Source: Nemertoderma westbladi
Taxonomy: Eukaryota; Animalia; Xenacoelomorpha
Direction of reading: 5' to 3'
Length of the DNA: 64,000 bases
Assembly (NCBI GenBank): GCA_032718475.1
Contig: JAUCBJ010002811.1
Span: forward strand, 1 to 64,000
Part shown: one piece after another, positions 1-64,000 of the stretch
How the letters are laid out: every line of letters begins with the position of its first letter
How positions within the stretch are numbered: the first letter of the stretch is position 1
Notes under the pieces: model-generated
Seen by the model: only the letters and a program-made list of their open reading frames with translations
The model's database searches: none
What the model was told of the DNA's origin: nothing
Program-made: the position numbers and the translations under genes

Positions 1-1028
1 ATTTCCCCCAAAGCAGAATCAACGCAATGCACATTGTCCTGTGTAATTTTCTCATTGTGATCCCACATCTGCCATGGTCGCATCCACAAATGCACCGTGT
101 ACCTACCGCTCCACCAATTGTATTCAGTATACAGTTGGCGGCCATATTGAGACCATTTCGGGTAAATGAATCCATCTTCGACCACATTAACCAAATGTGG
201 AGATTTTGAGAAAATTTTTCCAGGTTCTACAATTGCGGCACACCCCCAACATTTTCCATTATAGTGGCGGAAACTTTCCGACACCAACTTTAGGAAGGTA
301 GAATTTTTCCTGGCAACAATAACTCCAGATCCTAGATTATTGGCTCCATGAGTGTCCCTATCCGCACTGTAGTCATAGCAACGGATGGAATGAGAGACGG
401 GTTGGACTCCAAACACATCGCCGTCTACGTACATTCCCCCAAATTCTCTGAGTATTTTAAATCGCAGAACATCAGTTTGGTGTGAAGCGCGAAACGTTGG
501 GTTTCTTGATAACGGAATATTAAACACAGTCTCTGGGGCAACAGTTTCCTTAATAACCAGTATTGGGACCTCCTCCTTGACTTTGGTAAACCAAGGATGT
601 GTATATCCATTACTTCCGGTGAAATTAAGCCCCATATTTGTATGAAAATAAATTACTTCCGGTTTCATATTTTTGTAAACTGATAACAGGCATATGTAGT
701 GTAAAAATTGGAATTCGGCTTGGTGTAACCAAATGAGATGTACTATATTCGGAACAAGTGGCTCTCCGTTTGAACAAATCGGCTCGCTTTCCCCCTGAGT
801 TGGATTCGTGCTGTAGTTTGTCTCTGATGGTTTTACTTTGTCTGGTACATACAGGCGGATGGGATTAAAAGACAGATGGACATTTAACAATGGGTTAGAT
901 GGTCCCAACATAATAGTTCTTCCATTCCAAATATATAAGGTTGTAGCTGTTACGATAAATATTATCGCAACCAAAAGTTGATTTATCCTTCTTATTTTAA
1001 ATATCGAAAAGTTCATTATCATATCCAT
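1..1028 (-). CDS. Glycosyltransferase family 32 (DXD, alpha-1,4-glycosyltransferase-like) type II membrane protein, 3' end runs off window
   Basis: Manual translation of minus strand from ATG at 1028 is open to position 1 (342 codons): MDMIMNFSIFKIRRINQLLVAIIFIVTATTLYIW (TM anchor)...LVPNIVHLIW...SHQTDVLRFKILREFGGMYVDGDV...VHLW. A TTATTCCAG acceptor lies just upstream. Absent from the ORF track because no stop lies in the window. Confidence 0.88.
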   Translation of the reverse strand, partial: MDMIMNFSIFKIRRINQLLVAIIFIVTATTLYIWNGRTIMLGPSNPLLNVHLSFNPIRLYVPDKVKPSETNYSTNPTQGESEPICSNGEPLVPNIVHLIWLHQAEFQFLHYICLLSVYKNMKPEVIYFHTNMGLNFTGSNGYTHPWFTKVKEEVPILVIKETVAPETVFNIPLSRNPTFRASHQTDVLRFKILREFGGMYVDGDVFGVQPVSHSIRCYDYSADRDTHGANNLGSGVIVARKNSTFLKLVSESFRHYNGKCWGCAAIVEPGKIFSKSPHLVNVVEDGFIYPKWSQYGRQLYTEYNWWSGRYTVHLWMRPWQMWDHNEKITQDNVHCVDSALGE

Positions 1029-1040
1029 GTCCTGGAATAA

Positions 1041-1741
1041 AGTGTCTTCAGTGAAATTAACCCCCACCCCCTCCTCCACCAAAATTGTTGTAGGCCCCAA
1101 CTAATCTTAATGATAATATTGATTGCATAAAATTTGAAACAGACATATTTTCACAAGTGGATACCGCAGTTCATCTTCACTCTTACAGTGATTAGTTTGT
1201 TGTTTTGTAAAGCTGGTCATTCAATGATTCAAAATATTTGACAGAATCTGAATTTCGTTGAAAAATATCTGAGATAAAGGCGTTGTAATTTTGCATGGCT
1301 TAGCTTCTGTGTGAGACTACTTTTTTCCATTTATAAATTTATCATTATTCTTATTCTGAAATATTTTATTAATGTTGCTACGCAATACAGTAGTAATCTG
1401 CATGGCATTGTATGGCATTGTTGCCCAGCTTTACTACTTATTTATAAGATAAATATAATGTTCCAGAATTCTGTCTATTTATTAATTAAATTGAATAAAA
1501 TTGCCTCGCTCGGGTGCAAAACCATGCAAATCCTTCAACGAAATGTAGGTTGCGTTTACTCATTTAGGTTTCAACGGTACCGGTACACTATAAAGTGATG
1601 AATAACAGCTGTTTAATATCAAAATGAAGAGCATTTTTCAGACGGTTATAGTTAAAATACAAACATCGTTTTACGCAATTTCATTTAGAAATTGGGAGGG
1701 GGTGGGGGGGGGGGGGGGGGGTGTCACTGAATTAAGACACT
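1041..1741. mobile_element. Degenerate TIR-bounded non-autonomous DNA transposon (MITE-like)
   Basis: Left AGTGTCT..TCAGTGA..CCCCCACCCCCTCC mirrors right GGAGGGGGTGGGG..TCACTGA..AGACACT; no coding interior; TSD unclear. Confidence 0.4.
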
Positions 1742-2723
1742 AGATTCGGCAGCGTGTTGAACAATAAATATATACTGTTAGTGGCGAATTCAAACTTTAA
1801 AGTTATACAAGTTAACTTAAATATATGAAAGAGCATTTAAATTATGTAATGTAATAATGTACTCGTGTTGTCGTTATGATGGGGGTAGCTGTCACTGTAT
1901 GGTCTGTTACAATTGATTGTTGTTAAATAAAATATGGATTTTGCCACATTGTAACTCACATCGTCACTGTAATTCATTAGTAGCTCGGTATCACCACTGT
2001 GAGTAACGAGGACATAATATGCATAATAATAAATGCAATAAACATAATGACAATCAACAATTAATTACATTAGTTACTGCGCAAATAATTTACAATTATC
2101 TTTGTAGCATCGAAAAACATGATAATATTGTTTATAAGAATAATAAATGATGACGTGATAGTTAAGGTTGAGTGAACAAACTTTTTCTTTAAAATTTTAA
2201 AACTTTTCTTTAAAATTTGAAAATTATGGCGGAGGACTATTTAAACAAATTAGAGTAAAAATTGAAAAGTTTTGTCATAGTTCCAGTCAGGTCAGGTCCC
2301 CAGATCCTGCTACCACTATGGCAGTAATGTGGTACTACCTGTAGCTGTCAGCCCAGTAGGGCAGGCCCGATAAGCACCAGTAGCCTATTCATTATTTAGT
2401 TGATCAAGAGTGGGTTGGTTTTAGCCCCATCAACTAAATAAGTCATTGAGGGCTATAGCGCCTAGGGCACCATTGAAGGCAAAGCTTGAGTACGCACCTG
2501 CAATAGAGATGATACATGCCCCGCTCTGTCTATACTGGATGCTCCTCTACCAGCCAGCGTTAGGTTACCTAACCCAGGGGGCACACTTGTTTCAGGGTGT
2601 AACAAAAGGACCCCTACAGTCGGCAGCAGGGCTGTAGGCCATGGATCGGCGGAAGGTAATCATGTCAAGGCTTTTACGGGAGGCTGACCTACAGATGCCG
2701 TTGCGAGTCTGTCTGTAATTCTT

Positions 2724-3689
2724 ATGAGTGTTATCAAGTGCCTTGGGTTACCTGCCGCACAGCAGGAACACTCACGAAAGTATGGGTGTATATATATATT
2801 ATCTAATGGTACTATTTCTATCTGGGTTGCTAATGTTGATAATGTTGATAATGTTACTATCAACGGTCTAGGAACCGTTGATGACGTGGCTTGCCCCACA
2901 ATAACGAGCCAGAGCCAAAATGCCCCTACTCAAGAGTTGTCAGATGCCACGCTTAAAGGCCTTTTTCCAGAATGGCGTCAACAACTACAGAAGAGACAAA
3001 AGTATTTTGGCACATCACATAAGAATTCAAGCAAAGCGAATATTTATAAGAATGAATACCTATCGCGGACACCTGTTTTCATTCCAAATGCAATGAAACC
3101 TAAACCAATTGTTGGAGAACCGGAAAATGAGAAATCCATGCGGTTGAAAATCTGTGAAGATAATCTGGGTGTGGAAGCCAATCTACTTACCCTGAGGGCA
3201 AAAAATCAACGTGAAGTATACTTGCACATTGATGAAGAAATGACAAGGAAATTTGGCGGTGTCTTAGATCCATCCCACAAAAATCGATTGTCAAAACTGT
3301 GGGCGACAGAGTGTGCCCGTGGTGAAGCTGACATAGTACTTGAATGGCACGACCATGAATGCTTTTTGATTGGATTGAGCTTAACTGATGCTGTTGAAAA
3401 CATTACGACATCCAATCAATCATATGCGGAGGTAGTGTTAAGCAATGTACAAAGCTCTGCCCCGGCAGTTTCTACACTTAATAGTCAAGAATTGGCTAGT
3501 AGTGAGAACTCAGATTGGGTTACGCCTGCGCAAAGGCACACGATACCAAGGCCAAGAAGTCCCCGGTTACAAACTGAATTGGTGGTACCAAATTCCGGTT
3601 CAACTGCGACATCGAACGCATTTAGTTGCTTGGAAATGGAAACTGACGAACCGTCTTTTACCCATGTGGTGTCCAGCATCCCGGACTGA
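2724..3689 (+). pseudogene. PLE N-terminal region (frameshifted from RT)
   Basis: 321-aa ORF directly upstream of RT; the RT frame is already open from about 3647 (..NINSKVNKRIKIFNLSNRVLT). Confidence 0.6.
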
Positions 3690-3730
3690 ATATAAACTCA
3701 AAGGTAAATAAGAGAATCAAAATATTTAAC

Positions 3731-5166
3731 TTGTCCAATAGGGTTTTAACGTTTGATGAAAAGTCAGTATTAAGCAAAGGATTAAAATATAGTCCAATAC
3801 CGCGCCAAAACCTAGTTACTAACATTGAAGAATTTAGAAGAAAAGTTTTAATAACAGACTTTTTCCATAACCGATGTTTTAATGACGAAAGCCTGGTAAA
3901 GTTGCCAAGCGATTTTAACCCAGAAAATTGCAGTTCGTGGGATCCGTCGCTGGGCACTAAGCAATTGTCTTCGATGCTGTCGCAACTAGGAAGAGATGTA
4001 GGATCTGGGCAGTTCCAAACTGAACAAAAACCCGATAATTTGACAGGTGGTGAACGGAAAGCGATTGGTAATTTAAAAAACGATGATAACATTATTGTTA
4101 TTCCAGCTGATAAAGGCGGGGCGGTTGTAATTTTAGATAAAGATTTTTTCGTTGAAAAAATGAATAATATTTTAAAAGATGAGTCAATATATAAAAAATT
4201 GGTGAAAAATGTGGACAATTTAGTAATATCAAAGGTGGCCAAATACTGTAAAAACTTTGGCAAAATGATGACCAATAACGAGATACATTATGTAGTAAAC
4301 AGGGAGTTTGAAACTTCACGGGCCTATGGTTTACCAAATATCCATAAATCAAAAGAAATAAAGAGTTGGGTGGAAGAGGTTTGCCAACCTGGTGAAATAT
4401 TGCATTTACCATGCCCGGGGGATTTGGAATTCAGATGTATAGTTGGTGGCCCACATTGTCCAACAAAAGGGTTAAGCAACTTATTAGATATTCTATTAAA
4501 ACCGTATCTGCAATTCATTGGGGCGCATGTAAAGGACACATTTGATTTTCTCCGAAAGTTTAGAAATTTTAAGGATGTGTTCAAGGAGCTAGAGGTGGTT
4601 CACCTTATAACAGTGGATGTAGAAAGTATGTATCCCTCAATAACATGGGAGTTGGGCGAAAAGGCAATATCCTACTGGTTAGATAAGCACCCGGAATGTT
4701 TGAACAAACGATTTACCAAGGAGTTTGTATTGAAGGGGTTGGATATTGTGCTGAACAACAATACAATGGAGTTCCAGGGGATGTATTACAGTATATACAA
4801 GTTAAAGGGACGGCTATTGGAACTATATTGGCACCAACTTATTCAGATTTGGTAATGGGTTACTTGGAACAAAATAAATTTTATCCAGAGATAGAACGAA
4901 AATATGGAACGGCCGTTGCTAATTTTATTGAGAAAATGTGGACCAGATTTTTAGATGACGGTGAACTTGCTGTCGATGATGCCATCATTAAACCGAACCA
5001 AATACTGCAGATATTGAATACCATGTCACCGGGAATAAGTTTTACGATGGAAACAAGTCAAACGAGTATAAACTATTTAAATGTTACAATAAACCCCATT
5101 AATAATATTTTAGAAACCGAAGTATTTTTTAAGCCAACAGATTCAAGGGAGTACCTTCCATTTTCG
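3731..5166 (+). pseudogene. PLE reverse transcriptase, frameshift near 4790 and deletion in thumb near 5167
   Basis: NLS..LSKGLKYSP, PADKGGAVV, YGLP.IHK, TVDVESMYPSI, QVKGTAIGTILAPTY, WTRFLDDG motifs across ORFs 3731..4855 and 4696..5256. Confidence 0.9.
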
Positions 5167-5182
5167 TACAAACATTCTGCCA

Positions 5183-5770
5183 ATGGTTCTAAACTACAAT
5201 CCATTAAACCCACACGTGTTCCCTATGGTAAAAAATTGCATCGCTCAAATGTCTAAATCAAACTATCGTATTCGAACTGTTTTTGGGAATACCAAGGTGA
5301 TTTGTAGTTACAGACGGGCGCCAACATTAAAGGATATATTTCACTCTGATCTTTTCATGAAGGAGAACCCAGGAGTCAATAAATGCAACGTTAAAAAATG
5401 CCAGACATGCGACCATATTGTGGAAACGAAAGAAGTACTTTTTAAGAGGGCAAGCTATGATATTCGAAAGAAAATGGACTGCACGGTTAAAAATGTGATA
5501 TACGTTTTAAATTGCAATGGATGCGGTGAGCAGTATATTGGGGAGACCATTGATTTGAGGTACAGAGTTTCACTGCACAAGTCACAGATTAAAAATGGAC
5601 AGTATAGAAATTTGAAAGTATCGAAGCATATCTGGGAGTGTGCGGCTCATCTTGAGGTCCAATTTAATATAACTCCATTTCACAAAATGAGAATTGGCTC
5701 AACACCTGTAGCAAGGCGGATAAAGGAAGATTTCTTTATTAAAAGATATAAGCCCTTCCTCAACAGTTGA
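5183..5770 (+). pseudogene. PLE Cys-rich linker and GIY-YIG endonuclease
   Basis: KCNVKKCQTC...CTVKNVIYVLNCNGCGEQYIGET..R..H..HI..E..LN. Confidence 0.9.
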
Positions 5771-5958
5771 ATCTGGAACACAATGGAATGGAACAGTGAA
5801 CCACAAAGGAATTATAGATATAGTAACATTAGTAGCCCCCCCCCCCCCCCCGCCCTTCTTCGTCGCCTAATGATCAACTAACTCATATTGCCTAAACTGG
5901 TGTATTGCATAGTATATTACACATACTTTAGGCCCTCATTTACTATAATTCTATAATT

Positions 5959-5994
5959 TGCCTGAAGATAACTTTAAGTTTGAAATGCATTGCA
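5959..5994 (+). ncRNA. Minimal type I hammerhead ribozyme-like motif at PLE 3' end
   Basis: TGC-CTGAAGA-T-AAC(TTTAA)GTT-T-GAAA-TGCA-TT-GCA: core CUGANGA/GAAA, stem I TGC/GCA, palindromic stem III as in PLE minimal hammerheads. Confidence 0.65.
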
Positions 5995-7756
5995 TTTTTT
6001 ATAAATAATTTTAATTACAGTATTTTACCTCATATTTATTATTTTATTTATTTTATTTGCCATAATATTGTTTTAATTGGAAATTAAATATAATAACTGA
6101 ATCTGTGTATCATTTTATCTCAATTGCTGTTTATATTATATAATATATATATCTAAACTGAATGTACAACCAATTACTATAAGTATAAAGCTTCGGCGCT
6201 TACAAACTGCTTCAAAGGGGTGATAGTTATGTGTAAACCGTTCCGTTATATTATGTTATTGGCGAGTAAATGTACGTGTGACTTACATATATTACAGGTA
6301 GGACACTATGTTTGACTCAGTGCGGGGTAAGCGCACAGTTCACTCGTGCTGCATACATAGTGTTAGTAGATGATATTTACCAGTTGGGGAATAATATTGC
6401 AGTACTATGGACGCACACACTCGCACTAAAATGAACCGAATCGAATACAGACAGGGCGCAGTCAGCATTAACCATGTGGAAATTGAGTTGGTTTGATCTC
6501 TGATCTTGTATATTCATCAACAATAGTAGAGCAATAATAGTAATTAATAATAATGCAATACAGCAAGTATGCAACAAGTTACTGTGCACACAGCAAGGTG
6601 AAATACTACGAGTCCTGCAAATTACATGACTCGCAACAGGCTAATATGATGTCAGGTTATGCCTGGAAACAATGGGATGAACATCGACTATTTAGTTTCA
6701 ATCTTACGGTAAGAAATACATATTGTTCATTATTTACAAATATGATAGTTTTACAACGTACTTTGTTGTTGACGAGCGAGTACAGGGATTTTATAAAGTT
6801 TGACAGGCTAACTAACAACTCGCTGAGACAGTGATTTCACACAGAACTGACTGTCAATGTTGGCGAAAGTGGTTAAGAAATGCCAAAAGCATTCGAAGTT
6901 CAGGAATTTACCAAATTCATCGAGATTGGCGAGTTGGGTTCCGAACAACAACGGGTGCGTTCTCAGCGTGCAGCTACAGACGTCCGCAAGCCATCCTGAT
7001 AACGCTTGGTTCTCGAATGAGGTATATCGCTAATGAGGGGCGCAAGGGGACGCTCATAAAGCTATATACAGCGCCAGGGGCGGTGAGTGGTCGTCACCAT
7101 AAACTTCGGAATACGTCTCGCGATCGGTTTCCTTAAAGTTCCAACCATACTCTTGAAACGCAATGTGGCCAGAGGACGTACGGTCAACTCTGCTATACGT
7201 ATTGTTGGTGTTGCGTCAATACATAACCCGGAAGAAGCCGGGGGATTGCGCCCAAGGAAGGATGGTTTGGGTGTCGACAAGGGATATGGTATGTCATGGA
7301 CGATAGGGAAATCGTTGGTCAAGTCCCGATATATGGCTAAACCGAGTTTATAAACTGATTCGTCCAAGATAATGTCCAGTACCAGTTGCGGCAATAATGC
7401 TGCGTCTATTCCCGTGGCTGGGTGTCGGTGCGTGTCGTTGACATAAGCCTCCGCTTTGACAAACTGTTGATGCCTCGCATGGCGTGGATAGGCTGTCAAG
7501 ACTGGGAAAACGCTGTGGTGCCGCGACAAGTACGCGTAAAAACGTGTGTGGCTCCAGTGAGGCCGCGGATGTGAATCAACCGAGTTGAACCGAGCTTAGG
7601 ATCCGATACTGAGCCTTTGTTATCGTAGATCATAACGCCGTAACTGTGGATAGCATTGACGGTGCGGAATGTAACCATTCGGCATTAGCTACTTCGGTGG
7701 TCAGTTCTACTGGTGTCCATGAAGTATCCATATAGAAGTTCTATATAGAAGTAAAA

Positions 7757-8634
7757 GTGTCTCAGTCTGTACTCCCAGATATTCCCATTGGCGATATCTC
7801 CTTTGCAGAAGTGAAGGCTGCTGCAAAGAGCATTAAGACCAATCGTGCCAGTGGAGTAGATGGTGTTCCCCCTGAGGTCTTTAAAATACCTGAGTGTTTA
7901 AAGCTCATCTATCCCATCATAGTAGACATGTACCGTACAACAAGAGTCCCACAAGAAATGAAAACAAATAAGTTGGTGCCAGTTCCCAAGAAGGGCAACC
8001 TAACACTCTATGGTTCTTTTCGGGGAATCTCATTGATCTCGATTGCTGCAAAGCTATACAATAGGATTCTATTAAATCGCATCAGGGATCCCATTGAGAG
8101 ACTGCACCGTGGAAATCAGAATGGGTTCCGTAAAGGTCGTGGGACCATGGAGCCCATTTTGGCACTTAGAAGGATAATTGAAGAATTATCAAAAAAGAAA
8201 GACAGGCATCTGGCTGTTATCTTTGTTGACTTCTTCAAGGCCTTTGATTCAGTCTCTCGGTCACGTATGTTCAGCATACTTTCATTATATGGGATTCCTG
8301 ATGAAATTATTGCAGCAATCAGATCAGTATACGATGGTTCGACAACATTTGTGTCTACTGTTGACGGTGACACAGAACCATTTGAAGTGTTATGGGGCGT
8401 CCTCCAAGGAGACACACTTGCACCATTCTTGTTCATTATTGTGGTTGACTATGTTCTACGCATGTCCTTAGATCATCATAATGATGATGGGGTGATGATA
8501 ACTCCACCTACTGGCTCCAGAAGTCGAGGAAATCCTGCCAAGTACCTAACTGATCTAGACTTTGCTGATGACTTAGGAGTACTCTCAGAATCACTAGAGG
8601 GAGCCCAACGGCTCCTCAGCTCATTTGAACATGC
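7757..8634 (+). pseudogene. Non-LTR retrotransposon (RTE-like) RT fragment, truncated on both sides
   Basis: ASGVDG, PKKG, RGISLIS, QNGFRKGR, FVDFFKAFDSV, GVLQGDTLAPFLF, DFADD motifs; broken at 8635 by a palindrome. Confidence 0.9.
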
Positions 8635-8737
8635 TAGTAGTAAGATGAACCCCTTTTCGGCGACAGTTGGACCAACTTCACACCTTAGGTGTGAAGTGGG
8701 TCCAACTGTCGCCGAAAAGGGGTTCATCTTACTACTA
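8635..8737. repeat. 103-bp near-perfect palindrome (foldback/MITE-like)
   Basis: 51-bp arms TAGTAGTAAGATGAACCCC.../...GGGGTTCATCTTACTACTA, 1-nt centre, one mismatch. Confidence 0.95.
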
Positions 8738-8840
8738 ACAGGTAAATATTATATATTTCTCTATGTAGCGTCATGTTATTGTTAAATTGTTATTATATTT
8801 ATCATTATTATAATCATTCACTGTCTTATTCTAGTTTCAG

Positions 8841-9335
8841 ATGATGACGATGATCTATTGGGGGAAGACGGCGATGTTGTTTTGCCAAAAGAGTTTATAA
8901 TGTTGACACCTCAACCTACAACATCTCAATGTACGACGCCAACGGTACCTTCGGTACTTCACACAGCGGTACCGAAACTTGCGGCACATCAACCCGCAGC
9001 ACCTAAACCTGCGGCACACCAACCCACGGAACCTACACTTGCGGCACATAAACCTGCGGCACTAACACCTGCGGTACCACAACCTGCGGTCCCTGGAACT
9101 GCGGCACATAAACCTGCGGCACCTCAACCTGCGGTAGTTCAAACTGCGGCACCTAAACGTGCGGCACACCAACCCGCGGCACCTAAACCTTCGGCCCACC
9201 AACCCGCGATACCTACACTTGCGGCACCACAACCAGTGGCACCGCAACCTGTGGCCTACCAGCCCACAGCTCCTAATCCTGCGGCACCACAACCAGCGGC
9301 ACCACAACCAGCGGCACCACAACCAGCGGCACCAC
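8841..9335 (+). pseudogene. 5' half of interrupted exon, acidic then (AAPQP/AAHQP)n Pro-rich repeats
   Basis: TTTCAG acceptor at 8840 (donor GTAAAT at 8742); 15-nt repeats resume at 45367 after TSD ACCAC. Confidence 0.7.
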
Positions 9336-9516
9336 TGTTCGCGCTTTCAGACCTTTAGCAGTTTAACCTGCCAAATTTGGAATTTGGATTATTGCGGTGT
9401 AGGCCTACTGTATTATTCGACTGATCGTTAATATATAATCTCTGACAAATATTATTCACTTTCGGGAAATATTAACAGTTCCTTTAGGACGTGGCGCTCT
9501 GTAGGACATGACTTAC
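9336..9516 (-). repeat. Terminal (U5) fragment of B 3' LTR, with internal deletions
   Basis: Matches 44199..44513 with about 130 bp missing at 9381 and a small rearrangement at 9501. Confidence 0.88.
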
Positions 9517-10758
9517 TGTAAAAGCTTTTGCGGGATATAACTGGCCCTTTTTCTCCGCAATGTACTGTGTAAGGTGTTTTAGAGGACATAACTAGCGATT
9601 TCATCCGCTGTGTCTGCATGTGTGCTTTAGCGGACATAAAAAGCCAGTTTTCCCACAATGCGCTCAAATACTCTAAACTACCTAACTCAAATGACGCAAT
9701 CTACCAACCGATTTGCTGTACGCGTATAGCCTCTTTGTTCTATTCGATCAACCAATCAGAACAATGATCAACCAATCAGAGCGATTTCGCCTTGTGTTGA
9801 ATAAGGGCTGCAAAAACCCGAATAGTTCGGCATTTAGACATTCGTGGAACCTACAGAATCTGGAACTCGGCCAATGAGAGCTGTTTCTCTTTGTGTTGAA
9901 AGATACCCACAACAGCCCAGAGGGATCAGTGTGTTGGTTTTCCAGAGCCCAGAACATCGGCTTTGGAATTATTCTGCTTTAGCCCAACATTAGTGGGCTT
10001 AATCATAGAAACGTATATCTGTTATCTTACTTAACTAATCAATGCAAATCATATTGTCAACTACAAACACCGCATTTTACTATTTACTATTCACTATTTA
10101 CTGTCTATTATTGATTATGTCAGTTGATGGAATGTTATTATATTGGATAATATCGATAGATAAATAATCGTAAACCCCAATCTTCTTGATATACTGAAGG
10201 TAAGAGACCGGTTACATATAACAGTTGCGACTCACATTAAAGTGGTTTGTAGTGAATCTAATGCTATTTCATAGGCACTACATGTGTTGGTTACTGTTCT
10301 CTTTATATGTGACTAAAATTAGTGAAGGTCAGCAGATCAGTGTGCAGTATAGTGCGGTAGTGTGCATGATTGGGACTGATAACAAAGCATCTCCTAAAGA
10401 ATGCGCTATATACGTGAATCCATAGCCATCCCGTTGTGTCTAGTGTAAGTCATAACTCTGTTTACATATTTAGAGCGCCACGTCCTAAAGGAACTGTTAA
10501 TATTTCCCGAAAGTGAATAATATTTGTCATAGATTATATATTAACGATCAGTCGAATAATACAGTAGGCCTACACAGCAATAAGGTTAAGCTTCCGAATC
10601 CAGTCTCCCGGGTATATCCAGCGGGTGAATGGTCGCGCATAGACTGGCTTCGGCTAATGTAGTGTATCAAATACTCGTCATAGGCTAAAGTCGATGTACA
10701 ATCTAGAAGACATCCAAATTTGGCAGGTTAAACTGCTAAAGGTCTGAAAGCGCGTACA
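9517..10758 (+). repeat. A 5' LTR
   Basis: TGTAAAAGCTTTT...GAAAGCGCGTACA; near-identical to 25166..26070; CCAAT boxes near 9750-9780. Confidence 0.9.
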
Positions 10759-10769
10759 ATAACAGATAT
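10759..10769 (+). promoter_or_regulatory. A primer-binding position, complementary to own LTR 10015..10025
   Basis: ATAACAGATAT vs ATATCTGTTAT, 11/11 complementary. Confidence 0.75.
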
Positions 10770-12658
10770 TGCTTCTTTATTGCAACGTAGGCAATAAAGC
10801 TGAAGTACCGGCCAACCGGTACCCAGTAGGCCTGACTACCTAACCACCCGGACCGGTACTTACAGCAGTACAGGAACAGCAGTATTATTCGATTTTGATA
10901 TTGTATACCGGTAGGCCTTAATATTAAATCAGGGAGGGCCCGCCCTGGTTTTTTATTGAGATTTTACTTATTTCTGTCAGGTTTTATTTATTTGTAGGTT
11001 AATATTGAGCAGAAGACGTGTAAGCCTGCTCAGATTGTACAGATAATTTGTAGGCTGGACTGTTGTTAAGTCTGAAGGGACTGTAGTGTGTGTAGAGCGT
11101 ATGTCCGAAAAAGTACTAGTTAGGAAAGTAGGGGCTTCCAGTGCTGTGAGGTAAACCCCCTCGAAAGAATAAGTCGTACTACTCGGTTAGAACGCATACT
11201 AACTAACCATTTCGGAGTCTGCATATACTGTAGTTTATTTAGGCTTGATAGTAGTCTGCCAGCGTTTGGTCTGTACTTTGTTTGTGTAGTCTGTACAGGT
11301 AGCGTAATATTTATTATTCAGAGTTTATGCGATTATTCGCAACATTCATATCCCCAAGTTTATTCCTGCAGTAATTGTGCTTGTTATATATACCGTTATA
11401 GTTAAACTAACCCCGGTACTACATCAGGGCTGCTTGGCGTAGGTAAAGACTGGTGATTTTGTGCCCCGGTCACTCCAGCAGATACCGTGGTTCTTTTAGC
11501 TGTTCAAGTATTTTTAACTACTGATTATTTGTTGTATAAGTACTTGTACCTAATTTAGGGTTTAGTGTACAGTGCTTTCCGAAGGTGATTAGTGTGTAGG
11601 CAGTATATTTGTGTTGTAAAGTGGTTAATAGGCACGTTGGTTCTGGTAGACCGCGGTAATTAACTTCTAGGTAGAAACACTCCGTGATACATAACGTAGT
11701 ACTTATAGCGATACGGCTATAAGTCGTCAGACGGTGGTATTTTTCCTATCTGGACAACGCAATATATTTACTACTACTTATTATTTTCAAATACCGTAGA
11801 ATCCTGTCCGTTTGTAATAACCAGATATTCGAACCCTTTGTTAGGCTGGTTTTTAGACTTCTTGTAAAATTACCCTAAAAATTCGTACTTATAATTTTTT
11901 GTGTTTATTTAGAGATTGTAATCTCACCCCGAATTGTACGTAATCTATAGTATTAAGTAACTTAGGTAAATTAGAATTATTTGTTTTAGTGTCCAACAAG
12001 TAGCACTTCACTGAGAGCGTACAGCTTCTGTGTAGTGACTCCTTCCCAGAAATAATAACATTTATTTCAAACATTGACAAAACCCATAAAACGGGTACAC
12101 AAATATTATAAATCAACTCAAACCGATTTATAAAATAGTAGGCCTGTCATACATCAATTAGGTCTAAATATCAGTTGGACCACTGCTTAAATAATGGTAA
12201 TAAGGTAAAGTAAAGTAGCCAAGTAACCCTTAAAAATTCAGAAATTTAATTATTCTAAGATAATTGACATACCGGTATTTACAATAGGCTTATTATATTT
12301 ATTTCTATAAATTTAGGCTGAAATTATACCGGTATTCTGTAATTAATTCTAGTCCATAATTATACTTATATATACTATAAGTGTAAGCTGTATACCGGTA
12401 TTCACGATAGGCCTATTATATATTTATATATATTTGTGCTGAAATTACATACCGGTATTCTGTGACAAACCTAGTCTGTAATAATACTTATATATATATA
12501 CTATAAGTGTATACCGGTATTCTAATATATTATATATATATATCACACTACACTGAGTAGCAGTATCGGTAATTAATTACTAGCCTAACAGTGATACTGA
12601 ATTACTAGACTTGCTTTAACTGTAATATAGCAGTAGGCATTCAACTGTACAAACAAAC

Positions 12659-14638
12659 ATGTCTGACACAAAGCAAAACCTGTCAGACAGTCTCCTAGAT
12701 ACAACCATCTGTGACCCAGACAGGAGTGTGGAACGTGTGAGACCGAAGTTCAACTCACCTCCTACTGTAAGAAAGATCATCCCTCCAGTAGTAGTATCAC
12801 ACCCTAGGCTAGTCCAACACCGTAGGTCTATCATAGGCACTCGAGCTCAAGTCAAGCGAGACCAAGAAGCAGCGGAACAGCAGCAACATTCGAGCCGAGA
12901 ACGTATTTCTCAGCGGCCCGATAGCTCCAGTAGTGAGGATACTGTAGAGCTGACACCCGAGCGCGGAGCAAAGATGACGGATGCGGTTTATTCGGATCCC
13001 CTTCTCATCCTTCCTGCAGCCGTACTCACTAGGGTATTGATTGCGGTGGAAGAACACCAGATTGATTGGGCGAGAAGTAAGCGATCGACCAAGGATAGTT
13101 ATGCGGGATACACAAGGGAAGAACTGAAGTCTATTGTCGAGTCGCAATGGAACTTCCTCGGACCCGGACTCCCGTTTGACTTATCGGAAGCTGCCTGGGA
13201 AGACATACACAGGATGGGAGTAACAAAAGAAACCATCGATCCAGCTGTGTGGAAGAGGTCAGCAGCAGGATACGTACAGGGATTCTTCAGCTCTATGGAG
13301 CGATTAGAGAATCAACTGTTTCGACAATCCCAAGGACCTCAAGAGCAGGGAGAGCTGCTTTATCAAGTTAGAGAAAGAATTCTAAGAATCAGACTAATCT
13401 TATCGGCCTTTGAAGAAGCTTCAAAAAGAAGACAAGACACGTCGTTGCAGGTTGCCGTAAAGACTTGGTTTCAACGGGTGAGTCTCCAGGTTCAAGGAAC
13501 GGCCCAGTGGAAAGCTCAGCTGGATGAACGCTCAACCCATGGAGAATCAACAGACGCTACCTTTTCCCAAGTGGAAAGCGAAGCGACAGCAGAGAAACCG
13601 CATAAGAGGGATGCTATTGACATCTATCTGTCAGACTATCAACGCTTTGTAGGTGATGAAGAGTTGAGGAGAAGGCTAGATGGACTTAGCCCTAATAGTG
13701 AAGGAGCCAAGCTTGTGTTGGACGCAATCGACGCGGATATGAGAGCTGCGAACCAAGCTAAATTTGATGAACGCCTCCGTATCGCTAGAGTCCAAGAAGA
13801 ACAAGTAACGAAAAAACGTATAGAAGACAGAAAGACAGCGGCAGTGGCAGCAGCAGTGGCAGCGGCAGAAGCAGAAAGAAAGGCGGCAGAGGTAGAAGCC
13901 GAAAGAAAGGCGGCAGAGATAGAAGCGGAAAGAAAAGCGGCAGTAGCAGCGGCAGAAGCAGAACGGAGAGCGTCTGAAGAGATCGCCCAACTAGATTTGG
14001 AAAATATTCAAGAGAATCAAGACTGCATAAATAAACAGTTAACAGCTAGTCAAATGCAGATGATGAGTCGATCTACTCCCAAAAGACAGGGATATACATC
14101 ATCTGAGGAAGGCGATACAACCGATACTGAAGGCGGAGGAAATAGATCTCGTCTAAGCAGACGTAGAAGAATATCCCACCATCAGAAATTGCCTGATTTG
14201 CCCCCAGCTGTTAGAAGGCAACTAACTAACACAAACTTAGGTAGTACAGAACCCACAGACCAAATAATTAACATAGGAAGACTCCCTACTATAGTAGATG
14301 AGCCTGAAATAATTAGGCCTGTTCCCGAAGCCACCCCTTCGGTGATAGAGACACCTGTACTCCCTGAACCTACCTCTAAATTCCCTCTGCACAGCACTAA
14401 GCTACCTGTGCCCCACAGAACCACCCTTGAAAATGTTCATGTCCTGGACTCCGAGCGAAATATTAATGATTTGTCGCCCGTTGTCCCTCGTCCGCCCGCT
14501 ACAACGTTGGCACCTCCCGCTTCGGCGGTCGAGTGGGTAGATGAGGGACGACGGGAGATGGGTCTCCTGCTCGGGCAGCTGAGGGAACAACATTCTCGCT
14601 CCTCTCAGCAGGTCCAGGAGATGGAGGGAACTGTGCAG
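12659..14638 (+). pseudogene. BEL A gag, N-terminal part (interrupted by Gypsy)
   Basis: Homologous to B and C gag; continues at 19226-19231 after TSD TGCAG. Confidence 0.88.
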
Positions 14639-14910
14639 TATAGTGCGTCCTGGTGAAGGGATATTATATATGATGGATATACTGTATTACTTTATTATCG
14701 AGTAGGATCTAAGTGTTACTTGACAGTACCTACCGGTATATATACATATTAGATATAATTGAGCTGACAGCAGAACAGTGTTTTACAGCCGTGCTACCAC
14801 AGTACTGTATCGGCCGGTACGTCATATTGGTGACCCGGACAATTGAATTATTCTGACCATTTTTAATTAATAATACATTAACGTGCTGAGATAATTCTGT
14901 AAATTATAAC

Positions 14911-15795
14911 ATGGCTACCGGAAGCGATACGAATACGATCAAACCACCACCGTTTCAGGACTCCAGTAATCAAAATAATAGCGGCAGCGGCAGCATGTCT
15001 GCACTCTTGGACGTGTCACGTGTGGCAGTAAAGCCACCCGTGTTCTATTGGTCAAATCCGACGATTTGGTTCCGTACGATTGAATCGCACTTCGTCCTGG
15101 CAGGAGTAACGAACGAGCAAACGCAATTTCACCACGTTATGGCCAACCTTCCGGAAGACGTAGCTCTAAATATAACACCGGAAGTTATATCTTACAGCGA
15201 AATTAAATCAATCATCCTACAATTATATCAGAAAACTAAGTCAGAGTTATTAGAAGAAGCGCTTGGCCAAGTATCCATGGAAGGGCAAAAACCCTCGCTA
15301 GTCTACATGAGAATTAAACGCAAGATGGCAGAATGTCAACTTACCGCGGACGACGATGTTGTAAGACATAAACTGTTACAAGCTCTTCCTTCATCAGCTC
15401 GTTCAACATTACTCGGTCATATGAATCTTCCTCCAGAGGACTTCGCTAAACTTGCAGACACCATCCTGCAATTCACAAACCAACAGAACGTCCAAACACC
15501 ACTCCCTACCCTCGGAGCTACTGCTGTTTATCGACCACCACCCACCCAAAATCAACAACCATACAACTCACGGTCGAGTAACCACAACCATGCCGGAGCT
15601 GTGGGCGTTTCTGGTACGATTTATCCATTCTCAGAGGGTCAAAAACCTAAGGTTTGTAGATTTCACATATACTATGGGGAACGGGCTAAACGTTGTAAAC
15701 CATGGTGTCGTTGGCCGGGTAAGAAACCCAAAACTATAGACCCGTCATCCCGCCCACAATCGCGACCAAACTCACCGAGTCGACCGGAAAACTAG
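14911..15795 (+). CDS. gag: Gypsy Gag
   Basis: KPPVFY..NP..WF..IESHF and CRFHIYYGERAKRCKPWC, typical of CsRn1-type Gag. Confidence 0.9.
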   Translation: MATGSDTNTIKPPPFQDSSNQNNSGSGSMSALLDVSRVAVKPPVFYWSNPTIWFRTIESHFVLAGVTNEQTQFHHVMANLPEDVALNITPEVISYSEIKSIILQLYQKTKSELLEEALGQVSMEGQKPSLVYMRIKRKMAECQLTADDDVVRHKLLQALPSSARSTLLGHMNLPPEDFAKLADTILQFTNQQNVQTPLPTLGATAVYRPPPTQNQQPYNSRSSNHNHAGAVGVSGTIYPFSEGQKPKVCRFHIYYGERAKRCKPWCRWPGKKPKTIDPSSRPQSRPNSPSRPEN

Positions 15796-15830
15796 CAGCC
15801 CTCAGTGCAGCGGCTGCGAGCGCTGAGGGC
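15786..15830 (+). promoter_or_regulatory. -1 ribosomal frameshift signal gag/pol
   Basis: G GAA AAC just before the gag TAG, then hairpin GCCCTCAG...CTGAGGGC; the -1 frame reaches protease FLIDTGS. Confidence 0.8.
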
Positions 15831-18800
15831 GCTGCTGTATTTAAAACTACCGCAGCAATCTCTAACTCAGTATGCGAAATAGAACACAAACTACCATTTT
15901 TAATAGATACAGGATCTCAAGTTTGTATATTACGACCCGAACCTGTTAAACAGTTTATATGGGAATCAACACCAGTACAACTGTGCGCTGCTAGCGGTAC
16001 CCCTATAACAGTATACGGTAAAGTAAACCTACAACTATCAATATTAAGACGCAAATTTCCTTGGAAATTTTTTGTAGCGGATGTGAGGGATAATATTATT
16101 GGAATTGATTTTCTTTCTAATTATGATATGCTTTTAGACTGTAAAAACCGTGAAATAATAGATGGAACTACAAAAATACGGAGTACAGTATCTTTTGTCG
16201 AGGCATCCGAGACACAATCGGTATACAAAGTTGAATTAAGTCACTCAGATGGAAATATAGATACACTATTGAAAGATTTTGCCGACTTATTTGACCAAGA
16301 TTCAGCATTCTCCAGTAATTCTGCATCAAATACTACTCATCGAATAATAACAGGAGATAGCCCACCAATTGCAGCCAAACCGCGGCAGCTAAATTGACAG
16401 AAATTAGCAGTTGCAAAACAAGTTTTTACAGACTTACAGGAACGGGGAATTATTTGCCCTTCCAAAAGTCCCTGGGCCTCACCTCTTCATATGGCCCCTA
16501 AAGCAAATAAAAAAGACCAATGGCGTCCGTGTGGCGACTATAGAGCACTAAACAGAATAACTAAACCTGATAGATACCCATTACCTCACATTCAGCACTT
16601 CACTTCACAGTTACGAGGTTCTAGAATTTTCAGCCGAATAGACTTAGTCAGGGCCTACAACCAAATTGCAATGTCAGAGGAAGATATTCCTAAAACAGCA
16701 GTTACAACACCATTCGGTCTATTTGAATTTACTAGGATGCCGTATGGCCTATGTAATGCAGGGCAAACATTCCAACGCAAAATGAATGAATCTCTAGGTG
16801 ATTTATCATTTGTTATTCTATACATGGACGATATTCTAGTACACAGTACTGATAAAGACACTCATTATAAACATTTGCGACTCATATTTGAAAGACTGCA
16901 TAACAACAACTTAAAACTAAACTTTACCAAGTGCGAATGGTGCAAAACTGAAATTACATTTCTTGGATTTCGGGTTTCTGCAGATGGTATTTTACCTCCC
17001 CCTGAAAGAGTCACTGCATTGAACTCAATTCCAGAACATCGTAGTTACAATGACTTACGCAGGGTCATTGGCATGTTCAATTTCTACCGTAGATTTATCC
17101 CAGCATTTAGTGAAATTAGTCACCCTTTACAGACTTTATTAACATCTACACAACCTAATAAACGTAAAACACAACAATGCGATTTTAAAGCTAATGAGTG
17201 GCTCCCAGAACATTCAGCGGCCTACGATAAACTTAAAACTGCTTTGGCCAATGCTGTTTTATTACACCACCCTTCCAAGGGCGATTGTCCATTATCACTA
17301 ACAACTGATGCTTCAAAGTTTGCTATTGGTGGAGCCGTTCACGAAATACGATCCACAGAAGACTCAGTTCCTCTTAGTTTCTTCTCGCGTAGGCTCACTC
17401 CTAAAGAATCTCAATTATCAACCTACGAGCGTGAATTCTTAGCTGCATACGACAGTGCGGTCCATTTCGGATCCTTGTTAGAGGGAAGAAACGTTATTTT
17501 ATATACAGACCACAAACCAATAATCGGCGCGTTCAATAAACCAGAGAGTCTATCCCCACGCCAGAACCGTCAACTGTCTTTATTGGCTGAATTTATTGAT
17601 AAAGTAGAATATATCCCAGGAAATTCTAATATAGTCGCGGATACACTCTCTCGACATGTGAACTCAACATACATTGACCCATTTGGTTTAGATGACATTG
17701 CAAATGCCCAGAAGGAAGACACAGATCTTCTGTCAGATAAACACCCATTTGATATTAAGATATTTAAAACTGCATGCGGGAGGGATGTAATATGTGATAT
17801 TTCAACTACATATCCCCGGCCAATTATTCCAGAATCATTTAAGAAGGAGGTTTTCAATGAGATTCATAACTTAGCACATCCAGGCATTAAAACCACTCTC
17901 CGTCTGATCACAGACCGATTCATATGGAACAATGCGAGGAGAGATATAACAAGCTGGTGTCGTAGCTGTATCCCATGCCAGCAATCAAAGATAACCCAAC
18001 ATATAAAAGCCCCATTGAAACCATTCCCTCCAGCCCCACGGTTTTCACACATACATTCCGACATTGTAGGTCCACTACCTACAGATAATCATCCATACCC
18101 ATATGTAGTAACGTTTATAGACAGACATACAGGATGGGCTGAAGCCACTCCGGTTATATCTATTACCGCAGCTGCCACAACCACAGCCTTTGTTGAAACA
18201 TGGTTCTGCAGATTCGGTGTTCCTCTATACATCACCACAGACCGCGGCGGCCAGTTTGAGTCTGAGTTGATGTCCGACCTTTCCAAATTAATAGGCTTCC
18301 ATCGGTTAAGAACGACAGCATACCATCCTCAAGCAAACGGGAAAGTTGAACGTTTCCACCGAACTTTGAAAGCTGCCCTAAAAGCTCGTAAACAAGACTG
18401 GTTAGAATCTCTTCCAATAGTTTTATTCAGTTACCGCATTACACAATCCCATGTAACCGGAATCTCACCATTTGAACTGGTGACTGGCTCAAAAGCATTA
18501 CTACCTGCTTGTTTGGTGGCACCTACTGATATGAACTTTAATTTAGATTATGTCAACAAATTACACAACCACATCACCGAGTTAGGGTTTATTGTGCAAT
18601 CTACAGATGGTACACTGAATAAAAATCAACGTTCATACGTCCCAAAGTCCTTAGAAAAATGTGAGAAAGTCTTTGTAAGAATCGACCGCGCGAGAAAAGC
18701 CCTTCAAGCTCCCTACCAAGGACCATTCGAGGTCATCGAGCGGTGCGAGAAATATTTCAAACTATTAACCCCAAGTGGTGACCAAAATGTCTCCATCGAT

Positions 18801-19001
18801 CGACTTAAACCTTACATAGTAACTGATACGGCGTGGAAACCCAAGCAAAACAGCGATAACCTAGCAAAATCATCCCCAAAGACAGTTAAACAGCATTTAC
18901 CTATTCCCCAAAGAGAAACTGAAAGTAAAACTGACAAGGAGCAACCATATAACACTATCACTACACGTAGGGGAACGAAAGTCCATTTTTATCCTCCCTA
19001 A
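15789..19001 (+). pseudogene. pol: Gypsy Pol (PR-RT-RH-IN) with one in-frame TGA at 16395-16397
   Basis: [48 protein letters not shown]; frames 16083 and 16491 are the same. Confidence 0.93.
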
Positions 19002-19225
19002 TAAAACCTCATGTTCCACTTCTGTTATGGGGAGATATATAGTGCATCCTGGTGAAGGGATATTATATATGATGGATATACTGTATTACTTTATTATCGA
19101 GTAGGATCTAAGTGTTACTTGACAGTACCTACCGGTATATATACATATTAGATATAATTGAGCTGACAGCAGAACAGTGTTTTACAGCCGTGCTACCACA
19201 GTACTGTATCGGCCGGTACGTCATA

Positions 19226-22096
19226 TGCAGCAGTTAAAGGGAACAATTAGAGAGAGTAGGTTAGAGTTGCAAGAAGTGCAGCAAAGTATCGCGTTAGAAC
19301 GCGATAAATTAGTAAATACACAAAAGGGTATACCACCACCCCCTGTAACAATGTGTCAACCTGTTAGGTCTGAAGTATTTCATGCGCAAGGTGTGGAGCC
19401 TACACGCATCTATACTGCTAGCGAAGTGGAAACTCCTATAGTAAACCCTATTAAGGGTAATTATAAACCTGTTGACAATGATATTCCATATAGACTTGAT
19501 AATAATCCGAGAAATTTATATACCGATAACTCGATATTAAATAACACGATGGCCCAAGAAAGTTTAACGCGTCAAATGGCTAGAACCGAAGCCCGTCAAG
19601 CGGTAAAGTTGGGAGAGATCGTCAAGTTCAATGGAGATGAGATGAAATGGTTACCTTTTAATGAATATTACAAAGATAACATACAGAACTCTGTGCTATC
19701 AAACGGAGAGAAACTTAGATTCCTCATCGAGTGCTTGGAAGGATCTCCCAAGTTAATGGCGTTAAAGTTTATTGGACATCCTGATGGATTAAGACAAGTT
19801 TGGGATACCCTAAACATCAGGTATGGTAATAGGAATAACATAGCTAGGTAAGTCTCATGAATATCAGAGTTCTATGGTTATTGGAGCTGTGGCCTCTACT
19901 TTACCGAAGGGTGGAGTAGGTACACGCTGGGATAAGAAAGTGTTATATATGATGGAACAACAACGACGAGACCCTACCATGGCTGATCTCATGTCATTCT
20001 TGGATGGAGAAGTGAAATTACAACTCCTAAAGCAGTCCATAGAGAAGACACCGGAAAATAAGGTAAGTGAGAAACCCGTTTCTAGGAGAAGGGTAATACC
20101 AGTGTGTTATACAGACGACGGCGAAAGCCAGGCTTCTCAAGAGGAAGACAGCGGGAAAGACACTGAAAGATCTTATTATGTCAACAAAACGCCCAAAGAT
20201 GTAAGTAAATTCAGGTCTCGAACCAATGACAGGAGAGAACAGGTAAGAAAAACCCCTCCTACGTCTCCTAAAAGAATTCAGGTAAGAAAGCCCGAAGAAA
20301 GAACGAGTGTGCACAACGTTATTCAAAATAAGGTAAGTAACATCAAACCGAAATGTGCGCTGTGTGACGGGCCCCACCGTTTGAATGTGTGTGATGAATT
20401 CCTAAAGAAATCATTAACGGATAGACGGGAAGTCATGTGGGATAAGCGGTTGTGTTATAATTGCCTCAGACGAGGACACCAACGGCGAACCTGTTACTCC
20501 GACGCAAGGTGTGCAAAGTGCGGCGCAAAACATCATATCTTGTTGCACACTGAATTCGAACGAAACAGCCCGAGTCAGGTAAGTGAGTCCGAACTACATG
20601 TCCAATTCAGTGATGTGAACGACACTGACCAAAGTTCTGAGATGGAAGGATTCTATACGGATGAATTCTCCGACGAAAATGAATCCTGTTACCTGATAAA
20701 TACCGCAGTGTATCGAGCACTTACGTATGAAAAGGACACCGACAGCGAGCTCTCCCTAACTACTTCTGACCGACAACCATCTTGGAAAGCACCAACTTCC
20801 AATGTAGGAATCCGAGAATTTCCTGTAGTACAGTTGAGGGTCCACGGACCTAAAAGGAGTTATATAGTGAACGCCCTCCTTGACTCCGGTAGCACAGGAA
20901 CATTCATCGACAAAGAACTAGCCGAAGACATCTTTGCTGGACAACCCAAGTTCCGAACTAAGTTAAACATGTCAGGAATTATGCAGGTTTGGAAATCTAC
21001 AGTAATAGCGGATTATTATATAGGTGCGTTGTCCACCCCCCAGGATGAACTAGGAGAACACAGCATAAGGTCAGTAAAAATGGTGGCGATAAAGAACTTC
21101 GCTAACAGCCAAGTAGAACCTTACAACTGGGATGAGGACGATTTCACCCAGCAGCTTGATATACCTAGATTCAACACAGACTACCCTGGAGTGCAAATAC
21201 TCATCGGCCAAAATGCGCATGAGGCGCTTGAGACATTGGAGAAACGGCCTGCTCAACCGCAACCACTACAAGCCTATGCGGGAAGAACAAGAGTAGGTTG
21301 GTACCTCACTGGACCTTCCCGTAGGACACTCCTAGAAAGGCTACCCAAAGATCGGGTCCATCAAGAAAGTGAATGGGAAGTGGAGAGCAGTGAGGGAGAC
21401 GACCCAACTGAGGGAACACCATACTCCTCAGATAATGACGATATTAACTCCAATGTAGATCAATGGAGACATTGCCCCGAGACGATTAATCTAGCCGACA
21501 TCACTTCCAGAGGAGCAATTCCTCAAGAACTGACAGATACTCCAGACTGGTTAGGTGGACCCGACTTCCTATACAAAGAAGAAGAAGAATGGCCTCCTCA
21601 TCTTACTACAGCGGAGATTAGACAGGCCAAGGGAGCGGAGAAAGTCAAACCTAAAACTCGGGCGAGTAAATCGAAGTTATTTAAACCCGTGATAGATCTG
21701 TCTGTACTACACATTGCCAGGGACGACGCTGTGGATCTAAACTCCCCCACCGCGAACCGATCTGTTGTGGAGATCAGAGAGAGAGACTGGAGATCTGGAA
21801 CACCAGACGTCTCGCCGGGACTCTCACCTCTCCTGCCGGGAGCGATGGACCACTATAGATCCTGGAATCGGCTTTGTAAGGCCATCGTGTATTTGAAGCG
21901 ATGTTTCTATCGTCACTATTCCAGGACGAAGAGGAAACCTGGAATTGTCTTCGAGACGCAGCAGCTCAATCGCCCAGTTGGTCGTTTATGTTTACTGGAA
22001 CGAGACCGAGAACTGTCCGGAAACTATGGAAGGCAAGATACTCTTCCCACGACCACCTCCCTAATCCAACAAACATCTAGGGACTCCCCAACGTAA
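19226..22096 (+). pseudogene. BEL A gag C-terminus, protease and fused pol remnants
   Basis: KFNGD..W..F (DUF1759-like), three Cys/His knuckles, ALLDSGS; 104-nt deletion at about 19848 relative to B shifts the frame. Confidence 0.9.
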
Positions 22097-23730
22097 CAGC
22101 GTCTGGAGTGGGTGTGTGACTATATTATTTTATATTTGTTTTTATTATTTTATATTTATGTATGTATTATTATGTAATTTTATTATAATCGTTTTCTTTA
22201 ATTTTATTTAGTAGAATGTTATTTTAGCGATTATTTAGTAGATTAGTGCAATATATATTCGCGTTTACTACTTAATTACTTATATATTATATATTTAGTG
22301 CGACGGCGAGAAATAATTCTTTTTCTCTTTCCTTACTGTCCGTATTACATTATAAATGCGTGACTACAGTAAGATGAAATGTCCGTACTTCTTAAAGTAC
22401 AATAAAGCTCCTACTATATTCAAGTATTATTGGTAAAGTAGAGTATTAGGAATGCAAAATTCAGATCCTCATGTCTCGGCTAAACCAAGCTCTGGGTAGA
22501 CCTTGGAAACGACTTGCCTCTTCTCACTGACATTGCTTCGTGCGATATTGCTCTCATACCGTATCTTAAATAATACATATAGTAGCGTGATGTCCCTTTA
22601 ACAGTAGCGTACAATGCAAAATAAATCTGTTAAACCCTTTGACCATCTGCAATTCTAGTCGATTAAGATATCGCGGCACCCACCGATATACTTGAAAGAC
22701 AAATTTCTAGAATCAGTGGTTAACGTCCCCAGACAAGTTCTGGAATAAACTGGTGCCCATCCTAAATATTAACTATTAATATTTACAAAATCTGTCAAAT
22801 TTTAGATCCTTTAAAATTCTAGTCTATTAAGATATCGTAGCACTTACCGATATTCTTAAAAGATCAATTTCCTAGAATCAAGGATCCCAGTCCCCAGATA
22901 TGCTCTGGAATAAAATTGTGTCTATTTAATATTAAATAATAAAATTTACGGGAATAAATTTAAATTCATCTTTTAATGAATTTAATAAATTGTCATTTTT
23001 ATGCAATTTATAACATTCCCAAAATTCCATAAATTAATAGATCATGGGAGCGGAGATTCACCCTATTAAGTATATTAGTGTGCGAGAATCTCCAATATAT
23101 AGTCAATAGCCGATAAAATTCATAAAATCATGTATAAAGAGAAATATTGACAATTAAAGAATTACTATTAAATAGCATCCCAGATCTGTATGCATGAGAA
23201 TTACCCTAATTCTACTGCTAGCTTTCCATAATGTCACCATGGCAACAACCACGCTAGAATTAGAAGTGAGTTAAAAGAACAATAAAGCTTGCCCATTGAA
23301 TAGCATAAGGAATAAATAGCACACTGCTAGTATCCAAGGATACATAATAATAACGTGACATTCTGGAAGGCACTGACTAATGGACAAATGGCCCGAATGT
23401 GTGCGGTTTGTGACAGTTGTGTGGAATTTGTGCGTTTATAGGCGAATGTTACTACTAAAGTGTGTTTACAGTAGCGAGTCGCAATTGTGAAAGTAGCCCT
23501 AACTCTCCAGTAAGAACCTGAAGTAAATCTAAGCCTTTGGGACGGACAGTGGAGTGACTTGTGCCGGTTGTCGTTGTCGTTGTGTAGCTACTACGTTGGC
23601 GAAAACACAGCGGCGACGGTACATCGGCGCTGAGGATCTTGCACTGTCCGGGGGCAGAGAGGGGTAGGCAGCGACGCCCGCTAGCCTAAATATAAACTCA
23701 TTATAATATTGATAAACTCATATAGCAGAT

Positions 23731-25087
23731 ATGACTGAGTTGATAGAAGATGATCTTGGTATCAGGGAGCGATATATTCTACCTTTACAAGCGTTTGTTG
23801 ATAGCTTGATACGCTGCGACGCTGGTCCAACTACTACAGAGGACGATGGTCGTTATATCGAACCGCCAATGTCCCAGGAGCAACTTACGCGTGAATTGGA
23901 CTATAGAAAATTCACCGCTCGCTGTACGCATCGTAATGGTATGTATATAGACTTCTTAACTGCTGGTCATTCTATCGATTTACACGATGCGGACGATGTC
24001 GACACCGAAAGGGAAATGGTACTGTTTTGAGTATCCTACCCAGCGGAGTCAGAACGATAAACTGAAAATCGAATGTGAAAATTCTATTCGAAATCGACTC
24101 GAAAGAGAAGACGTTAAAGAACCGGATAAACGCGGTGACTAGCGTGTGTTTGGGATTCTTGGGAGAAACGTTGTAACACCGAATAAATATCACCCGCGTT
24201 TCCCCTACAATACGTGCGTCTTTGGTATTATTGCGATGAATGCCCAAGACCCAACCAACAAACGGAAAGACATAAACGTCCGCGGAGACGTTGCTTTAAA
24301 CACAGTTTTACTCGCTATGTTTACGGGAGTTTCGAGCGAAACTTGTTCGATGTATCACCTACGCTCGCTCGATTCAAACGATCCTTAAATAAACCTATGA
24401 TCAGAGTTCCGGAATACTCGGTCAGACCTCCTCATTCCCTAGTTAGACCTCAGACTCTTGATCCTAATAGTATCACGGATCCTCCCGAACTGTCCTCACT
24501 GTTTAAAGATCTTGTGTTACCCGAACAGTTAGTCGGTGGCACTCCGGTTGTGGGCTCCCTAAATATTCGCCCATCTTACCTAGTCGGATTGGGATGCGGA
24601 CATCTAATATCGTCATTCAACCGTATCATCGTCCCTGTTTAACCCGATACAACCTGTCACCGAGGCGGAGGAGAGAGTTGTACGAAACGTGTTGGACACT
24701 ATTCTTCAAAAGATCGGAAAAGAAACCGACAATTGTTTAGAGAAACGTAAATTGTAGCAACAAGTCCAAGCGGTAAACGAATTAGCTTTATCTCAGTTCG
24801 ATCAGGAAATCCAGAATCTCTAAGAAGATATCGAACTTGGACGACTCTACTTTCTGCAAGAGTTTGGACAAATGTTTTTAACGACAAGCGGAGGAAAATC
24901 AGCTCGAGGAGAAGCATATCGAAATGGACGAGACATCGACCGTAACCCTAAACCTTCCGATGCAATTGTATTGCACCCTTTACCCAGGAGTTATAGCCCT
25001 CCTAGTAAAGTGGCTCGCCCCAAAGAGAAAAGGACTCTTGTTAGCCTCAAAACACTGCGTAAACGCCGTCCGCGCAAGAAAAACTAA
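23731..25087 (+). pseudogene. BEL A extra 3' ORF region of unknown function (fragmented)
   Basis: TATAAA at 23691, ATG at 23731, series of ORF pieces conserved with B 27003..28359. Confidence 0.5.
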
Positions 25088-25165
25088 CTGTTTAGAGTAT
25101 TTTTATATTTTAGAAACTGTGATTTTTTATATTTTATAGAATTAAATCCCATTTTCTGGGAGCGG

Positions 25166-26070
25166 TGTAAAAGCTTTTGCGGGATATAACTGGCCCTTTT
25201 CCTCCACAATGTACTGTGTAAGGTGTTTTAGAGGACATAACTAGGGATTTCATCCGCTGTGTCTGCATGTGTGCTTTAGCGGACATAAAAAGCCAGTTTT
25301 CCCACAATGCACTCAAATACTCTAAACTACCTAACTCAAATGACGCAATCTACCAACCGATTTGCTGTACGCGTATAGCCTCTTTGTTCTATTCGATCAA
25401 CCAATCAGAACAATGATCAACCAATCAGAGCGATTTCGCCTTGTGTTGAATAAGGGCTGCAAAAACCCGAATAGTTCGGCATTTAGACATTCGTGGAACC
25501 TACAGAATCTGGAACTTGGCCAATGAGAGCTGTTTCTCTTTGTGTTGAAAGATACCTACAACAGCCCTGAGGGATCAGTGTGTTGGTTTTCCAGAGCCCA
25601 GAACATCGGCTTTGGAATTATTCTGCTTTAGCCCAACATTAGTAGGCTTAATCATAGAAACGTATATCTGTTATCTTACTTAACTAATCAATGCAAATCA
25701 TATTGTCAACTTCAAACACTGCATTTTACTGCTATTTACTGTCTATTATTGATTATGTCAGTTGATGGAATGTTATTATATTGGATAATATCGATAGATA
25801 AATAATCGTAAACCCCAATCTTCTTGATATACTGAAGGTAAGAGACCGGTTACATATAACAGTTGCGACTCACATTAAAGTGGTTTGTAGTGAATCTAAT
25901 GCTATTTCATAGGCACTACATGTGTTGGTTACTGTTCTCTTTATATGTGACTAAAATTAGTGAAGGTCGGCAGATCAGTGTGCAGTATAGTGCGGTAGTG
26001 TGCATGATTGGGACTGATAACAAAGCATCTCCTAAAGAATGCGCTATATACGTGAATCCATAGCCATCCC
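25166..26070 (+). repeat. A 3' LTR, last ~330 bp deleted
   Basis: Matches 9517..10432. Confidence 0.92.
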
Positions 26071-26080
26071 TATTGGCTAT

Positions 26081-26924
26081 TGGCTATTGATTCACGTATA
26101 AAGCGCATTCTTTAGGAGATGCTTTGTTACTAGTCACAATCATGCACACTACCGCACAATGCTGCACACCGATCTGCTGACCTTCACTAATTTTAGTCAC
26201 ATATAAAGAGAACAGCAACTGATACATGTAGGGCCTATGAAATAGCATTAGATTCACTCCAAAACCACTTTAATGTGAGTCGCAACTGTTATATGTAACC
26301 GGTCTCTTACCTTCAGTATATCAAGAAGATTGGGGTTTTTGATTATTCATCGATTTTATCCACATATAATAATATTCCATCAACTGATATAATCAATAAC
26401 AGACAGTAAATAGCAGTAAAAATGCGGTGTTTGTAGTTGACAATATGATTTGCATTGATAGGTACCACCGTAACAGTTATACCTTCCTATGATCAAGCCT
26501 ACTAATGTTTGGCTAAAGCCTGAAAACACAGAAATTCCAAGCCGGTCTTCTGGCATTAGGAAAAAAGGTAAACATTAACCCATAATGCATTGCGCGATTT
26601 CCTGGAGGTTTCTGTACAAATAACAGGAGAATCGCTCTGATTGGTTGACCGAACAAAGAAACAACAGAGAACAAAGAAAGAGTTACACGTGTACATATCA
26701 GCTGTTAGCTGTCGTCATAGTAACTACACTGTATCAAGAGGATTTTAGCGTATTGCGACATAGAATTGCTAGTTATGTCCGCTAAAGTACACATACAGAA
26801 GAAATGGCTTTTTATGTCCACTAAAACACCGGTACAGTAAGGAAACGGCTTTTGATGTCCGTTAAAACACCTACAGAGTACTTTGCGGGGAAAATAACCA
26901 GCTAATTCCGCAAAAGCTTTTACA
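26081..26924 (-). repeat. B 3' LTR main part
   Basis: Matches 44530..45366. Confidence 0.92.
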
Positions 26925-27002
26925 CCGCTCCCAGAAAATGGGATTTAATTCTATAAAATATAAAAAATCACAGTTTCTAAAATATAAAAATACTCTAAAC
27001 AG

Positions 27003-28359
27003 TTAGTTTTTCTTGCGCGGACGGCGTTTACGCAGTGTTTTGAGGCTAGCAAGAGTCCTTTTCTCTCTGGGGCGAGCCACTTTACTAGGAGGGCTATAAC
27101 TCCTGGGTAAAGGGTGCAATACAATTGCATCGGAAGGTTTAGGGTTACGGTCGATGTCTCATCCATTTCGATATGCTTCTCCTCGAGCTGATTTTCCTCC
27201 GCTTGTCGTTGAAAACATTTGTCCAAACTCCTGCAGAAAGCAGAGCCGCCCAAGTTCGACATCCCCCCAGAGACTCTGGATTTCCTGATCGAACTGAGAT
27301 AAAGCTAATCCGCTCACCGCTTGGACTTGTTGCTACAATTTATGTTTCTCTAAACAATTGTAGGTTCCTTTTCCGATCTTTTGAAGAATAGTGTCCAACG
27401 CGTTTCGTACAACTCTCTCCTCCACCTCGGTGACAGGTTGCATCGTGCCAAACAGGGACGATGATACGGTTGAATGGCGATATCAGATGTCCGCGTCCCA
27501 ATCCGGCTAGATAAGATGGGCGAATATTTAGGGAGCCCACAACCGGAGTGCCACCGACTAACTGTTCGGGTAACACTAGATCTTTGAACAGTGAGTACAG
27601 TTCGGGAGGATCCGTGATACTATTAGGATCAAGAGTCCGAGGTCCAACTAGGAAATGAGGAGGTCTGACCAAGTATTCCGGAACTCTTATCATAGGTTAT
27701 TCAAGGATCGTTTGAATCGAACGAGCGTAGGTGATACATCGAACAAGTTTCGCTCGAAACTCCTGTAAATATAGCGAGTAAAACCGTGTTTAAAGCAACG
27801 TCTGCGCGGATGTTTATGTCTTTCCGTTTGTGGGTTGGGTCTTGGGCATTCATCGTAATAATACCAAAGACGCACGTCTTGTAGGGGAAACGCGGGTGAT
27901 ATTTATTCGGTTTTACCACGTTTCTCTCAAGAATCCCAAATATACGTTGGAGTTACTGCGTTTATCCAGTTCTTTAACGTCTTCTCTTTCGAGTCGATTT
28001 CGAATAGAATTTTCACATTCTATTTTCAGTTTATCGTTCCGACTCCGCTGGGTAGGATATTTAAATAGTACCATTTCCCTTTTGGTGTCGAAATCGTCCG
28101 TATCATGTAAATCGATAGGATGACCAGTAGTTAAGAAGTCCTTATGCGTACCATTACGATGCGTATAGCGAGTAGTGAATTTTCGATAGTCCAATTCACG
28201 CGTAAGTTGCTCCTGGGACATTGGCGGTTCGATATAACGACCATCGTCCTCCGTAGTAGTTGGACCAGCGTCGCCGCGTATCAATCTATCAACAAACGCT
28301 TATAAAGGTAGAGTATATCGCTCCCTGATACCAAGATCATCTTCTATCAACTCAGTCAT
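27003..28359 (-). pseudogene. BEL B extra 3' ORF region (homolog of A 23731..25087)
   Basis: MTELIEDDLG..., KYHPRFPY..., MIRVPEY... segments shared with A. Confidence 0.5.
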
Positions 28360-29025
28360 AGCTGCTATATGAGTTTATCAATATTATAATGAGTTTATAT
28401 TTAGGCTAGCGGGCGTCGCTGCCTACCCCTCTCTGCCCCCGGACAGTGCAAGATCCTCAGCGCCGATGTGCCGTCGCCGCTGTGTTTTCGCCAACGTAGT
28501 AGCTACACAACGACAACGATAACCGGCACAAGTTACTCCACTGTCCGTCCCAAAGGCTTAGATTTACTTCAGGTTTTTGCGGCAGAGTTAGGGCTACTTT
28601 CACAATTGCGACTCGCTACTGTAAACACACTTTAGTAGTAACATTCACCTATAAACACACAAATTCCACACAACTGTCACAAACCGCACACATTCGGGCC
28701 ATTTGTCCGTTAGTCAGTGCCTTCCAGAATGTCACGTTATTATTATGTATCCTTGGATACTAGCAGTGTGCTATTTATTCCCTATGCTATTCAATGGGCA
28801 AGCCTTTATTGTTCTTTTAACTCACTTCTAATTCTAGCGTGGTTGTTGCCATGGTGACATTATGGAAAGCTAGCGGTAGAATTAGGGTAATTCTCATGCA
28901 TACAGATCTGGGATGCTATTTAATAGTAATTCTTTAATTGTCAATATTCCTCTTTATACATGATTTTATGAATTTTATTGGCTATTGACTATATATTGGA
29001 GATTCTCGCACACTAATACACTTAA

Positions 29026-30118
29026 CCCCTTCAGTACGGGGACGAGCGGGTGCTCGTCATCACTACCACCACGGTGACGAGCACGCACTCGTCATAAGTT
29101 CAAAGCATTTTAACCAGTCTTGACATTCACCCGGTGACAGAAACTTAGTAATTTAAACCTCCCGCGCACTATAGAAGCCTCCTATAACTTATATAGTGCG
29201 CGGGAGGTTTAAAATACCAAGTTCAATAGGCTTTAAGTTGACTAATGGAATACTGGAATAGGTAGGATATACTGTATACTGTAGCCTACACTGCATTCTA
29301 TACAGTTCTATACTGATGGGTGACAGCAGTAGGCCTAAGCGAAAAACTAGACCTGTAAGTTACTACGGGTTTGAGACTGTTGATAGTGGTAGTGAAGATG
29401 GCCTCGAAGGAGATGACGAGGAAGGAAGTGTTGAAGGAGATGAATCGGATACTGGCGATGATGAGGAGACAACAACTAGCGAGGAGACAGCAACTAGTGG
29501 TCCTAGTGAGTTTGTGTTTATTTCTCCTAATGCAGACAGTTATGCGAGTGATCACCCCTGTGTATTTACCGGTAAACCTGGTTGGAAAGTTACGGGAGTT
29601 TCTGACGGCGATGACTTTGGGCCTGTAGATTACGGTAAACTGTTTCTGACAGATGATCTTTTTTTGGCGCTAGCCAACTGGACAAATGTTAGATCACATT
29701 TATTTCATGATGGCCATATTGAAACTGAACCAAAGAAGTCACACACAGTGAAGTGGCGTGACGTCACATTGTTAGAAATGAAAAAATTCATTGGTCTGAC
29801 TTTACTAATGACTCTTGTAGAGAAACCCAAAATTCGATTATACTGGTCGACGGATGAACTCATTGCTACTCCGTTTTTTACACGATCGGACTCAATGAGC
29901 CGTGATCGTTATCTTCAAATTTTGAAGTTCATTCGAGTGCAAGTGCAAGTGTGTCAAAGGTTACAGAAATAAATAACGATTCCAAAACCGTTTCATTTTT
30001 GAAAATCTGATGAGCCATTCATTTGATATGCCATTAGACGTAATGGTGTGAAATTTGAATTTTGGTTTGAATTTTACCCGGTTCTGGGGTCTAAATTGTC
30101 TCGTAAATTGTCTTGTTG
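29026..30118 (+). mobile_element. piggyBac DNA transposon, deleted, right TIR lost
   Basis: TTAA-CCCC left end; TTAA at 29022-29025 and 30119-30122; the equivalent site in A (about 23066) is empty. Confidence 0.88.
29316..29972 (+). pseudogene. piggyBac transposase N-terminal fragment
   Basis: Acidic N-terminus, WRDVTLLEMKKFIGL...YWSTD...MSRDRYLQILKFI. Confidence 0.9.
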
Positions 30119-31092
30119 TTAATAGGGTGAATCTCCGCTCCCATGATCTATTAATTTATGGAATTTTGGGAATGTTATAAATTGTATAAAAATGACAATT
30201 TATCAAATTCATTAAAATATGAATTTAAATTTATTCCCGTAAATTTTATTATTTAATATTAAATAGACACAATTTTATTCCAGAACATGTCTGGGGACTA
30301 GGATCCTTGATTCTAGGAAATTGGTCTTTTTAAGAATATCGGTAAGTGCTACGATATCTTAATAGACTAGAATTTTAAAGGATCTAAAATTTGACAGATT
30401 TTATAAATATTAATAATTAATATTTAGGATGGGCACCAGTTTATTCCAGAACTTGTCTGGGGACGTTAACCACTGATTCTAGAATTTTGTCTTTCAAGTA
30501 TATCGGTGGGTGCCGCGATATCTTAATCGACTAGAATTACAGATGGTCAAAGGGTTTAACAGATTTATTTTGCGTTGTACGCTACTGTTAAAGGGACATC
30601 ACGCTACTATATGTATTATTTAATATACGGTATGAGAGCAATATCGCACGAAGCAATGTCAGTGAGAAGAGGCAAGTCGTTTCCAAGGTCTACCCAGAGC
30701 TTGGTTTAGCCGAGACACGAGGATCTGAATTTTGCATTCCTAATACTCTACTTTACCAATAATACTTGAATATAGTAGGAGCTTTATTGTACTTTAATAA
30801 GTACGGATATTTCATCTTACTGTAGTTACGTATTTGTAATGTAATACGGACAGTAAGGAAAGAGAAAAAGAATTATTTCTCGCCGTCGCACTAAATATAT
30901 AATATATAAGTAATTAAGTAATAAACACTAATATATATTGCACTAATCTACTAAATAATCGCTAAAATAACATTCTACTAAATAAAATTAAAGAAAACGA
31001 TTATAATAAAATTACATAATAATACATACATAAATATAAAATAATAAAAACAAATATAAAATAATATAGTCACACACCCACTCCAGACGCTG

Positions 31093-34000
31093 TTACGTTG
31101 GGGAGTCCCTAGATGTTTGTTGGATTAGGGAGGTGGTCGTGGGAAGAGTATCTTGCCTTCCATAGTTTCCGGACAGTTCTCGGTCTCGTTCCAGTAAACA
31201 TAAACGACCAACTGGGCGATTGAGCTGCTGTGTCTCGAAGACAATTCCAGGTTTCCTCTTCGTCCTGGAATAGTGACGATAGAAACATCGCTTCAAATAC
31301 ACGACGGCCTTACAAAGCCGATTCCAGGATCTATAGTGGTCCATCGCTCCCGGCAGGAGAGGTGAGAGTCCCGGCGAGACGTCTGGTGTTCCAGATCTCC
31401 AGTCTCTCTCTCTGATCTCCACAACAGATCGGTTCGCGGTGGGGGAGTTTAGATCCACAGCGTCGTCCCTGGCAATGTGTAATACAGACAGATCTATCAC
31501 GGGTTTAAATAACCTTGATTTACTCGTCCGGGTTTTAGGTTTGACTTTCTCCGCTCCCTTGGCTTGTCTAATCTCAGCCGTGGTAAGATGGGGAGGCCAT
31601 TCATCTTCTTTACTTAGGAAGTCGGGTCCACCTAACCAGTCTGGAGTATCTGTCAGTTCTTGAGGAGTTGCTCCTCTGGAAGCGATGTCGGCTAGATTAA
31701 TCGTCTCGGGGCAATGTCTCCATTGATCTACATTGGAGTTAATATCGTCATTATCTGAGGAGTATGGTGTTCCCTCAGTTGGGTCGTCTACCTCACTGCT
31801 CTCCACTTCCCATTCACTTACTTGATATACCTGTTCTTTTGGTAACCTTTCCATGAGAGTTCTACGGGAAGGGCCAGTAAAGTACCAACCCACTCTAGTT
31901 CTTCCCGCATAGGCTTGTAGTGGTTGCGGTTGAGCAGGCCGTTTCTCCAATGTCTCGAGCGCCTCATGCGCATTTTGACCGATGAGTATTTGCACTCCAG
32001 GGTAATCTGTGTTGAATCTAGGTATATCAAGCTGCTGGGTGAAATCGTCCTCATCCCAGTTATAAGGTTCTACTTGGCTGGTAGCGAAGTTCTTTATCGC
32101 CACCATTTTTACTGACCTTATGCTGTGTTCTCCTAGTTCATCCTGGGGGGTGGACAACGCACCTACATAATAATCCGCTATTACTGTAGATTTCCAAACC
32201 TGCATAATTCCTGACATGTTTAACTTAGTTCGGAACTTGGGTTGTCCAGCAAAGATGTCTTCGGCTAGTTCTTTGTCGATGAATGTTCCTGTGCTACCGG
32301 AGTCAAGGAGGGCGTTCACTATATAACTCCTTTCAGGTCCGTGGACCCTTAACTGCACTACGGGAAATTCTCGGATTCCTACATTGGAAGTTGGTGCTTT
32401 CCAAGATGGTTGTCGGTCAGAAGTAGTTAGGGGGAGCTCGCTGTCGGTGTCCTTTTCATACGTAAGTGCTCGATACACTGCGGTATTTATCAGGTAACAG
32501 GATTCGTTTTCGTCGGAGAATTCGTCCGTATAGAATCCTTCCATCTCAGAACTTTGGTCAGTGTCGTTCACATCACTGAATTGGACATGTAGTTCGGACT
32601 CACTTACCTGACTCGGGCTGTTTCGTTCGAATTCAGTGTGCAACAAGATATGATGTTTTGCGCCGCACTTTGCACACCTTGCGTCGGAGTAACAGGTTCG
32701 CCGTTGGTGTCCTCGTCTGAGGCAATTATAACACAACCGCTTATCCCACATGACTTCACGTCTATCCTTTAGTGATTTCCTCAGGAATTCATCACACGCA
32801 CTTAAACGGTGGGGCCCGTCGCACAGCACACATTTTGGTTTGATGTTACTTACCTTACTTTGGGTAACGTTGTGCACACTCGTTCTTTCCTCGGGCTTTC
32901 TTACATGAATTCTCTTAGGAGACGTAGGAGGAGTTTTTCTTACCTGTTCTCTCCTGTCATTGGTTCGAGACTTGAATTTACTTACGTCCTTAGGCGCTTT
33001 GTTGTCATAGTAAGATCTTTCAGTGTCTTTCCCGCTGTCTTCCTCTTGAGAAGCCTGGCTTTCGCCGTCGTCTGTATAACACACTGGTATTACCTTTCTC
33101 CTAGAAACGGGTTTCTCACTTACCTTGTTTTCCGGTGTCTTCTCTCTGGACTGCTTTAGGAGCTGTAATTTTACTTCTCCATCTAAGAATGACATGAGAT
33201 CAGCCATGGTAGGGTCTCGTCGTTGTTGTTCCATCATATATAACACTTTCTTATCCCAGCGTGTACCTACTCCACCCTTTGGTAAAGTAGAGGCCACGGC
33301 TCCAATAACCATAGAACTCTGATATTCATGAGACTTACCTAGCCAATCTAATTGTCTACAGATTTCCTGAATCTCATCGGAAAACTCTATAATCCCGCTG
33401 CTAATGAACTTTCGGGGCGCTACCAATTTTGCATACAAATACCTAGCTATGTTATTCCTATTACCATACCTGATGTTTAGGGTATCCCAAACTTGTCTTA
33501 ATCCATCTGGATGTCCAATAAACTTTAACGCCATTAACTTGGGAGATCCTTCCAAGCACTCGATGAGGAATCTAAGTTTCTCTCCGTTAGATAGCACAGA
33601 GTTCTGTATGTTATCTTTATAATATTCATTAAAAGGTAACCATTTCATCTCATCTCCATTGAACTTGACGATCTCTCCCACCTTTACCGCTTGACGGGCT
33701 TCGGTTCTAGCCATTTGACGTGTAAAACTTTCTTGGGCCATCGTGTTATTTAATATCGAGTTATCGGTATATAAATTTCTTGGATTATGATCAGGTCTAT
33801 ATGGAATATCATTGTCAACAGGTTTATAATTACCCTTAATAGGGTTCACTATAGGAGTTTCTACTTCACTAGCAGTATAGATGCGTGTAGGCTCCACACC
33901 TTGCACATGAAATACTTCAGACCTAACAGGTTGACACATTGTTACCGGGGTTGGTGGTATACCCCTTTGGGTATTTACTAATTTGTCGCGTTCTAATGCG

Positions 34001-35199
34001 ATACTCTGCTGCACCTCTTGCAACTCTAACCTACTTTCCCTTACTGTGCCCTTGAACTGCTGAACAGTTCCTTCCATCTCCCGGACCTGCTGAGAGGAGC
34101 ACTTGCGGTGTTCCCTCAACTGCCCGAGCAGGAGACCCATCTCCCGTCGTCCCTCATCTACCCACTCGACCGCCGAAGCGGGAGGCGCCAACGTAGTAGC
34201 GGGCGGACGAGGGACAACGGGCGACAAATCATTAATATTTCGCTCGGAGTCCAGGACATGAACATTTTCAAGGGTGGTTCTGTGGGGCACAGGTAGCTTA
34301 GTGCTGTGCAGAGGGAAATTAGAGGTAGGTTCTGGGAGTACAGGTGTCTCTATCACCGAAGGGGTGGCTTCGAGAACAGGCCTAATTATTTCAGGTTCAT
34401 CTACTATAGTAGGGAGTCTTTCTAATCTAAAAATTTGGTCTGTGGGTTCTGTACTACCTAAGTCTACACTATCCAGTTGCATTCTCACCTCAGGAGGTAA
34501 CGTCCGCTTGAGCATCCGTCTACGTCCGCTTGAACGAGATTTATTACCTCTACCTTCGGGATCTCTCATATCACCTTCATCGGAGGAGGCAAATCCCTGT
34601 CTTCTGGAAGTATATCGACTCAGTAACCGTATCTGAGTTGCAACTATAGCTGTCCTTTGTTTCTTCAAGTATTCTTGTTCCGCCTGAAGTTTTTCCAGCT
34701 CTAGTTGGGTGGTCTCTTCAGATGCTCTTAGTTCTGCTTCTGCCACTGCTATCTTTCTTTCCGCTTCTGCCGCTGCCGCATTTCTTTCCGCTTCTATTGC
34801 TGCAGCTGCCGCTTTTCTTTCCGCTTCTATTGCTGCAGCTGCCGCTTTTCTTTCCGCTTCTATTGCTGCAGCTGCCGCTTTTCTTTCCGCTTCTGTCGCT
34901 GCAGCTGCTGCTTTTCTTTCAGCCTCTGCCGCTGCAGCTGCCGATTTTCTACCAGCCGCTGCCGCTTTCCTTTCAGATTCTATTTGCCGTTGCTTTAATT
35001 GTCTATCCTTAACTAGCCTAGGGTCTGACACTACTACTGAAGGGATGACCTTTCCTACAGTAGGGGACTTGGACTTTGGTCTGGGATGTTCTATACTTTG
35101 ATCTTGGTCACAGATCCTTTCAAGACACTGTCCAAGTCTAAGACATATTCTAACACCTTCCAAAAGACTATCTGACAGTGCCCGTTTTGTGTCAGACAT
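31093..35199 (-). CDS. gag: BEL B intact 1368-aa Gag-protease with in-frame loss of RT, RNase H and integrase
   Basis: Uninterrupted ORF; EAERKAAAAA repeats, DUF1759-like region, Cys/His knuckles, LLDSGS, then QWRHCP..ADIASRG and terminal RPVGRLCLLE. Confidence 0.92.
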   Translation of the reverse strand: MSDTKRALSDSLLEGVRICLRLGQCLERICDQDQSIEHPRPKSKSPTVGKVIPSVVVSDPRLVKDRQLKQRQIESERKAAAAGRKSAAAAAEAERKAAAAATEAERKAAAAAIEAERKAAAAAIEAERKAAAAAIEAERNAAAAEAERKIAVAEAELRASEETTQLELEKLQAEQEYLKKQRTAIVATQIRLLSRYTSRRQGFASSDEGDMRDPEGRGNKSRSSGRRRMLKRTLPPEVRMQLDSVDLGSTEPTDQIFRLERLPTIVDEPEIIRPVLEATPSVIETPVLPEPTSNFPLHSTKLPVPHRTTLENVHVLDSERNINDLSPVVPRPPATTLAPPASAVEWVDEGRREMGLLLGQLREHRKCSSQQVREMEGTVQQFKGTVRESRLELQEVQQSIALERDKLVNTQRGIPPTPVTMCQPVRSEVFHVQGVEPTRIYTASEVETPIVNPIKGNYKPVDNDIPYRPDHNPRNLYTDNSILNNTMAQESFTRQMARTEARQAVKVGEIVKFNGDEMKWLPFNEYYKDNIQNSVLSNGEKLRFLIECLEGSPKLMALKFIGHPDGLRQVWDTLNIRYGNRNNIARYLYAKLVAPRKFISSGIIEFSDEIQEICRQLDWLGKSHEYQSSMVIGAVASTLPKGGVGTRWDKKVLYMMEQQRRDPTMADLMSFLDGEVKLQLLKQSREKTPENKVSEKPVSRRKVIPVCYTDDGESQASQEEDSGKDTERSYYDNKAPKDVSKFKSRTNDRREQVRKTPPTSPKRIHVRKPEERTSVHNVTQSKVSNIKPKCVLCDGPHRLSACDEFLRKSLKDRREVMWDKRLCYNCLRRGHQRRTCYSDARCAKCGAKHHILLHTEFERNSPSQVSESELHVQFSDVNDTDQSSEMEGFYTDEFSDENESCYLINTAVYRALTYEKDTDSELPLTTSDRQPSWKAPTSNVGIREFPVVQLRVHGPERSYIVNALLDSGSTGTFIDKELAEDIFAGQPKFRTKLNMSGIMQVWKSTVIADYYVGALSTPQDELGEHSIRSVKMVAIKNFATSQVEPYNWDEDDFTQQLDIPRFNTDYPGVQILIGQNAHEALETLEKRPAQPQPLQAYAGRTRVGWYFTGPSRRTLMERLPKEQVYQVSEWEVESSEVDDPTEGTPYSSDNDDINSNVDQWRHCPETINLADIASRGATPQELTDTPDWLGGPDFLSKEDEWPPHLTTAEIRQAKGAEKVKPKTRTSKSRLFKPVIDLSVLHIARDDAVDLNSPTANRSVVEIRERDWRSGTPDVSPGLSPLLPGAMDHYRSWNRLCKAVVYLKRCFYRHYSRTKRKPGIVFETQQLNRPVGRLCLLERDRELSGNYGRQDTLPTTTSLIQQTSRDSPT

Positions 35200-36164
35200 G
35201 TTTGATTGTACAGTTGAATGCCTACTACTATAACGACAGTTAAAGCAAGTCTAGTAATTCAGTATCAACTGTTAGCCTAGTAATTAATTACCGATACTGT
35301 TACTCAGTGTAATGTGATATATATACAATATATTAGAGTACCGGTATATACTTATAGAATATATAAGTATTATTACAGACTAGGTTTTTCACAGAATACC
35401 GGTATATAATTTCAGCGCAAATATATAAATATATAATAAGCCTATCGTGAATACCGGTATACAGCTTACACTTATAGTATATAAGTATAATTACAGACTA
35501 GAATTAATTACAGAATACCGGTATATAATTTCCGCGCAAATATATAAATATAAATATAATAAGCCTATTGTAAATACCGGTATATCAATTATCTTAGAAT
35601 AATGGAATTTCTGAATTTTCGGGGTTACTTGGTTATGTTAGCTTATTCAATCCCGCTAACATCCCATAAAGTTATAAGCCGATAAGCAATATTGGGAGCC
35701 GCGAGATTGGGTGATAACCAACTCGTGCCATCCCAATAAGAGTGGGAAGGAAACACACAATAAAGGGTCAGGGGCCAAACCCCTAACCCAGAGAGAACAG
35801 ATGGAGTGAACGGGAACACTCCACGGGGTGCCAACAAGGGTATCAACCAATCAGAGGGGGGCAAGGCATCGATTAGGTAGTAATTAGGCCAACCGTGCAA
35901 TATAACCAGTAACCCAATATCAGTAATTCAGTTATCTCAGTGCAGTAGTGCTAGCATAGGTTAATTAGTTTAGATAGGGGAGCACGGGACTTTTAGTTAC
36001 CGTATCCCGCCTTCCATATACTATACAATATATCTATATCTTATACCTCTATTATTATACACCGAACTTCAGAACTCATTTTACTTTCATTCACTCTTTA
36101 TACACGGCGGGGACGCGTGAACTAAATACCGGATAAATCGGGATCCCTCCTGGATCCCGTCACA

Positions 36165-36174
36165 GTAACTAAAA
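36165..36174 (+). promoter_or_regulatory. D primer-binding position, complementary to own LTR 35991..36000
   Basis: GTAACTAAAA vs TTTTAGTTAC, 10/10. Confidence 0.7.
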
Positions 36175-36304
36175 CCAACCGCTGCCCTAGCTAGCCAAAC
36201 CATCAGCCACCAATCACCAAAGGAGATGAGTCGAGAGAAAGGAACGACACCGCCGCGGACCCCGGACGGCGATCTAACGATCCGCGAGGCCGCGACGAGA
36301 CGGT

Positions 36305-39300
36305 ATGCACCCACAACGCCGAACCCATCGAGAACGGGCCATCCGGCGATCCGAGACGAGGGGGGCCGTCTACAGCGAGAGGACGAGACGGGAAGGAGAG
36401 AAAGACGAGTCGACGCGGAGCGAGGGTCGACGTACCGATGTCGCCGGCCAGCCACAGGCCGAGGGCGACGGACGACCCACCGGAACGGCGACGGTGGGGC
36501 CGCCGGTACGACGTCGGGCCCGGAGAGACGGAGGAGAGGTCGGCGACGAGGACGTCGGGGTTTCTGATCGACTTCGACGGGCCTACCTCGCGACCCGGAA
36601 GCAACTGAGAGAGGCCAGAGGAAGGGCGAAGATAGACAAGGTGAGATTGACAAGAGGACTAGGTGAGTCGAGCAGATACTTTGATTACCTAATGCGTTTT
36701 GGGCAGAGAGAACTAGCCGAGGAGAGGGCGAGGGGAGTTGCCAACGAACTGATTGAAGTATGGGAGTGTAGGGGTATGGAACCTAGCGTAGTGTACGTAG
36801 GGCCATACTTAGTCGATGCCCGGGGAGTAAAATTAGTGGGTTGGAAGAGACCTGAGGAGGGCGAATCCGAGGTTAAACCCGAGGATTCGGTCTCGTCGGT
36901 AGGAGGAAGTTCCGGGAGGCGGGGGAAAGTTGGTGGGACGGAGGGGCGACGGGAGTCCGTCGCAACCGATAAGTCTGCTACATCCTCCGCAAAAGAAAGA
37001 AGGGTGCGGGAGATAGGTCTGACGTGTGAATTAGAAACGGTGGCGAATGAGCAGAATGAGTTAGAGTGGCAATTGAGAGAGAAAACCGCATTGTTGGAGG
37101 GAGAAGAAGAGTGGGCGAGGGAGTGTAGAGAGGAAGCCGAGGGGTGTAGAGAGGGAGCCGAGGAGTGTAGAGAGGCAGCCGAGGAGTGTAGAGAGCGGGA
37201 GATGGGAGTAGAGAGCGAGTCGGCGAGGCGGTTGGAGATGACTGCGAGATGGTCAGAGTTGGAAGAACAGAATATGCGAGAGAGAGAGATAGAGAGTAAG
37301 CGCGTGCAGGATGATTTGCGTGCCCAGCTAGAGAGGCTTACACAATATCAAGCCAAACTGAATCAGCGCCGACTAGAACTGGCGCGGTTGGAACTATCAG
37401 AGAGTGAGACCCCACTTACAGACACCGGGCGAGAGAACCAGAACTGGTGTAGCCGTACGGGCGGGGGGGGGGGGGGGTAGTAGTAGTACGTTAGAGAAAG
37501 TTAATATTAATAGTACCGTAGTAGATAACCCTAATCCCTTTATTACAGGAAATAATATTTTACCGGGTAGTAGTAATTTAAATTTAAATCAAATAATAAC
37601 TTAATTCAATTCAAATAATCAAATAATTCGAATAATAATTTAAATTTTGAAAATAATCAATAATTCTAATTTAAATAATTTAAATCTCGTTTCAAATTCT
37701 AATAATTTAATTGATTTAACAAATAATATTGGGAATGGTGCTATTAATATGAGCGTGTCGGACGTACATAACCCGGCAGACGGCGGCCTGGTAGGCCACG
37801 TAGTTAGTAGGCAGGAAGTGGCAGGGTTGAGCCAACCCGACGGCGGCCTGGTAGGCCACGTAGTTGGTAGGCAGGAGGTAGCGGGGTTGAGCCAACCCGA
37901 GGTGGGCCTGGTAGGCCACGCAGTAGTAGAGAGAGAGGCGGGGGTGAATAGACCCGGCCGTAGTAGAGACAGTGCGTCGACTAGAGAGGGGTGTAGAGAC
38001 GAAGTAAGAGATAGTGAAGTTAGATGTGGCGAGTGGGGGGGGGGGGCTACCGGCGCCCCACCACATAAGATTAGTGGCGAGAGAGGGGGGGCAGAGAATG
38101 CCCCACAAGAGGGGTGTAGAAGTGTAGTAAGAGATAGTGAAGTTAGAAGTGGCGGGTGGGGGGGGGGCTACGGGCACCCCACCGCGAGAGATTAGTAGAG
38201 AGAGAGGGGGGGCAGAGAGTGTCCCACAGCCGTCAGCGGATAATGCGCGGGCCGAATCAGGTAAACCGCAACACCCGGCGACGGAGAGTAATAGGGGGAT
38301 TGCGAGTATCCCCAGCGGCGTGCGATCGAGCAGAGAGAGGCAGGTTGACGTCGCGAGAGGGCAGACGAAGCGTCGAGCCCGATCAGAAGAGGGAAGAAGA
38401 ACAGTGGAGTTTAACCGGGAGGTCGACGAGAGATCTCATGAGCCGGAATACTGCACTGAAAAGAGAAGAAGAGGAGATAGTAGAAAAGGTGTCGCCACGA
38501 ACGATAGGAGTGCGAGGACGGATAACGGACCGTCGATAGTAGAGATGGAGTCAGGGAGTCAGTGGGGTCGAACTTCGGGAGATTGCCGTCGCCCCGGAGA
38601 AACGCACCGCACGCCAAGAGAGGGGTACAGGACGTACCAATACAAAGTCGAGAACAGGAGAGGGGATCGAAGAGAAGCTTCCCGACGGGATATAGCTGCC
38701 GATCGAGAGTGCAGTAGTCGCGGGGAGATTCGAGATTCGCGAAGAATAAACTTCGGTTCGGAAGGGCACATGCAGACTGCAGGACATACTGTAGGCCTTA
38801 CTGCACATACTATTATAGGCCATGCTGGGAGAGATAGAGTAGGCGATGGGGTAGCGCGAACGACGGGATTAAACCCGGAAGTCGCGGAGTACATACCGGT
38901 AGGTAGGCGAGAGGTAGGTAGGCCTATATCGGTACAGCAGCATGACTATAATACACAGGGACATAACATATATCCAGGGGAGGGGGGAGTTATTGGAGAT
39001 AGACGTATGGGCCCCAATGTATTAACATCAACCCCAGTACCAAACATACCGGCCGGGGGGGGACAGGGTGACATTCCCCCATCACAATATCGACAATATA
39101 CCCCGATAGGAGCAAGAACATCGAACTCCCTGGACGAGAACAGGTCGTGCGGACAGTCACTACCACACGCGGCCGTACAGGGGACTGCTAGTCCACAGTT
39201 AGCTGGTAGCAGGGCCACACCGTGGCAGGGACAGAAAGAAAATAACACCAAAAATAAACACAATCCCAATATACCCAGTAGGCCGAGTCTAGACAACCAA

Positions 39301-39600
39301 AACATTAAATCGGTACATATAAACCTAAGCGCGATACGTGAAGGACTATACAGGAAACGCTATAATCCAGGATTCCAATGTCAATTACATCGGGACGGAA
39401 CCCATAAGACCAGGAGTTGCAAGTACTGGCAAGCGTTGCCCAAACGAGATCGTGTAGCCTACACAGACGCAAACGGACTATGTCATCGATGTGTGGTAAA
39501 AGGACACAGATCCGGAGAGTGTTGGAAAGGGAGAGGATGTGAAAGGACTAAACCAGGGGCAGAGAAGCCCATGAGCAAACATAAGGAGTCGGGAAAGTAG
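36305..39600 (+). pseudogene. Element D Gag-like protein, frame breaks at G-runs (about 37470, 38160) and near 37600
   Basis: VKPEDSVSSVG motif, coiled coil, Asn-rich tract, C-terminal CQLH..H....C and LCHRCVVKGH....C knuckles in BEL-like spacing. Confidence 0.7.
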
Positions 39601-39954
39601 AAGGAGGCGTGTTGCATACACACGCAGGACTGACACAGTGCGAGGGGGCATTACATGGGCAGACACCGCGTATACCGAGGGACGAGCGGGGGTCGTCGAG
39701 GGCTCTAATGCCAGCGCACATACGAAGGGGGAGGCCAGCAAAGGTGGCACCGAAGAGAGTGTGGCGAAGAGTTAGAGGACGTATAGGAGGGCAGCAGGAG
39801 AGTGCCTACTGGAAGAAGGGGCACCTGAGAGTTTTTAGTCGTCCAAAGTTTTGGACTGAGGGGGGTGGGAATGAGGGCGAGACGCCCTTCCCACGCACAA
39901 AATATAAAATAATTATTTAATTAAAATAAGAAAATAATTAAATAATAGAGTAGG

Positions 39955-41590
39955 TAGAAGTTAGGTAGTAAGAGTTAGTTAGTTAGTTAGTTAGTTAGAG
40001 GGTGGTACGTAGTACCGTTAGTTAGAGTTAGAGAGTTAGAGGGTACGTAAGTACCGCTAGTTAGTTAGAGAGTTAGAGGGTACGTAAGTACCGCTAGTTA
40101 GTTAGAGTTAGAGGGTACGTAAGTACCGCTAGTTAGTTAGAGAGTTAGAGGGTACGTAAGTACCGCTAGTTAGTTAGAGAGTTAGAGGGTACGTAAGTAC
40201 CGCTAGTTAGTTAGAGTTAGAGGGTACGTAAGTACCGATTAGAGAGTAAGAGTTAGAGGGTACGCAGTACCGTTAGAGAGTAGGAGTTAAGGGGTACGTA
40301 GTACCGTTAGAGAGTAAGAGTTAGAGGGTACGTAGTACCGTTAGTTAGTGGAGTTAGAGTAAGAGTTAGAGGGTACGCAGTACCGTTAGAGAGTAGGAGT
40401 TAAGGGGTACGTAGTACTGTTAGAGAGTTAGTAAGAGTAAGAGGGTACGTAGTACCGCTAGTTAGGGGTGTTAGTAGTAGCAGTAGAGGGTTGTGGGCAC
40501 CGTAAGCGCCACGTAGTTAGAGTTAGTAGGGAATGCGCTGAACTTAGTGGGGCACGGGCGTGATGACGTGTTTGATGTAAGAGCAGGGTATGTTAATTAG
40601 GGTGGGTGCCGGGCACAAGAGGTGCCGGGCACAAAAAGAGTTAGTAGTAGAGTTAGTTGAGTTAGTAGTAGAGTTAGTTGAGTTAGTAGAGAGTTAGTGG
40701 AGTTAGTAGAGTTAGTTGAGTTAGTAGAGAGTTAGTAGAGTTAGTAGAGTCAGTAGTAGTTCACATAATTAACGTACCCACTCTGCCGGCACTCAGAGCG
40801 TCACGTGTAGGCGATGAGACGTAAAGGGGGAGTAGAGGAGTAGAGACGGGCACATTGGGTGCCAGGTGGTAGAAGAGTAGAGAGGGCACATAGGGTGCCA
40901 GGTAGTAGAGTTAGAGTGTTAGAGGTAGTAGAGAGGGTACATAGGGTACCAGTGAGTAGAAGAGTAGAGACGGGCACGTAGGGTGCCAGGTAGTAAAGTT
41001 AGAGTGTTAGAGGTAGTAGAGAGGGCACATAGGGTGCCAGAGAGTAGAAGAGTAGAGACGGGCACGTAGGGTGCCAGGTAGTAGAGTTAGAGAGTTAGAG
41101 ATAGAGTAGAGTAGTAGAGAGGGCACATAGGGTGCCAGGTAGTAGAGTTAGAGAGGTAGTAGTGTAGTAGAGAGGGCACATAGGGTGCCAGGTAGTAGAG
41201 TTAGAGAGGTAGTAGTATAGTAGAGAGGGCACATAGGGTGCCAGGTAGTAGAGTAGAGCAGAGAGGGCACATAGGGTGCCATATAGTAGAGTGGTTGTGG
41301 GCACCGCAAGCGCCACGTAGTTAGAGGAGTGGAGTAGAGTTAGTAGAGCTAGTTAGTAGAGTTAGCAGAGCTAGTGGAGTAGAGTTAGCAGAGCTAGTGG
41401 AGTAGAGTTAGTAGAGCTAGTTAGAGTCAAGTAGAGTTAGTAGAAGTAGAAAGTTAGTAGGAGTTAGTTAGACTTAGTAGAGAGTTAGAGTCAGTAGAAA
41501 GTTAGAGGCTCTCAGTTAGAGCTAGAAGTAGTAAGAGTTAGTAGTTAGCAGAGTTAGTTAGATAGTTAGAGTTAGTAAGCAGTAGGTAGA
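39955..41590 (+). repeat. C-poor tandem repeat tract with arrays of short hairpins in element D
   Basis: About 13 GGTAC-G(T/C)A(A)-GTACC units and about 10 GGCAC-ATAGG-GTGCC units in GAGTTA/GTAGA spacers. Confidence 0.9.
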
Positions 41591-44187
41591 TAGTATGATA
41601 GCACAGGGGTAGCATTAGAGATTAAAGCCTTAGGGAGTGACAAGAGAGTGGAGAGGTGATAGTGCGGAGTGCGGAGATAGTGGTGTAAGTACTATAGTCA
41701 TACAACCTTTCTCAATTAGCTACTGGGACTGGGGGGCTAAGTGACTATGGCACTAGGGACAAGACGCCAGACGATTTCACATTTCCTGAGTGCGACGGCA
41801 CGGAGGGGGGGTGAGATTCGTCAGAAGGGATAAGGTAGTCAAGGAGGGATGGAGTAATAGTGCGGAGTGCGAAGAGAGCGTGGGCGCAATTCAAGTGTGG
41901 GGGAGGAGAAGTGAGAGGAAGAGTGTGGGACGAGGAGGTCCGGGAGTATGCGAGAGTTGGAGTAGAGTGGTGAGAGTGTTGGGGAAACAAAAATTGTGTG
42001 AGAGAAGCGCACGATCGGCCCGACACGAGACGCCAGAGGGTAGTGATATCATACCCATAGGGAGCGGCCTGGAAAGCCGGCTCCGAGAGAAAAGGATTCC
42101 ACCCCACACCCGATACTAGATCGGGATCCAGCGGGATTGTAGCGCACTTTTTTGGTTGATGCTATCTTCTTACCGGGAAGATAGCATGGGGGGGAGTGTT
42201 AGCTTATTCAATCCCGCTAACATCCCATAAAGTTATAAGCCGATAAGCAATATTGGGAGCCGCGAGATTGGGTGATAACCAACTCGTGCCATCCCAATAA
42301 GAGTGGGAAGGAAACACACAATAAAGGGTCAGGGGCCAAACCCCTAACCCAGAGAGAACAGATGGAGTGAACGGGAACACTCCACGGGGTGCCAACAAGG
42401 GTATCAACCAATCAGAGGGGGGCAAGGCATCGATTAGGTAGTAATTAGGCCAACCGTGCAATATAACCAGTAACCCAATATCAGTAATTCAGTTATCTCA
42501 GTGCAGTAGTGCTAGCATAGGTTAATTAGTTTAGATAGGGGAGCACGGGACTTTTAGTTACCGTATCCCGCCTTCCATATACTATACAATATATCTATAT
42601 CTTATACCTCTATTATTATACACCGAACTTCAGAACTCATTTTACTTTCATTCACTCTTTATACACGGCGGGGACGCGTGAACTAAATACCGGATAAATC
42701 GGGATCCCTCCTGGATCCCGTCACAGGTTACTTTACTTTACTTTATTACCGTTATTTAAGCAGTAGTCCAACTGATATTAAGACCTAATTGTTGTATGAC
42801 AGGCCTACTATTTTATAAATCGGTTTGAGTTGATTTATAATATATATATATATACCCTTTAATGGGTTTTTGTCAATATTTGAAATAAATGTTATTATTT
42901 CTGGGAAGGAGTCACTACACAGAAGCTGTACGCTCTCAGTGAAGTGCTACTTGTTGGACACTAAAATAAATAATTCTAATTTGCCTAAGTTACTTATTAC
43001 TACAACCTATGTACAATACGGGGTGAGATTACAATCTCTAAATAAACACAAAAATTACACGTACGAATTTTTAGGGTAATTTTACAAGAAGTCTACAAAC
43101 CAGCCTAACAAAGGGTTAGAATATCTGGTTATTACAAATGGACAGGATACTACGGTATTTGAAAATAACAAAGCAGTAGTAAATATACTGCGTTGTCCAG
43201 ATAGGAAAATACCACCGTCTGACGACTTATAGCCGTGGCGCTATAAGTACTACGTTATGTATCACGGAGTGTTCCTACCTAGAAGTTAATTACTGCGGTC
43301 TACCAGAACCAACGTGCCTATTAACCACTTTACAACACAAATATACTGGCTACACACTAATTACCGTCGGAAAGCACTGTACACTAAACCCTAAATTAGG
43401 TACAAGTACTTATACAACAAATAACTAGCAGTTAGAAATACTTGTACAGCCAAAAGAACCACGGTATCTGCCGGAGTGACCAAAGCATAAAATCTTCAGT
43501 CTTTACCTACGCCAAGCAGCCCTGATGTAGTACCGGGGTTAGTTTAACTATAACGGTATATATAACAAGCACAATTACTGTAGGAATAAACTTGGGGTAT
43601 GAATGTTGCGAATAATCGCATAAACTCTGAATAATAAATATTACGCTACGCGTACAGACTACTCAAACAAAATACAGACCAAACGCTGGCAAACTACTAT
43701 CAAGCCTAAACAAATTACAGTATATGCAGACTCCGAAATGGTTAGTTAGTATGCGTTCTAACCGAGTAGTACGACTTATTCTTTCAGGGGGATTTACCTC
43801 ACAGCACTGGAAGCCCCTACGTTCCTAACTAGTACTTTATTGGACATACACTCTACACACACCACAATCTCTTCAGACCTAACAACAGTCAGACAACAGT
43901 CCAGCCTACAGATTACCTGTACAATCTGAACAGGCTTACACGTCTTCTGCTCAATATTAACTTACAAATAAATAAAACTGACAGAAATAAGTAAACCATA
44001 CAAAGGAATAAGGGGTGATCAATCCCTAATCCCCTAACAGCCTACCTGTATACAATATCACAATCGAAATAATACTGCTGTACCTGTACTGCTGTAAGTA
44101 CCGGTTCGGGTGATTAGGTAGTTAGGCCTACTGGGTACCGGTTGACCGGTACTTCAGCTTTATTGCCTACGTTGCAATACAGAAGCA

Positions 44188-44198
44188 ATAACTGTTAC
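44188..44198 (-). promoter_or_regulatory. B primer-binding position, complementary to own LTR 44919..44929
   Basis: Sense GTAACAGTTAT vs ATAACTGTTAC, 11/11. Confidence 0.75.
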
Positions 44199-45366
44199 TG
44201 TTCGCGCTTTCAGACCTTTAGCAGTTTAACCTGCCAAATTTGGATGTCTTCTAGATTATAAATCGACTTTAGCCTATGACGAGTATTTGATACACTACAT
44301 TAGCCGAAGCCAGTCTATGCGCGACCATTCACCCGCTGGATATACCCGAGAGACTGGATTCAGAAGCCTTGACCGTATTGCGGTGTAGGCCTACTGTATT
44401 ATTCGACTGATCATTAATATATAATCTCTGACAAATATTATTCACTTTCGGGAAATATTAACAGTTCCTTTAGGACGTGGCGCTCTAAATATGTAAACAG
44501 AGTTATGACTTACACTAGACACAACGGGATGGCTATTGATTCACGTATAAAGCGCATTCTTTAGGAGATGCTTTGTTACTAGTCACAATCATGCATACTA
44601 CCGCACAATGCTGCACACCGATCTGCTGACCTTCACTAATTTTAGTCACATATAAAGAGAACAGCAACTGATACATGTAGGGCCTATGAAATAGCATTAA
44701 ATTCACTCCAATACCACTTTAATGTGAGTCGCAACTGTTATATGTAACCGGTCTCTTACCTTCAGTATATCAAGAAGATTGGGGTTTATGATTATTCATC
44801 GATTTTATCCACATATAATAATATTCCATCAACTGATATAATCAATAACAGACAGTAAATAGCAGTAAAAATGCGGTGTTTGTAGTTGACAATATGATTT
44901 GCATTGATAGGTACCACCGTAACAGTTATACGTTCCTATGATCAAGCCTACTAATGTTTGGCTAAAGCCTGAAAACACAGAAATTCCAAGCCGGTCTTCT
45001 GGCATTAGGAAAAAAGGTAAACATTAACCCATAATGCGATTTCCTGGAGGTTTCTGTACAAATAACAGGAGAATCGCTCTGATTGGTTGACCGAACAAAG
45101 AAACAACAGAGAACAAAGAAAGAGTTACACATGTACATATCAGCTGTTAGCTGTCGTCATAGTAACTACACTGTATCAAGAGGATTTTAGCGTATTGCGA
45201 CATAGAATTGCTAGTTATGTCCGCTAAAGTACACATACAGAAGAAATGGCTTTTTATGTCCACTAAAACACCGGTACAGTAAGGAAACGGCATTTGATGT
45301 CCGTTAAAACACCTACAAAGTACTTTGCGGGGAAAATAACCAGCTAATTCCGCAAAAGCTTTTACA
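44199..45366 (-). repeat. B 5' LTR
   Basis: Sense TGTAAAAGCTTTT...GAAAGCGCGAACA. Confidence 0.92.
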
Positions 45367-46430
45367 ACCACAACCTGCGCACCACAACCTGCAGTAGCCC
45401 TACCTGAGGCACCACAACCTGCAGTACCCCTACCTGCGGCACCACAACCTGTGGTACTTCAAACTGCGACACCTAAACCTGTGGCACACCAACCCGCGAT
45501 ACCTACACTTGCGGCATGGCACCACAACCTTTGGCACCTCAACCTACGACACCACCGCCAGTACCAGCCACCGTAACGCTTCCTCTAGGTTCAGTCCCAT
45601 GGATTAAATCTCCAGTACCACCTGGAAAACAACCCAAACGAAATGTCCAACAAAAGCGACACATGGTGGGTACACCACAGGTAGTTCCACCTGACTTTAA
45701 TGAAGAAATGGAAGCCATTTGGGTACAGATTTTTCCTAGCGTATCGGCCACAACTTCTGGAGTTCTGATGATAAAGACTGCACTAGAGCTATATCAGGAA
45801 CGGGGCTATAAAGAAATTCACGAAGCGCAGAGTTCGTCAAAGCAGTTGCCCTGTTTGTGGCCCGTTTCATTTGCGCATGCGAAAAATTGGCTGCTAAAGA
45901 TGCAAAGAGAAAGAAGTCTGCCGGCACAGAATGGTATAGTCAATATTGGTGCTGTCGACATCATCGAAACGATGAAATTGGCGTTGGTATTAGAATCTTC
46001 CAATGCATTCATTGGTCCTGCAATGGCGCCTCAAATAACAATTACTGGAGCTGATATTAACAAGAGATTGGAAACTGTAGTTGTCCAACCAGAAGTTAAA
46101 AATATTCGGAAAAGAAAGTTGGTGGTTGATCCAACTGCCGAACAGTTGGAAATTTTAGATTTAAGAAGACAACGGGCCGCTGCCAAATTACTACACCTTG
46201 GCCTTGAGGTAGACGAGCCAATAAGAGACAAAAAAAGATGCCCTATCTGCTACAAATACATTGCAAACTGTAATGAAACACCTGACGGTCTCATTTATAA
46301 ATATATTTCAAGGGGACATGACCCATCTGCCATTTGGTGTCCTTATAGCGATGTTAAATCGACTTTGGATCAATATAATGAGACTAAAAGGAACCGAATG
46401 ATTCTGCGTTGCCGTAAATACAAATTATAA
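45367..46430 (+). pseudogene. 3' half of interrupted ORF; Pro-rich then C-x2-C...H-x5-WCP finger, Dada-transposase C-terminus-like
   Basis: Resumes the PQPA repeats; RCPICYK...GHDPSAIWCPY; small indels at about 45379 and 45515. Family call is by motif and context only. Confidence 0.5.
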
Positions 46431-46792
46431 AAAAGAAAAAGTAAACTCTAACTATTAATACGTGTAACATGATTTCAATATTTACTATAATGTTTACAAT
46501 TTCTAATGAATGTACGTAATTTCCGTATTATATATTGCCTATATTATTTGTTCAATAAGTTAAATAGTTACTGTAAAATGTGCAATGCTCTCTATGTATA
46601 TAATTATTCTTATAATATCAATATTGATATTTCAATTTACAATAATGAATATGCAATTATTTCTAATGAAAATACATACGATGTACAAAAATACATAGCT
46701 TTGCGTTTTTCCTTCCTCTCTGTGTTTTTCCTCCCTCTCTGGTCATTTTTCCGCGTAATTCTTTTCCCCCCTTGTTTACAGTCTGTTTTGCC

Positions 46793-46865
46793 CCAGCCCT
46801 AGCTCAATCGGTAGAGCGTGGGAATCTTAATCCCAAGGTTGTGGGTTCGATCCCCGCGTTGGGCG
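46793..46865 (+). tRNA. tRNA-Lys(CTT), 5' acceptor strand disrupted (probable pseudogene or insertion target)
   Basis: TAGCTCAATCGGTAGAGC, stem TGGGA/TCCCA, anticodon CTT 46826-46828, GGTTCGATCCC, 3' GTTGGGCG, T-run after; positions 1-7 read CCAGCCC and cannot pair with GTTGGGC. Confidence 0.85.
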
Positions 46866-49123
46866 ATATTTCTTTTTGAGGATGATGCCTCAATCACACT
46901 AGTCTGGTACCGGTATTTCTGTATATCAGTCGTTTCTTTTTTACTGTACCTTGAATGTGAGTATATCTGTCGGCCGCATTGTCAATATTGACAATGTGAC
47001 TGTGCACTGTCTACTTTATACCGGTAAATGTTTTGTTTTGTGTGATTTTACATAATTATGTAACTTTGGTTCAATTGTCATCATAATTCGTAATCCAACT
47101 GATTGCCAAGCTCTGTTATACTGTACAGTAAGTCTTAATTGCTGTACTGAGTTAACTGGTTGAGTGAGGATTTTTTTATATAATTGCCACTCAAAATTGC
47201 TCAATATCGGAACTGAACGAGTCTATCTGTACTGATATTTTGTTCACCTATTAGTCTGAAAAATTTTCCGGAACCGTAATTTTCTATGTACGATTTATAC
47301 ATATATCTACATATGGTACTGTATATCAGTACAGCCCGGAAAGTCCATAACCATAACGCCACCGCTACAGCACAATGTCACCAGATCCACCCAAAGTCAC
47401 CGCCATATCCACCAAAGCCACGCCTTGTAGTATTATTACATGTAGTAGTATTATTATTTAATTTGGTTAATGGTTTAATTATATACATTATAGTAGATAA
47501 GTATATTATTATCAATAAGTTTTTTGATTAGACGCTATTTGAAAAGTGTAAATATCCGTACAAACATAATAAATTACAATATATTGTTTACTGAGGTATA
47601 TTTCAACTAATAAGATACAAACATTGTCTGACTATATATAATATAAGCATTGAATTACTTATATATCCTATTGTAAAAGTTTCAGCCTACGCTAATTTAC
47701 CCTAAATCTCGGCTGCCCTGCATGGCCTGTAATAAAGGACGCCTTGCCCCAAACTATGTATGTGTGATACCCGTCTGCCTAGTCCTTGTCCGCGGTTGTC
47801 TGTCAGTCGAGGCGGTCAGGGAATGCAGCTGGTGTTGTGTTTCGAGTCATTTTCAGGCTCGTAATACCTCCTTAGCATCGTGTAATAACATCGTGTACAC
47901 GTACTGATAATTTCACCTGACGAACACCTGAGATAGGCTAAACCATCACATACCGCAGCTATTTACACATACCGAAATGTTCCAAAAATTTGTGTATTTA
48001 TTGAATAAAAACATTCCTTGCATAGATGAGGAAGCATATTCATGTTTTTTCAAATGCCCATCTATCTCAGCTATTCTTCAACGAAATTCATATTTTCGTA
48101 CACACTGTATTTGAAATCCATACAACACTAAGTCTCCATATATTAGCCTACCAACCAATGTTTGAATACTAACTGCAGCGCGACTGCTACAGTACAATTG
48201 AAGGAGTCACTGTTTCAAATGTCATGCAATCTCATTACGATTTTAACAATTTTTATTTTTAAAGTTGCACCTCCCCAAGAGAAATGGGCACGCCCCTGTT
48301 TTCGTTTAAACTTGTATACTGTGAGTCCTTAAATTAGTGCTCGTAGTGTCTTTCACTTTAGGATGTGAAATTAGGACACACGTTGTGTGTCAATATTCGT
48401 GTTAATAGTTTTAAGTCCTACAGTATTTGACACATAAATCAAAAAATGAATATTTATCATCTACAGTATTTCACACAAATAAGAATACAAAACTAAACGC
48501 AAAACATAGATTTTAGCACTGCCATTCTGATTGGATAATACTGTAGGCATCTGATAGACTACAGTTTAACTGCCCACAAACGATTGGTTGTTAGATAGGG
48601 CATAAAAATCAAATCAAGTTTTGTTTTTGCGCGCGAAAAATAAAAACAAGTTTAATTTTTGCAAGTAAAATATAGTGGGAGACAGCGCAGTTTGGGCTAC
48701 AAGTCAGAAATACATAAACGCTTGTGATATCTTTAACTTAAATATTCAATTTTGACAACAGTATGGGTAATTTGACAATTTAATTCGATCTTCTGATTGG
48801 TTGACAAACAGCTGAAGAAATCTGATTGTTCAAGCAACCGGTTTTGGTTTTGTTCTCTAACAGTCTGAACTCCAAACTAACAGACTCACTGACTCAGACT
48901 GGAAATAGCGGTCTATTGCCTATAACAATTGACATACAAGTGTAGGCCTATTTACAGATTCAGTCAGTCAGAAGTTGGATTACTTTCAGTTTGCGTTTTT
49001 CGTACCGGTATCCTGTTTACCTGTTGTCTCTGTGCTTCTGTGTACCGGTATCGGAATAGGCTGACACCCGATGTCACCACTGACATACTGACATTGAAAC
49101 AGTGGGGTGTTACCAGTGTAAAA

Positions 49124-49739
49124 AATGTTACGTCTTTCCGCTGGAGATGAATGAATGTTGATTGTGTCAGAACACCCCCTATCTGTGGCTTTCTGAGTGG
49201 AGAGATAAGTAGCCTATCTCCCTATTAATATTGTTTTGTTCTAGAATATTTATTATTGTTTCATCGTATTGCCAAAGCGCCTGGAGCCGAAGTTAATATG
49301 TGATACTATAATTCACCTCAAATATCTCAGCTATTTCATGAACATAATGAAGTATTGCAGCCATGTCAAAATCCTTGGTGTTTTTCTGCAATAATTTATC
49401 AAAATATCATCTGATTTTTTACAAAAACCTTATCGATTTTCATATTTATAACTTCTATCCCACTCCATGAGATAGAGAATCTTAAATGAACATCAAATGA
49501 ACAGGTACAACTTACATTTATAGAAGTAATCAGCTGTTATTTGCTACGTCTTTCCGCTGGAGATGGATGAATTTTGATTGCGTTGGAACACCCCCTATCT
49601 GTGGTTTTCTGAGTGGAGAGATAAGTATCCTATCTCCCTATTAATATTGTTGTGTTCTCGAATATTTTTTATAGTTTCATCGTATTGCCAAAGTGACTAG
49701 AGCTGAAGTTAACTCATAATACAATAATTTTGCAAATAA
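49124..49739. other. Insertion in duplicated LTR start containing two ~170-bp direct repeats
   Basis: TACGTCTTTCCGCTGGAGATG... at about 49129 and 49545; absent from copy 2. Confidence 0.7.
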
Positions 49740-52700
49740 TTTTGCGGACATAACAAGTCATTTTTACGCAATGCGCAGAATACTCTAAAATAGCCCTAAA
49801 TTTATCCAACTATGCGACGGGAAGGAATTGGAACCCAGATTACGAAATCTATCAGCTGATTCTTTGTGGACGTGGAGGTTCTTTGTTCTGTCTTTTTCAG
49901 CCAATCAGAGCAATTTTCACTTTATGTCTAACAGAAACCTATGGAAACTCACGCAATGCATTACGGTCTTTGTTTACTATTTTCTGAGCATCAGAACTAA
50001 CTCAGAATTTTCTGTGCTTCTGTGTGGAAGTTTCAGACTTTGGCCTAGGAACATCAGATGGCCTTGATTATAAGAACGTAAATCTATTAACTGAACATGC
50101 TACAATGAACACTGAAACATCATCGTAACACTCTCTACATACCATTGAACACTGACTGTTCACCGCATTATTTTACTTCTGTTTATAGTACCTATTAATT
50201 GTTGTTATATTAATGGATATTGATGTTATATTTGGAGAATACCGATGAATAATCATAAACCCCTCAATCTTATTGATTACTGAGGTAAGAGGAATAGAGT
50301 TTACCGGTAGCAACTGCGACTTAAATTATAGTGGTTTGTGTGAATTAAATGCTATTTCATAATCCCTACGTGTGTCAGTTGCGATCCTCCTTATATATGA
50401 ACAAATTCAGTGACGGTCGGCAGATTAGTGCGAACTAGTGTGAAGTAGTGTGAAGGTTAATAAAGCATCTCCTAAATAATGCACTACTTACGAAACTCTG
50501 TGGCCATCTAGTTGTGATTAGTATAAGTCATAACTCTGTTTTTATACTTAAAGCGCCATGTCCTAAAGGAACTGGTAATATTTCCCCGAAAATAAATATA
50601 GTTGTCAGAGATTATATAGTAGCGATCAATCGAATAATACAGTAGGTCTACACTGCAATAACTCTCAAGGAATCCGAATCCAGTCTCCCACACCGTGGGT
50701 CATACGCCGGGCACAGACTGGCTTCGGCTGATGTAACTTCAGTACACTAGGTAATTGATAAAGGCTAAAGTCGATTTATAAACAAGAGGACAACTAAAAT
50801 TGGCAGGTTAAACTGCTAAAGGTCTAAAAGCGTGAACATTAATATATTTCAAGTTTCTTTATTGCGCCGTAGGCAATAAAGTCGAATGTACCGGTCGGAC
50901 GGTAAGCTGTAGGCCTAATCACCCGAACCGGTACTAACAGGTACAGCAGTATTATTTCAATTGTGATAATTATATACCGGTAGGTCTTAATATTTAATCG
51001 GGGACTGCAGCCCTGGTTTTTATTGAGATTTTACTTATTTCTGTCAGTTTTATTTATCTGTAATTGTAATATTGAGCAGAAGGCGTGTAAGCCTGCTCAG
51101 ATTGTATAAATAATTTGCAGGCCGGATTGTTGTCTAACTGTTGTTAGGTCTGAGGCGATTGCAGTGTGTGTAGAGTGTCTGTCTGATAAAGTGCTAGTTA
51201 GGAAGGTGGGGGCATCCAGTGCTGTAAGGTAAATCCCCCCCGAAAGAATAAGTCGTACTACTTGGTTAGAACGCCTACTAACTAACCAATTCGGAGTCTG
51301 CATATACTGTAGTTTATTTAGGCTTGACAGTAGTCTGCCAGCATTTGGTCTGTGTTTTATTTGAATAGTCTGCACGGGTAGTGTAATATTTATTATTCAG
51401 AGTTTATGCGAGTATTCGCAACCTCCAATTCCCCAAGTTTATTCCTACAGTAATTGTGCTTGATATACATACTGTTATAGTTAAATTAACCCCGGTACTA
51501 CATCAGGGCTGCTTGGCGTAGGTAAAGACTGGTGATTTTGTGCTCCAGTCACTCCAGCAGATACCGTGGTTCTTTTGGCTGTTCACGTATATTTAACTGC
51601 TGGTTATTTGTTGTATAAGTACTTGTACCTAATTTAGGGTTTAGAATACAGTGCTTTCCGAAGGTAATTTAGTGTGTAGGCAGTATATTTGTGTTATAAC
51701 GTGGTTAATAGGTACGTTAGCTCTGGTTGGCTTCGATAATTAACCTGTAGGTAAGGACACTCCAGGTACATAACGTAGTACTTATAGAGTTTAAGACTAT
51801 AAGTTGTCAGATGGTAGTATTTCCTTATCTGGACAACGCAACTTACTTACTACTGCTTTATTGGTTTCAACTACCGTAGTTTCCTGTCAGTTTGTAAGAA
51901 CCAGAAATTCTAACTCCTTGTTAGGCTGGTTTGTAGATTTCTTGTAAAATTACCCTAAAAATTGTACGTGTAACTTGTTTATTGTTTATTTAGAGATTGT
52001 AATCTCAACCTGATTGTAAGTAATTTGTAGTAATAAGTAACCTAGTAAAGTAGAATTATCTGTATTAGTGTCTAACAAGTAGCACTCCACTGAGAGCGTT
52101 CAGCTTCTGTGTAGTGACTCCTTATCTAGAAATAATAACATTTATTTCATAGCAGTCTATTGCCTATAACAATTGACATACAAGTGTAGGCCTATTTACA
52201 GATTCAGTCAGTCAGAAGTAGGATTACTTTCGGTTTGCGTTTTTCGTACCAGTATCCTGTTTACCTGTTGTCTCTGTGCTTCTGTGTACTGGTATCGAAA
52301 TAGGCTGACACCCGATGTCACCACTGATATACTGACATTGAAACAGTGGGGTGTTACCAGTGTAAAAGCTTTTGCGGACATAACAAGTCATTTTTACGCA
52401 ATGCGCAGAATACTCTAAAATAGCCCTAAATTTATGCAACTACGCGACGGGAAGGAATTGGAACCCAGATAACGAAATCTGTCAGCTGATTCTTTGTGGA
52501 CATGGAGGTTCTTTGTTCTGTCTTTTTCAGCCAATCAGAGCAATTTTCACTTTATGTCTAACAGAAACCTATGGAAACTCACGCAATGCATTACGGTCTT
52601 TGTTTACTATTTTCTGAGCATCAGAACTAACTCAGAATTTTCTGTGCTTCTGTGTGGAAGTTTCAGACTTTGGCCTAGGAACATCAGATGGCCTTGATTA

Positions 52701-53468
52701 TAAGAACGTAAATCTATTAACTGAACATGCCACAATGAACACTGAAACATCATCGTAACACTCTCTACATACCATTGAACACTGACTGTTCACCGCATTA
52801 TTTTACTTCTGTTTATAGTACCTATTAATTGTTGTTATATTAATGGATATTGATGTTATATTTGGAGAATACCGATAAATAATCATAAACCCCTCAATCT
52901 TATTGATTACTGAGGTAAGAGGAATAGAGTTTACCGGTAGCAACTGCGACTTAAATTATAGTGGTTTGTGTGAATTAAATGCTATTTCATAATCCCTACG
53001 TGTGTCAGTTGCGATCCTCCTTATATATGAACAAATTCAGTGACGGTCGGCAGATTAGTGCGAACTAGTGTGAAGTAGTGTGAAGGTTAATAAAGCATCT
53101 ACTAAATAATGCGCTATTTACGAAACTCTGTGGCCATCTAGTTGTGATTAGTATAAGTCATAACTCTGTTTTTATACTTAAAGCGCCACGTCCTAAAGGA
53201 ACTGTTAATATTTCCCCGAAAATAAATATAGTTGTCAGAGATTATATAGTAGCGATCAATCAAATAATACAGTAGGTCTACACTGCAATAACTCTCAAGG
53301 AATCTGAATCCAGTCTCCCACACCGTGGGTCATACGCCACGCACGGACTGGCTTCGGCTGATGTAACTTCAGTACACTAGGTAATTGATAAAGGCTAAAG
53401 TCGATTTATAAACAAGAGGACAACTAAAATTGGCAGGTTAAACTGCTAAAGGTCTAAAAGCGCGAACA

Positions 53469-53479
53469 TTAATAGATTT
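53469..53479 (+). promoter_or_regulatory. C primer-binding position, complementary to own LTR 52710..52720
   Basis: TTAATAGATTT vs AAATCTATTAA, 11/11. Confidence 0.75.
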
Positions 53480-55239
53480 CAAGTTTCTTTATTGCACCGT
53501 AGGCAATAAAGTCGAATGTACCGGTCGGACGGTAAGCTGTAGGCCTAATCACCCGAACCGGTACTTAAAGGTAGAGCAGTATTATTTCGATTGTGATAAT
53601 TATATACCGGTAGGTCTTAATATTTAATCGGGGACTGCAGCCCTGGTTTTTATTGAGATTTTACTTATTTCTGTCAGTTTTATTTATCTGTAAGTGTAAT
53701 ATTGAGCAGAAGGCGTGTAAGCCTGCTCAGATTGTATAAATAATTTGCAGGCCGGATTGTTGTCTAACTGTTGTTAGGTCTGAGGCGATTGCAGTGTGTA
53801 TAGAGTGTCTGTCCGATAAAGTGCTAGTTAGGAAGGTGGGGGCATCCAGTGCTGTAAGGTAAATCCCCCCCAAAAGAATAAGTCGTACTACTTGGTTAGA
53901 ACGCCTACTAACTAACCATTTCGGAGTCTGCATATACTGTAGTTTATTTAGGCTTGACAGTAGTCTGCCAGCATTTGGTCTGTGTTTTATTTGAATAGTC
54001 TGCACGGGTAGCGTAATATTTATTATTCAGAGTTTATGCGAGTATTCGCAACCTCCAATTCCCCAAGTTTATTCCTACAGTAATTGTGCTTGTTATACAT
54101 ACCGTTATAGTTAAATTAACCCCGGTACTACATCAGGGCTGCTTGGTGCAGGTAAAGACTGGTGATTTTGTGCTCCGGTCACTCCAGCAGATACCGTGGT
54201 TCTTTTGGCTGTTCACGTATATTTAACTGCTGGTTATTTGTTGTATAAGTACTTATACCTAATTTAGGGTTTAGAGTACAGTGCTTTCCGAATGTAATTT
54301 AGTGTGTAGGCAGTATATTTGTGTTATAACGTGGTTAATAGGTACGTTAGCTCTGGTTGGCTTCGATAATTAACCTCTAGGTAAGGACACTCCGGGTACA
54401 TAACGTAGTACTTATAGAGTTTAAGACTATAAGTCGTCAGACGGTGGTATTTCCTTATCTGGACAACGCAACTTACTTACTACTGCTTTATTGGTTTCAA
54501 CTACCGTAGTTTCCTGTCAGTTTGTAAGAACCAGAAATTCTAACTCCTTGTTAGGCTGGTTTGTAGATTTCTTGTAAAATTACCCTAAAAATTGTACGTG
54601 TAACTTGTTTATTTTTTATTAAGAGATTGTAATCTCAACCTGATTGTAAGTAATTTGTAGTAATAAGTAACTTAGTAAAGTAGAATTATCTGTATTAGTG
54701 TCTACAAGTAGCACTCCACTGAGAGCGTTCAGCTTCTGTGTAGTGACTCCTTATCCAGAAATAATAACATTTATTTCAAATATTGTCAAAACCCTTTATA
54801 CGGGTATATATATATTTATAAATCAACTCAAACAGATTTATAAAATAGTAGGCCTGTTATACATCAATTAGGTCTTAATATCAGTTGAACTACTGCTTAA
54901 TATCAGTAATAAAGTAAAGGGAAGTAGCCCAAAAATCCAGAAATTTAGTTATTATTAAATAATTGACATTACCAGTATTTACGGTAAGCTTATTATATTT
55001 ATATTAATTTAGGCTGAAATTATATACCGGTATTCTGTGACTGATCCTAGTCTGTAATACTACTTATATATATACTATAAGTGTATACCGGTATTTTAAT
55101 ACTATACTTATATATATATATCACATTACACTGAGTAACGATATCGGTAACTAACTACTAGGCTGACAGTTCATACTGATTCTTCTAGACTTGCTTTAAC
55201 TGTCATTATAGTAGTAGGCATTCAACTGTAAAATAAATC

Positions 55240-58200
55240 ATGTCTGACACAAAGCAAACACTGTCAGATAGTCTCCTAGAAAGAACGATCTGTGACCCAG
55301 ATAAAAGTATCGAACATCTCAGACCGAAGTCCAAATCCCCTCCTACTGTAAGAAAGGTTATCCCTACAGTAGTAGTATCAGACCATAGGCTAGTAAAGCA
55401 TCATAGGTCTATTATAGGCACTAGATCTCAAGTTAAGTGAGACCAAGAGACGGCAGTTAAACAACAGCAGCACTCGAGCCGAGAACTTATTTCTCAACAG
55501 CAGAATAACTCTTAGTAGTTCTGACACTGAAGAGTTAACACCCGAGATCGGAGCAAGGATGGCAGAAGCGGTTTATCCAGATCCACTTCTAATTCTTCCT
55601 GGGGCCGTACTCACTAGAGTATTGATCACTGTGGAGGAACATCAAGCCGATTGGACGAGAAATAAGAGATCGACCAGGGACAGTTATGCTGGATACACGA
55701 TGGAGGAACTAAGGTCTATTGTAGAGATGCAATGGAACTTCCCCGGACCCGGACTCCCGTTTAACTTATCGGAAGCTGCCTGGGAGGACTTATACCGAAT
55801 GGGGATGGTAAGGGACACTCGAGATCCAGCTGTATGGAAGAGGTCAGCAGCAGGATATGTCCAAGGATTCTTCAACTCCTTGGAACGATTAGAAGAACAT
55901 CTATTTCAACAATGACAAGGACCTCAAGAGCAGGGAGAGCTGCTTTATCAAGTGCGAGAACGAATCTTGCGGATTAGATTAGTACTTTCAGCCTTTGAGG
56001 AGGCCTCGAAGAGAAGCCAAGACACGTCATTGCAAGTGGCTGTAAAGACTTGGTTCCAAAGAGTGAGTGTTAAGGTCCAGGGAACGACACAATGGAAAGT
56101 TCAGCTAACTGAGCGCATGACCCACGGAGAATCAACAGACGCCACCTTTTCTCATGTGGAAGGCGAAGCGATATCCGAAAAACCTCAGAAGAAAGATACT
56201 ATTGATATCTATCTGTCGGATTATCAACGATTTATAGGTGACAAAGAACTCAGAAGACGGCTAGCTGGACTTCATCCTAATAGTGAGGGAGCCAAATTCG
56301 TGTTAGATTCTTTAGATGCGGAAATATTAGCTGCGGAGCAGGCTAAATTTGATGAAAGCATCATCATGGCAATGGACCAAGAAGGGCAAATAAGGAAAAG
56401 GCAAATAGAAGACCGAAAGTTAGCAGCAGTGGAGGCAGCGGCCGCGAAAGAAGCTGAAAGGAAAGCGGCAGTGGCAGTGGCAGCGGCAGCAGCAGTGGCA
56501 GCGGCAGCAGCAGTGGCAGCGGCAGCGGCAGAATCTGAAAGAAAGGCAGCGGCGGCAGTGGCAGAAGCAGAACGGAAGGCATCCGAGGCGACAGCCCAAC
56601 TCGAGTTGGAGAACCTTCAGGTGAAACAAGATTACTTAAATAAACAGAGAGCAGCTACTCAGATACAACTACTGAGTCGATCCACTCCCAGAAGACAGGG
56701 ATTTACCTCCTCAGATGAAGGTGATACAACGGATCCTGAGGGTAAAGGCACTCAATCTCGTTCAAGCGGATGTAGAAGAGCGCCACACCAGCAGAAGTTG
56801 CCTAATTTGCCTCCTGCGGTGAGAAGGCAACTAGCTAATGTAGATTTAAGTAATCAGGAGCCTACAGACCAAATTATTAGAGTAGAAAGACTCCCTACTA
56901 TAGTAGATGAGCCTGAAATAATTAGGCCTGTCATTGAAGCCACTCCGGTGATAGAGACCCCTGTACTTCAAGAACCTAACTCTAAATTCCCTTTGCACAG
57001 TACTAAACTACCTGTGCCCAGTAGACAAGCCCTGGAATCACACCCAGACCTGGACGCCGAGCAAGACATAAATGAATTGTCTCCCGTCGTCCCTATGTGC
57101 CACCCAGCTACCATGTTGGCGGCTCCCGCTTCTGCGGTTGAGTGGGTGGACGAGGGACGACAGGGGATGAATCGGCTGCTCGGACAGCTGGAGGACCACA
57201 AGAAGCAGTCTTCCCAGCAGGTCCGAGAATTGGAAGGGACTGTTCAGCTGTTAAAGGGAACAGTAAGAGAGCGCAGGTAAGACAAGTTTGGGATACACTA
57301 AAAATCAGGTATGGTAATAGGACTAACATAGCTAGATATTTATAAGCGAAATTAGTAGCGCCCCGAAAGTTTCTTAGCAGCGGGATTATAGAGTTTTCTG
57401 ATGAGATTCAGGAGATCTGTAGACAGTTAGATTGGTTAGGTAAGTCTCAGTAATACCAGAGTTCTATGGTTGTTGGAGCCGTGGCATCTACTTTGCCAAA
57501 GGGTGGAGTAGGTACTCGTTGGGACAAAAAGGTTCTCTATTTAATAGACCAACAACATAGAGATCCAACCATGACGGACCTTCTGTCATTCTTAAACAGA
57601 GAGGTAAGATTACAACTCCTAAAACAGTCTAGAGAGAAGACTCCGGAAAGTAAGGTAAGTGAAAAACCCGTTACTAGGAGAGAGGTAACACCAGTGTGTT
57701 ATACGGATTGTGGGAGTCAGAAGATGTCCTACGATGAGAACAGCGGTAAGGACACCGAAAGATCTTATTATGTCAATAAAGTTAGGAAAGACGTAAGTAG
57801 ATCTAAGTCTCAAACCAGTGACAGGAGAGAACAGGTAACAACTCCTCCTACATCTCCTAAGAGAATTCATGGAAGAAAGCCTGAAGAAAGAACAAGTGTG
57901 CACAACACAACACAGGTTAAAGTAAGTAACATCAAACCCAAGTGTGTATTGTGCGACGGGCCACATCGCTTGAGTGGGTGTGATGAATTCTTAAAGAAAT
58001 CCCTGAAGGATAGACGTGATGTCATGTGGGATAAGCGGTTGTGTTATAATTGCCTCAGAAGAGGACATCAATGACGAACCTGCTACTCAGACGCGAAGTG
58101 TGCTAAGTGCGGCGCAAAACATCATATCTTGTTGCACACAGAATTTGACAGAACCCGTACGAGTCAGGTTAGTGAGCCCGAACTACATGTCCAATTCAGT

Positions 58201-61200
58201 GATGTGAACGACACTGACCACAGTTCGGAGATGGAAGGATTCTACACGGACGAATTCTCCGATGAAAATGAATCCTGTTATATGATTAACACAGCTGTGT
58301 ATCGAGCACTTATGTACGAGACAGATACAGAAGGAGAAGATCCTCGACTGACTATTCCGGATCGACAGCCATCTTGGAAAGCGCCAACTTCCTCTGTTGG
58401 TATCCGAGAATTCCCTGTGGTGCAACTGAGGGTCCATGGGATAGGGAAGAGCTTGATAGTAAATGCCCTCCTTGACTCCGGCAGTACAGGCACCTTTATT
58501 GATAAAGAACTAGCCGAAGACATTTTTGCTGGACAAACCAAGTTGAACCTTTCTGGAATTATGCAGGTTTGAAATCCACAGTAGCCACAGATTACTACGT
58601 GGATGCGTTGTCCACTCCCCAGGATGAACTAGGAGAAAATAGTGTAAAGTCGGTCAAAATGGTGGCGATAAAGAACTTTGCTACTAGCCAAGTGGAGCCT
58701 TACAACTGGGATGAAGACCGTTTTACCCAGCAACATAGTATACCTAGATTCAACACAGATTATCCAGGGGTGCAGATCTTACTCGGCCAAAATGCGCACG
58801 AAGCGCTTGCGACATTAGAAAAACGGCCTGCTCGACCGCAACCACTTCAGACGTATGCAGGAAGAACTAGAGTAGGTTGGTACTTTACTGGACCTTCTCA
58901 TAGGACCTTAAGGGAAAGACTCCCAAATGAACAAATCCACCAGGTGAGTGAATGGAAAGAAGAAGTCAGTGAAGAAAAAATCCCAGCTGAGGAAACTCCA
59001 TACTCCTCAGACAACGACGACATCAACCATTTGTATGATGAGGAAAATGTCATAGATATCCTCACTGAAAACCAAACTTGGTCAAACCAAGTCAACCTAT
59101 GCCATATTATCAGTCAACCTGGTGGACAATTTACCTATAACGATGAATTAAACGAAGTGATAGATCGAAGCCGTAGAGCCTAATTCCTACGACAAAGCCT
59201 TGTCTGTCAAGGAAGAGAGAGCCAAGCAGATTCAGGAAACGACTACACGTTATCTGAAGGAAGAAAGTCGCTATGAGATTGGTCTTCCGTTTCGACGGCG
59301 CGAACCCAGCTTCGTAAATAACCAACCTTTAGCGGAAAAGAGAATCGCACAACTACATCGGCGTCTGACGGCTAACGTTCAAGCCAGGGAAATGTATAAA
59401 ACCCAACTGAAGAAATTTATTGACCAGGGATACGCAGAGCGAGTTCCGGAAGAAACACCCATAACAGAGAGAATGTATTATCTAACACATCATTACGTTC
59501 CCAAGCCCGGTAAACCCAACGAAGTCCGGGTAGTGTTTGATGGCTCCGCCCTTTACATGGGTCAATCCCTGAATTCAGAACTGTTGCCGGGACCCAACTT
59601 ACTCCAATCTGGATCATCTCAAGCCCCTCGAACGCTTGTTCGGTAGTGCGTACCACTGCCGATGACAACCGAGACGCCTTCTCTAAAGCGGTTATCGACA
59701 ACATCAAATGGGATATATACATGGACGACAATTTAAAGTCCCTCCCATCAGTGGAAGAAGCCATTGATATTGCCAAGGGAACAGTAGAGTGCTTGCAACG
59801 CGGTGGATTTCAGCTAACCAAATTCACTAGTAACTCCCGTGAGTTTCTGGAATCGATCCCGGTAGAAGACCGAGGTGTTAAAGATCTGGACCTCATCAAG
59901 GACGATCTTCTGGAAACCAAGACACTTGGATTAAAATGGGACACGGAGAGAGATATCTTGTTTTTCCAGTGAAAACAACGAGAGAATCCAGTTAGAACTA
60001 AACGGATTTGTCTAAGTATCCTGAGCACTTATTTTGATCCATTGGGATTTATTAGCCCAGTTATATTAGTTACTCCGAGCTTAGTGCAACAAATGTGGCT
60101 CGAAAACCACTCGTGGGATGATCCACTTAAGGGAGAAATACTAAAGAAGTGGATGAAATGGGAAGATTCTCTACCATCCATCGAGATCTTTAAGATTTCC
60201 CGTTCATATTTTGGTCACATTCTCCCAACGTATTCCTATCAACTCCATGTGTTTGGAGACGCCAGCGATATGGGAATAGGTATAGTAGCCTACCTGAGGG
60301 TTGAAACTCCGGATGGAATTAAAGTTGCCTTGGTCACCTCTAAAGCCCTAATAAACAACAAACTACGAGTTCCTAGAGCGGAGTTAAAGGCGGCTCTATA
60401 CGCTACAGCCATCGGCCGGAATGTAACAGAACAGATCGACTATCCACTGGAGAAAACTGTCTATTGGACTGATGCTTTACTCGTTCTGGAGTATATAACA
60501 AATGAAGTCTGTCAGTTCAGTGTCTTCATTACCAACAGAGTAGCCATTATACTCAGTCACTCTAATGTAGATCAATGGAGACATTGCCCCGGGACGATTA
60601 ATCCAGCTGACATCGCCTCTAGAGGAGCAACTCATCAAGAACTGATAGATACCCCAGACTGGTTAGGTGGATCCAACTTCCTAAGTAAAGAAGAGGATGA
60701 ATGGCCCCTCATTGGCGGAGAAAGTCAAACCTAAAACCCAGACGAGTAAATCAAAGTTATTTAAACCCGTGATAGATCTGTCTGTACTACACACCTCCGG
60801 AGACGACACTGTGGATCTAAACTCACCCATTACGACTAGATCCGTTATAGAAATTAGAGAAAGAGACTGGAAATCTGGAACACCAGATGTCTCGCAAGGA
60901 CTCTCCCCTCTCCTGCAGAGAGCAATAGATCATTATAGCTCCTAGAATCGGCTTTGCAAGGCCGTTGTGTGTCTTAAAAGATGTTTCCATCATCACTATT
61001 CCAGGACAAAGATCGCTAGTGATACCGCTCCAATAGTATCCGAAAAGGTTCATGTTATTAAAGACCTTCCCACTTATAAAGTGTCTGATAGGTTTCTGAC
61101 TGAGAAGATCAGTTACCAAGAGCATGAGGATACCAATAAGCAGATACTGAGACTCCTGCAATGCTACGAAGATTCCGATAAGTATTTCCTGTTGTTGAGA

Positions 61201-62475
61201 AATCCACAGATGCGCTTAAGGGATCGTTTCTCTAGCACAATGATAGATGGGTTAATACGTGTAGGAGGGAGATTAACTAATGCTCCATTGTCCTTTAACA
61301 CTAAATTTCCCATACTCATTAGAAATCTTGAAATACAAATCAAGATGATTGTAGATGTTCACAGTAGGCTTTACCATGCTGGTAGAGAACGAGTTCTTAA
61401 CGAAATTCGAACTCGCTATTATTTCCATAAGCCCCGTAGAGCTCTAAACAAAGTTCTTAGGAACTGTATACCCTGTAGGAAAGCATTTAGTAGGCCTTTA
61501 ACACAGCGAGAGGCAGAATTACCTAGGGAACGAGTAAGCTTCTTTGAACCACCCTTTACTAATACTGGTGTGGATTTATTTGGCCCTATTGAAGTATATC
61601 GTGCTAGGACTATAGTCAAGCGATAGTCAAGCTGTATGACTTGTAGAGCGATCCATCTAGATATGGTGGACGATCTATCTACCAACAGCTTCATACTGAG
61701 TTAACGCTGACAGATCGCACGTTTTGGGACTAGCAACACTATGAGATCCGACAAAGGAATGAACTTCATTGGCGCCAATAATGAGATCAAAGCTTACGTG
61801 AAAGATTGGAACCAAAGACAGGTGGACGATCAGCTAAGGGTAACAGCATCTAGCTGGACCTTCAAAGCCATCGACGCCCCTTGGTGGGGAGGAAGTTGGG
61901 AGAGACTAATACGGAGCGTGAAGACCGCATTTCACTTTATAGTGCCATGCCGCGCGTATCTCACCGACGAACTCTTGCGGAAGTTAATGGAAGAAATTGC
62001 CGCCTATCTTAACGAGAGACTGCTTATGTCAGTCTCATCAAGTCCCGACTCCCTAGAAGCGCTAACACCCGTGCATTTCCTACTAAAGAAACCTGTAGCC
62101 ATGCTCCCGCAATCGGACATCACGGACGGAGACAAATACTGCCGACAAACTTGGCAACTTATGCAGTTATTATCCCGTCGTTTTGCTGACCATTTCGAAA
62201 AACATTATCTTCCTACGCTACAACTTCGAACAAAGTGATTTGCGCAGCAAGAAAACGTCAGCGCCGGAGACATGGTCCTTATCGTGGAATCAGATCTTCC
62301 ATGTAAGAGGTGGCAGACAGGTCGTATCATCGAGACTCATATATCCGATGATGGTTTAGTGCGATCGGTAGAACTCGTCGTCATGCGACGTAACTTTAAG
62401 AAACCTGGAATTGTATTCGAAACACAACAACATAATCGCCCAGTGGGTCGTTTATGTTTACTGGAAAGAGACTGA
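55240..62475 (+). pseudogene. BEL C gag-pol with many stops and deletions
   Basis: Gag knuckles, LLDSGS, VRVVFDGS, SLNSELLPGPNL, YMDD, WDDPL, LHVFGDAS, RAELKAA, NPADIASRG, CIPC, GVDLFGP, PWWGGSWERLIRSVK; part of RT core deleted at about 59610. Confidence 0.93.
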
Positions 62476-64000
62476 GAGTTGTCCGGGAACTATGGAAGGC
62501 AAGAGACTCTTCCTACGACCACCTCCCTAATCCAACAAACATCTAGGGACTCCCCAACGTAACAGCGTCTGGAGTGGGTGTGTGACTCCATTATTTTATT
62601 TTTTTTATTATTTTTATAATTATGTATGTATTATTATGTAATTTTATTATTATAATCGTTTTCTTTAATTTTATTTAATAGAATAATATTTTAACGATTA
62701 TTCAGTAGTTTAGTGCAATATATTCGTGTTTAATACTTAATTACTTAGCATAATATATTTCGTTTAACGGCGAGAAATAATTCATTTTCTCTTTCCTTAC
62801 TGTCCGTATCATATTATAAATACGTGACTACAGTAAGATGAAATGTCTGTACTTATTAAAAGTACAATATACCGCCCCTACTATACTCAAGTATTATTGG
62901 TAAGTAGAGTATTAGGAATACAAAGTTCAGATCTTCGTGTCTCGGCTAAACCAAGCTCTGGTTAGACCTTGGAAATGACTTGCCTCTTCTCACTGACATT
63001 GCTTCTTGCAATATTGCTCTCATACCGTATCTTAAATAATACATATAGTAGAATGATGTCCATTTAACAGCAGCGTTGAAATGCAAAATAAATCTATTAA
63101 ACTCTTTGACCATCTGAAATTGTAGTCGATTAAGATATCGCGGCACCCACCGATATACTTGAAAGACAAAATTCTAGAATCAGTGGTGAACGTCCCCAGA
63201 CATGTTCTGGAATAAATCGGTGCCCATCTTAAATATTAAATATTTAATAAATATTTATAAAATCTGTTAAAACAAATGTTACAATAGAGTAAATGCTGAC
63301 AAATTAACTCTAGAAAATCTATAAATCAAAATCTGTTAAAGTTTAGATCCTCTAAAATTCTAGTCTATTAAGATATCGTAGCACTTACCGATACGATACT
63401 CTTAAAAAGACAAAATTTCTAGAATTAAGGATCCTAGTCCCCAGACATGTTCTGGAATAAAATTGTGTCTATTTAATATCAAATAATAAAATTCGCGGGA
63501 ATAAATTTTAAATTCATATCCTCTCATGAATTTGATAAATTGTCATTTTAAACAATTTATAACATTCACCCTATTAAGTATATTAGTGTGCGAGAATCTC
63601 CAGTGTACAGTCAATAGCCGATAAAATTCATAAAATCATGTATAAGGGGAATATTGACAATTAAAGAATTACTATTACGTATTGTTTCGTTTATTTCTCT
63701 CTTTCAATGTTAAAAATAACCTCCACCTTTGATAAAAATGCATTACTGGTATACAAAATATATTAAACACATACATGTTAGTGTGGACGATTGAGAGCCA
63801 GTTTGTTAATGGTTCGATAACTGAGAACAGAGAGAAAAGGGTGATAACAGAAAAGCCATAGCTTGAAGGTTGCTACCACCGTGAGGGGGACTGGGGGGGG
63901 GGGGGGGGGACTACTGAAGAGACCTACATTGAGAAATTATAAGGGATGTACAACATAATGAGAGATCGAATCTGACTAGATGAAATACCATAGAATAGCT

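Follow-up and report, generated by a model that had tools for sequence, protein, structure and literature searches.

In a 64,000-nucleotide window of Nemertoderma westbladi DNA (contig JAUCBJ010002811.1, positions 1 to 64,000, forward strand), four nested LTR retrotransposons, here called A, B, C and D, each begin their leader with 10–11 bases whose reverse complement occurs, without mismatch, within their own 5′ LTR. The two sequences pair, the pairing lies directly after the LTR, it covaries among A, B and C, and the TGG of a tRNA primer-binding site is absent. Judging from these sequence features, the elements probably use a stretch of their own RNA as the minus-strand primer, in the manner of the self-priming element Tf1. 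A, B and C clearly form one BEL/Pao family, and D is a likely, still tentative, member of the same superfamily. The elements are arranged as follows.

9517..26070, + strand: element A, BEL/Pao-type and non-autonomous; gag and protease, with most of the RT/RNase H that would follow lost to an internal deletion; lies within the 3′ LTR of B, in the opposite orientation to B
9517..10758, + strand: A 5′ LTR, 1242 bp, TG...CA
25166..26070, + strand: A 3′ LTR, truncated, 97.5% identity to the A 5′ LTR; purine-rich tract directly before it
9336..45366, − strand: element B, same family as A; target-site duplication (TSD) GTGGT
26081–26924 and 9336–9516, − strand: B 3′ LTR, split in two by the insertion of A
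44199..45366, − strand: B 5′ LTR, 1168 bp
31093..35250, − strand: B reading frame encoding a DUF1759 gag domain, a triple zinc knuckle and a protease motif
35636..42725, + strand: element D, inserted in B; TSD GGTTA; gag-like zinc knuckles only
35636–36164 and 42197–42725, + strand: D LTRs, identical, 529 bp each
52361..53468, + strand: C 5′ LTR, 1108 bp
59164..62238, + strand: broken pol of C, divided among several short frames: an RT-like piece, Pao peptidase/RNase H (PF05380) and an integrase zinc finger
49740..50849, + strand: C duplicate (LTR and binding site); LTR 49740–50838, 98% identical to C
14639..19226, + strand: nested Ty3/gypsy element serving as negative control; TGG primer-binding site at 14828

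The LTR ends were set independently of the match: in D by the identical LTRs and the TSD GGTTA, in B by LTR pieces ending in CA and the TSD GTGGT, and in A and C by homology to the end of B. A 3′ LTR of C is absent within the window. The region is AT-rich and contains many inverted nested repeats. The paired sequences are given below, and all eight 10–11-mers named in an earlier sequence-only reading of this DNA were verified at these positions and strands.

10015..10025, + strand: A predicted self-primer site ATATCTGTTAT; distance to the downstream A binding site 744 nt
10759..10769, + strand: A primer-binding position ATAACAGATAT, directly adjoining the 5′ LTR
44919..44929, − strand: B predicted self-primer site ATAACTGTTAC
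44188..44198, − strand: B primer-binding position GTAACAGTTAT
52710..52720, + strand: C predicted self-primer site AAATCTATTAA
53469..53479, + strand: C primer-binding position TTAATAGATTT
50080–50090 and 50839–50849, + strand: site and binding site of the C duplicate, with one uncompensated mismatch
35991..36000, + strand: D predicted self-primer site TTTTAGTTAC; distance to the downstream D binding site 174 nt
36165..36174, + strand: D primer-binding position GTAACTAAAA

Matched as a reverse complement against its own LTR, the leader start pairs without mismatch over at most 11 bases in A, B and C, 10 in D and 4 in the gypsy control. These lengths were reached by 5, 4, 12, 3 and 2989 of 5000 dinucleotide shuffles, respectively, and at 1, 0, 1, 0 and 452 of 899 other leader offsets. 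When the search was widened to offsets 0–5 with spliced matches allowed, 50 (A), 16 (B), 31 (C) and 8 (D) of 1000 shuffles did as well, and no spliced primer for A–D was better than the contiguous match. The 3′ LTRs of A, B and D have the same site as the respective 5′ LTR. The missing tRNA site was borne out in the first 20 leader bases, where TGG is absent from A, B, C, the C duplicate and D, whereas the Ty3/gypsy control has TGG at leader base 1 and a self-match of only 4 bases. The only tRNA gene in the window, to which the proposed search of host tRNAs was applied, matches the binding sequences over at most 5 bases. The earlier emphasis on pairing that ends exactly at the LTR boundary is correct for all four elements, yet four such non-pairs are no rarity under chance; more telling is that the pairing starts at leader base 1 in 4/4. 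The sites are near-palindromic.

In A, B and C, the LTR site is homologous, and 4 of the 11 pairs differ with a change on both sides. Each binding sequence fits its own site only, cross-matches carrying 2–4 mismatches, and pairing in the true register is 94% vs 31–46% in slid registers (a descriptive comparison over four related rows). The claim that every change is compensated holds for these two-sided pairs, but not for the C duplicate, absent from the sequence-only reading, with its uncompensated mismatch. Since A, B and C are one family, the match represents two independent LTR types rather than four. Despite their sequence divergence, A, B and C have the far end of the helix at one homologous base, which would fit an RNA end there, and the alignment of A with B breaks off ~77 bases upstream of the site, which would fit a U3 end nearby. 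The two-sided changes need not be double mutations, for copying of the primer in plus-strand synthesis, inferred here from Tf1 (PMC11042837), would keep the match.

As to class, C has a PF05380 match at E 3e-36, A and B have PF03564 (Pfam), and the best protein relatives are BEL/Pao polyproteins, PF05380 being present in 117/117 hits listed. The pieces of C are ordered gag, protease, RT, RNase H and integrase, A and B being without the RT part; TG...CA termini and a purine tract are present, and B has a 5-bp TSD (GTGGT), while the ends of A and C are missing. We place A, B and C in BEL/Pao on their predicted proteins, despite the absent tRNA site. The sequence-only reading had called all four elements BEL-type, which stands for A, B and C. 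In D, pol is lacking and no Pfam domain was matched; its zinc knuckles share 28% with the triple zinc knuckle of B over 65 residues (pairwise E 1e-4), its Atlas hits are <0.9 and generic CCHC, and the BEL label, from zinc-knuckle likeness only, is tentative. The pol of C is BEL/Pao and not that of a Ty3/gypsy chromovirus, so that phylogenetically it falls outside the Tf1/sushi group. In quick trees, built without references for the named BEL/Pao clades (Sailor, Suzu, Tas, Flow, Dan, BEL and Pao, according to the available text of PMC6238403), C is a long unplaced branch. Exact LTR-end patterns gave 0 matches in metagenome and genome contigs, viral contigs yielded no relatives, and a Gag-based homolog search returned four weak matches.

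If the elements do prime themselves, transcription would begin at the LTR site or slightly before it, and the primer site would fold onto the binding position inside the particle, aided by Gag and flanking helices. Cleavage behind the final base of the site, by RNase H in the case of Tf1, would create a free 3′-OH for extension by a reverse transcriptase, presumably acting in trans since A, B and D are without RT. Plus-strand synthesis would later copy the primer and overwrite the binding site, by which both sequences could stay matched during drift. Counting against this scheme are the start of the C binding site, which is not RTAAC, the mismatch in the C duplicate and the lack of a TATA box. 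The AU-rich A/B/C helix with its long loop, its absence from the fold of A, the flanking-helix energies, the chance-level contiguous matches of the blind scan and the two label changes on the RT-piece tree, all given below, count against it as well.

The following features bear on how the RNA might fold.

10200..10205, + strand: splice-donor-like GTAAGA downstream of the primer site, conserved among A, B and C
10577..10585, + strand: LTR arm of a predicted flanking helix, partner 10775–10783; B changed once on both sides; energy not above shuffles
10775..10783, + strand: leader arm of this predicted helix; an alternative partner just downstream would give a local hairpin
10629..10646, + strand: LTR arm predicted in A and B to pair with the U5 end (10737–10758); shuffles as good: A 57/500, B 46/500
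36139..36159, + strand: 8-bp hairpin at the U5 end of D, adjoining the binding site

The primer helix of A, B and C is AU-rich (−7.9 to −11.7 kcal/mol) and closes a loop of 720–750 bases. It is absent from the unconstrained predicted fold of A, and the minimum-energy structure of D contains it. When folding is constrained so that the binding site stays open, A, B and C are predicted to form, at a homologous place, a helix of the LTR with the bases just past that site, B having one two-sided change in it. Constrained folds give a three-duplex 'pretzel' in A and B, partly in C and not in D; the leader-side helix is weak in C at full length and absent from the D fold. In none of nine elements did flanking-helix energy exceed that of shuffles, the numbers as good (of 500) being 129 and 57 for A, 140 and 46 for B, 402 and 372 for C, 37 and 177 for D and 34–451 for the relatives. 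The A/B/C leader is rich in conserved hairpins.

Upstream of the four sites, no TATA box was found, and the sites bear no core-promoter motif. In X1, the one run listed (contig-level, share 0.11, not recorded as RNA), the part of the LTR downstream of the site is covered by contigs, but the stretch at or just upstream of it is not. This gap is no evidence of a transcript start, since contigs cannot show starts and the run may be DNA, and it is discounted further because variability is highest in U3 and in the bases that follow the site. The X1 joints listed include none of the GT-AG type, and so none that would account for the donor at 10200. Two loose ends in separate X1 contigs have letters changed on both arms of the leader-side helix, with ~12 bases complementary by eye; as the two ends are not tied to one element, these changes are no more than a hint.

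The scan of BEL/Pao relatives, along the lines of the earlier proposal, covered 79 public loci. Of these, 18 had a usable 5′ LTR end, 13 being TGG-type and 5 (from 4 families) without TGG. All five of the latter self-match over 10–14 bases, a length reached in 1–5 of 1000 shuffles, and four of them do so only across a predicted splice junction. The four TGG-type loci tested (of the 13) match over just 4–6 bases (113–996 of 1000 shuffles). In a blind scan of 28 loci, six had spliced self-matches vs 0.6 expected (at most 3 in 40 shuffles), which brought in three more families, and contiguous matches stayed at chance level (3/28 vs 2.3 expected). In the splice-type relatives just 4–8 upstream exon bases pair; a primer of this kind would straddle the exon junction and so need not be the extreme 5′ end. 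L027/L029, with a 10-base match (9/1000 shuffles), were kept outside the main count, their LTR end being deduced from the match itself; they are labelled self-type in the trees, which are quick trees. On the RT-piece tree the priming label requires two changes.

The pairing might instead be a real RNA helix with another job, such as leader folding, a dimer contact, packaging or a translation switch, with priming achieved otherwise. We regard this as unlikely. Covariation speaks for pairing and not for priming, the leader has many conserved hairpins, and near-palindromic sites could suit dimer contacts; however, the partner lies exactly at the primer position with no TGG site in its stead, self-match and tRNA site are mutually exclusive among the relatives, and a start at leader base 1 in unrelated families has no structural reason. 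Somewhat less probable again is that the own RNA primes in a way different from Tf1, through the 3′ LTR copy, a second RNA molecule or an internal fragment, with transcription starting well upstream. Such priming would suit the long loop and weak helix of A, B and C, the lack of a core-promoter mark at the site, and the 4–8 paired exon bases of the splice-type relatives, which would mean very short first exons if they formed the 5′ end. It sits poorly with the common far end point of the A/B/C helices and with the absence of AATAAA and ATTAAA from the 45 bases before any of the sites, which leaves no mark of a 3′ end.

That a host RNA, whether a piRNA, a tRNA half or another small RNA, serves as primer, leaving the LTR match secondary, is very improbable: half-tRNA priming is known in some Ty1/copia groups (available part of PMC6317226), but the binding sequences of the three sister elements lie 2–4 positions apart and are each matched by the own LTR, and a single host RNA cannot fit three differing sequences. 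We give the least credence to chance, or to a functionless inversion or conversion event at the DNA level. Although single matches reach 1–5% in the widest shuffle test, in an AT-rich region with inverted nested repeats, the joint pattern effectively refutes it: the site is homologous, three elements show matched changes, the LTR of D is unrelated to theirs, and four or more further families share the signature. Self-priming, as the sequence-only reading had proposed, is the best explanation, and the shuffles, the gypsy control and the public families lend it support. Its independent origin in this lineage, claimed at the same time, is not established, since the signature is wider than the A/B/C family and C is a long unplaced branch.

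Known self-priming systems provide close parallels. Tf1/Tf2 of Schizosaccharomyces pombe, Tj1, Tosmo, Tf1/sushi and Tcn1 are alike in the absent tRNA site and an 11-base LTR complement (available parts of PMC7175516, PMC4600332 and PMC11042837); the Tf1 primer is 11 bases (PMC7175516, in part) and its binding site starts ATAAC (PMC11042837, in part), as does that of A, with GTAAC in B and D. The flanking duplexes possibly have the layout of the Tf1 'pretzel' described in the accessible portion of bioRxiv 10.1101/2022.12.06.519325, although here they lack statistical support. Unlike Tf1, the present elements are BEL/Pao (PF05380, DUF1759, triple zinc knuckle) and not chromoviruses, the A/B/C loop is 720–750 bases, and BEL/Pao relatives assemble the match over a predicted splice junction. 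For the plant Ty1/copia group TAR (Houba, Osr-1), self-priming was predicted by the same test, at least 10 bases starting 0–5 after the LTR (available part of PMC6317226); A, B, C and D all show such a match, TAR belonging to another superfamily and kingdom. Our literature search, which did not reach older key papers, found no description of BEL/Pao self-priming.

A wider reading, to which we would give slightly less than an even chance, is that a large section of BEL/Pao, old in origin, has abandoned tRNA priming entirely in favour of its own RNA. The contiguous form (window, L030) and the form built through removal of an LTR intron by host splicing (L015, L024, L069, L019, L044, L077) would be interchangeable, and the window family would be a deep branch with a ~740-base loop and Tf1-like helices. 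The origin would be ancient or repeated, and BEL/Pao would be the third LTR superfamily with self-priming.

If part of BEL/Pao does prime itself, LTR finders that demand a tRNA site would miss or misplace such elements. Silencing by 3′ tRNA fragments acts at the primer site, and would not apply to self-priming BEL/Pao elements. According to the ICTV, Belpaoviridae are primed by tRNA at an 18-base site (tRNA-Arg or tRNA-Gly), and their replication is poorly understood (PMC8742986). The window elements resemble that family in the domain content and order of C, 5-bp TSDs, TG...CA LTRs of 0.5–1.2 kb and a purine tract before the 3′ LTR, but are without the tRNA primer-binding site; if part of BEL/Pao self-primes, the family definition (PMC8742986) requires amending. 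From the signature, the precise transcript and cleavage ends can be predicted element by element, which makes priming in a little-studied group directly testable by sequencing, and the splice-built form in the relatives would couple replication to host splicing.

The window, whose elements point to an animal as the likely host, consists of transposable elements nested in one another:

45366 to 9336, minus strand: element B, with a 5-bp target duplication (GTGGT)
9517–26070, opposite in orientation to B: element A, within the 3' LTR of B
14639–19226: a Ty3/gypsy element, inside A
35636–42725: element D, inside B
49740–52149: a duplicate of C's LTR and leader, at 98% identity
52361 onwards: element C, extending beyond where its 3' LTR is expected

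The LTRs of A, B and C align up to their end, beginning about 77 bases 5' of the self-complementary site described below, and by sequence the three are one family. C retains broken pieces of RT, of the Pao peptidase/RNase H (PF05380, E 3e-36; present in 117/117 listed relatives of this piece) and of integrase, while A and B carry a DUF1759 gag and a protease, with most of RT/RNase H missing. Judged by these proteins, A, B and C are BEL/Pao, and the only ICTV feature in which they depart from the group is the tRNA site; the ICTV description gives a tRNA-Arg or tRNA-Gly site and tRNA priming (PMC8742986). D moved recently, since its two 529-bp LTRs are identical and flanked by a GGTTA duplication. 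No pol was found in D, and it is placed in BEL tentatively, from a 28% match across 65 residues to the triple zinc knuckle of B.

Several further features of the nest were recorded. The Ty3/gypsy element has near-identical 189-bp LTRs with termini TA...AT instead of TG...CA, a 4-bp TSD (GCAG), a TGG binding site and a mostly open pol. About 138 bases of the 5' LTRs are missing from the 3' LTR remnant of B (9336–9516, minus strand), and sequencing run X1 lists a joint that skips the same stretch. A short repeated unit marks the junction at 26070–26081, where the 3' LTRs of A and B abut head to head at positions that nearly coincide in the homologous sequence. B also holds an insertion with a DDE_Tnp_1_7 (piggyBac-like) fragment (29025–30119), and the duplicated C LTR contains 604 inserted bases (49126–49729) bearing direct repeats of 188 bases, 88% alike. 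B went into a 15-base tandem repeat; this repeat follows an RT frame in the segments at 2688–9360 and 45349–46430, which also contain a GIY-YIG fragment. Purine-rich tandem repeats fill the internal region of D after its gag-like frame (39978–41600).

The first 20 leader bases of A–D contain no TGG, the start of a tRNA-type site. The leader bases directly after the 5' LTR (A, 10759–10769; B, 44188–44198, minus; C, 53469–53479; D, 36165–36174), here the binding site, are the perfect reverse complement of a site in the element's own LTR (10015–10025; 44919–44929, minus; 52710–52720; 35991–36000) over 11, 11, 11 and 10 bases, and all eight sequences claimed in the sequence-only reading are present as it gave them. 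For A, B, C and D respectively, these lengths were reached by 5, 4, 12 and 3 of 5000 dinucleotide shuffles; among the 899 other offsets in the leader, 1, 0, 1 and 0 did so. When six offsets were searched and spliced matches were allowed, the shuffle counts became 50, 16, 31 and 8 of 1000; because of these counts, any single element is modest evidence and the joint pattern carries the strength. As a joint pattern, the self-match in these sequences is real and well above chance. A spliced match was never better than the contiguous one in A–D. The control, the nested Ty3/gypsy element with TGG, self-matches over 4 bases, and a tRNA-Lys(CTT)-like gene at 46792–46864 contains no complement to any A–D binding site.

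The LTR alignment bears out that A, B and C carry the site at homologous positions. Four of the 11 pairs are altered on both sides, one of them showing three pair types, which upholds the idea of compensated changes among the three elements; it does not extend to the C duplicate, where one unmatched change probably arose after insertion. By simple arithmetic, four variable columns would fall on partner positions with a chance of 1 in 330, and five changes would each be complementary with a chance of about 1 in 243.

The A, B and C sites are near-palindromic, and the 18–20 bases 3' of them are the most variable stretch of the alignment (6–12/18 identical). D's site spans an acceptor-like AG. 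Downstream of the site, a splice-donor-like motif occurs at 10200 in A and at homologous places in B and C. Its exon end resembles donors in the splice-type relatives, and one possible role is in a subgenomic mRNA from which the binding site is skipped.

A shuffled-control scan of BEL loci lacking a tRNA site had been suggested as a check. C's RNase H piece was aligned with 14 relatives, yielding the top 79 public loci among 323 confirmed stretches. Eighteen of them allowed the 5' LTR end to be placed, mostly by a second LTR copy entering a different flank (L024 and L069 relied on a copy that reaches the contig end, L030 on one of 87% identity). TGG lies within a few bases of the LTR end in 13 of the 18 (4 families); one locus per family was tested, giving self-matches of 4–6 bases, equalled in 981, 996, 113 and 942 of 1000 shuffles. 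The other five (4 families) lack TGG, and all of them have a self-match, reached by 1–5 of 1000 shuffles. For L015 (14 bases, 1 of 1000), L017 (14 bases, 1 of 1000), L024 (13 bases, 1 of 1000) and L069 (10 bases, 4 of 1000) the match requires removal of a predicted GT-AG intron from the LTR; in L030 it follows a 4-base spacer and covers 12 contiguous bases of low complexity (5 of 1000). When LTR ends were ignored in a blind scan of 28 loci, spliced matches of 11 bases or more were found in six (40 shuffled runs averaged 0.6 and never exceeded 3), three of them in families already counted and three new (L019, L044, L077); contiguous matches were at chance level (3/28 vs 2.3).

Binding sites matched only across a predicted LTR GT-AG intron (L015, L017, L013, L023–L025, L069, L019, L044, L077) all begin GT, and the predicted primer of these loci has the 3' terminus AC. 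In the sister loci L030 and L009, a short spacer follows the LTR and precedes a self-matching site beginning GTCAA; no repeat fixes the position of the L009 LTR end.

All trees were quick trees. On RNase H (71 rows: 46 of the 79 loci, 24 proteins and C), one branch with support 89 splits self from tRNA labels; the accompanying shuffle test is inflated by near-copies. Mussel, oyster, coral, bryozoan, ribbon worm, sturgeon and a nematode supply the named proteins of the self side, and most insect proteins fall on the tRNA side. When each family was reduced to a single row (33 loci offered), one label change is needed on integrase (93), one on RNase H (69) and two on the RT piece. The five public self-type families form a single group (support 95 on RNase H), from which C is excluded as a long branch. 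The split also tracks host taxonomy. The self-type label may have had one origin or several.

Folded from 35991, D is predicted to form the helix of site and binding site in both minimum-energy and centroid structures (z -1.8), with an 8-bp U5-terminal hairpin beside it. The fold of A from 10015 lacks this helix. With the binding site held single-stranded, two further helices are predicted in A and B, pairing LTR 10577–10585 with the bases directly 3' of the binding site and LTR 10629–10646 with the U5 end, the same layout as in published passages on the Tf1 pretzel. The first has one two-sided change in B, appears in a 200-base fold of C but weakly across full length, and does not form in D. 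In none of nine elements tested is the duplex energy of the flanking helices better than shuffles, so the pretzel has the standing of a lead rather than a result.

Self-priming itself is a known mechanism, described in passages of PMC6317226 for Tf1/sushi, Tcn1 and TAR copia, with a criterion of 10 bases within 0–5 of the LTR. In BEL/Pao it appears undescribed, several original clade descriptions and Repbase Reports lying outside the literature searched. The main text retrieved from three BEL/Pao surveys (PMC3118150, PMC554778, PMC8556966) gave no relevant passage for PBS, tRNA or priming, nor did that of PMC6238403 for primer or tRNA. Self-priming in BEL/Pao is likewise unreported in passages of PMC6317226, PMC3601003, PMC4600332, PMC5443660, PMC11042837, PMC7175516, bioRxiv 10.1101/2022.12.06.519325, PMC8220671, PMC6238403, PMC3286476 and PMC13524379.

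According to passages on Tf1, its RNA anneals to the binding site through the first 11 bases and is cleaved by RNase H between bases 11 and 12 (PMC7175516); the binding site begins ATAAC, and about half of the cDNA retains a single-stranded copy of it at the 3' end (PMC11042837). Compared with that start, A has ATAAC, B and D have GTAAC, and C is different. By analogy with Tf1, the RNA of A–D would begin at or near the LTR site, the helix would form in the particle and a cut would release the primer; A, B and D would obtain their enzymes in trans. No promoter motif supporting an RNA start at the sites was found. A, B and C share one homologous base as the far end of the helix. If copying proceeds as in Tf1 cDNA, any primer change would be transferred to the binding site, so that perfect covariation would arise without double mutation and the far helix end is predicted to mark the RNA 5' end. 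Although A–D fall outside the Tf1/sushi group, we consider it quite likely, from their sequences, that they work like Tf1 at the priming step.
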